Source: Mytilus californianus
Lineage: Eukaryota
DNA length: 64,000 nt
Reading direction: 5' to 3'
NCBI RefSeq assembly: GCF_021869535.1
Contig: NW_026262581.1
Coordinates: 12,710,001 to 12,774,000 of the forward strand
Part shown: one piece after another, positions 1-64,000 of the stretch
How the letters are laid out: each line of letters starts with the position of its first letter
Position numbering within the stretch: position 1 is the first letter of the stretch
Notes under the pieces: model-generated
What the model saw: the letters and a program-made list of their open reading frames with translations, nothing else
Database searches by the model: none
What the model was told of the DNA's origin: nothing
Translations under genes and position numbers: made by a program

Positions 1-835
1 TATAAAGCACAAAAATCCTTGTCTAAAGCAGCTTGAATATAGGTCAAATTTAAAAGTTATATTTTTAGCTAAATAAGAAGCTAAAATAAAAAAAAGCACT
101 AATATCATTGCTTTAACGAGAAGCATTAATCGGATTCAGTGCAGATAATAACACATGCACAGTTCAGTCCAAAATTCATGTTATCCCCCTACCGCTAATA
201 TATTAACTTCTTTTATTTACAATTAAAAAACAGTAATTTGCACGTATAATCAGAAAATAAAGTCGAACATTTTTTGTTGTTTCTACAATAAGCACCCAAA
301 ATATTAGAATTGCTAGAACAAAAAATGTCTAGTTCTATTAGATAATGCACTAGGTGTAGGTAACTTCGAGTACTTTTTTATCCGTACTTTTGTCTTTGTG
401 TTCGTTCTGTTATTGCCGATTTTTAAGCCCTTTTTGTTATTTTTGAAGTTTGTTTTAATATGTTATGCACGTGCCTGTCCTAAGCCAATGTCTGTAGTCC
501 AGTGGTTGTCGTCTACCATACTTGATTTTCGTTAGATATTGTTTACTTAAAATAGACCGTTATTTCAGATATGATTTTTTTGCTATTCAGTGACCCTTTA
601 AAGTTCACCCCATTACAGTATAGATTTGATGTCATTGATGGCACTTTATAGATGGCCTGCAGTTATTTACATGCTTATGTTTGTTCTATGGTGAGAAGTG
701 ATCATATTGGCTAACCACACCACATATTCTTAGTTTTTTCATATATCCACCAAAAACCACCTCCAATGTATCGTTATACATTTTTATTTGTAATCTTATT
801 TTCTGAAACATAACATATTAACAAACTGATACGAC

Positions 836-1033
836 CTGAAGAGTGGAGATTGTAAACACTTGTTCATCTTTGACCTCTGGAAAAATCTTTTTTAATTTGG
901 TCAAGGTTAATGACTTGATCTCCCTCTGCTCTTGTGGAGGAACCACGTCCCATTTATTGCAGACGAATAAAGTTGCACGTGAATCAAAGATGTCATCTGA
1001 TGAGTTAACAACTGAACGTAAAAAATCTGAAAG
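836..1033 (-). CDS. Gene A exon 5 (G4 NKWD)
   Basis: Not in ORF track on this strand. ttcag|LSDFLRSVVNSSDDIFDSRATLFVCNKWDVVPP...TISTLQ|gtcgta; 198 nt. Confidence 0.9.
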
Positions 1034-3475
1034 CTGAAATAAGTAAATTGATCCATATGAGAGTTTGCATGTGTAAAGAAAGTGGTAGTAAAAATATGGA
1101 AGTTAAAGTTGCAAGTTTATATTTATTCATTCAATGCCAAATTATATTAAAAACTAATTTTATAAACTAAATGAACTGCCAATGTCAAATTAATTCGGAT
1201 ACGAGTCCTTCTTGTTTTAAACTTTTTTCTCCCTCTTCCTTTTTTGTGGGGATATCGAAACTCTTAATTTTCATGTATTAATCGTGATCTTACTAATCTT
1301 ACATACTCTTCCTCTCTGTAATCCTGCAGCTTGAGCAGAATCTATGATGTAAATAAATCCAAATGACTCTTTCATGTATTCCTGAAGCCTTTTAATGATC
1401 AATCTGTTTTCTCCAATTCCTGGGGTGTCAACTAATACTATTCCATTCTGCAATAGTTTAAAGCAAAATAGAAAGTTTAGTTAAAATAAGATTATATAAA
1501 AAAGAAGATGTGGTATGATTGCCAATGAGACAACTCTCCACAAGAGACCAAATGACACAGAAATTAACAACTATAGGTCACCGTAAAGCTATTCTCCATT
1601 ACCTTTTACTTGATGTATTCTCTTGTGCAATTTTTGGGGGTTTTGACTTCTGTTTTTCACTTTTGTTACCCTTTTCCCTTTTACTTATAAGATAAAGTCA
1701 ACAAGATCCCACATCCAAAATTACAAAATACTTTACCTTTTTTATCGAAGTGGTTTATTTTTCCGTTATTACTTATTACTACAGATCACCAATACCATTT
1801 ATTTTTATATTTTACCTTTATAATTTCGGAAGGCCAGAAAATTTCGATTTTCTCAAACGGACTTTCATCATCCTCATTTAATTCTTGAATGTGATATTTT
1901 AGTTTCTTAAAGTCATTTTTTTCATCTTCGCCAAGGTCTAGACGACGGATTCCTTTTTCATCCTTGTTGTATAAAATCGCCTCTTTTTCATTATTTCTAC
2001 TGTGCCGTATCTCACAAATTGTAGCAGTGCATGCCAGCTGTTGAGTCGGTAGTAAATCTTTCCTCAAAATAAGATTAACGAAACTACTTTTCCCCGCTAC
2101 TCTATCACCTGTTTCAAGAAAAACATACAGCTTCTGTTCAAAATATTGATTATATAAACCCCCTTCAAAGATTTAATGACAAAAAATGAGTTATGTTTTT
2201 CAGAAGAAAAAGTTATCTATGATGGGTTTTTATTTTACTTGGGTCTTCAGTCTTATCTATTGCTGATTTACTATTTATTACATATTATATCAATCTTACT
2301 GGATAAAAAAAACAAAACACAAATATAAAGAAGTCACTTTCTTATACAAATTATTAAAGCCAAAATAATTATGTTGCACTTCATGAATGAAACATTTTCT
2401 TATTTCAAATTCACTACGCATTGTGATGTAATGTGCCATGTATATGTATTTAATAATTATAACAGTCCAATTGAAAAATAAAAGTCAAGAACTAGATGTA
2501 CCTAAAAGAAGATTGCACTGTAAGTGCTACAATACAAATATTGGTATATATTTTACTATACATGGATTAAGTTGAAACAGCAGTACTACCGGTGCAAACA
2601 TTGACACAACTCATTTTAACATGCACTACAAAATAGTGCAAGAGTTGTAACCTTGGTTACCTGCGATCAATATAAAGCAATCTTGGGAGAGTATGTCTCT
2701 CTGTCTGTATTCCAGTTCTTCTGTGAAATTTTGGAAAACACTATTTATATCTTTCTGTAATATATCATTCAGCTTGTCATAGAACGATTTCACTTCGACA
2801 TACTTCTGAAGTAATAATTCTCTTGTTTCTTTGTTGTTTACTACAACTTCGTCAAGGTTTGGAGGTTTCTGAATTATATTAATTATTTCAGTATTATTAG
2901 ATTGTTAATATCGTGCAATGCCAACTTTTGGATAGTATAAGACCAAATACCTTGGTATGTGAATTACGAGAATAAGAAAACCTTCAATTTTTTTCACTTT
3001 TTAAAATAAAGATACTTAAATGATATCTAAATTGAGGAGCATTAAAATCAACTATTGCAAAAAGTGGTGTCAAATAAAAAGGATATATAACTGTCAATCT
3101 AGAAATTGAAGTGTGTATCATAAATGAACACAGTTAACCGAGACATTTCAACCTGAGTCAATCATGAAATTGATCCTTAATATATAGGCCTTTGTACGTT
3201 TTAGCTTTTCTGTGTCGCTACTAGTTGATAAAGTGCAGTGCAATATCTATTCTATTGGATATAATGAATACCTAAATCTGATGTCTTACCTTTCCTTCAC
3301 CGGAAGTTGTATGTTTCTTATCCCATTCATTTAACAAAACTTTAATAATCTGATCCTTTGTTCTAAGGCCTTTGGAGATAAGTCCCCATGATTTGACAAA
3401 TCTAAAACCTGTAGGTACATCTGGAATACCGATTATATCGTCTCGACATTTAATTTCAAATCCTTTAGACGACAT
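836..3475 (-). CDS. Gene A (partial, 3' part off window): N-terminal helical module + dynamin-like (BDLP/mitofusin-type) GTPase; divergent paralogue of B and C
   Basis: Five GT-AG exons read by hand: 3290-3475, 2661-2868, 1816-2108, 1307-1447, 836-1033 (342 aa in window). Motifs GDRVAGKSS (G1), LPTQQLACT (G2), DTPG (G3), NKWD (G4). Intron phases match B and C; exons 1, 2 and 5 have identical sizes (186, 208, 198 nt). Confidence 0.9.
1307..1447 (-). CDS. Gene A exon 4 (G3 DTPG)
   Basis: ttgcag|NGIVLVDTPGIGEN...GLQRGR|gtatgt. Confidence 0.92.
1816..2108 (-). CDS. Gene A exon 3 (P-loop and G2)
   Basis: aacag|(G)DRVAGKSSFVNLILRKDLLPTQQLACTATICEIR...FWPSEIIK|gtaaaa. Confidence 0.92.
2661..2868 (-). 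CDS. Gene A exon 2 (helical segment before P-loop)
   Basis: Not in ORF track. ttcag|KPPNLDEV...QDCFILIA G|gtaacc; 208 nt as in B and C. Confidence 0.88.
3290..3475 (-). CDS. Gene A exon 1 (62-aa N-terminal module)
   Basis: MSSKGFEIKCRDDIIGIPDV...SGEGK then donor gtaaga, phase 0; 44/62 identical to gene B exon 1. Confidence 0.88.
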
Positions 3476-5058
3476 TCCCTTTTTCACATATGAAATGCTT
3501 GGTTCCTGGAATGCATTTATTTTGGTTATTGTTAATCATAAACTGCATATTTAATCAGTATAATACATCCTTGTCCATAATTTGAGATCGATTAGAAGTT
3601 TAAGTCGGTACTTTATTTCAGAAATAAAAATGTGTTTATAAGGGTCTTTTGTTCTTCGTAGTTTCTAGATGATTTTAGAATGATATGACAAAGATATGTA
3701 TGTGTGTAGTGTCATTAACAGAATGAAAAGTTATTTAAACAACTGACAACGACCCTTAAAACATCTAATACTATTTATGTATTAAGTGATTTGCTTGGAT
3801 GGATTAGAAGAATGGTTTATTTTATTCCTCTTATATAACTAAATGGGGACCATTGAGGGGAATGTTGTGAGCAAGTTCTTTCAAAAGGCAATCATACCTT
3901 AAATGGAAAAGAAAATTTTGTTAATAAAGCTTGATAATTTTCCATATCTTTTATCGCATACAATTTTTTTGTAAGAATAAAAAAATGGGGTTTTTTTTTT
4001 CATTCAAGGGTAAATACCATTGTTTATAAATGTGCCAATTTTCGACCGTTTGAATATACTGATATGGTAATTTGGTAATATGAAACAATTTTTAGCTAAA
4101 TCTTAGTTCCTTCAATTTTTTCTCACATTGATTATCAGTTTGTTTGACGTTTATTATAAAGAATGACACTGTTCCCAATTTGTATCTCCATCTTGATATG
4201 GAAAAACATAGCAGCATGACAATAAATGTTTTTAACAGGATAACTTTTCATCAGTTTATCAATCCTACATTTAAAATAAAACTTATGATTTGTTTCAAAA
4301 ATAATTTGTTCCGTTTTGTTTTTAAATCCTTTACAGGGACAAATTTGTTCTAAAACCAACGAAATTTTCAGAATTATTTCTAAACCTGCAAGACTGGGGG
4401 AGGGGGTTATGATAATATAATTCTTTTTAATTAATCTAGAAAAAGTTGTAGAACTCAACTGATTGATTGATTATTGTTTGCTTAAAACGTCCAGTGGCGC
4501 ATATCTCATGTATATTCAAAAGACCACATTAACAAGAAATCAAAAGTTCTGCAAAGATGACTCAAAGAAGCCAAATGAGAATATGTTGGATAGTTGCACA
4601 AACAATTTTTTGGGCTGGGTTCTTAAACTTGCAGAGACTACACGACTTATCGGATTTAACGTCCCGATTCCAATGGACGCGTCTGTGTATCTATGCATCC
4701 CACACAGCCAAATAGCCAAATAGCTAAGTTTTTTACTGCCAAATGGGATAAGTCTAATTATGACCATATGTCTATACGTGTCTATCATTAGGGTCAGTGA
4801 AATGAAAACATATGCCAAGAAAAAAAAACACTTTTCAAGACATGAATTTAAGAGGAGAATGTAATTTTTCCATTTTTAAAATCTTGTCATTCGATGTTCT
4901 TTAAAATTAATGTTAGTAAGCCAATATTGTGTTTTTTCTCATTTTATTTTCCAGATGTTAGATAAAGTTTGATTTATGACTTTTGAAATTGATATTATTT
5001 TTTAATTTAATTGAACAAAAATTATTATGAATTCCAACAAGTCAGGTATAATTAAAGA

Positions 5059-5142
5059 TTACACCCCAGTTCTATTGTTATACTTCACAGTTTCTATTTC
5101 TTACACCCCAGTTCTATTGTTATACTTCATAGTTTCTATTTC
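5059..5142. repeat. 42-bp tandem duplication
   Basis: ttacaccccagttctattgttatacttca(c/t)agtttctatttc twice, 1 mismatch. Confidence 0.9.
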
Positions 5143-5166
5143 TGAAACAAGTGTAAATTGAATAGA

Positions 5167-5279
5167 TCTATTGTTACGAATAACAAATGATTTTGACCAC
5201 AGGGTGTGACGAGCGGGGTTTCTGGAAACCCCTGCTTCTACATCCCGCAAACAAAGTCCATTTTATTCGTAACAATAGA
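5167..5279. mobile_element. Short fold-back element (17-bp perfect terminal inverted repeat, central hairpin)
   Basis: tctattgttacgaataa (5167-5183) / ttattcgtaacaataga (5263-5279); centre ggggtttctggaaacccc. Confidence 0.7.
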
Positions 5280-6302
5280 AATTGATTATTTTTTAAATAG
5301 CATGAACATAAGGAAATTACTAATATTGTTCACTACAAATTGTTTCAAGATATTAAATTTTTTTTTTTAGGAAATTCCAATAGCGAAAAAAAAATAAAGC
5401 ATCTATTTTGAATACAAAATAATCCTTTAAATACTCCTTTGCTTGAAGGTAATTTTTTTTTATCCCAGTCATATGTCTCTATTCTAAAGCATATATATTT
5501 GGTTTAAAAAAAAATGGGGATTCTAACTCCCGGGACCCCCCCCCCCCCCCCCCGGTTACCCATTAGCCGATCTGGGGTGGGGGTTCCGCGGTTTGGACCC
5601 GACTTTTATTTAAAAGATCAATGCATTTGAATGGTTGGACCCCCCCCCCCCTTTTTTTTTCTTGAGTTGGGAACCCCCAGCTGGATTAGCCTCTGTTTGC
5701 CCCCAAAAAGGGAGTTCCTAAATATTAAATCTGTATCTTTGTATGTAGAGCGTGTCTGGTAGTCGGGTCACACCTATACCTTAGTATGTCCGAACATGAA
5801 TGTTTGTTTATTCTCGAGAAGAGGGGGGGGGGGGTATAAAACCGTAAGTACAGTTATGATTACCTTTATTACACTGATACAGTTAAGTACTTTGGGTTAT
5901 AATATTGCCTTTATCTTAAGTCTCTTCTACCAAATCCAACGCTTGCCACATTATGTCGTCCGTCTTATACCCGTCCATATTGACAACTGCATACAAGGAT
6001 CATGATGTATTTTTTGTTTGTAATAAGAATACACGAAACGGTCAACCTTGACCCGCTGATCCATTTTAGCACATGGATTTAACGGGAATATGCAAAACAA
6101 CTTTGACATTTGTAAAATATAATCACTTGTCAAAGTTTGAACAAAGATACCCTAAGAAAGGTTACTAGTGGGGTTTCATGTAATCATTAAAAAAAAATTC
6201 TTATAAATCATGGTTTGATATTGTCGATAAATATGCTATCGTTTTTTTTTTTTATTTAATAATCAATGTTAACAAATATAGGGTTTAGAATGGGGTGTAA
6301 GT

Positions 6303-6407
6303 TAGTTATACACCTCGGGATACGGCGTGTCTGGATAAGAAACCACTCCGGCCTCCGGCCGACGGGGTTTCTTATCCAGACACACCTATCCCTCGGTGTA
6401 TAACTAT
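6303..6407. mobile_element. Near-perfect ~105-bp fold-back element
   Basis: Arms agttatacacc..gggata..gtgtctggataagaaacc / ggtttcttatccagacac..tatccc..ggtgtataact around a GC-rich loop. Confidence 0.75.
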
Positions 6408-6413
6408 CACTTA

Positions 6414-8035
6414 AACCCCAAACAACATAGTGTTTGTGTGTAAATCACATTACATAAACTGCTTTATAAATGAATTAGGTATTGACAATTCACTTGGAAA
6501 CGCAACTTATACCTCCACGACACTAACCAAACAGGAAATCCTTGATAATCATAGGTCTGTTCTATGTTCCTTTGGAATTTCAACCAAAGATGAAGAACTG
6601 GGTTTTCCATCACTTTATTGGATACCTAAACTATATAAGTGTCAACCAACGGTATATTGCTAGGTCTTCCAAGTGCTCCAGGAAACCTCTTTCTAAATTA
6701 ATAATATCAATTTTATCAGTAATAAAAGCCGGGCTTCAAACTTATTGTGAAACTACCTATTCTAGAGCTGGCGTGAATCAGATGTGGAGACTGAAAATTC
6801 CAAAGATCTTTTAGAGTACATACAATCTAAGACTCTTTCATCTTGCATTAGTATTAAAACATTTGACTTTTCTACACGTTACACAAGTATTCCCCATTCC
6901 AAACTAAAAGATAAATTGAAAGAGTTGGTCCTGCTTTGTTTCATAAAAAAGAATGACCAATGTAGATACAAGTATCTTGTCTTAGGGAGGGATAAATCCT
7001 ACTTTGTAAAAAATCACTCTGATTCAAACAAAAAAAATTTCTGAAACTGACATTATCAAGATGCTTGCTTTTTTGATTGACAACATATTTGTTACGTTTG
7101 GAGGATGTGTTTTTCAACACACAATTGATATTTCCATGGGAACCAACTGTGCCCCCCTTTTTACCGACGTGCTGCTTTATTCATATGAGGCTGACTTCAT
7201 ACAGGAACTTCTTAAGAAGAAAGAAAAGAAGTTAGCAGTATCCTTTAACTTTACTTTCCGCTATATAGATGATGTTCTCTCACTAAATAATTCAAAATTT
7301 GGTGACTATGTTGAACGCATCTATCCCATCGAACTTGAGATAAAGGATACAACAGATACAGTTAAGTCTGCATCATATCTTGACTTACATCTAGAAATTG
7401 ACAATGAGGGTCGGTTGAAAACAAAACTTTATGACAAAAGAGATGATTTCAGCTTCCTAATTGTAATCTTTCCATTTCTATGTAGCAACATTGCAGCAGC
7501 GCTTGTATACGGAAAATATATCTCCCAGTTGATACGATATTCCAGGGCTTGTATTTCCTATCATGATTTCCTTGATAGAGGGATGCCAATCACAAGGAAG
7601 CTATTAAACCAAGAGTTCCAAGTGGTGAAGTTGAAATCATCCCTTCGTAAATTTTACGGACGACATCACGAGTTGGTTGACCGTTATGGAACATCTGTTT
7701 CACAGATGATAGCGGACATGTTCCAAATGTCGTAACTACAATCCTGTCCTTTCCCCCGAATGTGACCTACCGATTTAGACTTATTACCGGGTTTGTACTA
7801 ACATGTTCAACACGACGGGTGCCACATATGGAGCAGGATCTTCTTACCCTTCCGGAGCACCTGCGATCACCCCAAGTTTTTGGTAGGGTTCGTGTTGCTC
7901 AGTCTTTAGTTTTCTATGTTGTGCTTTGTGTACTATTGTTTGTCTGTTTATCTTTTTCTTTTTTAGCCATGGCGTTGTCAGTTTATTTTGACTTGTGAGT
8001 TTGAATGTCCCTTTGGTATCTTTCGCCTCTCTTTT
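6414..8035 (+). mobile_element. 5'-truncated Penelope-like retroelement (RT + thumb + 3' UTR), frameshifted
   Basis: KTFDFST.YTSIPH, ISMGTNCAP, FRYIDD, LDLHLEID...TKLYDKRDDF. The ORF stops after the thumb with no downstream GIY-YIG, as in permuted Naiad-type PLEs (inference). Confidence 0.88.
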
Positions 8036-8096
8036 AAAAGAACTAAATGTTTCAGATACTTTGAGATTTGCTTACAATATAATTAAAATGCTGACA

Positions 8097-8300
8097 AAAA
8101 GAGGCTGAAGATAACAAGGTAACATTACAAATTTATAAGTCAAAAGAGGAACTGACAACGCCACGGCAAAACACAAAAGACTATGAAAAGACACAATACA
8201 CTAAATATAAAAACTAAAGACTGAGCAACACAAACCCCATCAAAAACTGGGATGACCTCAGGTTTTCCGAAAGGGTAAGCAGATTTAGATGGCACCCGTC
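8097..8300 (-). mobile_element. Inverted 3'-UTR fragment of the same Penelope-like family
   Basis: Reverse complement matches 7815-8035 (gacgggtgcc...ttcagcctcttt). Confidence 0.7.
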
Positions 8301-8454
8301 ATTTTGCTCATTGTAAGTAAAATATGTTTTGATTTAATCGTAGATATTAAAGGTCTTTTCCTGGTTCAGTGTAGGATAATCCTTTATTTTTATTTTAATT
8401 TACAGAAGTTTTATAAGCATAAGTATTAATATTTTTTTATATGCGAATATGTTG

Positions 8455-8808
8455 AGTCAATCTTGAATGTTTTCATGTTACTCATAAATTAGTTGTTGAG
8501 CAGGGTCGTTATAGAAAGATGGACAAAGATCAGAGAATTTGTAAATTTTGTATTTTAAATTCAATTGAAGATGAAATTCTTTTTCTAATGGAATGTCCAG
8601 CATTCGAACAACAACAACAAGTATTGGTTGAATTCTACTTTAAAAATGTGTAATAATTTCAAAAATCTAAATACAGAAAACAGATTTATTTGGCTTCTTT
8701 CTTGTGAAAATGATGACATATGCAACACTGTGACATTAACTTGTTATAAATGTTGTACAACAAGAAAACAACTGCTACAGTTAAATCCATATTATCATAA
8801 GCATTATC

Positions 8809-8855
<47 letters not shown>

Positions 8856-8945
8856 ATGTCTTTATGTAATCATTATATGTAACATGCCCTTCTTGGGCCG
8901 ATAATTGGTTTAATAAAGTATTCGTATTTGTATTCGTATTTTGTT
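8455..8945 (+). mobile_element. 3' end of a non-LTR (LINE) retrotransposon with an internal T41 run
   Basis: THKLVVEQGRY...RICKFC...IEDEILFLMECP matches the C-terminal zinc-knuckle region of LINE ORF2 (His lost); ends aataaa + gtattcgtatttgtattcgtatt tail; T41 at 8811-8851. Confidence 0.75.
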
Positions 8946-9648
8946 GCTACCATTGGATATTTGCTGAAATACTAAAATTCTTCTTATATACCACACACCT
9001 GTTAGTTCGTTCGTTTTTACTACGATAACTTATTGATTGAGGAATATTAAGTTGACAAACAATGTATTTACGTGGCAACCTTAAAAAAAACTAAGACAAT
9101 CATACTAGATTCTCCAAGAGAAAATGACACTTTCCCTGGAAAAAATATAAAAGTATGAGAGCAGTATCTAAATAGATTGTTTTCGAAAAAAATATTCTCG
9201 TGCTCTAACTTGGTTATTTATGTATCATGGTCACTAGTTTGTCAAACTTTCCTTTATTTGAGGCACCATTAATTTACGCAGTGGGCTTTTTCCTCGGAGT
9301 GCTGGAGATTCAAATAAAAGAAATATCTAAACCCTATCGTATCAGTCTTTTAAAGACGAAACGCGCGTCTGATGTAATGAATTTTATCTGCAATGATTCT
9401 TTAAAAATATTAAAAAAACAATTACTCTAGAAACACAATGTACATGTATAGGTCACCATGTTGGAATCTGAACTATGCATTTTGTTTTATAGTGTAAAAC
9501 TTTTACCGTATATGGTATATAGATAGGCACAGGTGAAGGTTTGTGCACATGTAAACCTTGTTTTACTGACCTCATTTTATGGTTTTACCCAATCAGGCTA
9601 TGTGGACCCTGTCTTGTGCGTTGTTGTTTGTCTTTATTGTAACGTATA

Positions 9649-9866
9649 CTGTAAACCAACTTATTTTCGCGGATACTTTATTACGCGTTTAGCCCTTTCT
9701 AGTCCACTTCGCGGAGATTTAATTTCGCGATTTTGTAATTTACTTGATGCAGTTAAACAAGGGAGGATCTAAGTTATACATATTCGCGACGATTTAAATT
9801 TACGTAACTTTTCTACTCGCGAAAGTCGCGAAAATAAATCGCTCGCGAAAATTAGTTGGTTTACAG
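9649..9866. mobile_element. MITE with CTGTAAACCAACT terminal inverted repeats and TA target duplication
   Basis: TA|ctgtaaaccaactt...aattagttggtttacag|TA; same family as 20682-20860. Confidence 0.88.
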
Positions 9867-11744
9867 TATTTCTCAGACGAATAGTGATTGGTGTTATTTG
9901 TAGAACTGTCCTATATTTCTTTTTGATTATTCCTGGTATCCTTTTAATGTATTGCTTAATTTTAATTGTCCAGTAGAAAATTTAACACATCTATGATGGA
10001 TAATATTAACCTTTATATAAAAGAATGTAAATACACTTAAAAAGTCAACCACGGAGTAGACAATCGATGTTTATAGACTAATAAGATTGAAACGATAACG
10101 ATAAGGTAGTGAAAAAAAGTAAACTAATACGTTTGATCCATATCATTTCCATTACCAGAAATATTCTTTTACTATACGTTGATTTCTCACGTCATTTAAA
10201 CGTTTTATTGGCTTACTTGATTCCTGTATCTTTGAACTGATAAAGTAATTGTGACTGCTTGACATTTTTCAAACACTGGTCTTTATTCTTATGTACATAA
10301 TCCAACCCTGCATAGTGAAATATATTAATTTTATCATTTGAAAACAGATATCGAAGCAGTCATAAGGAAGTTATCCCCATTAGAATATTCATCCCTTAGC
10401 TCAACGTACTGACGTAGATTCTATGCCCAACAAACGCACAAATTACGTCAAATAACGTCACCCAAAACCAAACACTTTGACGGAAAGTTAACAATTGAAA
10501 TACATGTATTATCGTAACATTGTGTTTCAAAATCTGGTGTCTTTTCTAACACATCTCTATTTTGAATTCTATTATATTTGTATGCTGTGATTTCAATGAA
10601 AAGAATACACAACCTATTATTTGTTTCTATTGTCTTCTAGAGGCAACACTATTGAATACATGGAACAATTTGCCATCAGATGTAAAAGATAAGCAATCGT
10701 TAAAACTTCCTTTTTATTAGCAGTCTCGCAATACTTTGCTGAAACTTTTGCTATAATTAAATAATAATATGAATACGTATTTATTTGAATATGAGATAAT
10801 GTACTTTGATCTCATATTGCCTAGAGAACCCTCACGAAGATTATATTTGCTTTTTGAGGTAATCCTCTTGAAATACAGATAATTCTTTTATTTTTCTTAA
10901 AAATTGAAAGATGCAAACTAGTACTTAAATATTTTTACTGTATAGACACATTGTTTTTATTCTACTAAACATGTTTATTTATTGTATTTTATCGAAACGA
11001 TACACAATCCGGAATGCATATATAAGTTTTTGTCCACCCGAAGAGCTTTTCCTCGATCTACCTCTAATCAGAAACGCTCAACATAAAACCTTTGAGAGCC
11101 AAAGATATATAAATTCTCAAGGAGATACATACAGTAACAGACAGATATCAAACGAATAGCACAAACCAGTTAAGGTCAACATTGCCGACGGGAGTTGGAA
11201 CGTCAGTTTCTATGTAATTTCTAAATATTTAAAAAAAAATAATCAATGTTATAAATCATGTCAGTGCCAAAGCACTGACTACTTACCTACTGGCACTCTC
11301 GTGGACTAACAGTCCATCAGCAGCGGCATTGACTCAGTGCTAGAAAATAAAAATAGCACAAGAAATTTGGTGCGTCCGAGACGCTTTCACCAGATTCACC
11401 ATGAAAAAAAAATGAAAGCCAAGTAAAACAATGATTGAGGAGCTACATGACCAAAATTTACCTAACCAAAAAAGGGAGTAAAATCAGTCAGTCAGCGAGT
11501 CTTGTCACAGTAATTGTATTTCAGTCAGATTATTTCATGGATGTAAAAAAAGATGATTAAAAACCTGTTCGACGTGCTTGTTTCAATACTGTAGTTACTG
11601 TAGCTAATATATGATCTGTCATTCACCATACAAACAAGCAAACGTACACCATATGTACACCATTAGAATATATATTTGCATATAATTCGAATAAGTTCGT
11701 CAGTCCAAAGCATTTCTACTTAGCAGATGGTGACAATGAAAAAA

Positions 11745-11960
11745 GTAATGTCACAAAAATACCGAACTCCAAGGAAAGTTCAAAACGGAAAGTCCATTAA
11801 CTAATGGCAAAATCAAAAGCTCAAACACATCAAACGAATGAAAAACAACTGTCATATTCCTGACTTGGTACAGGCATTTCCTTGTGTCGAAAATGGTGGA
11901 CTAAACCTGGTTTTATAGCTAGATAAACCTCTCACTTGTATGACAGTCGCATAGAATTCA
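11745..11960 (+). repeat. Abundant dispersed repeat (family unassigned); further copies near 14865-15090 (+), 25795-25980 (-), 26920-27040 (+), 45265-45400 (-)
   Basis: Shared core aaggaaaattcaaaacggaaag...caactgtcatattcctgacttggtacaggcatt...aaacctggtttta. Confidence 0.8.
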
Positions 11961-12494
11961 ACCATGAAAACCATTGTTTGACATTCAATCCGAAGCGGTA
12001 CAAACTCAGACGTAAGATATTGATTTCAATGAACAGGATTCTAGCTTCTTGCAAGTTATTTTTCATAAATGTATATTCTACCACAAAGCCCCGTTGAATA
12101 CAATATTTACTATTATTCCACTGTAAGTAAATATTGATAGCGAAATCAACATTTGATTGGTTGAGACTATCCGATGTAACATTGAATAAAACTTCATATT
12201 CCCCTCTGAATGTCGGGACTTCCATCTGCGACGTTACGCGCGGTTAATGTACACAACATTTTAAAGATTTTTTTTTAAAATAACAATAGTTTTGTTATTT
12301 TCGTACTCAAAATTATTTTAAATCTAAATAAAAAAAAAAATAAAAAGAAGAAATAATTAACGTTTGATCGGTATTGTTTATCAAATTTGTTTATTTCCTA
12401 TTTAGTTTTAAAAACAAACGGATTAGAAAAAATGTGTGTAAATTAATAATTTATGCTCAGGAAGTAAAACAAATTATAGGCAGTGGAATAAAGC

Positions 12495-12634
12495 ATTCAT
12501 TTCCGTTTGCTTAGGGAGATATGAAGATGTGTTTACTCTCGAAAACTCACATTTCCCTCGGCGATGCCCTCGAGAAATACGATTTTTCTTGGTTGAACAA
12601 ATCGTTATATCTCCCTCACGCACGGAAAATAAAT
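12495..12634. mobile_element. Imperfect fold-back element
   Basis: atttccgt..agggagatat / atatctccct..acggaaaat arms; centre ccctcggcgatgccctcg. Confidence 0.6.
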
Positions 12635-13046
12635 GTATAGTATCCACCAGAGATATTGAAATTTGAAAATTAAGCTATCAGAGTGGATAAATAGGGTTGT
12701 CTACGGAGCGGTACAATATGTTTCTCTAATGATTTAATGGAAAATGCTTGATGTAACGTTTTGAATGGATATGGCGGGATATTGCGCGAGACAAATTTAG
12801 TTAACGTGTTGTTTTATTAAAATTTATCAAACTGGTCAAACCGGTTAAAATGCGAACAGAATTAGATAAAATTATACACATAATTGTATTGTACTACTAT
12901 TTGAAAAAGTTTCTTATATATTGTCAACTGTATTCACTCTTTAGTTGTATATATTGTTTTAGGCTATACCAAACAAAATTTTATTTTTTAGACAAACTCT
13001 CTTATTGTAACAAATTTAGATTCATCATCCGACTAAATCAATGACA

Positions 13047-13454
13047 CTAATGAAGCAAAAATTGTTCAAAAAATGTTTTAACATCTGTAGAATCTGGTCT
13101 ATGATCTTTATCCTTTGACCAGCATGATTTTAACAAATTTTGCCATTTTTCGTCTGGTTTGTGTTTCAGTGTTAATGAAGGCCGCAGTCCTTTATTTATC
13201 ACTGCTTCATCAAGAGTAGTATATAGCTGTTGTTGTATATGATCTGCGACATCGAGTCCATACCACATCTCCCAGAGCAATATTCCTAGTGCATAAATAT
13301 CTGCCTTTCTGTCATAAATTCCTGTCGGAACAAGTACTTCCGGTGCCATATAAACAGGGGAGCCAGTATTGGTTCCACTAATGTCCCTTTCCTTCTTCGT
13401 AAGTCCTACATCGCTTAGTTTGACTACATCCTGTCCGTTTTTATTCTTCACAAT
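13047..13454 (-). CDS. Gene B exon 10 (kinase C-lobe, stop)
   Basis: ttgcag|IVKNKNGQDVVKLSDVGLTK...GSPVYMAPE...FLLH TAG. Confidence 0.94.
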   Translation of the reverse strand: MVKNKNGQDVVKLSDVGLTKKERDISGTNTGSPVYMAPEVLVPTGIYDRKADIYALGILLWEMWYGLDVADHIQQQLYTTLDEAVINKGLRPSLTLKHKPDEKWQNLLKSCWSKDKDHRPDSTDVKTFFEQFLLH

Positions 13455-16400
13455 CTGCAATAAAAACAGAATTTCACATGATTATAAAATGTCAGTTGAT
13501 TACATGCAATGTATTCATTGGGAAAAATCTACAATTTCATGTTCAACAAAAAAAGGGAAGGAGATACAAAAGATGCTATCGAACACCATCAATATAAAAA
13601 GAAATAAAACAAACAACATCTCTACCGAAAGAAAGATAAGTACAAAGACAAGCAACAGATAACTATAACACTACATAGGAAATTTAGATTAAGGTGGCTG
13701 GGGCGTCTTAATTAAAATTGATAGAATTTTTTAATAAATTGTCAAAATGAAGTTTTTATCATGCTTTTTTCAAAAATATAATAAAAAGTATGGATCACCG
13801 GACTTTTTTTCACGCTACAGGTTGTGCAAAATTGTCAGATTTTGTATAGATTATGCATGGAAAATCAAATTTGGTGTGATAAAAAGAAAACTACATGATA
13901 GAATTTTAAGATATAATGTGAGAAGATAGCTCTTTTAACATGCTTTCATATAAGAGAAAGAAAAAATGGGGTCACCGAACTTGTTTTCTTGCTACAGATT
14001 AAAATAGGTAAATTCATAACACTTTCTATTATAAAAATTACTTTATCTGAGTTATTTCCCCTTTTTTGGCAAAGTTGAAAAAAAATTAATCAAACACAAA
14101 TAAGGTGTTTTTGAGAAATTACAGCCGTAATTAATATAAAACACTCAATTTTCTATATTTACACCAAAAGTCTAACACAAGAATTATATACTATTAAAAT
14201 TTGCACATTTCATCAAAGATCTAGACCAATGTTATCTGCTACTTCAAAATCCAAGATGAAGGAAGACACCCGAGCCACCTTAAGCAACACAAACCCTATC
14301 AAAATATATGGGGTGAATTCCAATGTTTTAAGGTGATAATAGTTCCCGCTGAAATAGTGAAATTCGTCGTGTTTCTGCTGTTAAACTTTGTTGATAATAC
14401 AGATGCGATTGTAAGGCGTCACGCGATAGCGCATTATGTTTTACAAATATAGGTTAAATAAAACATACTGCTAGACCTAATACAAAAGTTTGAAACGAAA
14501 AAAGTATTTCTTGACATTGGTCAGATGCAACACAGAAAACGTCGACGAAAAGCACTACCAACTCCTTTTAAAAATCTCGGGGTGAACAGTTCTTGCTCAA
14601 CTTATGACATCCTATGCTACGAAAAATATTGGGAAGTGTATTCTACAAAGTTTGATACTATGTTTGCCCTAGGACTTTTATTAAGATTGACAATTGTGAA
14701 GACATTTTGTAGACAGAGGTTCATTCGTAAAAAACAGTTGACAAAGTTTTAATCGGACAATAATGATGGCAAAAATACAAATAAAGAATTTGAGTTTCAA
14801 GTAAATTAATTTGAAGTTGACGCCATTCTATTGTGTAATGTTAGTTGGGATGTCATAAAAAGTAAAATAACAAAAATACCAAGGAAAATTCAAAACGGAA
14901 AGTTCTTTATCAAATGGCAAAATCAAAAGCTCAAACACATCAAACGAAAGGAAAACAACTGTCATATTCCTGACTTGGTACAGGCATTTCCTTATGTAGA
15001 AAATGGTGGATTAAACCTGGTTTTACAGCTAGCTAAACATCCCACTTGTATGACAGTCGCATAAAATTCCATTATATTGACAACAATGTGTGAACAAAAA
15101 AAAAAATGTCTTACAAGATGAAATCAACATGTTATAAATTCCATGTGTCCGAAGCGCTTTTCTTAATTTACCTCTATCAGGAACGCTCAAAGCCGAATAT
15201 TTGAAAGCCAAGGATGTATAAGAATCGAAACAGTTGAAGAGCTATATGACCAAAAAGGACCTAAAAATAGCCAAATCCATCTAAGGTCAACTTTGCCTGT
15301 TGGAGTTAAAACTTTACTTTCTTTATAATTTCAAAATGTATCAATGGACAACTTTAGAATGGTTTGTTTTTAATCATGTCATTAACAACGTCAACATATT
15401 TGTTCTAAAATTACCAAATAAACATCTTTGTATTGGACTCATTTAAAAAAAATAAAGGACAAAATTAAAATAAAAAGAGATACATTCTGCTGTTTTGCAT
15501 TTAATGAGTCACAAAGAAAAAATATAAGACAAAGTTAAAAAATGACAATACTGATAATTGACAAGCCATCTTCTTTTGAACATCTGAGTATTACTATTCA
15601 ATAGATTTGTGATACTTCGTTTATTTCAAAATTTAACTGCCCAAAAATGGGATTGATCATTTTTTCTCCTTTCAGTATACTGTAACATAATGTGGTGTAG
15701 AAATGACTATAACTTCAGTGTGCAAATTCATCCGGTACACTAGAGAATTGTACTTTTGAAAGCAAATTCATTTAACATCTTGTAAGATCAAACAAAAAAG
15801 TTCATAAACGACAGCTTTTAAAAAAGCGTTAATAGTTTGTCAAAGTAAGGCGACGGTAGTTTACCAATGTTCAAATTTCACAAATCGATTAAGAAGAGAC
15901 AAATCAAGGAAACAAACACACTGAGGGAATCGCATACATTGAACTTGTAAAAGGTGTTTGCAAACTAAGTTTTATTTAAAGACATACTCAATTTATACAC
16001 AGAAAACGTATTTTGCTGTCAAACCCTTTTTGGTGAAACTTTATTCATGAAGATCGTTTAAGAATCACAATATCGTAAGATTTGACATATACTTTTAGTT
16101 TACAATAAAAGTGACATTAACCGAAGGAATCCTACATCAAACTGATATAATTATGATGTGATCATGGAAGATAACACAAATCAAATGATAATAATTATCA
16201 ATACCAAGAACATTACTTATTAGACTTAAGTCTTTTAAATTTCGTTAAGGTTTAAGAAGATTTGATATGGCCAAAATTATTTATATTTTTATTAGCTCAC
16301 CAAAATATTTTCTAATTTCATATCACGATGAACCATTTTCTTTCTGTGTAGATATTCCAATCCTTCGCATATCTGAATGGCATATCTTGCAAGCTCCTCC

Positions 16401-19400
16401 ATTTGTTCTACTTGTGCAGAATATATTTCAACTTTACCAGGATTGTCGTAGTCTGGGCTGAGGAACTTATTTTTCAAAGTATCATCACAGTATTCCATTA
16501 TCATAATAAAGTGTACCATTCTTTTAGTTTCACCGCTCTGTTGTAATATGCAACCATAGTATTGTATGATATTTGGATGTTTTGTTTCCCTAAAATAAAT
16601 ATGTAAATCTTTAAAAGAAGGGTAGAAAATGTGCTCGGCTAAACATATTGGCATTTGTTAGTCTACACTTTTTAAAGAATCACAAAACACCGAAATTAAT
16701 TTTATTTATGAAATGCACATTTTAAAACTTAATATCTCGTCAGTTTTGCTCATATAATAAGATATTAGGAATTCGAAAATATAAAACTAAAGTGATGTAA
16801 AATCAAATAGGTCGTCGAAATACTGAGCGTCGATAGAATAACACTACAATTTCACAAATTCAAGGTTTTTTTTCAGCTGAAAATTTCTCGATCATAGTAA
16901 TATGAGGCAACAGTAGTTACTTATGTTCAAAACTCTTTTATCCATTTAGAATATACAAACTAAAAGGAAAACTTAAGGAATCGCAGGAACTCCAAACAGA
17001 GCGATACCGTCTCCGTCAATAGAATAAGCGTCTTCTGCTATTTATGCAGCACTATCCGAATTTCACAGTAAGGAATAAGACACAATTTTTAAATATCAGG
17101 TCATACGACTATTCTGGTGAATAAAATTGTACAGGATGAAAAGGTTTCTCTCAAATGGTTAACCTTTTACAAACAGAACTTTGTATTATTTGAATTGAAA
17201 CAATATGTTTGAAGACTCATTTGGCAAATCAAAAAAAAAAAAAACAAAAACCATAAAAAAAAAGACAAGCCAGAACATATTAGAAAAAAATGTAATGAGA
17301 ACAGAGACACAGTACAAAACTAGAAGTCGAATGTATTAAAAATAGCATAGCGAAAACGACAAAAAAATAAGTTTGAATCCCATGCAAAACCGGGACAGGC
17401 TGAGGTGTTTTAATTTGTACTTAACCAGAGGTGCCAGTCATATGGCTAATAACAAGTTGAAATCCTGTGACGAATTACATTTGGTAACAATTCATTATCG
17501 AGGAAAAGAAGAAACGATAGGGGCTTTGATAAATGGAAAACATTTCCACCACTGACATACACTTTCTGTTACTCTTAACCAAATCAGAATGGGGTTCGTA
17601 AAACTTTCAAAATTATCACTTGAGCTTTTTCGACAATAACCCTTGGTTTTTAAGCTTCATGTTTAGCTGCAAACGACCAACATAGAAATATGGAGAAAAA
17701 TACAAGATCGAAAATATTAGCGTTGTATCATTTTGAGATAGGTAGGCACTGGTGGAATACTGCTACACAAAAACAAAAATTTCTCAATAAGAAAAGTGAA
17801 GCCACCTCTTTTGGAGTAAATCTAACTTCTTAATCGATTCTCGCTGGAGATGACCACCAACGCGAATCAAATACAGTAAACAATAAATTGCAAGTAAATG
17901 CAAAATCGAAATAAAAAAAATTAAAAAGGACACAATATGTATACTTTTAAGCAACACTGATAAGTAAATCTTTGACTATACAAATATTTTCTTGTCATGT
18001 TGCCGATCAAGAATACCTTAACGTTCTATCTTCCAATAAAATGTCCGATACGACCCTTTCTGACAGTGGATCTTTACAATACTTCAGTGCAACGATTTCA
18101 GTATGGCTGGATAGTTTAAGATGACCTTTGTAAACGTCTGCAAAACTTCCACTTCCTAAAAGATCTTTTCTGTTCCATTCAACGTCACTTAATCTGTAGT
18201 CCATATCCATGATATGATATACGAAAAACAAGTCCAATTCACCTTGAATAGTCTGACCTGAGGAAATAAACTGTGGATACATTGTATGCAAATTATCATC
18301 TGCTTTTCTTACACTGTGTGTCAGTTTTTCTAATAGCTGGCTATCTGCTTTTAGAAATTCAGGTATTTTCTTGGCAATCTCATCCACGCCTTTCACCAGT
18401 TTCCTAAGATAGTGCGAAATTTTATCTTGTAAATCGTTTCCATGAACAATTGACTCAATAAACAGATCTGTTGCTTCTGCCATTTTCCTTGTACTATTTT
18501 CTTTTTTGTAACTTTTAAATTTTTCTCTAAATTGTTTGTTGCTTGCTATTGCTGCACTCGCGACTGCTACAGCTCCGCCTAAGCCTTTTATGTCATCTAT
18601 ATCATCTCTTTTTGCTTTTCGCCATATGTTTTTGACAGGTGCTTGCTTCTTTATTGATTTGTAAAGGTCCTTTATCATTTTTTTATCGTGTTCTCCAAGA
18701 AGTGTACCTTTAAAAGAGAAAAATAATAAAACAGCAATACAAATGTCGTTTCTTTAAGTAATATGCTATGAAAATTAGTTTTTTTAAGTAAACTGTATTA
18801 ACCTATCATGACTATTTGTGAAGTTATTTCCCATAAATATGTAGTCACAAAATGAATTAAACATTATTTTACTAAAAACAGTGAAATACACGGTAAATTA
18901 TAGAATTTTAATTACTCAACCAATATTTACTTAAAGTGACATGTTGTTCACATCCTGATCCTTTTGCGGTCTCCATGGCAATCAAACCAAATTGCTTTAT
19001 TTCTATAATGACCTCCATGAAATCTTCAGAATTAAAAGAAGTTGAAGTTACCCACATACGCAAATAACAGCAACCCAAAAACAATAAAAAAAAAAAGGAA
19101 TATCCAATTTTTCTTGACACAAATACATGTGGGGCATTGCTTTGCTTATAGATTTATGTAATAGTTTTATTACTGTTTTCAAACATCTTGGTATTTATTT
19201 TAGAGATGTTGATAATATGTCGTCTTCAATTAATCCTCATTTTACAAATACTCGTTTATGACTCAGTTAAATAAAGACTGATAACCCAGATCATCAATCT
19301 TTTGAGATTGTGGTGATTTCATTGTTCTAATTTTCCAACTTTTTCTCTTTTCCTACCTGTCAGACAATCTTTTGTCAAACGAATTATGAATGGGTAGTCT

Positions 19401-22400
19401 AAATAATTATTCTCTGTTTGAAAATGTATAATAGAAAGCTTTGTTTTTCTTTAGAAAAAAAAAACTAGCAAAGATATGTCAGGTTTTTGCCAGAGATTGT
19501 ACCTTCTATAGCTTCAATTTGGTCCTCTAGAAGGTCGCAATCTCGTTTAAATTTCTTTATCAATTTTTCTTTGAGTGAGTGGACAACTCGTTGTTCCTTT
19601 TCCCATTTATTAAGCTCTGCTGAAACTTTACTTGCTATTTTGTCAGCTGCTTCCTTAGCTAACTTCTTATAACCATCAGGACGTGGACAATCTTCCTGTT
19701 TCCAGGCAGTCAATGTGCTTTTCATGCTCGGTGAAGTTAAAACGTCACTTGTTGTTTTATGCAACTGAATTATCTCATACTGCAGTTCCTTTCTCAGATC
19801 GTCAATGGTTTGTCTTGATTTTTCCTCTAAAGCTTGCATATTTCGTTTGATTTCGCCCATCTGTTTAGTCATTTCTTGTTTGTCCACAGCGTCTATTGTC
19901 TTTGAAACTTTTAGGGTATAATTGGCTCTTTTAACTATTTGAGACAACCAACTAAAATCAAAAGTAAAATTGTAGAAATCAAATAAATAAGTCTTGCGTA
20001 CAAAATTATAAATAAATTTATGTGCGGTATGCGTAGGAATTTCCTTATCTATTTTAGTCTCTTGTTTAAAAAGAGAATAAACTAGTTATGCAAATTAGTA
20101 GGGTATCTAATAGTGTTTTAAGTTTATAGAAGGCTTGGCGGTGACCACTCGACTTGCAGACAATTTGTCTGATGTCCGATTCAGAACTAGACCTTGACGA
20201 AAACAAATTTAAAGAGGCTCGTGACTAGTCAATTTCGGGTTTACGTTCTGTCGCAGAATCAACAAATAAGAAAAACTAATTCAGAACAAGACTAGTCACC
20301 AGAAGTTTCTAGTGCAGATTTGTTTTCAATGATGACAACTTATTTTAATAACAAACTTTCCGGCATAGACAAGATTTTTTTCTGCAAATACAGAGACATT
20401 AGTAAAGAGAGCTAAGAAAGCATATACCACCTTTAAAATTAAGAGGAATCAGGTACAATTTGAACTTAATTGGGATATTCGAGATAGTATTAATACTGCA
20501 ATTAACTGCATTGAGAAGAATCACCCAAAAGGCAGTCCGGGTACTAGAAGATTCATTCACTCAGCTCAAGAAGAGACATACATTGATTAGAATTGCAGGT
20601 AGGTCCGTGGCCGGTTGGAGAATTGTTAATGAATTCCTTTCAGATGAAGTGACCAGCGACTCGGAAGATGAGAAAAAAATACTGTAAACCAACTAATTTT
20701 CGCGAGCGATTTATTTTCGCGGTTATAAATCGTCGCGAATAATTATGTAAAACTTGGATCTTTCCTTATCTAACTACATCAAGTAAATTAGAAAATCGCG
20801 AAATTTAATCGCCGCGAATAGGACTAGAAAGAGCTAAACGCGAGATAAGTTGGTTTACATTACGTGCAGCGGACAACAGGGCAGTCAAAAAGATCGAAGC
20901 AGAGAAAACAGATGAACGTAGCAGCAGAAAGCGTCCGACAGAAGCATCGTTCAGCAACTCAAATGGCACATAATGGTACAGGTGGTTCTGATGCTACATT
21001 TCGCTTTGAGCCCTTTCGACTACCAAATCAACGTCAAAACTTCAGACGTTTGCTACCACCATAGCATGCAAAAGTATTGGACAAGAGACTGCAGAAAGGG
21101 AAAGGCAAGGAAAGGAGCTAATAGAGGATCTTCTTGCTAAAGATCAGAACTGTGACATTTTGAAGGTACAAGATTTAGATATTTCTCGAACATATTATGA
21201 ATATGATAATTGTAATTTTGATATTTATGTTAAAAGTCGTTTGAAAAAAAAAAACATTAATTTTTGGAAACAAATTAATGCTTCAGATTTCATTTTTGAT
21301 GTTATTATAGACGGTTATAAAATTCTGTTGCTTCGTGAGCCTGAAGAAATATTTTTACGAAATAATAAATCGGCATTAGATAACAGTGATTTTTTTTCAA
21401 CAGCTATTACAGATTTAATGAAAGGTGACTTGATACGTGAAGTATCGAGTAGACCGCATGTGGTTAATCCTTTGATCATCTCGACTGCGAAAAATAAACA
21501 CAGGATTTAATCTTGTTTTCGACTACCTGTTTGTTCACGTGTCTTAAATTTAGAATTAACTAAGATTGGAAAGTAGTTAAACAGTATTTATTTTCTAATT
21601 GTTTCGGTTTTGTTTTTTGATATGAAATCAGGGTACCATCATCTTAGTATATTTTATGAGCATCAAAAATGCTTAAGTTTCTCCTGGAAATTCGGATGTG
21701 TAACAAAGTGTTTTTGTATTTTATGTACTTCCTTTTGATTTGAAATCTAGTGGATATATCTTTACTAAAGTTGTTCGACCTTTGGTTAAACATTGCCGAA
21801 AGAAAGGAATCAGAGCCGCCGTTTATTTAGATGACGGGTTTGGTTTAGCTGAGAAGGAAAACACATGTAATAAATAAAGTCAGATCTTATAGCATCGGTT
21901 TTTGTATTAAACAGAGATAAATGTCACTGGACACCAGCACAAAAATTAGAGTGGTTATACAATTAGGTTTTGTCTGGAATCTAGACATATGTGATCTCAA
22001 TATACCAGAGAGAAGAAAGAATGATTTAATTGAAGCAATTATAGGCAACCGTACGGCCTTCAACAATGAAAAAAACCCATACCGTATGGTCGGCTATAAA
22101 AGGCCCCGACCTGAAAAATATGAAACAATTCAATTGAGAAAACTAACTGGCTTATTTATAACAAACCAATTTACGAAAAACAAATATGACAGACATGAAC
22201 CAACGACAACTACTGAACTACAGGCCCCTGACTTTGGAATCCAAAACATTTAGAGAAACGGTTATTCGTCTCTAAAAATTTAGGTTTATAAAAATTACAT
22301 GTTCTGCATTTTTGTACGTCGAAATAGTCACAGTGTCTGTTAGTATCAGAAAAAGTCTTGTCTTATTTATATACATATATAAAATATGAATCAGTCTAGA

Positions 22401-25400
22401 GCAGAAATGAATGGTAGAGTTGTACAAGAAAATTACAGCAAGTTTAGCACATAAATATGTTATGTTCGTTTGAACATCGTGAATTCAGAACATAAATAAA
22501 TTCATATGCGGTATGCGTAGGAATTTCCTTATATATTCTAGTCACTTGTTTAACATGAGAATAAACTTGTTATGCAAATTAGTAGGGTATTTAATAGATT
22601 GAAAACGGATTTAAGTTTGTCGAAGGCTGGGCGGTGACCACTCGACTTGCAGACAATTTTTTTTATATTGTTAAATAAATATAGACATGTGCAGTAAATG
22701 TAAATGAATGTGTATTTTTAGTATACTGATTTGTAATGTTTATTTTATAGATTTGACACGGTGAAGTGTTTTAGCAGCGGTGTTTAGGACATTATTGTTT
22801 GATGAAAATACATTCATAGAGAGTTGATTATGTTGATTATGTTGAATAAATCGAAATAGTCACCGTGCCTGTTAGTATCAGAAATAGTCTTGTCTTATTT
22901 ATATATATATATATATAAAATAGGAGTCAGTCTAGAGCAGAAATGAGGGGTAGAGTTGTACAAGAAAATTACAGGAAGTTAAGCACAAAAATATGTTATG
23001 CTCGTTTGAACATTATGAATTAAGAACATAAGCCTGGTATCTTTGATGAGTTTTTTTTAAATAATGCTCACAAACTTGTTTAACTTTTTATATGCCTGTC
23101 CAAAGCCTTTGACCTGTAATCCAGTGGTTGTTGGCACACTTTAATTGTTTAATTATAGCGTACATTTGGCCGTTGGTTTATTTCTTTTTAGCAGGTGTGC
23201 TTATTACTATAAAACTATACAACTCAATATTGCAATAAGGTCGACCAACACACAATTACGTGTGGCAAAATTCTGGTTAAACCTTAGATAAACTCAATTG
23301 ATCATTTAGTCAACTCTTTGATAGTTAAGATTCCACCTTGAAACTACTCTTCCACATAACCAGCTAGATATATTTTAGATTGGGCAGTTTGTTCTTGCTC
23401 TATCATATATACCCTTACGCCAATGAAGAGTCTTGTGTAGACGAAAAGGGCGTCTGGCGTAACCAATTGTAAATGTGTATTTTTACCAAAAAAACCTTTT
23501 TGCCTTTATCTACAAATGCATTTTGGAAATTAAATTCATCCATCCTTAAAGTAACATTTACGGTACCAATTCTACAGCACCAGATGCGCATTGCGACATT
23601 AAAGTCTCTTCGGTGATGCTCGATGCCAAACTATTTTTAAGATCCAAAAACGTATATAACTATTAAAGAGCTGATACAACCAAAAAAAGACCGAAAGTTA
23701 GTCAAAATCCGGACAAGGAATCAGAGATGTACATGCGAGAAATACATTAATTCATTTTAACTAATTTCCTTAATTTAAAAATTTTAATATATTAATAAAA
23801 TAATGTCCTAAATTTAAAACAGCAAATCAACATAAAATAATTCCTGTATTTTTATTCCAGTACCGAAGTTGTAGCAACTAGTCTGATAATGCCCTCCGGA
23901 ACTAACAGTTCACAGCAGAGATAAATGTCAGTTGAGTATTAACCCTTTATAGACACAACATTTATGGTACTAATTGTACTGCGCCAGATGGGAATCATAT
24001 TAGCAAAATTGGATGTCATAATTTTTCATACCTTTTTTTTAGATGCAAAGATATAAATTGTGTATGACCTATACTAGTATATAATCTGAAAATATTCATC
24101 CACACTCAACCTGATGTATTCCGTTTAATTGATAATTATTGATAACTAACAAAACCGTATCCCTTCTCTTTTGCCCAGTAATATTTTAAACTTGCAGAAA
24201 GTGTATAAATCGATGTGTAAAAATAATAATGTCTTAAAATGTCATATTTCAGGAAAAACTGTCAGAACAAGCAATACAAAAAAAAAACATGCAATATGTG
24301 ATATGGTAAATAAAAAAGGGGTTACTAAAAAGATTATTTTTATGATTGCATGACAAAGTACGTTGTTTGAAGACATTTATGCATCTGGATTTCATTAAAA
24401 CCAGGAGTATCTATCATAAAAAGTCCTTGTCGACTTTGTTTACCAAAACTAAATAACTTTTTAATTTTCATAATAGTTGCATGTTTTTAATTCTGATTTT
24501 TATCCCTCCTATTACAAAGGAACTTGTACTAATTAGAAAATTATGTCGTTAAAATAATATCATAGTATAATATATGCATTACCAATAATGTGAATTGAGT
24601 TGTTGGCGTAAACTTGCAGGGAACAAATTCTGTAATCCTTTTGAAATAAAATCTTTATGAACGGAATCAATGGCTCCGTATTCCATGGCCCGTTTTGCCT
24701 GTATGGAAGAAAAGTAATTGTAATACCATCTAGAAAAGACATTAATATAATTTTCAATGCAGAATATTTGAAAGGAAAACCTAGTTTGCTTTTTACAGTA
24801 CCTATAAATTAATTAGAAAATAAAAAATATAGGATTGCTTAGCATACTGCTATTGATTTAGTCAATCTGTCCCTTTTATAGAATTATTGAAACTATCGTC
24901 AAAGAAGATTTTAAAAATCGCTCTCATTCAATATTATCGAGCTACAGAATTAATACTAGCAATTCTTTCAAAAAAACATTTGCACACAGTAATGATTGTT
25001 GTACATGAGTACTGAAATACTTATGTATAATCATCAAGCTCAATACTAATTATGAAATTATTTCAAAGCATCTCTTAGGAGAAACTGTATGTTCAGTGAA
25101 GGTCAAATATATCAAGTCTGACACGATTATATCGTGACAGTGACATCACAGATGAGAGTGACAAGAGTAAAGCACCCTACTCATTTTAAAATACATATGA
25201 TATCATTTTTAAATTGCATATTTAGAGACAACAAAACAAAAATTGGCTCATTGTTTAATCTTTTTCCTAGTTTTTCCCCTCCCAACTCATTTATAAATAT
25301 AGAGCGTAGAACGAAATGTGTTTCATCAACCAAATGTACCTATATAGGAATGTTTAATATATACCTCTGTAGTTGAAAAGTAGAATATTTGTTCCACTCG

Positions 25401-28400
25401 AAGTCCCTGAAAAATTTGTTCTAGTCGGTACACAATTCCTCGTCTTATTTCTTCTCGGTCCTTAATTGGTACAACATCCCATTTATTACATACAAACAAA
25501 GTTGAAGATGGGCTAAATTCTTCGTCTAAAGTATTTACTACATTTCGCAGAAAATCTTTCAGCTAAAATACACAAAATACATTTTTGTCTAAACACAGTT
25601 CAAGTAAGTGTATATAACATATTTTTTTTCTTTTTTCATTAAGGCATCCACAAGGTTTGATTTTACATTTTTTTTAAATTAACTGTTTACAAAACTTTGA
25701 TTTTTCGAAATACTAAGAATTTTTTCACCCAGGCAAACGTTACCTAAGCTGTATTTAGCAAAACCTTTCGAAATATTAGGAGGTTTAGCTAGCTATAAAG
25801 CCAGGTAACAGCCAGGTTTAATCCACCATTTTCTACATAAGGAAATGTCTGTGCCAAGTCAGGAATATGACAGTTGTTATCCATTCGTTTGATGTGTTTG
25901 AGCTTTTGTTTTTGCCATTTGATAATTGACTTTCCGTTTTGAATTTTCCTTGGAGTTTTGTATTTTTGTTATTTTACTTTTTAGGTCCTCAATTTCATAC
26001 TTTATTTGGCTTTTCAACTTTTTTTAATCGAGCGTCATTGATGAGTCATTTGTAGACGAAACGAAACACGCGTCTGGCGTACACAATTATAAGCCTTGTA
26101 TCTTTGGTGAGTTTTCTTACCCGTCCTTTCTGAACGCCGCCTGCATTAGAAGTATTAACGACATAAATGAAACCACATGACTTTGACAGGTACTTTTGAA
26201 GAGATTTATGCATCTGGATTTCACCAAAACCAGGTGTATCTATTATAACAAGACCTTCCTGAAAGAAAAAATTCTACCCAATTATACACAAATTAATTAC
26301 TTTTTGCCAGAATGATTTCACATTAAATTACAATCAGTAGCGTCCTTCTGGAAAACGTGCCGAACAATGAAAATCTACCGCTGTGTTTGCAAGAGGGATA
26401 ATCTTTTGTGACTATAGTTTCAACTATCATGTCATGTTTTGTTTTTCCTATATAATTCAAGCAGGTTTTTTTGCGTCTTTTATTATATATTATTTACTAC
26501 TTGGAATCTTCACTATATTTTTGGCGATTATTTGTCATTTTCTTTATTCTGTTGTTGTCCTTCTTAACAACACAATACCGATATTTCATGTGTGTGCTGT
26601 CATTCAGATTTAATGTGGATAGTCATGTATGACAATCGTTCGGCATCAGGAAGGATGGATACATTTTTTGAAGGTAGATGGTTACAGTTTAAAAACAAAG
26701 AGATGTGGTATGAATGCCAAAGAGACAACTATCAATAAAGGCAACAGTAGTATACCGCTGTTCAAAAGTCATAATCGATTGAGAGAAAACAAATCCGGGT
26801 TACAAACTAAACCCGAGGGAAACACATCAACTGTAAGAGGAAAACAACGGAACAACAGAAACACTGAAGTGCAACAAAAACAAACACCAACATACATAGA
26901 AACGAGCTATTTTAAAACAACTGCTATATTCCTGACTTGGTACAGGACATTTTAAGAAAAAAAATGGTAAGTTGAACCTGGTTTTATGGCTAGCCAAACC
27001 TCCCGCTTATATGGCAATGTTAAAAAATATCGCTAATATGACAACACTACGTGACAGAAATACAGCACAAACAAACGCAAGAACACTCAGCACAGATAAA
27101 CGCACAAATAAATAATATAATAGCCGGTACAACATGTAAACCGCAGAATAACAACGAACATCTTCTATTAACGACAGAACAGGACATCACAAACAGTGAC
27201 GTATTTTTGTAACGAATATATAATCTTGAAATTCATACAATTACAGACTAAAATAACGAGAATGTTAACTATGGACACTGTACGACAATGATCAAAACCC
27301 ATATCCATTATTAAGGTCCAACATGACAAAATGTGAAGCAATTGTGTCTAGTTCTTTTCAATATTCTTAGGAACATCCATGAGTGAGGATGTAAGGACCG
27401 TCTCCTTTACGTAGCAAATTTTATGTAAGTAAATCATATATAAACAATACCGACTAAAATGGGAAATCTTCGATGCCCTCTTCCACTGTTTTTGAGAAAT
27501 TTGGATCCGCTACTGAATACTTTTGAGAGTCTTTGTCCGGACAATTTTCTAATTTGGCCGCCCTCAGGACACTACTAATTGATATTTATGGACAAAATTA
27601 AAACTACTGCAACATCACTTACCGAGATTTGATGCACTACCATTGATATTTACGGATTAGTTTTATGAAGAAACTATTGGTTTTCAACTTGTTTAAAATT
27701 TCAATGTCTAATCCCTTTCGGGATTCTGAGTCCGTAGCGATTTTCTGATTTGGCCGCCCTCAAAATCCCTTATCAAGCCCTTTTAGGTCTATTCGTAAAA
27801 AACTACCCCACCTCGAACCGTTGTCAGTTTAAAGTGTCCTTCATTCATGCACCTGCGAAGGTTACTCCATAAAGAACTGTACATAACTATACAAACGAGT
27901 TATGTTTATCAAAATAAACATTTCATCTTAATTATAAAAAGACCATTTGTAATTTACTTAAATAAAGTGAATGACCGTGTCAAACATGATCATCTTACAA
28001 CATTTCGTTTTAAATTTTATTAATTTTTATTCCTGAAATAGGGTCACATTCAGTAACGTTTATTGATTATAGGTTGGCTACTTTCTGCTGGCTGTTATAT
28101 ACAATGCAATCACCATTTTTACACGTTTATTATCATTTTGGTTTTCTTTTGGAAATTGACTCATTTAGATGTTGAGAACGTAACCTCATAAAAATATTTC
28201 TAATGTTGTTCGTAGCATACTTTTCTATACAGTTTCTCCATTTACATAAAGCATGTAAAACAAATCATTTCCCACAAACATGAAATCTTATTACCACATC
28301 GTATTATTATTCCAACTGTTCCTCTCTAATAGTATAACATACCTCAATAACATCAGTTGGCCAATATATTTCAATTCTATCGTATGGATTGTCACCATTA

Positions 28401-31400
28401 TTGTCTTCAATAGTAATGTTTTTCTTTAATTTTTCTTGTCCATCCATTGTACTCAAATCTATTTTCACTTCCTTTCCGCCTTTAGCTTCAAAGCAAATTG
28501 CTTTCTTACGACCATCTTTGCTCTTTCGAATTTCGCAAACAGTCTGTGTACATTTAATTCCACTTGTAGGAAGAATGTCTGCTTCAAGCAATAAGTTTAT
28601 AAGACTGCTTTTTCCTGATGTTGCTTCACCTAAAAATGATGTCTCAGAATTAACGGAATTTAGCAAGGAAGCAGGAACCCTTGCCTTTCCTACCGTTAGA
28701 ACGCCACATACGGGTTGGGTTGTTCACTATGTGTGACACGGAGGGCAGCTTCGAAGCGCAGAAAAAAAAATGATCGAAATAAATTATCACATGGTAATGA
28801 GGCATTTACTACAAAAAAGATATTGTTGTCAGTAAGTTTGTCTTTTTCTCTTTTCTACAAAAAAATTGTCAAAGTATGTTTAAGACTAGCTGACAATAGG
28901 TCTCTAGATACTATGACACGAACTAATTCCGTTGTTTCTAATCTCACCAATGATACTACGTAGACCTAAGGTGTACAGTAAAAATAAGAAAGGCCACAAT
29001 TGCAAATGAGGCAATTATCAACTAAGAGAACAAAGTACTACTAGGATGTAAACAACTACGTATACAGGTCAACAACGAAAACAAATCGGTTGTTATAAGC
29101 TAAGCTATTAAGGTAGATAGGGTGTCTTCCTCCATATTGGATTGTGAAATACCAGAAAACAATCGGTCTAGATCTATAATAAAAGGTGCAAATTTTGAGA
29201 GTAGTAGGTAATTCATGTGTAAGAATTTTCATTTCAATATAGAAAATGACATATTTTATCATATTTATGGTTGTATTTTACTAAAAAACAGAATACTTTT
29301 GTTTGATTCTATATTTTCCAACTTTGTCACATAAGGGGAGGCAACTCAAATGTAAGGGCAGATAATTCACATTAAGTTACTTTTACAATAGAATGTGTTA
29401 AGAATTTATCTATTTTATTATGTAGCAAGAAAACGGGTCCGGTGACCCCATTTTTTCTTTTTCTTATCTGAAAGCATACTATTAGAGCTATCTTCTCATA
29501 TTTTATCTCAAAATTCTATGGTGTAGTTTTCATTTTATGGTAGAAAATTGGGTTTTCCATGCATAATCTATACAAAATCTGTCAATTTTGCACAACCTGT
29601 AGCGTAAAAATAAGGCCGGTGACTCATTCTTTTTATTATTTTTTTTTAAAAAGCATGATATAAACTACATTTTGGCAAATTATTAAAAAATTCTATGGAT
29701 TATAATCTACCTTAATAAAAAGAAAAACAATTATTGCAAACGCTAACGACCAACATGCGCTGGACTACATTCTTGGGACAGGCGCATAAAGAATGTGCCT
29801 GGTTTGAGCAGTCTGAGTCCAGAGTTGGAGCAGGTGGTAAATATTGTCACCCAACGCATCGTTCCTGAATTGAAGGACCAAATAGCTAAAGCAATTGAGG
29901 CTATCCAGAGGACACCTACGCCCTGCTCAATCCCATGAAAAGTTGTTGGGAATATAAAACCTACACAAAACTCTCAGAATGAGAAAAGAAAGCCTTGTGA
30001 AACATTTCGGAGTGACTTTCGGAGGGAAAAGAGCTTTAAAAACAATGGATATAGATTTAACTCCAAGTCAGCATCGTCAGTCCCCGGAAGCATATAGGCT
30101 AATGGATTTAGGGAAGACACCAATTAAAGTTGAGAGATTAAGACATAGTTTAAAAAGTTAACCGAATAAAATTGATGCACATATATTGTTAGATGGATTT
30201 ACAAATGGATTTAAAGTAAACTACATGGGTCCGCTTCAATCTTTTAATTGTTCAAACTTGATTTCTGAATTAGAAGAAAAAAAAATTAAAGAGATTCAGG
30301 CTGGGCAAATAGCGGGTCCCTTCAAAAACAAACCTTTTTCTAATCTCCGCTTATCACCGATAGTGCTTGTAGCTAAAAAGCCTCCCCAGGCTCTGAAACT
30401 CACGGCTGGCGTATGATTCAACATTTGAGTTATCTATTTGGAAGTAGTATTAATAGCTTTATTGACCCCCAACTAGCAACTGTGCAATACATATCCTTGG
30501 ATAAAGTTCTTGGTACTATTAGTAAACTAGGAAAGGGGGCAGAACTGGCACGAAAGGATATAGTCCCGGCATTTAGATTATTAATATTGCACCCTGATGA
30601 ATTTGTTTTATTTGGTTTTCGCTTCCAAGACCACTTTTATTTCCAGAAAGCGCTCCCGATGGGTTGTTCGGCGGCGTGCGCCCTGTTCGAAAAATGTGCA
30701 TGCTTTTTGGAGTGGTTGGTCCGGTTCCAATCGTGCAAAGCATAGATAGAGTATTATTTCCTACTTGCTGGAGAAGCTAGGTCTGGGGAATGCTTGCATC
30801 TCATGAACAATTTTAGGCTTATTTGCAGTGGTATTTGAGTTCCCTTAGCGGAGGATAAAACTTTAGGTCCTTAGTGTATTATGACTTTTCTGGGTTTAGA
30901 AATAGATACTTTGGAGATGGTTATTCGAATATCACAAGACAAATTAACAGTAGTTAAGGAAAATTGGAATTGATTATAAAGAAGAGAAAAATCACTCTAA
31001 AAGATCTTCAATCTCTAGAAGGCTCTCTGAATTTTTGTGCCAAAGCAATTCCGTCAGTTCAAGCATTCAACAGGAGGTTTTGTGATGCGATGTGTGGGAT
31101 ACAAAGGTTAAATCATTTTATCAGGGTGACACTAGGTATGAAAAAGGATATAAAAACTTGGCTTACATTTCTCAAGAATTTCAATGGTACTTTGGCTTTT
31201 GATGAGAGTGAACGGCTTTCAACTTGTGAAATACATTTGTTTGCAGACAGCGCTGGTAACCCAGATTTAGGTTTTGGGATTTACTTTTCAGGTCGATGGG
31301 CTTATTTTCAAAGGCCTTCTAGTTGGGAAAACCATGATTTGGCTGACATAACTCTCTTAGAGTTGGTGCCTATTGTGCTCTCAATCTTATGGTTTAAAGA

Positions 31401-34400
31401 GGATTTGCATAACAAACGAATACTTTTTCATACAGATAATAAGGCGCTTGTGAGTATTTTGAACATGAAATCCTCAAAATCGAGACGAGTGATTGAGTTG
31501 GTTCGGCCTTTTGTATCACACACAATGCGATATAATATGCAATTTAAAGCAGTACATATAGAAGGTTCGAACTTCATTCCTGATGCTATTTCACAAAAAC
31601 AGTGGCACAGATTCCGCATGGTATCACCAGAAGCAGAGACAGAAGCAACACCAATTCCAGAAACTTTTCTGCAGCTGATTTCCGATCTGAAATTGATCGT
31701 CCAGTAGATGCTTTACTAGCTTCGAACACGAAGGATACATATAGAACGGGGTTGCGAAGTTTCGAGATATTCCGTAAAGATTTTGATTTAGAGTGCGTTT
31801 GGCCGCCTCCCCCCTCGCATATTGTACTTTTTATTGCATATTTATCACTGAAAGGGAGGGCACATAAAACTGTCAGTTGTTACGTGACTGCTATTGGTTT
31901 TCGTTGCAAGGTTTTACAGTCTCAATTTATGGACTATTCATAAAATTTTATTATACGTAAAATGTTAGAGGAATTGAAACGCTTTAACTTCTCGAAAGAT
32001 AAGAGGCTTCCAATTACAATGGAACTCTTGGCTAGGATAATTGAAAAGTTGCCATCTATTATTCTGCATATGAATCTTTACTTTTTGCGGCAGCTTTTTC
32101 AGTCGCCTTTCATGGCTTTCTTAGAGTTGGAGAATTGGTTTACACAAAATTAGGCAAAGTGCAAAATATAATATCAGTACATGGTACACAAATTTTATGC
32201 GGAGCAAAAGTGGGGCTCATAAGGCTTCACATAACGCACTCTAAGGGGGATCAAACTGGTAAAGGTATTTCTATTGATATAAGGAAGACAGACACTCCAA
32301 TTTGTCCAACACAGCTATTAAAAAGATACCTAACAGTAAGACCAAATAAAAATGGTCCTCTACTTAGTCAATTTAGTGGAAAATATGTGTCTCGTTATCA
32401 GTTCTTCTGTATATTGACCAAGGCATTAAATGTAATAGGTATTGATTCAAGTAGCTACAAGTCCCATTCATTCAGAATTGGTGCAGCTTCAGAAGCCTCA
32501 GCTAAGGGAATTTCTAATAAGGAAATTACGAAACTGGGACGATGGAAATCTGTTGCATATAGGTCATACATTAGATTGGAATACTTTTAGTTTGATGTGG
32601 TCATGGACTAAGCAAAGAAATTATTGTTTATCAATGTAAATAGTTTGTACATGTGTTATTAAAAAAAAGTAATTGTGTTTTAATAAGTATGCTTGAGAGA
32701 TATGAGAAAAAAATCGGTTTTGATAATTGGCTCGTCCATTGTAAAACATGCATTTACCCATGCCCGTACCACTTATGACGGCATCCATTTGGGTTTGAAG
32801 CGGAAAAATTGTACTATTTGGTGGCAAGGTAAAGAGGGGCATGAATTGGGACGAATTAGTACCAAGGATAAAATATTTTTTAAAATTTGAACAGGAACCA
32901 GATTTTTTAATTGTACATTGTGGGGGCAACAACATATACTCCTGCAAGTTACATAATTTTAGATGTCAAATTAAGGGATAACTGTATAAGGTTTCAGAAT
33001 TGCAACCTAAAACTAAACTTATTTGGTCCCAGATACAACAGAGGCTTTTTTGGCGGAATGGCCAAAACATTAAGTCTCTGAACCGGGCTGCTGTAAGGAT
33101 TAAAAATTTTGCTGGTTGGTTATGTCTCAAGTCTGGTAGAGGATATATAAAATATACTGAAATAAGGTGGAATGAGAAAGGACTATTCCGCAAGGACGGT
33201 GTCCCTCTTTCAAACATAGGGAATACACTATTTTTGTAGAGAATTCAATGTTTTCTCCAGGAAGTTGTTTAAGCGTTACTAATGAAAGAAAATGCACATG
33301 TAATACTTTGGTGTACAAACTGTGCGGTTACAAATGCAATAATGTTTTGTTAGTTCTAGTCGTGCACTTGCAATAGTGTGTGATGATGTTCGTTTATTCA
33401 AAGGCTTTGCCTGATAAGGGATTGATATAATTATGTATTCACAAAAAGTAAAAAAGCCACGGCTTGTTGTGTCGTTTCTTTTGATTTCATGGCGGTGTGC
33501 GCATGTTTAACATGTGACCATGTGGCAGGAAAGCGACACGACGCCAATCTTGCACCATGTTCACATAATGGACTATAATATCTGTTACTGGGCTTCTGTT
33601 CCCAGGGCCAGTATTCTTAAAGTCAATGTCAGTATTCATAAATGGACAGTAATGATAAAGTGCTCTTTTTGTACAAATGGTTCTAATTGATCATTCTTGG
33701 TCCATGCTTAATTTATAATTGATAAATTGTGATCCATGCTAATGTTATAATTGATTAATCGTGATCCATGCTAATGTTTTAATTGATCAATCGTGATCCA
33801 TTCTAATGTTGTAACTGATTGACAGTGATCCACGCTAATGTGTTCTTCGTGATTCATGATCATGCTAATGTGTCATCTTGATTTATGATAATGTTTGATA
33901 AATTTGTATCGTAAGCCTAAATCCATCAATTGGAAACACAACTTCAAAATACTGATGGATTCAGTCGAGGATTATGCCAGGCAATCGGTTAAAGGCGAGA
34001 AAGAAGACGTAGACACTCTTTCCGAATAGATTAAGGCTGTGAGGTCGTTGATACAAATCAGAATTAAGAAACTGAATGGGTCTATCAATACCCATGCTAC
34101 GTCAATCTTTAAAGACCCAAATGTTGCAAAACACTTGTCCTACCTCCATGACAAATATGTTGTTGTCCCCGCAGATAAAGCCCCCAAACAACACCGTTTT
34201 TGTGTGTAAATCACATTACATAAACTGCTTGATAAATGAATTAGGTATTGACAATTCACTTGGAAACCCAACATATACCCCCACGACACTTACTAAAGAG
34301 GAAATCCTGTATAATCATAGGTCTATTCTATGTTCCTTTGGAATTTCAACCAAAGATGAAGAACTGGATCTTTCATCACTGTATTGGATACCTAAACTAC

Positions 34401-37400
34401 ATAAGTGTCCTTACAAACAACGGTATATTGCTGGGTCTTCCAAGTGCTCCACGAAACCTCTTTCTTAATTATTAACATCAATTTTATCAGTAATCAAAGC
34501 CGGGCTTCAAAATTATTGTGAAACTGCCTATTCTAGAGGTGGCGTGAATCAGATGTGGATACTGAAAAATTCCAAAGATCTTTTAGAGTACATACAATCT
34601 AAGACTCTTTCATCTTGCAACAGTATTAAAACATTTGACTTTTCTACACTTTACACAAGTATTCCCCATTCCAAACTAAAAGACAAATTGAAAGAGTTGG
34701 TATTGCTTTGTTTTATAAAAAAAGAATGGCCAACGTAGATACAAGTATCTTGTCTTAAGGAGGGATAAATCCTACTTTGTAAAACATCACTCTGTTTCAA
34801 ACAAAAATTCTCTGCAACTGACATTATCAAGATGCTTGATTTCTTGATTGGCAACATATTTGTTACATTTGGAGGACGTGTTTTTCAACAAACTATCGGC
34901 ATTCCCATGGGAACCAACTGTGCCCCTCTTCTTGCCGACTTGTTTATTTATTCTTATGAGACTGACTTCATACAGGAACTTCTTAGGAAGAAAGAAAAGA
35001 AGTTAGCAGTATCCTTTATCTTTACTTTCCGCTATATAGATGATGTTCTCTCACAAAATAATACACAATTTGGTGACTATGTTGAACGCATCTATCCCAT
35101 CGAACTAGTGATAAAGGATACAACAGATACAGTTAAGTCCGCCTCATATCTTGACTTACATCTAGAAATTGACAACGAGGGTCGGTTGAAAACAAAACAT
35201 TACGACAAAAGAGATGATTTCAGCTTCCCAATTGTGAACTTTCCATTTCTATGTAGCAACATACCCGGTGCGCCTGCATACGGAGTATATATCTCCCAAG
35301 TGATACGATATTCCCGGGCTTGTATTTCCTATCATGATTTCCTTGATAGAGGGTTGCTGCTCAAAAGGAAGCTATTAAACCATGAGTTCCAAATGGTGAA
35401 GTTGAAATCATCCCTTCGTTAATTTTACGGACGCCATCACGAGCTGTTTGACCGTTATGGAATATCCGTTTCACAGATGATAGCGGATATGTTCCTAATG
35501 TCGTAACTACAATCCCGTTCCCTTTTCACGAATGTCACCTACCGAATTAGACTATTTACCGGGTTTGTACTAACATGAGCAACACGAAGGGTGCCACATG
35601 TGATCACCCCCAGTTTATAGTGGGGTTCGTGTTGCTTTTTCTTTAGTTTTCTATGTTGTGTTTTATGTACTATTGTTTGTCTGTTTGTCTTTTTCTTTTT
35701 TAGCCATAGCCTTGTCAGTTTCTTTTCGATTTATGAGTTTGAATGTTTGAATGTCCCTCTGGTATCTTTCGCCCCTCTTTTGTGAGCCGTGGGCTTTTTT
35801 GGTCAATTAAAATAATGGTTCATTTTATATCTCTTTGGTATTTATTCAAGCATGAATCTTAAGTTAATTCAACCTTTACTAATAGGGGATAGCTTGCTTT
35901 AACTTTGTGAACTTGCAGTCTCAGTTGGTATTCGAGTTACCTTTCTTGATACAGTTTCTATATATGTAGGTCTGCGATTTTCTGAAAATCAAACTTCGCT
36001 TCTCGGAAAAGGGTCATGTGGCCCAGTGAACCAATAACGTTTGTGACGTCAGTATATCGTTTGCATCAGCGTTCAGAGATTTGAAGAAGAATAAGCAGAC
36101 ATTTTTTCGACAGAGAAAAGTTCGAAGTTTTGTATAAATATTTCTATGTAATGTGAGAAAAACCCACCCTCCCACCTCTTGATTTGAAAATGTGTGTATT
36201 TTGTCGATATACTGCTGCTGTTTTGATTTATTTTTCAGGTTTTTTATGGACAGTATATTATTTCTATGTACCCAATGTTGTATGATGATTCGTCATGGCT
36301 CACCAAGAGTGTAGAAATTCCAAGATGACTCAAGAAGAGACTTAGTTAGTAATATTCCGTTTAAATTTTGATCGTTATTCTATAATTGAACTCTCTAACG
36401 TGAGGGTACCCAAATTGCACCTATTTTGACAGTTTTTTCACCTACGTTGTTTTATGATCCAGACAAAAGTTTCCATTCTGTGTTTATTTCGTATACGTAT
36501 TCTTATTTACTATATAGTTACACCAATTTAATTTTGAATCCATATTGAATCATAGAAAAATGGGTTTGAACCGACCTCCTAACGATCCATGATTTTGTTG
36601 TGAGGTGTACCCAAATTGCATCCATGCTTAAATTCACATCTTTAAAAATCGAGTAAACAGATGTTTTGTTTTTTTTTCTTCAAATATTTAAAACAATTTG
36701 ACATTAGACCATGCTTACTATTCATTTTTTTAGAAATGGATGCTTGTAACATATTTTATTTGCTCATTTTTAAAAGATGACCTTTTTGTGAACGTCGCAT
36801 GGCGACGGATCCGTAGATTTTACCTTTCCCAGTGAATGCTTCATCTGTTGATATACTGTGAACGTTTTGTGTATATTTAAATATATTTACCTATGTTGAA
36901 AGACGTGTACAATGTCAAATCATAAAAATACAAATTGTTTAGTCTCAGAGAAAATTGTAAGATTTCCTCGCCTATTTTTGTTGAAACGGTGTAATTTGGG
37001 TACTCGGTGCAATTTGGGTACTGTGACGTTACACCTTTAATAATGGACTAAATCGTTGAAATACTTTGACACAGAAGCGTAGGATCAATGAACATTTTCA
37101 TTCTCTTAGAATTCAAATAATGTTTTGAAGGACCATCTTAAGCAGATCGGCGGGAAAGCGACACATCGCCAATAATCTTGCACCATATTCACATAATGGA
37201 CTATAATATCCGTTACTGAGCTTCTGTTCCCAGTATTATTAAAGCCAATGTCAGTATTCATAAATGGACAGTACTGATAAAGTTTTGTATAGATGGTTCT
37301 AATTGATCATTCTTGATCCATGCTAATGTTATAATTGATTAATCGTGATCCATGCTAATGTTTTAATTGATCAATCGTGATCCATTCTAATATGTTATAA

Positions 37401-40400
37401 CTGATCAACAGTGATCCACGCTAATGTGTTAATTTTGATCATATGTGATTCATGATCATGCTTATGTTTCATCTTGATTTATGATAATGTTTGATAAATT
37501 TGTGAGCCGATGCCTTTATTTTGTGAACTAAAATAGTTGTTCATTTTATATCTCTTTGGTATTTATTCAAGCATTAATCTTAAGTTAAAGTTTTGATATC
37601 TGCTTAAGGGTCTAATTATAATTACTTGGGTAATTCCTTTTTTCGTCAACTGATTTTGTTAAGTACATTATGTCTCGTTTGAAGAATGAATTGTATTGAA
37701 GTATGACTATAATATGTCTTAGCATGTGTACATATTGTGCAATGAGGTGTACATTTTTAAATGTTTTATTGACGACCTATTTCATTTCCTTGCAATTAAA
37801 AATGACGTAGCTGAAGTGCATGCAGACTAATGAGTTTTAATCGTTTTAAGGTGGATAGTACAAAGAATGTATGAATACATCTATAACCACTAAAAACTTA
37901 TATATATATATGATATACAACGATGATTCAGTTCTAAGATGTTTTTCTAAAATCATATTAAGATGCGAAAAAATAATATATACCTGCAACAAGAATGTTA
38001 CATTCAGGTGATAACAACTCGGATCGCTTGGAAAGAGAAGTCTTTTCAATGTCTGGAAAGATACTATTCAAATCTTGTTGAAAGTTGACTGGCAGGTCTT
38101 TATAAAAGTTTGAGACTTTGTCATACAGTTTTATCAATTTCTCTGTGTTTCCTCTGTGGTATAGCAATTCTTGATGTAAAACTATTCCTCCCTGAAAAGA
38201 TAATTAAATGAATATGTTTTACGATGAAAATGATGCAAACTTATTAAATATATATTGATATATGTATACTGAAAAAATGCTATAGTTTGACCTGACAAAG
38301 TTGGGTCAACACCTGTGTCCACATTTGGATTGATATCTCAGCGACCATAAGGTGTATGTTTCTTTCAGCACTACGGGGTTGTTTTTTTCAGAGTAGTCTG
38401 ATGTTGTTGATTGTTTCCTGTTATCTTTTTTTTTATTGATTATTCAAAGCATTGTTTTCTACGCAAATTGATAAGAATATTCAGTGGTTGCTGCTATGAC
38501 ATAGCGACTGGAACTGATTAAGAATAATCGTGTTCTTTATGATCAACACCCATTGCTGTCAATTCAATATTGCAACACATATTTGTATATACCCCAAATA
38601 ACCTAAATAAAAATATACAATTTGTATAAAATGCACTTATTTTTTTCTAACAAGATAAACAATAATAATGTTTGAAAGATGCCTATGTAATGTAGGTTGT
38701 ATTATGAGTTTCATAATTTTTTTCAAATATATTCTGTCAGTAATGTGTAGTAATGTAATATCAAGAAATACATATGAAAAAAATCAAAATGGCCAAGGTA
38801 TTTGAAAATTGAAATTTAACGGGGATATTATTTTCTATAGTGAAACGTCTGCAATCGACATTTAAAACCATTGAATGTGGTTTTTTTTTCCATAATTTTT
38901 GTACCCTGCAATTTACCTTATACTCCACTATGGTTATATGATAGTGATTATATCTGAACTTAGCTTGTCTCCCTAATATACTAAAACTAACCCAACTATT
39001 CTATGTTGTACGATTTGGTTTCTGTTACACTAAGTTAAATGAGAGTAAAACTGAGGTATTCCTCAAGGTAATGTATATGTAAGCAACACAAACCAATGAA
39101 TTAAGTTCATCGAAACTTAAACTGCTGTAGCAGGTCATCAGGATTTGAAACGCCTATTCACAAAACTAAATTAATTTAGACTATAACAGATATAAATTAG
39201 GAGTTCTTCCTTTATTGATATTATCTGCAATATACCTTTCCAACTAAGCGCTGAATAGATTCCATTATAACTTATATCTTTTAGTCTTTGGTAAAAAGGG
39301 GAAATGACTAATGCACATTAATATCATGCTATATAATAAAAATAACACTTTATAAATTACATGGGTTTGATTGGCTTTTCTGAATTTACCTTCGTCGTAG
39401 AAATGGTCAAACCTGAGCATTTTAAAGCCAGGGATGCATATATATGTAGTAGAACTATTTGACATATAGATGTCACAACAAAACCAAATTTATACATTTC
39501 CATTTTTAAAAAATTAGCACACTTCAAAACTGGAACCTCCATATCAACTTTGACCAGGTTATCATACATAACTAATGGTAGTTATGGTAGTTTTAACAGA
39601 TTTTTTAATACATATATTGACTACAAAAAGTTTCACTTTTCCCTAATTTGAGAGGTGGAAATGTTGATGAGAATGAATTGTATGTTTATGTGCAAGAATT
39701 TGCATGGAGAAGACATTATTCTAGGTACTGATTTATAGTATCACATTTCCTTTTCAATTTTGGTTAAATTTCCTCCGTCTTTATTATGAGATTGTCTGTT
39801 GAAATGAGTTTGAAATAACTATTGATGTTGCAGTAGAAGGTAATGGTGGGAGATTCGTGCATTTTTGAAAAAAAGTGAGATACATCCTTTAACTCTTGTT
39901 GACGAGGTAAGCAACGTTTTAGAATAAAAAATCGTTATTATTACAGCTTTCATTCATGTATTTCAGTTCTAAAGTTAGCATATAACTAATGTTGTGCTGC
40001 AAATCTGTATGGTGTGCTGTCCACATGCCTATAAGTCAATTTCCGAATTGCAATTATTTGTGTTCTTGCAAAGTCGGTAAGAATTTATACTTTTAACGAG
40101 GAGTTGATGAACAACGTCATGTGGATCAATAATCTGTTTGTTTGTTGCAAATTCAAAAATTAATGATGAACGATAAATGATTAAAATGTTAACTTATCTA
40201 ACGTAAAAATCTTCGAGTTCGGCATTTTAAAAAAAATATATGAGATATCATTAATTATAATTATTTCTAATGCTATGGTCAGTTTATCCATAATCATAAT
40301 AAAAGATTACAAGATTCAATAGTTATTAAAGTCTCGCCACATACATAATATATATATTATATACAGTAAAATACATTTCAGATTAAGAAAAACAGGAATA

Positions 40401-41075
40401 AACAAGTTACAATGTATGTGCCATTCTTAAAAGAATTATGAGAGACTATATTCATGATATTATTAAATATTCATTTACACATTATAAAACACATATTTTC
40501 ATAAAAATTGTAATATTTTTAAATACTATTATTAAGTTATGTATATATTAAATAATTTCTTCCATAAAATCATTATTAAAAAGTGACACTACAGTGAACA
40601 TATTTTGTCTTAAATCGTTATGTAGAGGACATTTTAAAATCACATGATTTTCATCTTTTATTTCGTTAGTACAGTTAAAATTTTGAGAAAGCCGTCAACT
40701 GAAGGTAACCAATCCTTAAGATTAACAGTGTTATTACTGATCACCCCTCACCTAGCGAAATTAACAGATTTGTGATTTATATAGCCGAATCGTTAAAATC
40801 TTAATTTTAATTTGCTTTCCAGTTTCCTATTATCAATGCAAAGACTATATTAATGAATGTACTCAAAATTCTACAATCTAAACAGTTACCTTTTCTTCCT
40901 CGGACGCTGTATGTTCCTTGTCCCACTCATTTAACAAAACTTTAATAATCTCATCCTTTGCTTTTATACCTTTAGTATTTAGTCCCCACGATCTTGCAAA
41001 TCTAAAACCTGTAGAAACATCAGGAATACCGATTATATCGTCTCGACATTGAATATCATACTCTCTAGAAGACAT
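13047..41075 (-). CDS. Gene B: complete 10-exon, 989-aa N-terminal module + dynamin-like GTPase + helical stalk + protein kinase fusion
   Basis: Exons 40890-41075, 37984-38191, 28343-28629, 26121-26258, 25365-25562, 24583-24698, 19503-19951, 18017-18707, 16301-16589, 13047-13454. Total 2970 nt, in frame, all introns GT-AG. GTPase motifs GEATSGKSS, LPTSGIKCT, DTPG, NKWD. Kinase motifs GSGSFADVY, VALK, HRDMKLEN, DVG, GSPVYMAPE. Confidence 0.93.
13689..13995 (+). repeat. Dispersed DNA-transposon-like fragment with a TTAA|GG end; inverted copy at 29420-29715
   Basis: The two copies align over ~300 bp (cacgctacaggttgtgcaaaattg..., ggggtcaccg). The TTAA-GG terminus is Kolobok-like, but only one end is seen. 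Confidence 0.55.
16301..16589 (-). CDS. Gene B exon 9 (kinase to catalytic loop)
   Basis: tttag|(R)ETKHPNIIQYYGC...HRDMKLENIL|gtgagc; 289 nt. Confidence 0.94.
18017..18707 (-). CDS. Gene B exon 8 (stalk + kinase N-lobe start)
   Basis: taaag|(G)TLLGEHDKK...LLGSGSFADVYKG...VALKYC...LLEDRTL(R)|gtattc; 691 nt. Confidence 0.94.
19503..19951 (-). CDS. Gene B exon 7 (helical stalk)
   Basis: tttag|WLSQIVKRANYTLK...QIEAIE G|gtacaa; 449 nt. Confidence 0.93.
20682..20860. mobile_element. MITE nested in the gag ORF of the PAT/DIRS-like element
   Basis: TA duplication at 20680-81 and 20861-62; removing it restores ...DEKK-I-RAADNRAVKK in frame. Confidence 0.9.
22040..22250. repeat. Abundant dispersed repeat (aactataggtcaccgtacggccttcaacaat family); related copies near 470-720, 1500-1590, 23090-23200, 44385-44640, 48800-49035
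   Basis: Shared motifs gatgtggtatgattgccaatgagacaact and ccgtacggccttcaacaat, seen in both orientations. Confidence 0.75.
23416..23461 (+). ncRNA. Degenerate minimal type I hammerhead ribozyme motif (best-paired of at least 8 remnants)
   Basis: tacgcca-atgaaga-gtct(tgtgt)agac-gaaa-agggcg-tc-tggcgta. Stems I and II pair and GAAA is intact, but the CUGAUGA core and stem III are mutated. Confidence 0.6.
24351..24430 (-). pseudogene. Decayed duplicate of gene B exon 4 (DTPG exon) inside intron 6
   Basis: Reads QGLFMIDTPGFNEIQMHKCLQ; 55/63 nt identical to B exon 4 (26121-26258); acceptor lost and frame breaks afterwards. Confidence 0.8.
24583..24698 (-). CDS. Gene B exon 6
   Basis: The ORF track shows the wrong frame. 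tacag|AKRAMEYGAIDSVHKDFISKGLQNLFPASLRQQLNSHY(C)|gtaatg; 116 nt; supplies the phase 0 to 2 link. Confidence 0.92.
25365..25562 (-). CDS. Gene B exon 5 (G4)
   Basis: Not in ORF track. tttag|LKDFLRNVVN...TLFVCNKWDVVP...YFSTTE|gtatat; 198 nt. Confidence 0.93.
26121..26258 (-). CDS. Gene B exon 4 (G3)
   Basis: Not in ORF track. ttcag|EGLVIIDTPGFGEIQMHKSLQKYLSKSCGFIYVVNTSNAGGVQKGR|gtaaga. Confidence 0.93.
28343..28629 (-). CDS. Gene B exon 3 (P-loop, G2)
   Basis: tttag|(G)EATSGKSSLINLLL...YWPTDVIE|gtatgt; 287 nt. Confidence 0.95.
33690..33880. repeat. ~32-bp tandem repeat inside the Ngaro B repeat (second array 37300-37470)
   Basis: Unit gatccatgctaatgttataattgattaatcgt, about 5-6 diverging copies, no spacers. 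Confidence 0.85.
33908..35781 (+). mobile_element. 5'-truncated Penelope-like retroelement nested in Ngaro repeat B1
   Basis: RT motifs YTSIPH, GIPMGTNCAP, FRYIDD. The empty site aaatttgtgagccg is preserved in B2 (~37496-37509); a 2-5 bp target duplication (gt to tttgt) is possible. Confidence 0.92.
36398..37029. mobile_element. Non-autonomous DNA transposon (~630 bp) with ~24-bp TIRs and TA flanks
   Basis: TA|acgtgagggtacccaaattgcacc ... ggtgcaatttgggtactgtgacgt|TA (3 mismatches). Confidence 0.85.
37984..38191 (-). CDS. Gene B exon 2
   Basis: ttcag|GGIVLHQELLYHRGN...PECNILVA G|gtatat; 208 nt. Confidence 0.92.
40890..41075 (-). CDS. Gene B exon 1 (62-aa N-terminal module)
   Basis: MSSREYDIQCRDDIIGIPDV...SEEEK|gtaact, phase 0. 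Confidence 0.87.
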
Positions 41076-41850
41076 TTTGATATGACCGTCACTTTACTTC
41101 ATCCACAAATCTTCCATCTTGTTGGATTTTTGTCATGATTTTTTGGTAACTATTAATGTACAGATTCAACAAAAGAATCCTTGTGATAATAGCATATTAC
41201 ATTTATTTTCCTTCCTTGTCTATGCTTCAGTATAGTTCAGAGCGACAATAGTCCTATCGTTCCTTACAGATTTGGACGATTTTAAATTGCTGTGATATAG
41301 ATATGTCATTAAGATAATAACCATTTGTTAAACAAATAAATAACCAAACAATAAGACCTCTAAATCTTTTAATTTAAATAATTAATTGTTTTGTAGGTAT
41401 AGTCAACTAAAATATTCAATAAAAGAGGATCTTTGAGGGCTCAACGTGAGCAAGTTTGTTTCTTAAAGCATAAAAATTAACCACAAAATTAGTTGGTTTG
41501 TGTAAACTAAAAATTACTGAAATCTCTAAAAACAAAAATGCGCATACATTCGGCATGTCTGTTTTCCTGTGACATATTTCTAACACTGAAGATGGGATAC
41601 ATGTATATAGATTCATAAGTTCAAGGCATTTACATTTTTTCAAGAAGAAGCCAATTGGAAAAAGTAGGTTGCCTTTTTCGGTTCACAATCTGTAAGTATC
41701 CTTATGAAATAATTTAAATCATCGTATTATATAAATCTATTAACTCAGAGAGAATCCTGGTGACAAACATATTCACCCATCCTAAACTGAATTCTTCAAA
41801 TTTCTGAACATTCTATATGCGATGAACATTTTAATTGTTAGTTTCCTACG

Positions 41851-44350
41851 GCCACGTTATTACTGGTCACTTGAACATTGTCAATAACACTTCTTTGCGA
41901 AATGTGTTATCTAAAGGTTCGAAATATCGTGAGCCTTAATCCATCAATTGGAAACACAACTTCAAAACACTGATGGATTCAGTCGAGGATTATGACAGAC
42001 AATGGGCTAAACGCGAAGAAGAAGACGTAGATACTCTTTCCGAATGGGTTAAGGCTATGAGGTCGTTGATACAATTTAGAATTTAAACAACCGAATGGGT
42101 ATATGAATACATATGCTACACCGATCTTTAATGACCCAAATGCTGCTAAATACATGTCCTACCTCCATGACAAAAATATTGTCCCCACAGATAAATCCCC
42201 AAACAACATCGTGTGTGTGTGTAAATCACATTACATAAAAGATAAAAGAATTAGGTATTGACTAAATTCGATTGGAAACTCAACATACCCCCACGACACT
42301 TTCCAAGGAGTAAATTCTGAATAATCATAGGTCTGTTCTATTTTCCTTTTGAATTACAACCAAAGATGAAGAACGGGATCTTCCTTCACTGTATTGGATA
42401 CCTAGATTAAATAAGTGTCCTTACAAACAAAGTTATATTGCTGTGTCTTTCAAGTGCTCCCCTTTCTAAAATATTAACATCATTTTTTTTCTGCAATTAA
42501 AGCCGGGATTCAATGTTATTGTGAAATTACCTACTTTAGGGGCGGTGTGAATCAAATGTAGATACTTAAAAATTCCAAAGATCTTTTAGTGTAAATAACA
42601 ATCTAAATCTCTTTTCGTCTTGTAATAGTATTAAAATATTTTATTTCATTCCCTTTACACAGGTATTCCCCATTCTCAACGAAAAGACAAACTGAAAAAA
42701 TTGGTCCTGCTTTGTTTTATAAAAAAAGAATGGCCAACGTAGATACAAGAATCCTGTCTTAGGGAGTACTTTGAAAAACATCACTCTGATTCAAAAGAAA
42801 ATACTCTGAAACTGCCATTTTCAAAATGCTTAATTTCTTGCTTGAGAACGAATTTGTTACGTCTGAAGACGTGTTTTTCGAAAAAAAAAAAACAATCGGC
42901 ATTTCCATGGGAACCAACTATGCCCCTCTTCTAGCCGACTTGTTCTTTTATTCATATGAGACTGACTTCATACATACAAGAGCCTCTTGGGAAGAGGAAG
43001 AGAAGCTAGAATTATCCTTTAACCGTTTCTGTGTATCAACATTCCAGCAGCGCCTGCATATGGAGTAAATATCTCCCAGTTGGCTTGTATTTCCTATCAT
43101 CATTTCCTCGAATGTGACCTACCGAATTAGACTTATCCCCGGGGTTTTACCTACATGAGCAACACAACGTTTGGTACAAGTAGAGCAGGTTTTTGCTCAC
43201 AAGGAAGCTGTTGAACCAATAGCTCTAAGTTGTGAAGTTGTAATCATTTCGAAATTTTTATGGACGCCTTCACGATTTGATTGAATGTTATGGAATATCT
43301 GTTTTACTTGAACATTGTCAATATCACTTCTTTGCGAAATGTGTTATGGAATATCTGTTTCACAGATGACGACGGATATGTTCTTATTGTCGTAATAACA
43401 ATCCCGTCCTCTTTGTTCCGAATGTGACCTACCAGATAAGACTTCACACCGGGTTTGTACTTACATAAGCAACACGATGGGTGCCACTGGTGGAACATGA
43501 TCTGCTTACCCTTCCGGAATACCTGGAATCACCCCCGGCTTTTGGTGAGGTTCGTGTTGCTCGGTCTTTGGTTTTCTATATTGTGTTTTGTATACTGTTG
43601 TTTGTCTTTTGTTCTTTTTCGTTTTTTTTTGCCATAGAGTTAATAGTTAATTTTCGACTTATGAGTTTGAATGTCCCTTTGATATTTTTCGCCTGCATTT
43701 TTTACAACGAAGTCGTTAAATTTATTCTTTAATATATCCCGAAAATGTGGGTATGTTACAGAATAAAAAAATATTTTGATACAATGAGTCTCGTGAGAAA
43801 AAAACTTTACGACAGAAGGGATGATTTCAGCTTCCAAATTATGAACGAACTTTCCATTTTGATGTAGCAACATTCCAGCAGCGCGTGGATATGTAGTATA
43901 AATCTCCCAGTTGATACGGTAGTCCAGAGCTTGAATTTTCTATCATGATTTCCTTGATAAAGGGTTGCTGTTTTTTTACAAAGAAGCTATTAAACCAAGA
44001 ATTCCAAGTGGTGAAGTTGAAATCATCCATTCGAAAATTTTACGGACCCCATAAGTTGGTTGACCGTTAAGGAATACCTGTTTCTCAGATGACGACGGAT
44101 ATGTTCCAATTGTCTGAACCATAATCCCATCCCCTTTTCCTCGAATGTGACCTACCGAATTAGACTTATCCCCGGAGTTTTACTTACATAAGCAACACGA
44201 CGTTTGCCACACGTAGAGCAGGATTTGCTTACCATTCCAGAGCACATCAGATCATCCCGATTTTTCTGTTGGGTTCGTGTTGCCCCTCTTTAGTTTTTAT
44301 ATGTTGTGTTTTGTTTACTGTTGTTTATCTTTTTGTCGTTTTTCGTTTTC
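41851..44350 (+). mobile_element. Degraded Penelope-like array: one long truncated copy plus tandem 3' fragments
   Basis: GHVITGHLNIVNN..LRNVLSKGSKYREP linker, RT remnants (ISMGTNYAP), three successive 3' ends near 43200, 43695 and 44350. Confidence 0.85.
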
Positions 44351-45976
44351 GTTTTTTCTTATAGATAAGTTAAAAACAAATAATATGATTACCAATGAGA
44401 CAACTATCCACATATACCCTATGACGAAGATATAAACAACTATAGACCATCGTACGGCCTTCAACAATTAGTAAAACTAAACGTAATACAACTAAAAAAA
44501 GTAAACCAACGGCCTTGTTCATGCTAAAATAACAAACGAAAAACAAATATGACATACAACTACTTAATTACAGGCTTCTGACATTGATCAGGCATATCAA
44601 CAATATTGCGGGTTAAACATGTTTTTAGAAGCTCAATTCCTAAACCCACCACCCCCATCCCCCCCCCCCCCCCCACCCCCCACCCCCCAAACCTGAGACA
44701 GCTGTGTAACAGCACAACATAAAACAAACTGTAAAAACACGTTAGAAAGGAACGAAGCACAAAAACATCCAAAAAGAAGCCAAAAGACACTATGTGCCGA
44801 TCTAAGAATTTTCACGGTTACGAAAAGTTTGTTTAAAGACATTGTATGTAATGAATAAACCATATTATCCCGGACTTTAATAGCAATCATTACACAACCG
44901 ACGGGTTGATTGTAAAGGTGTCAAAAACAGTGTGTAAGGTAAGCAAACCCTGCTAAACTAGTGTAACACGTAATGTTGCTCTCATAGCAAGTAAAAAGTT
45001 ATATTCGTTTATGTCACAATCTATGAACACAGGAGGAGAATATGGCAACGATTAGTGGAACATACCGGCCTCTTGAACTTTTTTTTCAAATCAAGTTTAC
45101 TATGTTTTTGTGCTTAGATAAGATTATTAGTTACTTTAAGTAATAGGTCAGGTTAATTTGGTAGACAGGACATTGAAAGGTTACAGTCTAGTAGAAAGAG
45201 TAACATGTAGCGATTATTTCACGCAGCAATAATTGTCATAAAAAATTAAAATTCACTTCTTCGGAAGTCAGGAATATGACAGTTGTTTTCCATTCGTTCC
45301 GTTGGTTGATACAGTATAACGTTTGATTTTGTCAGTTTTCATGAACCCTCCCCTTTTTGAATTAACCTCGGAGTTCGTTATTTTTGTTCTACAATTTTGT
45401 TTATGAACCTGTCCAAAATGAAGATTTTCATCAGTATTGGTGGAAGATTTTTTGCTTTATCTGCTGATCTCGTGAACCGGCGATTTCAAAATTTAAGATC
45501 CTTTTCCACGAAAAGAACCGATTTTTTGTACTGTAAAAGACTACTTTGTGTCCCAAGTTAACATTATGTAAAAGACTGTGTTAACGTTTAGAGCTTGTAT
45601 GTTTTGTATATTCCTACTCTAAAAAAAGTTCAAACCAAATCTGATATTATGAAAGACTGTTTGAAATTGACAGAGGTTGAAAGTTTGAAAAGAGACATAA
45701 CTTTAAGAGGTAAATGATGTCATTGGTACTTTTGATTATGGTTGCATTTGAAATTAAGAAAAAAACTAAAACTCGTTGCAGCTGTTATGAAAAGTTTTAT
45801 CGACGTCATCAATATAAAAGAAAGGTAATTTAATTGCTGTTTGTAGTCATTTGTTACACTTTCTATTTTTTATAATAAATGGAAGGAAGATATTAGATCC
45901 AAATCTTTACCAAGCTTCACATCAATGAACTTTCCCAATTCGCAGTTTCCGAATCTGAAGGATTATGGGTAATGTT

Positions 45977-46055
45977 CGTACACCAAAATAGAAATAAGAT
46001 AAGTCATTGGTTGAATTTCTAACGTTGCTAACCAACAACAACGTTTTGGTGTACG
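45977..46055. mobile_element. Short fold-back element (12-bp perfect inverted ends)
   Basis: cgtacaccaaaa / ttttggtgtacg with inner ttggtt / aaccaa pairing. Confidence 0.55.
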
Positions 46056-48134
46056 CTTTTAAAATATTACCCAGAATACATTAGATTATGAAACGGCGAA
46101 TTGGCCAACCATATGGTCCGAGTACACAGTTATCGTCCTTTGATTTTCGTTGTCTCTTACTACAATGCTTTCTAATTAGTTCAATCTATATGCAATAATA
46201 TTTCGTATTCCTATTCAACTTAATGCTTTTACAAATATACTCCATAGTGTGGACAGTGTATAGATTGCAAATGTTTTTATACACTTTTCAAATTTATTTC
46301 ATGCATGTTATATTAAGAAAGGGGGTAAATTACATGTTAAAAAAATTTGGGTGCTGAATTTTTATGTAAAGTAGTGATTTGGTTCAATCAAAAAAGGTAA
46401 AAAATTAGTATGTCTGAAGCTGTCAAACTGAACTATAGACCCCTTTCACATAGAATTGTCCATATTTTGAGTTAAAGCTGGTAGACTTTTCTATAATATT
46501 GATATTATTTGTCGCAAAAGTAGTACACTCACCTGTAAAAATCTATTCGATATAGAGCAATTTTTTTAAATTGAATTTATTGTCTAAAAGAAATGCACTA
46601 CGAAATAACTGTGTTCTCGGGCCATACCAGACTTTCATTGGTAGTCAATGTCGCGAAACACCCCGTAGTAGTAATTCTTTCTTTCGACTTTTGTCTAGCG
46701 TCATCAATTTTTTACTGTTCCAAAGATACGTGATGAAGATACTTGAAAAACAAGTTTCATTTTCAATAAAATGGTTTTGCACATATTTATTTCTACCTCT
46801 AGTTTTGGTACAGTTGCTTTTGGACTCTCCGTCCCCTCATAGCTCTTCAGTCGTACGAAACGCGCATCTGGCGTACAAAATTTTAATCCTGGTATCTATG
46901 ACGAGTTTATTCCCTAGGATAACATCCGTTCAATCTTGAAAAGTGAGTGGGTAAATTTATCATAACGATATAAAAAAAACAACGTTTGATGACATTCCTG
47001 ACTTTACACATGCACATGAACATGTGAAGGGTTTAAACTGGTAATTAGGCATAACTATGTTTAAAGGGAATAATTGTAATATTATGTCATCATATATTTA
47101 GCTGTTGATACTGCTTATTTAATAGCTGTTACACACGCTACAAAATTAATATAATACTTTATAAATTTCGTGCATACAAAGCACGTTTTTGTATGTACCT
47201 TCATCAGAAACGCTCAGACCTAAACATTTGAAAGCCTGTGACTCTTTTCACAAAAAATCTTACGTCTAAAATTGATCGTAAGTTATACTGAAATGTTCAT
47301 AACTTACGAGTATTTTTACTCTTAAGATTTTTTGTGAAAAGAGCTCCAGTGATGTACAATACGTAGTTACGTTAGATCATATATGACCAAAAGGGACCTA
47401 AAAGGAATAGTCAAATTGATCTAAGGTTAACTTTGACTGAGGTAGTTGAAAACTTAATTTCTAACTAAATAATATCTTAATCTATCAACGAGGAATTTAT
47501 AAATGTGTGTTATAAATCATGTTACTACCGAAGCACTGACTACTGAGCTGATGAGATTATCGGTGACTAACAGTGACTAACAGCAGAGGTATCGACTCAG
47601 TGTTAGTAAATAAAAATAACGCTTTATAAATTTTGTCCCGTTGAAGCGTTTTTCTTGATTTGGCGAGTTTATATTATTATTATTGGAATAAAATAACGAG
47701 AGTTGATATCAAGCGGGTTCTAATTCTTACTCGTTATGAAACCGACAATTGTAAGTTCATATCACACGGGTTGACACAGCATCCTATATATCTTGCCAAG
47801 TGTTCTCATTTCGTCGCCATGTTCCTTTTTTATTAGGCAGGCTTCATATAAGACATCTCAAGAAGAATTTAAATAAGCTATGTTTCTCTTTTAACTTCAC
47901 ATTTTGCCATGTATATGTTGTCATATCACAGATTTATATCTAAAAATTGCAAATATAACATTGAACTTGACATAAAGGATACTAGAGATTCCAATAGGTA
48001 TGAATTGACAGTGAAGGTTGGTTGAGACCTAGAATGAAACCGTAACATCAAAACTGCTTAGATATCGTAAAATTCACTAGTTCATTTGGGTTCCCTTGTG
48101 TTGTTTTACGGTCACTGATTATGGTTTGGAAGTT

Positions 48135-48760
48135 TGACTGTACCTGTAGAAAACGGGATAGCATATCCTAATTTTTACCGAGATGTTTTTACCGAGCCCG
48201 AAAATTTAGATACGAGCCGGGTAAACTTATCGATCCTTTAATAAAACTTATTCTAAAAGGTTACCAATTCAACACTGAAATTAGATCTTTGAATATGATA
48301 TTTATTGGTTTAAATATTGATTTTGATATCAGTAGATTAAAACTCAACTAAATAATATTGTTATATACATATGCATATTCATGGTTCTACAATCTGTCGA
48401 TACCTGCCATTTGGCATTGCACAAGGTCATATTTTTTTCGGATTGTTAATAACGTCTTTGTATTAAATCCATTGGATGTTGGATGTGTACTATTTGGTAT
48501 TTTAGTGTTAGATTAATGATTTTTTTTTTATTAATTGTTATTTGCTTTGAACTAGCTGTCATAAACTGCGAGTACTCGAAGATCTGTACTTAGCGTCTTT
48601 TTTGTTGTGATGATGTATAAATACCCTGCCACGTCGGGTCTGCGTTTTTGTTACTTGTGTTTCTGCTTTGTATCGATCTGATGAGTTGAGCCCTTTTCAA
48701 TTGATTCTAATGGGTTGTTCATATGTGATGTTACACCACTGTCCCAGGTTAGGGGAGGGT
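48135..48760 (+). mobile_element. Probable 3' end of a second Penelope-like family
   Basis: With one frameshift it reads ENGIAYPNFYRDV.YRARKF...KLIDPLIKLILKGYQFN...LKLN*, then a long UTR containing ctgatgag. Family assignment is from recall of PLE C-termini. Confidence 0.5.
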
Positions 48761-50118
48761 TGGGCGCCCGCAAACATGTTTTACACCACCACATTCTATA
48801 TGTGCCCGTCCGAAGTCAGGAGCCTGCAATTCAGTAGTTGTTGTTTGTTGCTGTGTATTATATTTGTACTTTGTTCATTGTTTTCGACATAAATCAGGCC
48901 GTCAGTTTTCTCGTTTGAATTGTTTAACATTTGTCATTTCAGGGCCTTTTAAGGATGATTATGTTAACTTCTTTGTTATTTGGACTCAGGTGGAGTGTTG
49001 TCTCATTGGAAATTTTACCACATCTTCTTATTTTTATAAATGGAAAAACGTTACCCGCAATTTGTTAATAACACCGAACGATTTATCTTTAAGTTGTTTG
49101 TCATCTGCTATCAATAACAATGATTTTACACAAGCAAATGTGCATTTTGATATCAAAACTTAACTAACACGCTAGAAAAGAATGTTCAAGTATTTAGTTG
49201 AATATTTAATTTCATCAAAACACAAGGTTTAAATTTCCATTGTAAAAAAACCTAACAAGTGGGCGTAATGTATGAACGTTTACCTGATCTGACCCAATCA
49301 AATGGATGGCCACAATAGGTCAATGGATGGTCATATCGAAGCACTTACGGGTTTGATAATAAATTTCATTTCAGCTCCCCATCCTGATTTCCTTGTACTT
49401 ACAACGTAGCTATTAAACCATCAACCATGTGTACTTAGCAATGAAGTTGAAGTACTAATAACCTGAACGAAAGTTTTATCGGCGTCATAATGATTTGATT
49501 GCACGTTATAGAATTTGTGTCACAGATGACAACGGATATGTTCTAGATGTCGAAGCTACAATATCGCCCTCTTTTTTTTATATCATTACATCATTGATTA
49601 TGTTTTATTACTTATCATGAGCATCACTATCGGAGTATTAACTGTTTACCCATCGGGAGCACCTGTGTTCATCCCTTTGTTTTGTTGGGGTTAATATTGA
49701 TAATTTCTTACTTTACTGTAGTGTTTTGAACTAATGCTTGTATTTTCGCCATTTTCTTTTAAGCCATAATGTTTGTCATTCTTTGATGTTGTTTTTGAAC
49801 ACCCTCTCCCCTTTTTGGTATTTTCTGCCTCTCAGTTCTATAATCTTTATATATTAAACTTTGTGTTTCTATCATTTTTATGTCAAATATGTAAGTCATG
49901 TTCATATTTATTGATTTCAAAATTACATATTAATGCATTTCAAAGTGTTATACTAAAATAAATTATTTAATCAAATTTGTCTGTGCCCCTAAATATTGAG
50001 TACTGTATTGTATCAGCTGTCTAATATTATTTTCCCTTAAGCTATAACAAACCGCATACCATAGTCACTATCTCCGAAAAAAAAATCATCTCTGAACTAA
50101 TCGCATGATATTATTGTA

Positions 50119-50523
50119 CTAATGTCGCAAAAATTTTTCAAAAAATATTTTTATATCTGTAGCTTCGGGTCTCTGAGTTTGATCTTTTGCCCAGCAAGCT
50201 TTTATCAAATTTTGCCAGTTTTCGTCTGGTTTATATTTCAGTGATAATGATGGTCGCAGTCCTTCGTCCACTACCGCCTTTTCCAGGGAGGTATACAGTT
50301 GTTGTTGTATATGGTCTGCTGCGTCGATGCCATACCACATCTCCCACAGCATTATTCCGAGTGCATAAATATCGGCTCTTCTGTCATAAATTCCTTTCGG
50401 AACAAGTACTTCCGGTGCCATATACACAGGTGAACCTAGAATTGATCCACCAATATGATCTTCCCTCTTTGTTAACCCTACATCTGTAAGTTTGACTACG
50501 TCATGTCCATCTTTTCTCACCGT
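50119..50523 (-). CDS. Gene C exon 10 (kinase C-lobe, stop)
   Basis: ttgcag|TVRKDGHDVVKLTDVGLTK...GSPVYMAPE...FLRH TAG. Confidence 0.94.
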   Translation of the reverse strand, partial: TVRKDGHDVVKLTDVGLTKREDHIGGSILGSPVYMAPEVLVPKGIYDRRADIYALGIMLWEMWYGIDAADHIQQQLYTSLEKAVVDEGLRPSLSLKYKPDENWQNLIKACWAKDQTQRPEATDIKIFFEKFLRH

Positions 50524-53500
50524 CTGCAAGGAAAAAAAGTAAAGTAAAGTCAGTAAATGCATATTTGATTGTATTGACAATTTGATACAAAGTATACATT
50601 AATAACTTTTATATACGATAATCCCGGGCTTGTATTTTCTATCATGATTTTCTTGATAACAGGTTGCTTCTCACAAGGAAGCTATTAAACCATGAGTTCC
50701 AAGTGGTGAAATTGAAATCGTCCCTTCGTAACTTTTACGGACGCCATCACGAGTTGGTTGACCGTTATGGAATATCCGTTTCACAGATGACCACGGATAT
50801 GTTCCAATTGTCGTAACTACAATCCTTTTCCCTTTTCCTCGAATGTGACCTATCGAATTAGACTTATCACCGGGTTTGTACTTACATGAGCAACACGACG
50901 GGTGTCACACGTGGAGCAGGATCTGCTTACCTTTCTGGAGCACCTGAGATCACCCCCAGTATTTGGTGTGGTTCGTATTGCTCAGTCATTAGTTTTCTAT
51001 GTTTTGTTTTGTGTAGTGTTGTTTGTTTGTCTTTTTCTTTTTATCCATGGCGTTGTCAGTTTATTTTCGACTTGTGAGTTTGAATGTCCCTTTGGTATCC
51101 TTCGCCTCTCTTTTAGAATATCTATGTTCCATATTTTGAAAAATGTGTAATACTAATTTTCCACTATTTACTTCACTTAACATTATTTACTAGCCGGAAA
51201 ATTCACAACAGGTGATAGTGTTACATTTTGGTAAATCTTGATACTATTTGGCGATTGTTGTATCAGTCACAACATTGCCACCACTTATAGGAAAATAAGA
51301 AGACCCCACGGAAAAAGGCGAATAAACAAATCCCTTGAGTCAAAGAATTGAGAGCCACCATTACAATGACGAAACAACTAACATGAGACCACAAAACATT
51401 GCACAGAAAAATAAATATTGTCCAGCATGACCTCAACTAAAACTGGGGATAAAATCAGATACTCTGAATGATTATTGGTTCTTGCTTCACTAGCGCATAT
51501 AATCGAAAAAATAAATTACATCATTTGAGTAGCTTTTTTGAGAGAAATCATCCCCCCTCAAACTCATTCAAAGAAATTCTGATTGGAAACACATACTTTG
51601 GAAAATTGTTGCAATATTTTATAAAGATATATTTTTAAAGCGCGGTTAGAATTATGCTGTAAAAATGAATAAGTTAACAAGTTAAATTTGATAAATACAA
51701 TCAAAAGTCAAAAGTGTTTTATTTATTCAGTGAAAAGAATATCATCTATATAGGGGGACGTAAAAGTGTGCTAACATTTTTCAATTCTTACTGTAAAAAA
51801 AACTCAAGATTGCCTTATGCAATTAAACTACCTAGTCAACTGAAAGAAGGAAAACCTTGAATTTGCAAAATTACTTCCTTTGTAACTGAATATTTACTAT
51901 CAAAACTTTCAGTGAAATCATATAATTACCCAAGAACAGATTTCTTAGTAGACAGTTTAACTCCATATACAGACAATCAATAAAAATATGAATGTAGTAG
52001 TAGTTATAAGCATCAACTTCTAATAAACACTGTACATATGTTTTAATGATATTATTAAGCATTACGAACGCACACATAAAAAAGATCGATAATGAACTGT
52101 GCTTCGTTTAGATTGCTCTTATATTAAAATTGTCAGTATTTTATAGATTTTAATAAATTTACCAAAATGTTTTCTAATTTCATATCACGATGAACCATTT
52201 TCTTCTTGTGGAGAAACTCCAATCCTCCACATATCTGGACAGCATATCTTGCAAGCTCTTCCATTTGCTCTATCTGTACAGAGTATATTTCAACTTTACC
52301 AGGGTTTTCGTACTCTGAGCTAATGAATTTATTTTTCAGGGTGTCATCGCAGTATTCCATTATCATAATCCAGTGAACCATTCTCCTGGTTTTACCACTC
52401 TGTTGCAATGTGCATCCATGATATTGTATAATATTTGGATGCTGCAGTTCCCTGAAATAAAAATGTGTACATCTGTAACATTTTGTTCTTTTGTCAATCG
52501 CCGTTTCCCGCCTTTTCCGATTAAATGTATCATTCGGCATATCGTTCTCTAACACAATGTTGCTGAAATATTGGCCACGGGACTTTAAAACCCAATAAGC
52601 AATCAATCAAATTGAAACAAACAACAAAGTGGATAATATTTCAATTATTGTAGCGACGCTTCAGTTATCAAAAAGATTATTTTACTCGTCAGAAGCGCGA
52701 TACTTCCTCTAATATACTTTAAAATTCCACTATATATGACTGAAATTGACAGCAAAAACATATTTACATTACAACAACACTGAACTGTATAGATGTGACA
52801 AATCAAACCAATATTATTTTGATATCGGCTAAGAAAAAAATACCTCAATGTTCTATCTTCTAATAAAATGTCCGATATAACCTTTTCCGACAATGGATCT
52901 TTGCAATACTTCAGTGCAACTTTTTCATTCTGGTTAGGTAGTTTAAGTTGACCTTTGAAAACGTCTGCAAAACTTCCACTTCCTAAAAGATCATCTCTGT
53001 CCCATTCAACGTCACTTAATCTGTAATCCATGTCCATGATGTAATATACATAAAACAAATCCAGTTCTCCTTGAATTGTGTGACCTGAGGAAATAAATTG
53101 TGGATACATCTTCCTCATCTTGTCGTCTGTATCTCTTACACTGTGTGTAATTTTTTCAAGAAGCTGACTATCTGCTTTGAGAAATTCTGGTATTTTCTTG
53201 GCAATTTCATCCACACCTTTTACCAATTTGCCCAGATAGTTTGAAATTTTGTCTTGTAATTCATTTCCCTGAAAAATTGACTCAATAAACATGACTGTTG
53301 CCTCTGCCATTTTCTTTGTATTATTATCTTTCTTGTAAGCTTTGAATATTTCTCTAAATTTTTTGTTACTGGCTATAACTGAACCAACAGCTCCTACCGC
53401 TCCTCCTAAGCCTCTTACGTCATCATCAACACCATCTCGCTTTGCTTTTCTCCATAGGGCTTTTACTGGTGCTTGCTTCTTCATTGATTTGTGGAGGTCG

Positions 53501-56500
53501 TTTATTATCTTTTTATCCTGTTCTCCGAGAAGAGTACCTTTTAATGAACGAAAATATGTTCTTGAATTCGTGATATATTCAATGAATAGAAAAAAAATTT
53601 TAATCAATTTAAATCATCTGTTGTATCAAATTGTAAAATGTTCTTTTTGCTAAATTTGAAATCTAAAAATTAAAATTAAAAAAAAATCTAAAATTTATGC
53701 AAATACGGTGAAAATAAATTCGTCTTTGCGTGTTTTCTAACATGCTTGTATGGTTATATGATAATTAAGAGTACATGTCAAATAAAACCATAAACACATA
53801 TTCTGCAGTTAATGGGAACCCAAACATAATGGAGACACAAATCGGAGATCTATGATCTTTTATAGAAGTGAAGATCCCAATTTGCATATTTTTAACATCA
53901 TTTGCTGTGGGTTTTTATTTAATCATACTGTTATCATCGTAAAATATAAAAACCAGACCTGTCCTTTTCACAAAAAGGAAAAATGTATTATCTGCCATTT
54001 TATAAAATGTCCGCTTACAGAAATTTTCAAATTAGTTAATTTTCAAAAATACAAATAATGATTATGAAAGAATTTACCTTCTATTGTTATGATTTGGTCC
54101 TCTAGTAGTTCACAATCTCGTTTAAATTTCTTTATCATCTTCTCTTTTAGTGAGTGGATAATTCGTTGTTCCTTTTCCCATCTATTTAACTCTACTGCAA
54201 CTTTACTTGCAATTCTTTCGGCTGCTTCCTTTGCCAACTTCTTAGAATCATCAGGAGGTGGACATTCAACCTGGTTCCAGTCAGTCAATGTGCTGAGCAT
54301 GTTCCGTGACCTTAACACGTCAGCTGTTGTTTTGTGCAAATCTGTTATCTCATACTGTAGTCCTTTTCTCAGATCATCAATTGTATGTCTTGATTTCGCC
54401 TCTAAGGCGTCCATATTACGTTTGATTCCGTCCATCTTTTTGGTCATTTCTTCTTTGTCTACAGCGTCTAATGTTTTAGATACTTTCAGTGAGTAATTAG
54501 CTCTTTTTAGAATCTGTGACAACCACCTATTATTGAAAATAAAATTTCATAATAATCACTATCAGTCTCGAGAAAGTTACGATAGAACAACTGGGTCGTA
54601 AGGATGGAGATCAGCACGTCCTCATTAATTGTATATGTGTTAGTTCATGGACACAGTCTTAAGTAACGAACTTAGTTGTAGAAGGGGATTTATATTTCGA
54701 TCCTTTCTAAAATATAATCAAAACTTCTAGCTCGTTGACAACGTTAAGGTTTCTTGCAGTAATATAGTTACACGAATATATATCACAGTCTCACGAACTA
54801 CGGGTGTATTTTCAATAGTTGGACTATAGCTTTTATCAAACTAATTGCAATTATCAAGTATATTGACGGTTGTAATGTTCAAACATGGTTGCCTCAATTC
54901 ATTGATTTTACTGAATTACTTATCTTACACCTAAAAAACGACTATCATCTATTGCTGCTTAAGTTGGTAATGAAAACGCCATCCTAGATATGCGCCCGTT
55001 TTGCAGTGAAGTCTCGGATTTCAATTTTAACACTAGTAATTAAAAGAAAAAAGATTTACTGTGGAAGAATTCGGATTAATAGACTTATTTTTTCATAGGA
55101 ATTGCTCTTCCGAGATCATTCTCAGTTTTTGATTGGGTTCGTGATGCTCAGTCTATAGTTTTCTATGTTGTGTTTCGTAGACTGTTGCTTGTATTTTCGT
55201 CGTTTTTGTTGTTTTGTTTGCAATGGCGTTGTCAGTTTGTATGTGACTTAGAATATCCCTTTTGTATATTCCGCCTTTCTTATATTGATAAAAGTTATAA
55301 TTGTACTGTTGTTCAATCACTGTTACAGTGTTCATATTCATTTCATAGTGACTAACATGTTCTCGTCCTGAAATGTATGTTAGATTTTTCACTGGATGTT
55401 AAACATCAGTCAAATCAACCATCACAGATCAGGAACCTCTTCAGTAGTTGTAGTACGTCATATCTTAATGTTCTTCGTTATCTGGAGAGTTGGTGTTGAT
55501 GGCTGATCATTATTGATTGTCTCTTTTAATTTTAATCAACTTTTAAAGACTCGGGACGAAATTGTTTTGACACCTGTCTATTGTTCAAGAATGTATGGTA
55601 ATTTTTCCTTTGGCCTTCGAGTGAGTTAACTTCTGCTAATTTTAGAGGAGTGCATAAACTGAATGAAATTTTAGTTATTTCACTTTCCAATCCAAGTTTT
55701 ACATTTGACATGTGTCATAGCCCATCAATGTTACAAATCATATATAGCCGTGCCTTACTAATTTACATTTTTAATTCACTCAAAGCTACGCTTTTCGTTA
55801 ATTAAATAAGTTTATTCGTAAAACGCGTGCTATATATATATATATATATCTTGTATAGATATCGTTTGATTATTTTTGTTATTGGGTTGCTTTTTTATTA
55901 ACGAGTAACCAACATCTCCTTTTATTCAATTGAAGATGTGAATATGTAGGATATACATGAATGAGACACATTACATGTCTCCTTAATTAGTTTGTGTATA
56001 GTTATTTTGTTTCTCCACTTTCTCATTTTGGCATGCTTTGTTATTGAATAATTTGTTTATACTTATAATTACCGATAATGCGAATTGAGCTGTTGACGTA
56101 AACTAGCTGGAAACAATCGCTGCAGTCCATTGGATATAAAATCTTCATGACCAGAATTTATGGTTCCGAATTCTATTGCACGTTTGGCCTAAATATAAGA
56201 AACACCATATTGATAACACCGACCAAAAACGAGTAAAGGACTACATTTTCTACAAGTACATATACACTGTAGAAACTGAATTTGAATTTTGAGCATCTGT
56301 AAACATTTTGTAGTATACCTTCTTTTTTTCCAACAATCCGCAATCAGGAAGTCGTTATCCAGAAGATTTAAGATTGAATGCATTGTAGAACTTAATATGA
56401 TCGAGCTTCTGATCAAAATAGCCATACGGAAGTTCTGAAAATCAGACATACGGTGCGAGTAAACATTATCTATTTCAAGCCAAAATGTGTAATCTCTTCT

Positions 56501-59500
56501 TTTGATACAAGTTAAAACAAACTTCGTCAAAAAGTTTTATGTTCGACTGAAATAGTAAAACTTCTATCATTGGCAAGCTGTAATAGCAGTAACGATACCA
56601 ATTGTACTGCACCAGGTGCGCATTTCGACAAAACAATGTCAAATCAGTGATGCTTGAGGCTGAAATACTTGAAAACCCAAATTTATAGCGTGTACATGTC
56701 AGAACTGCATGGATTTCATCTATCAATTTCTAAACCAAATATTAAATCAGCCCATTTAAAAAAGGAAAGAAAAATATACCAAAAATGTCTAATTTAGTGG
56801 GTACAGTTAAAATAAAACCCTTTGCCAACAAATACGTGACATCACGACAAAACATAAATTCGCATACACGAACTATAGCTAAACATCATTAAGCTCAAAA
56901 CAACTGATATGACTGGTGTAACTATTCTTTTTAAATTAAACCCAAGAAAACCTTTGCAAAAACTTTATGTTCATTGGATAGTTATATATCACGTTAGTAT
57001 CAGCATCAAATAGATGCATTGTTTATCTGAAAATCGATTAATTGGTTCAACTGAGAATTGAGTTGAACTTGAGGCGAAAGGACGAATGGACAGACTAATG
57101 CAGTATACCGCCACTCTAAAAGTGAATCTGTAATTAAAATTGTCGGAGAAAATCTTCATATTAAATACAAAAATCCTTAATAAGTTTTATAATTAAAGTT
57201 TACTATAAAAATTTTATGTTGACCTCAAATTTCTTGTATTGATATTAATTCTCTGAGATATTACCTCTGTGGTTGAAAAGTAATATATTTGCTCTTGTCG
57301 AAGTCCCTGAAATATTTGTTCCAATCGGTACACAATTCCCCGCTTTATTTCTTCCCTGTCCTTAGGTGGTACGACATCCCATTTATTGCAAATGAATAAA
57401 GTGGACGACGGACTGAAATCTTCTTCTGAAGAGTTGACTATATTTCTTAGAAAATCTTTCAACTAAAATATACAAAGTATTGATAATTACAAATTATGTC
57501 AGCACTACGGCAGATACAACAGGATATGTGTTGCGGGTTGCCATTCAAAACAATTGATTTTGCAATGCATCAGATTTTTTCTACCGTTCCTTTTGACATT
57601 TCAATACGATGGATTTTGCAAAATGTACGAAAGATTTTGATATGTTTAACCCATTGCATCTGCAGTACCGATAGTCGATAACAGGGTGAAAAGTATAATC
57701 GACAAATTTTCAGTTTTACAAAACTGTATAGCTGCTTCACATATCTTCAACGTTTCCTAGGGAAATGCTTTGCTTCCTTTAAGATTACACCATTTCTATA
57801 ACTGGTGTCTAAGTTTGTAGGCTGTTTTTTTCTAATTTACCAGTAAGATATCATAAATTTGTCATGAATATTGTAACATCAAATGAGACTTATATTTAAA
57901 AATAACTTCCTTCTTAATTTATTAAGAGTTTGTCAGCATACATCAAGTCTCATTGTACTATTTTGTCAAACTGGCACTTGTACTATAGTCTTAGGCTAGA
58001 ACTGTACTAAACTCTGATTTATTAATTTGATCAAGTTAACACAATTTATTCTTGAATACAATTGTCATTCTTTTTATTATTCTGATAATATACTGTTATA
58101 AACATATCTTTTGATACGGTTTTGTACTTTTCCTACTTATGTGGGTTTTTTTAAAACTATTACAGTTACTTTAGAGTAGATGGCTTTTCTTGTTCTGATC
58201 TTTAATCTATAGGTATACACTTTTAATGTACATGTTTTATTCCACTGATCGAAATTAATAAAGGGAAACATAAAGGTATAAGAAACAAGAAAAAATAAAA
58301 CTAACCCCCGCAATATGTCAATTTACATGACTATTGTCCTAAGTAAAAAACTCTTAGTTTTTATCTGAAGTTTTTGTCATTTGGGAAACTTGGTTTTGAT
58401 GACAGATTTTTGAAAGTTTCTCGTATATATTCACAAATTCTTTTAGACTCGATGCGTTTAGTGCTCGATATCTTGTGAAGACAGCTGTCTTTTGTTGAAG
58501 ACCTTATGCTTACATGTAGATATCTTATTTTTTCTTTCTTTTGTGTATTTTTTTCATTAGCGCACACCCAATATCTCCTTTTATTCATTGAAGAAACCAT
58601 GTGAATGTATAAAACCTGATAGGTACATTACAAATAAGTTTTATGGTTCAAAAATTTTAAATTTCATGCGTCCAAAGAGAGGTGAAATTCAATCAGAAAC
58701 ACTTCTAGGACATTAATGAGTTATCAACCATTTCTTACCCGTCCTCTCTGAACACCGCCTGCATTAGCAGTATTCACAACATAAATAAATCCACACGATT
58801 TTGAGAGGTACTTTTTAAGTGATTTGTGTATCTGGTTGTCACCGAATCCAGGAGTATCTATTATCACCAGACCTTCCTGGAAAAAACCCAGTAAATTGGA
58901 AATTTTGTATCATTACTTATTACAATATACTTGTACATTCAACATATTATACAGTAAAAAAAAATTGTAAACGGCATTATGAAATATTTCATCTGATCAT
59001 CCATGACCTTTACAATAAACCCACATGTTCTCTTTTTCCTAAAACGGCAACGCTTTTAAACATTGCCATTTAAATTTAAATAATAAAATCCAATTGCGTA
59101 ACAAGACTTAAATTGCTAATAAGAAAACAAATTACATAGCCGCATAAAGGCCGGTTCAATGCAAACATTTTAATATCATGTAGTCATAAATCACATCTAG
59201 TAATAAAATCATCGTAAAAGTGGGTTAATATACTCATATCTTTTGCAATCACAAGTCAATAAGAGAGTTTCTTTTTAGTAGAAAAGTCAGCTGCAACTTC
59301 AGGTTTACGCATCTTACAACTGTGGACAAGATATCCAGTAAAACCTATTTGTTAAATTGAAATTAGAAACCAAATCAATTGGCAGAAAATTTGAAGACAT
59401 TATTTTTTTAAAGAGATACCTCTGAAATAAAGAAAATATACCTCGACTTGATCCTTGATACACTCAGCAAAAGTTAAAATTCGGCACAGTTGCCGTTTGA

Positions 59501-62500
59501 TACGTTTGAAGTATCTCTCATAATTAATTGAAAAATTAAACTGTTATATAAGAAGCAAAACTTGAGTGAATAAAAGATTGAAAAAAAAACGTGTATCTTG
59601 ATAAGCACGAAATTTTATTTGAAATAGTGTATATTTTTACAATTTCATATATCCCATTACAACATACCTCAATTATATCAGTCGGCCAATATATTTCAAT
59701 TTTATCGTACGGATTGTCACCATAATCGTCTTCATATACTATTTCTCTTCTTAACCTTTCTTGTCCTTCCTTGGTACTTAGATCTATCTCTGATCTCTGT
59801 CCGCCATTAGACCCAAAGCAGATTGCCTTCTTTCGACCATCTTTGCTCTTCCGTATTTCACAGACTGTTTGTGTGCATTTAATACCACTTGTAGGAAGAA
59901 TGTCGGCTTCCAGCAATAAGTTTATAAGACTACTTTTTCCTGATGTTGCCTCTCCTAGAAAAAGATGACTTAGAGCTCATTGTTGTGCAAAAATATATTG
60001 AGGTTTTGAAACTTTTAGTGATGCTCAAGCTGAAGAAATCAATATAACAATTACTTCAATGTATTATCATAACATGCATAAGAAAAAAAGAACATCATTT
60101 GATGCACATGCCTGGCGCATAATTCTCGTGTACTTCAAAAAAAAAAGGAAAATTCATCAAAGACCAAGCGCTTTCATTACTGATTACAACTCACAGCAAG
60201 ACATGTAACCAAGGTCAAAAGCCCATGCGTCAACTAAAATGATACCTTTTGATATTATAATCGAAATCCACTTCATACGTTATCAAAGAAATGCTTGCAA
60301 GAGTAACCAATGAATTGCACTGATGGGGTTTTCACCACTTATTTCATTTTTGAATGAAGTTTAATATCAGAAAAATCTTAAAAAGAGACTCAATGTCCAT
60401 GATGGACACTGGTTTTATTTTGTAAATAATATCTAGTAGCAAATTTGACTTGCAGTAATGCATGGCTATGCTTTTGTAGAAGCTGTACATATTGTTAGTT
60501 TAGTTGAAAATGTTGTACAATATGCCATTAATGTTCGTCGTCTGTATTCATGTATTACCGAACTATTCTGCTCGAAATGCATTGTGTCAGGGGCAAAGTG
60601 TTGTTTATTTAGCTTAATTTAAAACAAAAGAACATGCATTTATATTATTATATACCTGCAACAAGAATGTTACATTCAGGTGATGACAATTCGGATCGCT
60701 TCAAATGAGCAGTCTTTTCAATGTCTGGAAAGATATTATTCAAATCTTGTTGGAAGTTGACAGGTAGTTCTTTATAAAAGTTCACGACTTTGTCATACAG
60801 TTTCATTAATTTCTCTCTATTTCCTCTGTGATATTGCAATGCTTCTTGTAAAACTGTTCCTCCCTGAAAAGTTTTTAAAAATATGCATAAAAATAAGTAA
60901 GTTATATATATAATGTCCAACCTTTTTTAAGGAAATAATTGGTAACACAGTCTTCTTCGTGTGATTATTTTGTGCAATGGTAAAGATTATTGTTCATTCG
61001 ATTATTTAATTTCAAATAGATGAGAGCTAATTTTAAAAGTGTAAATTGCGGAAATTAAAGTCAGCTTGTTCGTTTTACAATACATATACAATACAATAGC
61101 GAAAACATCACTCAATCTGCTATTTTACAGAAAATTTTGTTTTTGTTTAAAACCAATATGATTTGTTGAATGTGCAAACGGTTCAAAAATTTTCGAGATG
61201 ATATTTACATCGAAGAACCTGCACGCAGCAAAATAAAACTACAAGTTGTGCAAATGCACCTGTTACATGATTCATTGTTGGTTGCTTAACGTCCAGTGGC
61301 AAATATTTCATGCATTTTTAGGACGACACATGTTACATGTGCAGTGGTTATTAATTTTTTTACAATAAGCTTCCGTGCTATAAGTTGCGGCGAAAAATTA
61401 TTGTCCGTAATGTTCAGGCGATTCTCAGTGATACTTTTATACCAGATGTAGGTTGTGTAACGAGACAACCGTGCACTGACCTGTATACCTGTATCAAGTC
61501 ACTAGAATTTTAGACCACTACTGACCAGTATACATGTACTAAGTCAGTAGAACAAAAAACAACTATTGTCCAGAATGCATGTACAATGCCAGTCGGACAA
61601 CAGACAACAATATTTCTACAAGGTCAGTAGAACTAAAGCCATCTAACGATTAATATATCTGTATAAGTTCAGTATAACTAAAGACATCCACTGACCAATA
61701 TGTATGTACAAGGTCAGTGGAACTAAAGTAATATCTGACCAGTATACTTGTACCAAGTCAGTAGAACTAAAGACAGCATGCATACATGCACAAGAATCAA
61801 ACATGATGTAAAATATATGTTTTTTTTTCAGTGCATAATGAATTCTCAAGTTATCTTCTATGTTATACTCACACTTTGCTTATGTATGTATATAGAATGC
61901 ATGAAAATAAAAATACGAATAGATAAAAAAAAAGATGAATACTAAAGTGCAAGGTCATGAAAAAAGTCAAAAACGAAAAGATCATTGGCAAAAAAGAGAC
62001 AGCACGAAAAAATGAAGTGAATAGGAATTATATGTCCTTACTCTCATTATTTCACCTCTATCTAAATTACGGAATAAAATTGGTATACGTTTGGCTGAAA
62101 TTTAGAAACGTCATATAGAAATCAATATCTCAAAGTATATAAGTAAAAAAAGTATTCATGCTTAATCAAATGAAGCATAGCTTAATTAAAATTCACACGT
62201 TGATGCTTCAGAATAATTTTCAATGATCAGCAGAGTGTCTGACTTAAATTTTAATTTATTAAGATCGATGAACTGTCACTTTTTGAGTACAATTAGTCTG
62301 GGACTTCCCCCAACAATTTGAATATAATTCTGAAATCTGCTACCTTTAAACACATTAGTAACGATAAAAAGGCGAAATAGTCTCAATGTTCCGAATGACT
62401 GATTCTTTAGAAAACGGTTAAAACATTGACTAGTATCGTGTTGCAGTGATTGTAATTTGTCATGTCATGTGAGTTATTCGCCTACAGAGATATAAAAAAA

Positions 62501-62996
62501 ACATAGTGTGGATACATAATTTATCATTTTAAACCTATCACTATATAAATAGTCTTCTCGTTCCCATCAGTATAAATATACCGACAGAAGCAAGCATGAT
62601 TCAAATATATTCTTATTTTTAAACACACCAAAAACAGACCGAATTATCGAAAAGTTTGCTAGAATTTAGGTTTCTATCTTAGGTGCATCACTGTCATATT
62701 CTTTTTATTGCATTTTCAAACCAATAAAAACAAACAATTTAACACACGCATTCATAAGACTAATGAATTTGTATACATAAAGGTCGAAATCAGTTAAAAT
62801 AAAATCTTACCGTTTTTCTATCTTTGGGTGCAACAGCTCCATTTTCTTTATAAAATTTGACTAGTTCTGATACGAAAATATCTTTATTTGCAGTTTTTGG
62901 TGCTTTTATTCCCCACTGTTTAAAAAGTTTCATCATGGACGATATATCTTTCAGTTGTAAAATGTCTTCTACATTGTTGATTTGTATTTCTGCCAT
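50119..62996 (-). CDS. Gene C: complete 10-exon, 989-aa N-terminal module + dynamin-like GTPase + helical stalk + protein kinase fusion
   Basis: Exons 62811-62996, 60656-60863, 59668-59954, 58739-58876, 57265-57462, 56073-56188, 54078-54526, 52844-53537, 52163-52451, 50119-50523. Total 2970 nt, in frame, all introns GT-AG; same motifs as B. Confidence 0.93.
50614..51114 (+). mobile_element. Penelope-like 3' fragment in gene C intron 9 (shorter related pieces near 49480-49830 and 55095-55280)
   Basis: Aligns with 7530-8035 and 35300-35781, ending ttcgcctctctttt. Confidence 0.88.
52163..52451 (-). CDS. Gene C exon 9 (kinase)
   Basis: ttcag|(R)ELQHPNIIQYHGC...HRDMKLENIL|gtaaat; 289 nt. Confidence 0.94.
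52844..53537 (-). CDS. Gene C exon 8 (stalk + kinase N-lobe start)
   Basis: aaaag|(G)TLLGEQDKK...LLGSGSFADVFKG...VALKYC...LLEDRTL(R)|gtattt; 694 nt. Confidence 0.94.
54078..54526 (-). CDS. Gene C exon 7 (helical stalk)
   Basis: aatag|WLSQILKRANYSLK...QIITIE G|gtaaat; 449 nt. Confidence 0.93.
56073..56188 (-). CDS. Gene C exon 6
   Basis: Not in ORF track. tttag|AKRAIEFGTINSGHEDFISNGLQRLFPASLRQQLNSHY(R)|gtaatt; 116 nt. Confidence 0.92.
57265..57462 (-). CDS. Gene C exon 5 (G4)
   Basis: tttag|LKDFLRNIVN...TLFICNKWDVVP...YFSTTE|gtaata. Confidence 0.93.
58739..58876 (-). CDS. Gene C exon 4 (G3)
   Basis: Not in ORF track. tccag|EGLVIIDTPGFGDNQIHKSLKKYLSKSCGFIYVVNTANAGGVQRGR|gtaaga. Confidence 0.93.
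59668..59954 (-). CDS. Gene C exon 3 (P-loop, G2)
   Basis: tctag|(G)EATSGKSSLINLLL...YWPTDIIE|gtatgt; 287 nt. Confidence 0.95.
60656..60863 (-). CDS. Gene C exon 2
   Basis: ttcag|GGTVLQEALQYHRGN...PECNILVA G|gtatat; 55/69 identical to B. Confidence 0.92.
61472..61790. repeat. ~45-bp minisatellite with internally palindromic unit, gene C intron 1
   Basis: About 7 diverged copies of ccactgaccagtatacatgtacaaggtcagtagaactaaagac (ctgacc...ggtcag dyad). Confidence 0.8.
62811..62996 (-). CDS. Gene C exon 1 (62-aa N-terminal module, divergent type)
   Basis: CAAGATGG start, MAEIQINNVEDILQLKDISSMMKLFKQWGIK...KDRKT|gtaaga, phase 0; same 186-nt size as exon 1 of A and B. Confidence 0.82.
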
Positions 62997-63425
62997 CTTG
63001 TCTTGTCCGTGGTCAGTAAATTCTTTCACGTGTGCTGTAATAAGAAAGTCTTGAGATTCTTTATAATTGCTCCATAATCCGATTCTGTGAAAATGGGTGA
63101 ATTTTGGTCACAGTGGTTAAATCAAACTTCCTTATTGTAAAAAAAAATACAGAATTATTTATAAGAAGTGTAAAAACCTATGCGCAGTCGCTGTAAATAT
63201 GAAATGGTATTTAAGTTGTTTGCTTGAAATTTTAGCCTCACAAAACCCGTTTAAACGACAATACTATATTTGTTTTGAATATACGGATCAGTTATGAAGA
63301 TCAACAAAAATGAATGTTTAATATGTTGTCTATAACACGTGCCATAGACATTTAAACTAAAATATCAGCTTATGACTTATATTCAACTGCATTCAATATA
63401 AATCGTTGTAAACCATTTATACGAA

Positions 63426-63635
63426 ATGGCGGGCACATTAGAAGGAAGCAGCGAAAAGTGTATAGATATATCTTCTCAAATTATAAAAGACATTGAAGAC
63501 TTTTCTGACGCCTTCGAAATTGCAGAGAATTTAGACGTCGACCTTGGTGGGCTTGGAGAGCTGGAAGAAATGAAAGAACGATTGATGATGGAATTTCATA
63601 AGTGTCAGGCTGGCTTTATAAATCATAAAGAAAAG
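63426..63635 (+). CDS. Gene D putative first coding exon (70 aa), acidic version of the N-terminal module; rest of gene off window
   Basis: AAATGGCG start; MAGTLEG...QIIKDIEDFSDAFEIAENLDVDLGGLGELEEMKERLMMEFHK...HKEK|gtcggt, phase 0. Ungapped 11/42 identity to the B exon 1 core with the hydrophobic pattern kept. Confidence 0.7.
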
Positions 63636-64000
63636 GTCGGTATAATGAATATAAGTGATCGCCTCTTTGCCATTCAATGTCCTCGGCGACACTTTTGGCT
63701 TTGCAATACTATATTTCAAGAAAAAGAAATCTTTAAAAAAAAAAGCTCTTTCTTGGGATTTCTTCCAGCACTAACAAGTTTGTAACATTCAAATAGATGA
63801 TATTTGTATTTTTATTGTTTCACAAATTGTGGTTCTGGGCTTTTTTCGGTGGAGTTTGATTGAGTAATTCAACAGATTTTGTATGTGTTATAATTTTTGA
63901 TGTTTATTAGTTTATACCTACGTATTCTGTCAATATGCTTTCAGTTTACATATGTCTATTGACTATAGTTAAGGGTTTTGGCAAAGTCAGAACATCTCAA

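What the first reader, a model, noticed from the sequence alone, without database searches (positions are those of the whole stretch)
836..62996. Tandem cluster of intact bacterial-dynamin/mitofusin-type GTPase-kinase fusion genes: candidate uncharacterised animal immune or membrane-remodelling system
Seen: B and C splice into 989-aa proteins with the order [62-aa module]-[helical neck]-[GTPase with complete G1-G4: GEATSGKSS, LPTSGIKCT, DTPG, NKWD]-[~400-aa helical stalk]-[kinase with Gly-loop, VALK, HRDMKLEN, DVG, APE]. A is a more distant third copy. The first 47 codons of exon 3 differ between B and C at 16 synonymous and 0 non-synonymous positions, so these are not pseudogenes. Established: the ILP-x(5)-T / DTPG / NKWD motif pattern is that of bacterial dynamin-like proteins and mitofusins rather than classical dynamin. 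Dynamin-superfamily GTPases (Mx, GBPs, bacterial DynA and LeoA-type) act in antiviral or membrane defence. Inference: a nucleotide-gated, oligomerising stalk that switches a kinase by proximity, expanded in tandem as immune gene families often are. The architecture recalls DSTYK, but orthology is not shown and I know of no functional description.
Basis: partly seen in the sequence, partly recalled or inferred. Interest (0 to 1): 0.82.

Follow-up and report, generated by a model that had tools for sequence, protein, structure and literature searches.

The report
Mussel dynamin-like GTPase–kinase gene cluster
A California mussel chromosome carries a row of at least five genes (one shown to be transcribed) that each fuse a mitofusin/bacterial-dynamin-type membrane GTPase to a protein kinase; this protein family occurs across many animal phyla, I found no paper describing it, and it may be an active-GTPase relative of the human disease kinase DSTYK.

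Summary
Genes C (62996-50119) and B (41075-13047) each splice through 10 GT-AG exons into 989 aa. Gene A is cut by the window start, and its 342 aa are identical to a Mytilus californianus RefSeq protein of 990 aa.

RNA-seq reads and transcript contigs cover only the exons of C. They reproduce four of my introns exactly, and one contig links the NKWD exon to the HRD exon. B and C differ with dN/dS about 0.2, and 0.10 in the GTPase.

The N-terminal 700 aa is a mitofusin/BDLP-type dynamin-like protein. This rests on a profile match (BDLP, E 1e-24) and on a model of a scallop relative (mini-MFN1 Z 29.5; BDLP Foldseek E 1.5e-15). Classical dynamins score lower. The last stalk helix returns to the bundle beside the G domain and runs into a kinase with all catalytic residues.

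The family occurs in molluscs, brachiopods, nemerteans, flatworms, corals, placozoans, hemichordates and amphioxus, often in several copies. The array continues beyond the window to at least five copies. I found no paper describing it.

Kinship with DSTYK is a lead only. It rests on language-model features, database names and my recollection, because no DSTYK sequence could be fetched. The immune role is untested. The proximity-switch mechanism is inference.

The parts
50119..62996 (-). Gene C, complete: 10 exons, 989 aa
   Evidence: Spliced model with all junctions GT-AG. Exons 4-10 are supported by RNA.
62811..62996 (-). C exon 1: 62-aa N-terminal module, three helices, SAP-like
   Evidence: Model pLDDT 75. 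The best structural matches are SAP-fold domains, but at E about 1. The module is conserved across the family.
60656..60863 (-). C exon 2: N-terminal helices of bundle HB1 (the 'neck'), up to the first base of the P-loop Gly codon
   Evidence: In the model these are helices 67-126, which align with HB1 of mini-MFN1.
59668..59954 (-). C exon 3: G1 (GEATSGKS, 59954-59932 plus base 60656) and G2 (59898-59872)
   Evidence: The B copy of this exon hits Pfam Dynamin_N at 5e-11.
58739..58876 (-). C exon 4: G3, DTPG at 58858-58847
   Evidence: The end of this exon appears as a loose end in RNA reads at 57463.
57265..57462 (-). C exon 5: G4, NKWD at 57387-57376
   Evidence: RNA depth and the joint 56188|57265.
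56073..56188 (-). C exon 6: end of the G domain and start of the stalk
   Evidence: RNA joints 54526|56073 and 56188|57265.
54078..54526 (-). C exon 7: stalk helices running outward
   Evidence: RNA joints. In the model this is the long helix 362-459.
52844..53537 (-). C exon 8: stalk tip loop (GLGGAV... at 53412-53395, in a stretch with 17 K/R against 8 D/E), the returning stalk helix, and kinase beta1-beta3 (GSGSFA 52983-52966, VALK 52920-52909)
   Evidence: RNA joints 52451|52844 and 53537|54078.
52163..52451 (-). C exon 9: kinase alphaC to the catalytic loop (HRDMKLEN 52192-52169)
   Evidence: Pfam Pkinase 2.8e-15; RNA.
50119..50523 (-). C exon 10: DVG (50484-50476), APE (50418-50410), C-lobe and stop codon
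   Evidence: Pfam Pkinase 8e-16. The RNA loose end at 52163 reads into the start of this exon.
13047..41075 (-). Gene B, complete: 10 exons, 989 aa, 75% identical to C, with long introns full of transposon remains
   Evidence: An annotated 989-residue product ends here.
40890..41075 (-). B exon 1: N-module of the A type (44/62 aa identical to A, 20% identical to C)
37984..38191 (-). B exon 2
28343..28629 (-). B exon 3: G1 and G2
26121..26258 (-). B exon 4: DTPG at 26240-26229
25365..25562 (-). B exon 5: NKWD at 25487-25476
24583..24698 (-). B exon 6
19503..19951 (-). B exon 7
18017..18707 (-). B exon 8: tip loop at 18585-18568, Gly-loop and VALK
16301..16589 (-). B exon 9: HRD at 16330-16307
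13047..13454 (-). B exon 10: DVG, APE and stop codon
836..3475 (-). Gene A, exons 1-5 only: 3475-3290, 2868-2661, 2108-1816, 1447-1307, 1033-836. The other five exons lie beyond the window start.
   Evidence: It is 100% identical to residues 1-342 of P0152, M. californianus, 990 aa. All 10 exons are seen in L001.
63426..63635 (+). First exon of the divergently transcribed neighbour. It carries the same N-module.
   Evidence: hhalign against the N-module profile A2: probability 95.9%, E 6e-9, 45 columns.

Best explanation
The window comes from Mytilus californianus (GCA_021869535.1, JAKFGE010000001.1). It holds three members of a head-to-tail array of at least five genes: C and B complete, A cut by the window start. 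They belong to a protein family found in many animal phyla, for which I found no published description.

Each gene has 10 exons and encodes about 990 aa, in this order:
- a small three-helix, SAP-like N-module;
- a dynamin-superfamily G domain of the mitofusin/bacterial-DLP clade with intact G1-G4, flanked by helical bundle HB1;
- a long two-way stalk. Its tip is a short Gly/Ala-rich uncharged loop in a polybasic setting. Coral, nemertean, hemichordate and amphioxus relatives have a hydrophobic hairpin of about 30 residues there;
- a last stalk helix that returns to HB1 beside the G domain and runs directly into a Ser/Thr-type protein kinase with all catalytic residues.

Shown here: gene structures, transcription and splicing of C, purifying selection on every domain, the fold (on a scallop relative), and the family's distribution.

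Inferred: the protein acts as a GTP-gated, membrane-associated, self-assembling kinase. GTP-dependent G-domain dimerisation or oligomerisation at a membrane, as in BDLP and mitofusins, would bring together the kinase domains that hang from HB1. They would then trans-activate, so that kinase output reports the nucleotide and membrane state.

The N-module, which is swapped between paralogues and shared with the neighbouring gene, is probably an adaptor.

The biological role is open. It could be endomembrane trafficking, as reported for DSTYK, or stress and innate-immune signalling. I lean slightly towards membrane-linked stress or immune signalling.
For: - Gene models: all junctions GT-AG, 989 aa each. 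The annotation agrees on 989 residues for B and 990 for A.
- RNA: a stranded RNA-seq run and contigs from three further studies cover only the exons of C. Joints lie exactly at 52451|52844, 53537|54078, 54526|56073 and 56188|57265. One 1735-nt contig spans exons 5-9.
- Selection between B and C: dN 0.147, dS 0.722. Omega is 0.10 in the GTPase, 0.19-0.20 in the stalk and 0.17 in the kinase.
- Pfam Dynamin_N plus Pkinase in all full-length relatives.
- Profile of 41 N-terminal parts against PDB sequences: BDLP 1.4e-24, MFN2 1e-14, MFN1 6e-14, Campylobacter DLP 3e-12, IniA 4.5e-10, OPA1 only 0.08.
- Model of P0142:1-722 (47% identical to C), pLDDT 80. Foldseek gives BDLP at 1.5e-15 over 715 columns, followed by Fzo1, SynDLP, Campylobacter DLP, MFN1/2 and IniA.
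- VIA-align on the same model: mini-MFN1 Z 29.5, Fzo1 28, MFN2 27, BDLP 20.9; dynamin, Drp1 and Mx at most 18.6. The aligned model range 74-705 shows that the last pre-kinase helix belongs to HB1.
- ESM Atlas search by shape: full-length mitofusin 1b TM 0.54/0.53 over residues 73-715.
- PADLOC LeoA and LeoBC models align across the G domain and stalk of relatives.
- G1-G4 and the kinase motifs are conserved in the aligned relatives (74 fetched), apart from truncated or exon-lacking isoform models and a few divergent rows.
- Tip hairpin of 27-36 uncharged residues in non-mollusc clades, against 8-18 in the mollusc clade.
- The array continues: the next annotated product has Dynamin_N, Pkinase, Dynamin_N, Pkinase.
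- The N-module is shared with the neighbouring gene and swapped between paralogues.
Against: - There is no biochemical or cell-biological datum for any family member.
- The fold was predicted for a scallop relative (47% identity), not for the mussel proteins, because a spliced protein could not be handed to the tools.
- The tip loop of the mollusc clade is short and modelled with pLDDT below 50, so membrane binding of B and C is uncertain.
- The model gives no information on how the kinase packs. The kinase could equally be a regulator of the GTPase rather than its output.
- RNA evidence covers only C exons 4-10. B was not tested.
- Strong purifying selection and the absence of expression-induction data give no positive support for an immune role.
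- DSTYK itself could not be fetched, so the proposed kinship is not tested by alignment.
Confidence: 0.55

Rival explanations
1. The protein is a housekeeping endomembrane-trafficking regulator. It remodels or tethers endolysosomal or other organelle membranes, and the kinase tunes that activity in cis or phosphorylates trafficking substrates. The copy number in mussels reflects the general duplication-prone state of bivalve genomes, not defence.
For: - The G domain and stalk are of the mitofusin/BDLP kind.
- Every domain is under purifying selection, omega 0.10-0.20.
- The family is old and conserved across phyla with a fixed architecture.
- Its nearest Dynamin_N-free neighbour, DSTYK, is reported at late endosomes (PMC11933320). 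By their abstracts, it also acts in notochord vacuole integrity and in mTORC1/TFEB signalling (PMC7012607, PMC6981171).
Against: - There are several paralogue lineages per species, tandem arrays, and lineage-specific multiplication in corals and bivalves.
- N-terminal modules vary and are swapped (SCAN, HEPN_DZIP3, A-type against C-type).
- These features are unusual for core trafficking machinery.
Confidence: 0.3
2. The kinase is not the output but a built-in regulator. It phosphorylates its own G domain or stalk to gate assembly, and the effector activity is membrane remodelling by the dynamin-like part.
For: From established knowledge, other dynamin-superfamily proteins such as Drp1 and mitofusins are regulated by phosphorylation. 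Atlastin regulation by phosphorylation is described in PMC8563291 (abstract seen). The kinase follows directly on the last HB1 helix, close to the G domain.
Against: The mollusc clade has lost most of the hydrophobic hairpin yet keeps the kinase fully conserved. This fits the kinase being the retained output. If DSTYK is a relative, it has kept the kinase and lost the GTPase motifs, but that point rests on my recollection and is untested.
Confidence: 0.2
3. B and C are ordinary orthologues of DSTYK.
For: [quoted passage not shown] DSTYK clusters are the nearest Dynamin_N-free neighbours by language-model features.
Against: - There are at least five copies in the array, and several old paralogue lineages in bivalves.
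- A distinct mollusc 'DSTYK-like' cluster of 972 aa without any Dynamin_N hit exists beside this family.
- All family members have intact G1-G4 and hit Pfam Dynamin_N.
- Three word searches and an exhaustive HMMER search with the stalk exon listed no protein named as a vertebrate DSTYK. Only some of the exhaustive search's hits were named.
Confidence: 0.03
4. The finding is an artefact: decayed pseudogenes, chance ORFs, bacterial contamination or a very recent bacterial transfer.
For: The closest non-animal relatives of the G domain are bacterial dynamin family proteins. The introns are full of transposon remains.
Against: - Ten spliceosomal introns with canonical sites.
- Spliced, strand-specific transcripts.
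- dN/dS of 0.2.
- Collinear relatives with the same architecture in at least eight animal phyla.
Confidence: 0.01

Closest known systems
Bacterial dynamin-like protein BDLP (Nostoc punctiforme; 2J68/2J69/2W6D) and other bacterial DLPs (Campylobacter DLP1/2, IniA, SynDLP, Bacillus DynA, LeoA/LeoBC)
   Same: BDLP is the best sequence-profile match in the PDB (E 1.4e-24) and the best Foldseek match over the whole 700 aa (E 1.5e-15, 715 columns). The two share the same G1-G4 pattern, a neck and trunk built from helices on both sides of the G domain, and a membrane-binding element at the stalk tip. Bacterial 'dynamin family proteins' are the next hits after the animal family. LeoA and LeoBC models align across the G domain and stalk.
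   Different: This family is animal, intron-rich and fused to a C-terminal protein kinase and an N-terminal SAP-like module. The tip element is reduced to 8-18 uncharged residues in the mollusc clade. It is not encoded in an operon pair.
Mitofusins / Fzo1
   Same: These give the highest structural Z-scores: mini-MFN1 29.5 (352 residues aligned, rmsd 4.3), Fzo1 28, MFN2 27. Full-length mitofusin 1b gives TM 0.54/0.53 over model residues 73-715. They share the architecture of G domain, HB1, HB2, a hydrophobic hairpin, and a returning helix to HB1.
   Different: There is no Fzo_mitofusin Pfam hit, and sequence similarity is weaker than to BDLP (1e-14). Mitofusins have no kinase. The hairpin of B and C is too short to span a membrane. 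Nothing here points to mitochondria.
DSTYK (Dusty, 'RIPK5'), a vertebrate kinase of about 930 aa with an unannotated N-terminal region of about 650 aa
   Same: Overall length is the same and the kinase is C-terminal. DSTYK clusters (Chordata 927 aa, Mollusca 972 aa, Arthropoda 993 aa) are the three nearest Dynamin_N-free neighbours of the amphioxus family member, at 0.93 with 215/256 features. Other kinases reach 0.86 with 162. Databases name several family members 'DSTYK-like'. From my recollection only, not tested: human DSTYK has a stretch roughly 120 residues from its N terminus that lines up with the family's strand-P-loop-helix-switch 1 segment but has lost the GKS, DxxG and NKxD signatures.
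   Different: This family has intact GTPase motifs and passes Pfam Dynamin_N, whereas the DSTYK clusters do not. The family is multi-copy. No DSTYK sequence could be fetched, so homology of the N-terminal regions is not shown. No paper in the searched library links DSTYK with dynamin or pseudoGTPases.
ROCO proteins (LRRK1/2, Roco4, DAPK1): a GTPase and a kinase in one chain
   Same: The logic is the same: a G domain that dimerises, placed upstream of a TKL-like kinase. LRRK1 and Roco4 are among the best PDB matches of the kinase C-lobe.
   Different: The G domain here is of the dynamin type, not Roc. There is no COR domain, no LRR, ankyrin or WD40 repeats, and no Pfam Roc or COR hit.
Immune dynamin-superfamily GTPases (Mx, GBP, IRG)
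   Same: All are large self-assembling GTPases. Mx structures are matched at Z 15-19 and IRG sequences at E 3e-5 to 1e-3.
   Different: These matches are clearly weaker than those to mitofusin and BDLP. Those proteins have no kinase. Interferon-type induction is unknown for this family.

Membership tests
Dynamin superfamily, mitofusin/BDLP clade | G domain with G1 (GxxxxGKS/T), G2 Thr, G3 (DxxG) and G4 (N/T-K-x-D), recognised by Pfam Dynamin_N | tested here: met
   The motifs are present in A, B and C and in the aligned relatives, apart from truncated or exon-lacking isoform models. Dynamin_N scores 43 bits on B exon 3 alone and 60-89 bits in full-length relatives, against a cut-off of 27.
Dynamin superfamily, mitofusin/BDLP clade | Helical bundle HB1 (neck) formed by helices before the G domain plus the C-terminal helix, and a second bundle (trunk/HB2) | tested here: met
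   Tested on the model of scallop relative P0142:1-722 (pLDDT 80). Mini-MFN1 gives Z 29.5 over model residues 74-705. BDLP aligns over 715 columns at E 1.5e-15. Mitofusin 1b gives TM 0.54. This was not done on the mussel protein itself.
Dynamin superfamily, mitofusin/BDLP clade | Membrane-binding paddle or transmembrane hairpin at the stalk tip | tested here: inconclusive
   Coral, nemertean, hemichordate and amphioxus members have 27-36 uncharged residues at this position. B and C have 15 (GLGGAV...), within a stretch of 17 K/R against 8 D/E. The region is modelled as disordered.
Dynamin superfamily, mitofusin/BDLP clade | GTP hydrolysis stimulated by G-domain dimerisation; membrane tethering or remodelling | not testable with these tools
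   This needs purified protein and liposome assays.
Eukaryotic protein kinase, catalytically active | Gly-rich loop, VAIK Lys, alphaC Glu, HRD Asp with catalytic-loop Asn, DFG Asp, APE | tested here: met
   GSGSFA, VALK, HRDMKLEN, DVG and APE are present in B and C. Pkinase scores 139-171 bits in five typical full-length relatives, and 111 bits in the longer Ostrea HEPN form P0160. Two points were not examined further: Val replaces the DFG Phe in most of the family, and the alphaC Glu was assigned by eye only.
DSTYK (Dusty kinases) | Orthology: one conserved copy per genome, grouping with vertebrate DSTYK | tested here: not met
   There are at least five tandem copies and several old paralogue lineages. 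A separate mollusc DSTYK-like cluster lacking Dynamin_N exists.
DSTYK (Dusty kinases) | Homology of the N-terminal region of about 650 aa and of the kinase domain to DSTYK | tested here: inconclusive
   Language-model features place DSTYK clusters nearest (0.93, 215/256 features). No DSTYK sequence was retrievable for alignment. The shape search did not list DSTYK among the 60 nearest models.
ROCO (LRRK/DAPK) GTPase-kinases | Roc G domain followed by a COR domain | tested here: not met
   No Roc or COR hit in Pfam scans of the exons or of full-length relatives. The G domain is of the dynamin type.
SAP / helix-extended-helix domains (for the N-module) | Two helices joined by an extended loop with a conserved Gly and conserved hydrophobic positions; nucleic-acid or protein binding | tested here: inconclusive
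   The model has pLDDT 75 and three helices. The top Foldseek rows are SAP-fold domains: the CDNF/MANF C-terminal domain (TM 0.75 by target, rmsd 1.7), FAN1, SIZ1, PIAS1 and 3'hExo. All are at E about 1 or weaker. There is no Pfam SAP hit.

The most novel reading that the evidence does not exclude
This would be the active, ancestral-type form of DSTYK. It is a mitofusin/BDLP-type GTPase, present in many animal phyla, whose GTP- and membrane-dependent assembly switches on a C-terminal kinase. Its SAP-like N-module would serve as a homotypic adaptor that recruits partners encoded next door. Its multiplication in mussels, oysters, corals and amphioxus would reflect a role in innate-immune or membrane-damage signalling. 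Vertebrates would then have kept only a pseudo-GTPase descendant, which would explain DSTYK's endolysosomal and STING-related phenotypes.
Probability: 0.3. Interest if true: 0.85.

Novelty: new variant of a known kind. Interest (0 to 1): 0.68.

Why it matters
Dynamin-superfamily proteins are known as mechanochemical membrane remodellers and as immune effectors. I found none described with a built-in kinase.

A conserved dynamin-kinase fusion found across many animal phyla would be a new signalling principle: membrane and nucleotide state read out as phosphorylation. It would stand beside the ROCO/LRRK family as a second kind of GTPase-kinase.

It also makes a concrete question testable. The N-terminal two thirds of DSTYK, a kinase linked to urinary-tract malformation and spastic paraplegia, have no assigned fold in the papers I could read. 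If DSTYK is a degenerate member of this family, its reported late-endosome, vacuole and STING functions gain a structural rationale. The invertebrate proteins would then offer the active form for biochemistry.

For marine invertebrate biology, the tandem arrays and swapped N-modules mark a candidate addition to the expanded signalling repertoires of bivalves and corals.

Tried and rejected
- ESM Atlas search with C exon 8 alone returned only short kinase fragments and was uninformative.
- Three word-index protein searches never returned a vertebrate DSTYK, so the DSTYK alignment could not be made. The queries were the full-length scallop protein, the kinase region of the Acropora protein, and a profile of 41 N-terminal parts.
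- The Atlas search by shape did not list DSTYK either.
- A spliced B or C protein could not be passed to the fold or search tools without typing it. I therefore used single exons by reference and the closest database relatives: P0142, 47% identical to C; P0385, 79%; and P0152, which is gene A.
- Paper searches found no description of this architecture. The queries were DSTYK with dynamin, DSTYK with AlphaFold, pseudoGTPase, Dynamin_N with Pkinase, and bacterial dynamin-like with kinase and metazoa.
- Two taxon-name searches gave only one weak lead. A M. galloprovincialis haemocyte contig named DSTYK/RIP5 fell 16-fold on a second Vibrio challenge (PMC6697025). Whether that contig belongs to this family is unknown.
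- The kinase domain has no close solved relative. PKR, NEK7, ULK1, GCN2, STE20-type, Fes, TAK1 and LRRK1 all score alike, so I did not assign a kinase group beyond 'TKL-like/other'.
- The strong PADLOC 'mad6' kinase hit was treated as a generic Hanks-kinase match, not as evidence of defence.
- Rejected readings: classical dynamin, Mx or GBP type; ROCO; pseudogenes; contamination or recent bacterial transfer; single-copy DSTYK orthologues.
- A quick blastn of the 600 nt upstream of the A and B start codons found no shared flank.

Full report
**Observation.**
All ORF-sized pieces with Dynamin_N or Pkinase similarity lie on the minus strand. I placed splice sites by hand from the reading-frame segments.

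- Gene C (62996-50119) and gene B (41075-13047) each give 10 exons with canonical GT-AG at every junction and a 2970-nt CDS of 989 aa.
- Exon lengths are the same in both genes, apart from one codon each in exons 8 and 10.
- Gene A starts at 3475 and leaves the window after exon 5 at 836.
The first 47 codons of exon 3 are identical in protein and differ at 16 synonymous sites.
- B and C are 75% identical. A is 36-45% identical to them.

**Whose genome, and how large the array is.**
The 342 residues of A are 100% identical to P0152. That protein is named 'tyrosine-protein kinase Fer-like isoform X1' of Mytilus californianus and has 990 aa.

The look-up of that protein gave locus L001 (GCA_021869535.1, JAKFGE010000001.1:12691385-12723475). 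Window position equals 13476 minus L001 position.

- The annotation has a 989-residue Dynamin_N + Pkinase product ending where my gene B ends.
- Gene A there has all ten exons.
- Downstream lies a further model of 2000 residues with Dynamin_N, Pkinase, Dynamin_N, Pkinase. That is two more copies merged into one model.
- The array therefore has at least five members.

**The genes are used.**
The run search returned eight runs holding 21-33% of the sampled words of the 9.8-kb stretch. The exons make up 26% of that stretch, so these shares are what a spliced transcript would give.

I laid one true stranded RNA-seq run and contigs of three other studies on 52100-57500.

- Depth was found only on exons 5-9.
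- Four joints lie exactly at my introns.
- Loose ends read into exon 4 and exon 10.
- One 1735-nt contig runs from the NKWD exon to the HRD exon.

GTPase, stalk and kinase are therefore on one mRNA. Codon-aligned B against C gives dN 0.147 and dS 0.722. Omega is 0.10 in the G domain, 0.19-0.20 in the stalk and 0.17 in the kinase. B and the first three exons of C were not tested with reads.

**What the protein is.**
An exhaustive HMMER search with C exon 8 (stalk plus first kinase strands) found only 127 proteins among 1.84 billion representatives. Many are full-length proteins of 900-1100 aa.

Names and further searches place the family in these groups:

- bivalves, gastropods and cephalopods;
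- Lingula;
- a nemertean;
- the flatworm Macrostomum;
- stony corals;
- Trichoplax;
- hemichordates;
- amphioxus.

All share the collinear architecture, with C aligning end to end at 28-47% identity. [quoted passage not shown]

After the animal family, the next hits are bacterial dynamin family proteins.

A profile of 41 N-terminal parts hits these PDB sequences:

| PDB entry | E-value |
|---|---|
| BDLP | 1.4e-24 |
| MFN2 | 1e-14 |
| MFN1 | 6e-14 |
| Campylobacter DLP | 3e-12 |
| IniA | 4.5e-10 |
| OPA1 | 0.08 |

I then folded residues 1-722 of the closest full-length relative of B and C found by then, scallop P0142, using that alignment. The model has pLDDT 80.

- Foldseek ranks BDLP first (E 1.5e-15 over 715 columns), followed by Fzo1, SynDLP, Campylobacter DLP, MFN1/2 and IniA.
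- VIA-align gives mini-MFN1 Z 29.5, Fzo1 28, MFN2 27 and BDLP 20.9. Drp1, Mx and dynamin reach at most 18.6.
- A full-length mitofusin model matches at TM 0.54 over residues 73-715.

**Anatomy that bears on mechanism.**

1. The aligned range 74-705 against mini-MFN1 includes the last helix before the kinase. The kinase therefore hangs from HB1 next to the G domain, not from the far end of the stalk.
2. The stalk tip differs between clades. Coral, nemertean, hemichordate and amphioxus members have a hairpin of 27-36 uncharged residues with central Pro/Gly. The lophotrochozoan clade that holds A, B and C has only 8-18 uncharged Gly/Ala/Ser-rich residues (15 in B and C), in a stretch with 17 K/R against 8 D/E. 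This region is modelled as disordered.
3. G1-G4 and the kinase catalytic residues are conserved in the aligned relatives. The exceptions are truncated or exon-lacking isoform models and a few divergent rows. Most members, mollusc and coral alike, have DVG in place of DFG.
4. The 62-aa exon 1 is a family-wide module. It is modelled as three helices (pLDDT 75). Its best structural matches are all SAP-fold domains, but at E about 1.
5. B carries the A-type version of this module: 44/62 aa identical to A and 20% to C. Over the rest of the span that A covers (exons 2-5), B is 82% identical to C and 39% to A.
6. The first exon of the head-to-head neighbour at 63426-63635 matches the module profile at 95.9% probability.
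7. Other family members carry SCAN or DZIP3-type HEPN domains upstream.

**Phylogeny.**
I built a quick IQ-TREE of 68 full-length proteins.

- B, C and a transcript-derived protein P0385 form a clade (support 100).
- C is sister to P0385 (support 98), so the B/C split is not very recent. This agrees with dS of 0.72.
- A groups with M. galloprovincialis and M. trossulus proteins (support 100).
- Both lineages sit among several pteriomorph paralogue lineages. Their order is unresolved.
- The hairpin-bearing coral, deuterostome and nemertean-plus-oyster clades lie outside the mollusc-Lingula clade.
- Locus tags suggest tandem arrays elsewhere too, in Oculina, Acropora, Potamilus, Sinanodonta and Trichoplax. 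I did not check these on DNA.

**Mechanism (inference).**
From established knowledge, BDLP and mitofusins dimerise through their G domains on GTP binding and assemble on membranes.

With the kinase anchored at HB1, G-G dimerisation would place two kinase domains side by side. This is the usual condition for trans-autophosphorylation, as in oligomerisation-activated TKL kinases.

I therefore read the protein as a GTP-gated, membrane-associated, self-assembling kinase, with the N-module as an adaptor. The alternative is that the kinase regulates the GTPase. Nothing here tests either reading.

**Biological role.**
Points for a defence or stress role:

- tandem arrays and lineage-specific multiplication;
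- swapped and varied N-terminal modules, including HEPN;
- a neighbour sharing the module;
- similarity of the GTPase and stalk to LeoA/LeoBC of a bacterial anti-phage system;
- the reported phosphorylation of STING by DSTYK (PMC11933320).

Points against:

- strong purifying selection;
- no induction data.

The one expression lead concerns a contig of unknown identity (PMC6697025). A trafficking role like that reported for DSTYK is about as likely.

**DSTYK.**
No tool returned a DSTYK sequence. The evidence consists of three things:

- database names;
- the Atlas result that DSTYK clusters of chordates, molluscs and arthropods are the nearest Dynamin_N-free neighbours, by a wide margin;
- my own recollection that human DSTYK has a degenerate P-loop and switch 1 segment at the matching place.

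The existence of a separate mollusc DSTYK-like cluster, together with the copy number here, excludes simple orthology. Kinship as a sister family with an active GTPase is a lead that needs one alignment to settle.

**Novelty.**
In the searchable library no paper links DSTYK with dynamin or pseudoGTPases, and none describes an animal Dynamin_N + Pkinase family. An eLife survey of metazoan and bacterial immune domains (PMC8195603) does not mention dynamin.

The proteins are, however, already in public databases with both domains listed. I class the finding as a new variant of a known kind.

Another note of this scan reports a tandem pair of BDLP/mitofusin-like GTPase genes on another piece of the same genome. 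I did not examine it.

Noticed in passing
window 63426-63635 (+): The first exon of the divergently transcribed neighbour of gene C carries the same small N-terminal module as the GTPase-kinase genes (hhalign probability 95.9%, E 6e-9). The rest of that gene lies beyond the window end, and its identity is unknown.
   Followed up: partly
window 40890-41075 against 3290-3475 and 62811-62996: Exon 1 of B is of the A type: 44/62 aa and 153/186 nt identical to A. Over exons 2-5, B is 82% identical to C and 39% to A. This points to exon shuffling or unequal crossing-over of the N-module. I found no shared 600-nt 5' flank between A and B.
   Followed up: partly
L001:25845-32091 (beyond the window start): The array continues. 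The next annotated model has 2000 residues with Dynamin_N, Pkinase, Dynamin_N, Pkinase, which is probably two further copies merged. Two N-module-like exons lie at L001 25848-25955 and 28953-29117.
   Followed up: partly
window 24343-24486 (-), in B intron 6: A partial extra copy of exon 4 (about 22 codons around a DTPG motif, in an open frame of 48 codons) sits just downstream of exon 6. Whether it is ever spliced in is unknown.
   Followed up: no
gene A (P0156 against P0152): The annotated isoform X2 of gene A lacks residues 533-707. That is the stalk tip loop and most of the returning stalk helices, a stretch internal to exon 8. It keeps the GTPase and kinase in frame.
   Followed up: partly
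window 60656-60863 and 37984-38191 (exon 2 of C and B): dS between B and C is only 0.23 in exon 2, against 0.64-0.90 in the other domains, and omega there is 0.45. This may reflect local gene conversion or the crossover that swapped exon 1.
   Followed up: no
window 30413-32590 (+), 34832-35422 (+), 7061-7735 (+): Transposon remains lie in B intron 2 and between A and B. ORFs give weak hits to phage-integrase-type tyrosine recombinase (with its SAM-like N-domain), RT thumb/RNase H and RVT_1. The first set looks like a DIRS-type retroelement. The two RT fragments are about 80% alike.
   Followed up: partly
window 55135-55175, in C intron 6: A 40-nt stretch has very high summed contig depth in two RNA runs (510 and 1548, against 24-130 on the exons). 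It is carried by several short contigs that continue into unrelated sequence, so it is probably a repeat expressed elsewhere.
   Followed up: no
window 54319, 54343, 54418, 54492, 56105, 56135: All four runs, from four studies, read another base than the assembly at these exonic sites of C. These look like alleles particular to the assembled individual rather than RNA editing. No DNA run of the same animal was checked.
   Followed up: no
relatives P0031 (Biomphalaria) and P0160 (Ostrea edulis): Some family members carry extra N-terminal domains: SCAN (2.5e-7) and DZIP3-type HEPN (1e-25).
   Followed up: partly

Follow-up and report, generated by a model that had tools for sequence, protein, structure and literature searches.

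Gene B of a Mytilus californianus row of Dynamin_N GTPase and kinase genes is a mosaic of its two neighbours and probably arose by tandem duplication

Gene row at the locus

The window, meaning the whole stretch of Mytilus californianus DNA that was analysed, is 64,000 nt long, AT-rich (~32% GC), and contains zero N. Its minus strand carries a row of multi-exon genes, arranged in tandem, that code for a Dynamin_N GTPase with a protein kinase after it; the Pfam matches are to PF00350 (Dynamin_N, 5e-11) and PF00069 (Pkinase, 1e-16). In order of transcription the genes are C, B, and A. Extra DNA was examined around the window, 70 kb downstream and 40 kb upstream, and beyond the low end of the window the row continues after A with genes F and G. 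Gene F contains two tandem exons for the N-terminal head, E and F, and the E head is the one in use in the M. galloprovincialis annotation of this gene. Gene C has a divergent family member with an acidic head as its head-to-head neighbour.

Gene C (50119..62996, minus strand; XP_052064581.1, P0218) comprises 10 exons and represents the donor type of the body of gene B. Its exon 1 lies at 62811-62996 (186 nt, phase 0) and encodes a head found nowhere else in the genome, and its exon 2 (60863-60656) and exon 10 (50523-50119) were mapped with XP_052064581.1. Gene A, whose protein is P0133, has donor-type sequence in exon 1 (3290-3475, minus strand; 186 nt, phase 0) and in the 5′ flank (3476-3975, minus strand).

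Gene B is LOC127704566 and encodes XP_052064671.1 (P0203). It also has 10 exons, and their lengths and phases are identical to those of C, with only exons 8 and 10 differing by 3 nt in length. On the minus strand, the 5′ flank or promoter region (41076..41575) is followed by exon 1 (40890..41075; 62 codons, 186 nt, phase 0), which encodes an A-type N-terminal head and matches XP_052064671.1 exactly. The A-like 5′ part of intron 1 occupies 40681..40889, and the last ~25 bp of this intron together with exon 2 (208 nt), both C-type, occupy 37984..38216. The remaining exons form a C-type body: exon 3 (28629-28343), exon 4 (26258-26121), exon 5 (25562-25365), exon 6 (24698-24583), exon 7 (19951-19503), exon 8 (18707-18017), exon 9 (16589-16301), and exon 10 (13454-13047), all on the minus strand. 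The span of 28 kb is due to introns that contain retroelement ORFs.

Exons 3-10 of B (13047..28629) comprise the Dynamin_N GTPase, a helical middle part, and the protein kinase. The exons are open, and their translations have intact P-loop, DTPG, NKWD, and HRD motifs. B thus has the full GTPase and kinase architecture with its motifs, and it clusters within the Dynamin_N GTPase and kinase family. Protein comparisons used the full-length RefSeq proteins P0203, P0218, and P0133, and the exons of the window were searched individually. Exon boundaries were examined by comparing short translations across each junction with these three proteins, and exon mapping with GT/AG sites reproduced XP_052064671.1 (B) and XP_052064581.1 (C) exactly. 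The phase-0 position of intron 1, noted in the initial annotation, holds in A, B, and C, each with a first exon of 186 nt.

Exon-by-exon composition of gene B

The initial annotation described gene B as an A-type exon 1 and 5′ flank on a C-type body, and the exon identities on which it relied were all reproduced. In exon 1, A and B share 44/62 residues (71%) and 82.3% of nucleotides, and B and C share 18% of residues. The relation is reversed in exon 2, with 27.5% amino acid identity for A-B versus 79.4% for B-C, and exon 3 has 81% for B-C. Over exons 2-10, the B-C identity is 71-88% at the amino acid level, and A-B after exon 2 has 26-52%. The first exons of A and C have 41% nucleotide identity and a saturated pS. 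Apart from mobile-element copies, blastn of B against A finds exon 1 only (41076-40886 vs 3476-3286, 82.7% over 191 nt). In the comparison of B with C, it finds all exons but exon 1 at 80-88%, and the remaining matches are mobile-element copies.

Silent sites have the same arrangement. The dS of A-B exon 1 is 0.52 (bootstrap CI 0.27-0.92), and the A-B body is saturated with a pS of 0.76. For B-C, the dS of the body is 0.68 (CI 0.57-0.81) and exon 1 is saturated. This pattern indicates that the mosaic reflects history and not protein constraint. The blastn matches, the per-exon identities, and dS all uphold an A-type first exon and 5′ flank on a C-type body.

The head and the body of B are of equal age. 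Differences at 4-fold sites amount to 6/15 in A-B exon 1 and 102/253 in the B-C body, which is 0.40 in both, and the dS confidence intervals overlap. The similar A-B exon 1 and B-C body divergences, which had been read in advance as fitting one event, are therefore borne out. Among draws of 62 random body codons, 21% have a pS as low as that of exon 1. Between B and C, the pS of exon 2 (0.20) is below that of the remaining body (0.47), which indicates some unevenness in the history of the body.

Non-coding homology and the switch in intron 1

The homology of B to A extends beyond the coding sequence. The 500 bp upstream of the ATG in B (41076..41575) are a collinear homologue of the A flank (3476-3975). 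A global alignment of the two gives a score of 18, compared with a mean of -36 (sd 11) for controls, which were random windows from the same region, and 0/1000 of these random windows reach 18. Within the flank, blocks 1-250 and 251-500 are each reached by 0/600 controls. The block 1001-1500 bp upstream is marginal (5/600 controls), and a weak homology possibly reaches out to ~1.5 kb. The A-B flank homology is visible in collinear (global or banded) tests only; a local Smith-Waterman alignment of the two 5′ flanks is not significant alone, with 47/400 controls reaching its score. The patches common to the two flanks that had first drawn attention to this region are real and collinear, and lie at matching distances from the ATG in A and B.

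The first 200 bp of intron 1 are also similar between A and B (z 3.3, 1/600 controls). The flank and intron 1 start of C gave no signal against B or A in the same control-window tests. At the other end of the intron, the B-C similarity extends ~25 bp 5′ of exon 2 by blastn (87.7% for 37984..38216 against C 60646-60885) and weakly ~100 bp (z 1.8). The first 250 bp past the stop codons are likewise similar between B and C (z 3.2, 0/500 controls). For A and C, the last 200 bp of intron 1 have a marginal signal (7/600 controls), and other intron 1 homology between these two genes is undetectable today.

A search of 40690-41575 against the 1.65-Gb genome returns matches to itself and to exon 1 of A only. 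This genome-wide uniqueness disposes of the objection that the flank similarity is an independently inserted repeat. Gene B is thus confirmed as a mosaic: its 5′ flank, exon 1, and the beginning of intron 1 are A-type, and the sequence from the end of this intron on is C-type.

The switch from A-type to C-type sequence falls inside intron 1, as had been proposed, within ~2.4 kb between ~40680 and 38217. The interval 38217..40680 (minus strand) is without homology to intron 1 of A or C. It holds younger repeats at ~40297-40680, 39326-39457, and 38240-38351, whose copies elsewhere in the genome are 90-98% identical. These young repeats indicate that the interval has been remodelled since the event, so the search for the breakpoint confines it to 38217-40680 and can go no finer.

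The extent of the A-type tract bears on gene conversion, in which A would have overwritten the 5′ end of a complete C duplicate. Such a process would likewise yield an A-type exon 1 on a C-type body. However, the converted tract would have to span 0.9 kb or more and be flanked by homologous sequence, and exon 1 and its flanks were already unalignable between A and C (41% nt, saturated pS, no C flank signal). Ongoing conversion is in addition contradicted by orthologous heads, which are closer to each other than paralogous heads are. Gene conversion is accordingly considered very unlikely.

Expression and selection

Gene B is an expressed working gene, spliced as predicted and under purifying selection. 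Transcript contigs from three public runs splice exon 1 to exon 2 at the joint 40889/38191 (40890 to 38191), with GT..AG borders and 2698 bases skipped. One of the three runs is a declared RNA-Seq library and carries a different allele or a sister species. The contigs start ~110-120 nt 5′ of the ATG (near 41185-41197), and raw RNA reads cross from exon 2 into exon 3. The spliced joint in independent runs, together with the same chimera in five independently assembled species, makes an assembly or annotation artefact hardly credible.

The dN/dS of B is 0.17 for the body and 0.26 for the head. Pairwise dN values are 0.112 for B-C, 0.130 between C and P0140 (a C-like protein from the Logan RNA assemblies), and 0.185 for B-P0140. 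These values give a B branch ~three times as long as that of C, and the same asymmetry is found in the tree. The heads of B differ across species, with 80% identity between M. californianus and M. galloprovincialis, whereas the heads of C are nearly fixed.

Relatives, direction of transfer, and age

The family was gathered by a whole-library search with the largest exon of C; full-length relatives then served as queries for word searches, to which a cluster listing was added. A word search with the A head gave A orthologues only, and the B orthologues came from the body search and the cluster listing. The chimeric B is annotated in five species: M. californianus, M. coruscus, M. galloprovincialis, M. 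edulis, and M. trossulus, the last with two copies. In M. coruscus and M. galloprovincialis, C and B have consecutive accession or LOC numbers. The orthologues of A that were recovered come from M. trossulus and M. galloprovincialis, and in these as in M. californianus A an A-type head sits on an A-type body. Orthologues of C from five Mytilus species have C-type heads that are almost invariant. P0140 has a C-type head, and its silent sites are saturated relative to C.

The trees of the body and the head are incongruent, and they remain so with the added paralogues and orthologues. In the body tree, P0140 branches outside C and B (SH-aLRT 96 and 99), and the B clade has a support of 100. In the head tree, A and B form a clade (100/99) within which the B heads are monophyletic (99/99), and the C heads group with P0140, Saccostrea_141, and Pinctada_138, as do the bodies. 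The A-type heads fall with the heads of G or F, and the body of A falls with F and its relatives. When a joint clade of B and C heads is set against this tree, the AU test gives a marginal result (p 0.024 and 0.062), which is due to the head alignment having only 64 columns; the base-level evidence for the mosaic is independent of this test.

The position of P0140 outside the B/C split, with its C-type head, indicates that B was the recipient and the A lineage the donor. On these trees, the ancestor of B and C had a C-type head, and the head of A is native to A. The sequences place the event before the Mytilus radiation and after the split from the P0140 species.

The reverse direction would have B keep the ancestral head while that of C was replaced or evolved fast, or would derive the head of A from B. 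In favour of such a history, the C head is the most divergent in the local array. Against it, an A- or B-type exon 1 was not found in relatives of C outside the B/C split, where P0140 has a C-type head, and the C-group orthologues of Pinctada and Saccostrea group with the C heads. The grouping of A-type heads with G or F heads runs parallel to that of the A body with F and its relatives, and the C heads are nearly invariant over the five Mytilus species. A transfer in the reverse direction is thus highly improbable, and the A lineage is retained as donor.

Origin of gene B

B lies between both of its parents and in the same orientation (C-B-A, minus strand), as would be expected of a gene formed at a junction. 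In the proposed mechanism, the ancestral locus would have held a C-A pair, and the segment that begins in the first intron of C and ends in that of A would have been tandemly duplicated once. This is equivalent to an unequal exchange; it would leave C and A intact and create B at the junction. The gene A lineage supplied the promoter region of B, its exon 1 with the 62-residue head, and the start of intron 1. The gene C lineage supplied the remainder of intron 1 together with exons 2-10 and the beginning of the 3′ flank. Because intron 1 is in phase 0 in both parents, the reading frame would be kept.

One tandem duplication would account for the equal age of head and body, the order C-B-A, the phase-0 intron that the genes have in common, and the lack of a relic head. 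Gene B is therefore regarded as a DNA-level chimera that most likely came from a single tandem duplication with breakpoints in two first introns. The single event and the molecular mechanism of the exchange are both what we infer from the present-day arrangement.

The spacers C-B (9.0 kb) and B-A (9.6 kb) have no homology to each other beyond the gene-proximal few hundred bp. A loss of signal in the spacers is expected, since neutral divergence is near 0.7, and the single event thus rests on the other evidence. Neutral DNA of the age of the duplication is expected to have an identity of roughly 56-60%.

Two pairs of blocks in the spacers were considered as duplicates and rejected. The block 47401-47636, similar to 11150-11371 (69%), is a 236-bp interspersed repeat with 2481 first-look genome candidates. 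The retroelement blocks 44349-42194 and 8064-6413 share ~80% identity, more than is expected of neutral DNA as old as the duplication, and their flanks are non-homologous.

The absence of a spacer homology that would prove a single event leaves room for an origin in two steps, in which C or its body was duplicated and, separately but at a similar time, a copy of the 5′ end of A, comprising flank, exon 1, and the beginning of intron 1, became the new first exon. Local duplication of a first exon and its flank is known in this cluster from gene F with its head exons E and F. However, two steps require two rearrangements that met in the same intron by chance and have an equal silent-site age. No relic of a C-type exon 1 was found near B or elsewhere in the genome beyond C itself, and the gene order is exactly that of the product of a single junction. 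An origin in two steps is on these grounds rather unlikely, and the single tandem duplication is preferred.

The initial annotation had named an unequal crossover of the anti-Lepore type. In the haemoglobin anti-Lepore case, closely similar genes are misaligned by homology, and the crossover takes place inside the aligned sequence. Gene B is like this case in its layout of parent 1, hybrid, and parent 2 from a tandem pair, and the C-[A5′/C3′]-A product fits. In contrast, silent sites were already saturated between A and C, which makes a homologous unequal crossover in the Lepore sense unlikely unless a shared repeat mediated the misalignment. A non-homologous or repeat-mediated tandem duplication would give the same product and is equally or more likely.

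The N-terminal head

The head is conserved in the family across bivalves and gastropods. As a sequence profile it has no match in Pfam or PDB. AlphaFold models of the head, made with an alignment of 34-36 sequences, have a short helix, a helix, an extended loop, and a longer helix at a pLDDT of ~70-80. The modelled helices lie at 20-30 and, after the loop, at 40-60, and the head is set apart from the long helix of exon 2. A Foldseek search with the model is enriched in SAP and SAP-like domains, with weak matches to Hcc-1, Tho1, the MANF/CDNF C-domain, and 3′-exonuclease and FAN1 entries, all at E > 1. With low confidence, these models suggest that the head may be a small SAP-like docking unit.

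The net charge of the head is +4 in A, -3 in B, +3 in C, and -10 in the divergent neighbour of C. The change from +4 to -3 indicates that the B head has drifted from that of A in charge.

A tentative and rather doubtful reading is that the head might serve as a docking or address module that chooses the partner or site of each GTPase-kinase, and that the family might diversify by moving phase-0 first-exon cassettes. If so, B would be a C-type enzyme redirected to the partners and expression domain of A. It would also be freed from the conserved pairing of C with its head-to-head, acidic-headed neighbour, and the same process would have acted a second time in the doubling of the first exon of gene F.

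Comparison with known systems

The related molluscan and cnidarian proteins with a Dynamin_N GTPase and a kinase are named 'dual serine/threonine and tyrosine protein kinase-like', 'RIPK5', or 'tyrosine-protein kinase Fer-like'. B has the same architecture and motifs, and it differs from the other proteins of this family in that its head and body come from different subfamilies. A literature search found no paper on a chimera in the Dynamin_N GTPase and kinase family or on this locus.

Chimeric genes of Drosophila (PMC5460883, PMC4069613) join the 5′ end and regulatory region of one gene to the 3′ end of its neighbour and are transcribed (PMC5460883). B is the same as these chimeras in being a new gene between intact parents, in frame and transcribed (PMC5460883). 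The Drosophila chimeras are mostly young, segregating, and lost, whereas B, with a dS of about 0.5-0.7, is old and fixed, and at least five species have retained it. The parents of B belong to one gene family, and the module exchanged is homologous, whereas Drosophila-type cases fuse unrelated parts.

Significance

Gene B is best seen as a clear-cut but unexceptional example of a gene formed at the junction of a tandem duplication. For genome evolution generally, it adds an example and not a new principle. It is a well-dated, fixed, and expressed bivalve chimera that has been kept through the whole history of Mytilus, with both parents adjacent.

The trio of A, B, and C constitutes a natural domain-swap experiment in an unstudied family. 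The expression, partners, and localisation of the three would reveal the role of the head, and their comparison would show whether the promoter and the head travel as a functional unit.

Gene B and its C-type body

In gene B, a chimera with an A-type 5′ flank, exon 1 and start of intron 1 and a C-type body (exons 2–10), silent divergence from gene C is far lower in exon 2 (window 37984–38191 in B and 60656–60863 in C) than in the other exons (pS 0.20 versus 0.47, P ~0.0006). Silent sites of exon 2 are saturated when C is compared with the outgroup, a species represented by Logan RNA assemblies, so the low B–C pS does not stem from silent-site constraint. A short conversion tract exchanged between the two genes at a later date, adjoining the junction, may be the cause. 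The A-like stretch of intron 1 in B ends exactly at the insertion point of a young interspersed repeat (window 40297–40680), copies of which are 90–98% identical elsewhere in the genome. The B-type chimera is present twice in M. trossulus, as genes whose proteins P0208 and P0212 have consecutive accessions; one of the two has a strongly diverged head (the N-terminal module encoded by exon 1) and a glycine run where head meets body.

Repeats and retroelements

A 236-bp element lies at window 47401–47636 and again at 11150–11371, with 2481 first-look candidates genome-wide, and also forms long tandem arrays on contigs C88 (~10.22–10.24 Mb) and C154 (~70.01–70.04 Mb). Reverse-transcriptase-like and integrase-like retroelement ORFs, together with several copies of one element that are 80–88% identical, occupy window 30413–32590, 34076–35422 (intron 2 of B), 7061–7735, 42194–44349 and 50613–51139. 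They are placed in the introns of B, in both spacers, and immediately 3′ of the last exon of C, and account for the length of B (28 kb) compared with C (13 kb).

Divergent partner of gene C

In the outgroup species, the C-like gene lies on the assembled Logan RNA contig L018 (7422 nt), whose opposite strand bears a Dynamin_N plus kinase gene of 1069 aa in head-to-head orientation. This pair suggests that the divergent C-partner layout is also present in the outgroup species.

Doubled head exon of gene F

Gene F, beyond the low end of the window, has a single body preceded by two tandem head exons 3 kb apart, E (G000:C1:12697444–12697632; window −12557 to −12369) and F (12694351–12694536; window −15650 to −15465), covered by loci L012, L004 and L005. 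The E head is used in the M. galloprovincialis annotation (P0168), and an F-type head is found on an outgroup RNA protein, P0160. Since the E and F heads cluster in the head tree (support 96/96), the pair looks like a first-exon duplication that would either provide alternative first exons or have left a relic behind.

Follow-up and report, generated by a model that had tools for sequence, protein, structure and literature searches.

On the right of the window, by which we mean the whole 64,000-nucleotide stretch of Mytilus californianus DNA analysed here, a kinase gene designated C stands head-to-head with a gene designated D, of which little more than the start is included. The locus raises the question of what gene D encodes, whether its first exon is a true relative of the N-terminal module of the kinase genes, and whether the two divergent genes are likely to make proteins that act together. 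A preliminary description of this DNA had proposed that the first exon of D is a charge-reversed copy of that module, that C and D form a co-regulated pair in which acidic and basic modules dock on one another, and, alternatively, that D is a decoy or inhibitor. Below we examine the transcripts of the locus, the family to which both genes belong, the fold and charge of the shared N-terminal module (which we refer to as the head), and the occurrence of the pair in other molluscs.

Gene organisation in the window

The window is AT-rich (~32% GC) with zero N. Three paralogues, A, B and C, lie on the minus strand, and D lies on the plus strand with only its exon 1 within the window (Table 1). Exon 1 of gene B is 71% identical to exon 1 of A and 20% identical to exon 1 of C, the body of B is 75% identical to the body of C, and in all four genes exon 1 stops in phase 0 before a GT. 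The ATG codons of C (62996, minus) and D (63426, plus) are divergent with 429 nt between them, so that the coordinates first given for the pair are correct. Genes A and B are without a facing D-type gene in the window, and C alone has one. Over the region of interest, the whole C–D intergenic part included, identity to M. trossulus is 93%, and Rfam gives no RNA families at 61000–64000. We also observe a 59-nt highly repeated element (61268–61326) in intron 1 of gene C.

Table 1. Positions and properties of the features of genes A to D in the window
Feature	Positions	Strand	Remarks
Gene A exon 1, coding	3475-3290	-	62 codons, phase 0; basic head; gene body mostly left of the window
Gene B exon 1, coding	41075-40890	-	62 codons, phase 0; basic head, A-type sequence
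Gene B body	38173-13056	-	
Gene C exon 1, coding	62996-62811	-	62 codons, phase 0; basic N-terminal head; from translation and splice joint
Gene C head module	62832..62975	-	Residues 8-55, aligned with D residues 16-63; from alignment and hhalign
Gene C 5'UTR	62997..63146	-	Unbroken with exon 1; contigs X1, X2, X6
Gene C intron 1	60864..62810	-	GT..AG; joint seen in RNA
Gene C body	60851-50125	-	
Shared bidirectional promoter core	63147..63240	.	Between outermost C and D transcript ends
Gene D 5'UTR	63241..63425	+	Contig starts 63241, 63256, 63284
Gene D exon 1, coding	63426..63635	+	70 codons, phase 0; acidic N-terminal head; donor used at 63635
Gene D head module	63471..63614	+	Residues 16-63; from hhalign and AF2
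Gene D intron 1, start	63636..64000	+	Remainder of D past the window; RNA depth nil beyond 63635 except at the bin edge

Transcription of C and D from a shared promoter

RNA reads and contigs were mapped to 58001–64000, the contigs coming from three studies, together with a stranded RNA-seq run of 2026. As the contigs of the three separate studies are spliced, they represent RNA, and in the stranded reads the C and D signals are on opposite strands. Exon 1 of C is joined from 62811 to 60862 in three contig sets and in the raw stranded reads, and two more introns of this gene are confirmed by RNA. The contigs of D reach 63635 in three contig sets and then enter sequence outside the window; exon 1 of D (63426–63635), which had been proposed from an open reading frame and a donor site, is transcribed and is spliced exactly at 63635 before the gt. 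Past this point the D contigs read ICREMKDYKR in phase 0, the same as the junction of exons 1 and 2 in two Mytilus proteins, P0030 and P0031, considered below. One D contig (X2) has a length of 4767 nt, with 395 nt inside the window, and D is therefore a large gene. Its 5'UTR contains five upstream ATGs, at 63294, 63310, 63314, 63323 and 63372.

The C contigs are colinear from 62810 to 63103 (X6), 63131 (X1) and 63146 (X2), so that the C and D transcript ends lie ~100–200 nt apart, the outermost pair being separated by less than 100 nt. The promoter is therefore bidirectional: this common short element serves two divergent genes, both transcribed outward from it, with starts less than 1 kb apart. 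An additional 5'UTR exon of C had been suggested on the basis of an acceptor upstream of its ATG. The acceptor-like sequence ttcttattacag is indeed present at 63035–63036, but no transcript joint uses it; the C contigs of all three studies run unbroken across these positions, so the site is unused in the transcripts seen and the extra exon is not supported. Contig depth of D is ~17 times that of C in X6 and near equal to it in X1, X2 and X21. The depths thus lack tight proportionality over these four runs, which is weak evidence either way and speaks little for or against co-regulation.

Gene D belongs to the same family as the kinase genes

Searched exhaustively with phmmer, the 70 residues of D gave 12 matches. 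Most are short read-through ORFs that have this acidic head as well; one is a scallop protein (P0011, Argopecten) of 1073 residues, in which Pfam identifies Dynamin_N at residues 158–296 (1.9e-18) and a kinase domain at residues 792–1037. A word search from P0011 in turn gave 38 proteins of ~1000–1250 residues with like architecture from bivalves, amphioxus and cephalopods, nearly all carrying the database name 'uncharacterized'. Two of the Mytilus proteins, P0030 (M. trossulus) and P0031 (M. galloprovincialis), start like D and share the exon junction seen in RNA, and are therefore D orthologues; exon 1 of D is 79% identical to P0030. When P0030 is compared with the window it matches only the exon at 63426–63638 and, weakly, the GTPase core. 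Exact database look-up of the 119-aa read-through ORF of the window and of P0031 found no record.

In the Mytilus D orthologues, which are 1033–1058 aa in length, the head is followed by a mitofusin/BDLP-like GTPase and then by a kinase domain without the HRD and DFG aspartates. The proposal that D is a decoy is not sustained, since D, judged from these orthologues, is a full-length paralogue and a full member of the A/B/C family, and hence no short decoy. A short decoy is ruled out by the orthologues, which are full-length GTPase-pseudokinase proteins.

Family architecture and the two clades

The architecture of the family is a small N-terminal helix-loop-helix head followed by a mitofusin/BDLP-like GTPase and a C-terminal kinase domain, and C and D are paralogues within this single family that separated long ago. 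The A, B and C ORFs of the window contain HRDMKLENILV, KLTDVGLTK and YMAPEV (Pkinase 8.1e-16) and so possess the HRD..N, DFG-type Asp and APE elements of an active kinase; they also carry the P-loop GEATSGKS, located for gene B in ORF 28307–28666. Over their whole length A, B and C match an active-type protein of Pinctada (P0062) at 37–59% per exon. The D-type proteins all keep a P-loop, GETSAGKS, and in 27/27 bivalve examples, including P0030 and P0031, they have a VHMELN catalytic loop and KLTGGC in place of DFG. Both the catalytic and the metal-binding aspartates are thereby lost, which is a pseudokinase signature.

In a quick maximum-likelihood analysis of 43 proteins, with a kinase-less Trichoplax relative as the root, two clades are resolved (SH-aLRT 81 and 96). 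The active one contains cephalopods, a gastropod and bivalves, B and C among them; the pseudokinase one comprises amphioxus and molluscs, the D orthologues included. The root of the tree and its long branches are uncertain. As read from its orthologues, D is probably a pseudokinase of an old sister clade, its own kinase exons lying beyond 64000.

The fold was assessed from an AF2 model of P0030 built on a 40-sequence alignment (mean pLDDT 80.4, pTM 0.75). Residues ~65/73–746 of the model match mitofusin 1, mitofusin 2 and Fzo1 with Z of 27 to 23 (for Mfn1 5gnt, Z 27.3 over 335 residues) and full-length BDLP 2j69 with Z 22.4 over 586 aligned residues, and residues 743–1040 match kinase domains with Z ~23. 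Helical neck and trunk bundles flank the G domain in the model, which also has a disordered segment at 572–608. A dynamin-type G domain with a GxxxxGKS/T P-loop is present in the family (Dynamin_N, GETSAGKS, GEATSGKS), and the family proteins belong to the mitofusin/BDLP fold class according to Pfam, motifs and structure alike.

Homology and fold of the head

The ungapped alignment of D exon 1 to B described previously, with 11/42 identities, is reproduced. In shuffle tests of single pairs the similarity has a p of ~0.002 for B–D, 0.2 for A–D and 0.6 for C–D, and when judged in this way by individual sequences it is only suggestive. For a comparison by profiles we used hhalign, with 10 basic heads in one profile and 44 acidic heads in the other. 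When the four basic heads were used for a word search, only six close Mytilus fragments were obtained; for other taxa the basic heads were taken from neighbouring loci and from the results of searching with the cephalopod protein P0047. The two profiles match with a probability of 94.5% and an E of 7.6e-8 over 48 ungapped columns, placing B residues 10–57 on D residues 16–63, the same register as that proposed earlier. On this profile evidence the head of D is homologous to that of A, B and C, as had been claimed, the match being significant at E 7.6e-8. Heads from Trichoplax, octopus and amphioxus are sequence intermediates that bridge the two head types, and together with the profile match they indicate that the head was already present at the N-terminus of the ancestral protein of the family. 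Comparison of this genome with M. trossulus gives a dN/dS of 0.2 for exon 1 of D and 0.09 for exon 1 of C, and both heads are therefore under purifying selection.

Chance similarity of the heads is rejected on the profile evidence. The idea would be that short, helical, low-complexity N-termini resemble one another by accident, for which the weak shuffle tests of A–D and C–D might be cited; it is nonetheless very improbable given the E value and common register of the profiles, the existence of intermediate sequences, and the position of the head, which is the same ahead of homologous full-length proteins.

In the AF2 model of P0030 the head (~14–60) is made up of a short helix, a helix at 26–36, a nine-residue extended loop at 37–45, and a helix at 46–60/64. 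The D exon of the window modelled alone adopts the same shape, with a pLDDT of ~89 for residues 21–60. Because the head lies outside the residues that match Mfn1/BDLP and the kinases, it is outside the mitofusin fold. Exhaustive structural comparison of the head gives low scores throughout, with a best Z of 5.2. Many of the best-ranked matches are SAP-type domains (the C-terminal domains of CDNF, with Z 4.8, rmsd 1.8 and 42/42 residues, and of MANF, with 4.3, and the N-terminus of Rho with 4.8), and other SAP, HeH and LEM domains in the top structural rows are those of Hcc-1, Tho1, PIAS1, SLX4, MKL1 and emerin (LEM). In the AF2 models the head has the helix-extended loop-helix order and the length (~35–45 residues) of SAP/HeH domains. 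A clear SAP match is not obtained, there being no SAP profile match and a best SAP-type Z of 4.8. No Pfam family is found for the C and D heads or the 44 head sequences, a 55-head profile gives nothing meaningful against PDB sequences, and a Foldseek search of the PDB with the head model has no match at E below 1. The modelled head may accordingly be described as SAP/HeH-like in shape only, and the resemblance is weak.

Charge of the head

The preliminary description pointed to a 16-residue window in the centre of the head, and the counts given there are correct: A, B and C each have 5 K/R and 0 D/E, and D has 5 D/E and 0 K/R. Among bivalves the net charge of this segment is +1 to +5 in active-clade heads and -1 to -7 in pseudokinase-clade heads. 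Elsewhere it is +2 and +3 in amphioxus and +5 in Trichoplax, near neutral in the active clade of cephalopods, and -3 in the active clade of a gastropod. As the amphioxus and Trichoplax heads are basic, acidity is derived in the bivalve pseudokinase clade. The same polarity is carried by unlinked paralogues, namely A, B, Pinctada P0062 and Saccostrea P0018, so that charge is a clade-wide trait of the bivalve subfamilies and is not specific to the linked pair.

Conservation of the divergent pair

The head-to-head arrangement is found far beyond M. californianus. In M. trossulus the C and D orthologues are on opposite strands with 433 nt from ATG to ATG. In Argopecten irradians the acidic pseudokinase P0011 is paired with a 999-residue, basic-headed active neighbour at 1047 nt; in Mercenaria mercenaria the active P0061 is paired with a 1099-residue neighbour at 805 nt; and in Dreissena polymorpha the active P0060 is paired with an acidic-headed neighbour at 758 nt. 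By tblastn the Argopecten neighbour is assigned to the active clade and those of Mercenaria and Dreissena to the pseudokinase clade. The divergent arrangement, whose conservation had been put forward as a check, therefore occurs in Mytilus, Argopecten, Mercenaria and Dreissena, that is, in four bivalve orders. The Mercenaria neighbour has two tandem copies of the head, the second of which is very acidic. At the loci examined in Pinctada, Saccostrea, Tegillarca and Octopus no divergent partner lies within 10 kb. The divergent pair of a gastropod, whose members are 9.2 kb apart, lacks the charge polarity seen in bivalves.

Discussion

As the pairing is kept in four bivalve orders, the C and D proteins may well work together, a proposition that we consider about evenly balanced. 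A plausible explanation for a co-regulated C/D pair would be that both proteins act jointly as a heteromer, by analogy with G-domain dimerisation in mitofusin and BDLP, with paired bacterial dynamin-like proteins, and with pseudokinase allostery. The likeliest contact would be dimerisation of the G domains, as in mitofusin and bacterial dynamin-like pairs, with the pseudokinase D regulating the kinase C allosterically or serving as its scaffold. The opposite charges of the heads could then provide an electrostatic handle that favours or gates heterotypic contact, whether by attraction or by mutual masking. A bolder reading, to which we give a probability of roughly one in five, is that C and D constitute an ancient bivalve pair, predating the split of the main orders, whose products may form a GTP-gated kinase/pseudokinase heterodimer by way of charge-complementary SAP-like heads. 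Direct docking of the acidic D head on the basic C head, taken on its own, is a tentative proposal with the odds against it.

Other readings accept that the heads are homologous and deny that they touch. The basic head may bind an anionic ligand, either nucleic acid or an acidic membrane lipid, and the acidic head may have lost this binding or changed its partner, the linkage of the genes then reflecting only a promoter that is difficult to split. The Trichoplax and amphioxus heads being basic, with acidity derived and clade-wide, fits such a history, as do the retention of polarity by unlinked paralogues and the low-Z matches of the fold to SAP, HeH and LEM domains, among them protein-binding ones (MANF and CDNF, with BiP). 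On the other hand the partners are of opposite sign in 4/4 bivalve pairs, the arrangement has been maintained over four orders, and a SAP match at the sequence level is absent. We regard an anionic ligand, the chief alternative, as a serious possibility that still falls short of an even chance. It is also conceivable, if unlikely, that the acidic head folds intramolecularly onto a basic part of the D surface, such as the basic disordered loop of the trunk, and acts as an autoinhibitory lid released on GTP binding. The short, confident loop (residues 61–70, pLDDT 87) that links the head to the first neck helix, and the disordered 572–608 segment of the model, would accommodate a lid of this kind, which leaves the conserved pairing with a basic-headed partner unexplained.

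With regard to known systems, two likenesses invoked at the outset have to be reduced to analogies. PB1 is a ubiquitin-like beta-grasp fold of ~80 residues that carries either an acidic OPCA motif or a cluster of basic residues. The head, at ~45 residues and all-helical in the AF2 models with no strands, is therefore no PB1 member, and the only idea in common with type A/type B PB1 pairs is that homologous modules of opposite charge pair heterotypically. Similarly, membership of the NLR sensor/helper immune pairs fails, since Pfam gives only Dynamin_N, MMR_HSR1 and kinase families, with no NB-ARC or NACHT. Like SAP, HeH and LEM domains, the head is predicted to consist of a helix, a 9-residue extended loop and a helix, with all Z values below the noise guide of the tool; the acidity of the D head sets it apart from the nucleic-acid-binding SAP domains, which are basic.

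A connection with DSTYK is suggested by the NCBI name 'DSTYK-like' of P0047, which falls in the active clade with B and C and shares HRDLK, DVG and APE with them. This name is the one link, and no DSTYK chain was found in the PDB search. The function of DSTYK is described as little known, and the papers found do not mention a GTPase part (PMC10492769). If the link holds, the family could throw light on a kinase of human disease for whose N-terminal two thirds there is no explanation. Full-text searches found no literature description of this GTPase-kinase family or of its pairing. C/D is at once a bidirectional pair of paralogues and a probable kinase/pseudokinase pair, within an uncharacterised family.

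The closest relatives in fold are mitofusin, Fzo1 and BDLP, with which the family shares Dynamin_N, an intact P-loop and the fold over residues ~65–746, and from which the mussel proteins differ by the C-terminal kinase or pseudokinase domain and the N-terminal helix-loop-helix head. Some bacterial dynamin-like proteins encoded side by side form heterotypic complexes, for example DLP1/DLP2 of Campylobacter. C and D are likewise diverged BDLP-like GTPase paralogues that are adjacent and co-expressed, although they are divergent on a bidirectional promoter, reside in an animal genome, are fused to kinases, and are known from genes and transcripts. Kinases are also known to pair with pseudokinases, as in STRAD–LKB1, HER3–HER2 and the JH2 and JH1 domains of JAK. 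C and D similarly bring together an intact kinase and a paralogous domain that, to judge from the orthologues of D, probably lacks the HRD and DFG aspartates; their pairing is read from gene linkage, and both partners bear a GTPase in addition. A conserved kinase/pseudokinase pair that shares a promoter and has charge-reversed heads leads to a testable hypothesis, that of a heteromer which is possibly GTP-gated, and the two heads offer a natural charge-swap experiment. Were a GTP-gated heterodimer to prove correct, it would be a previously undescribed kind of signalling module, and may show an earlier form of the poorly understood DSTYK lineage.

Composition of gene B and other features of the window

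The three minus-strand paralogues that join a mitofusin/BDLP-like GTPase to a kinase do not resemble one another evenly along their lengths. Exon 1 of gene B, which encodes the N-terminal helix-loop-helix module (the head), is A-like, with 71% identity to exon 1 of gene A and only 20% to that of gene C, whereas the body of B is 75% identical to the body of C. An A-like first exon on a C-like body fits an origin of B as a crossover chimera. The window also holds retroelement ORF fragments, reverse-transcriptase and integrase-like, which lie both inside the kinase genes and between them.

A 59-nt element in intron 1 of C has very high coverage on both strands in all four RNA runs, with flanks that vary, and probably represents a mussel repeat of high copy number that many transcripts carry; a comparison with Rfam matched no family. 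The 5'UTR of gene D, the plus-strand gene divergent from C, has an extent defined by RNA contigs and includes five upstream ATGs, whose short ORFs (3–13 codons each) might lower or control the rate at which D is translated.

Positions of the features discussed
Feature	Sequence	Position
Exon 1 of A	window	3290-3475
Exon 1 of B	window	40890-41075
Exon 1 of C	window	62811-62996
59-nt element	window	61268-61326
Upstream ATGs of D	window	63294-63372
Retroelement fragments	window	6542-7735, 30413-32590, 34076-35422
C orthologue	Mytilus trossulus, L002	5117-9567
Pseudokinase-clade neighbour	Mercenaria mercenaria, L004	8867-9196
Two family members	Babylonia areolata, L008	405-758; 10001 onward

Related genes in other species

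The M. trossulus orthologue of C is annotated with a product of 217 residues only and may be a decayed copy or a truncated gene model; its exon 1 is 97% identical to that of C at the protein level. The Mercenaria neighbour, of the D-type pseudokinase clade, begins with two head modules in tandem, copy 1 of mixed charge and copy 2 very acidic (7 D/E in the 16-residue window). The gastropod Babylonia has two divergent family members 9.2 kb apart, with head charges of +1 and -3, and its active-clade gene is opposite to the bivalve pattern of basic active-clade and acidic pseudokinase-clade heads.

A basic version of the head is also present at the N-terminus of a Dynamin_N protein of the placozoan Trichoplax sp. 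H2 (P0065, 777 aa). As this protein has no kinase domain, the head either is older than the kinase fusion or outlasted loss of the kinase.
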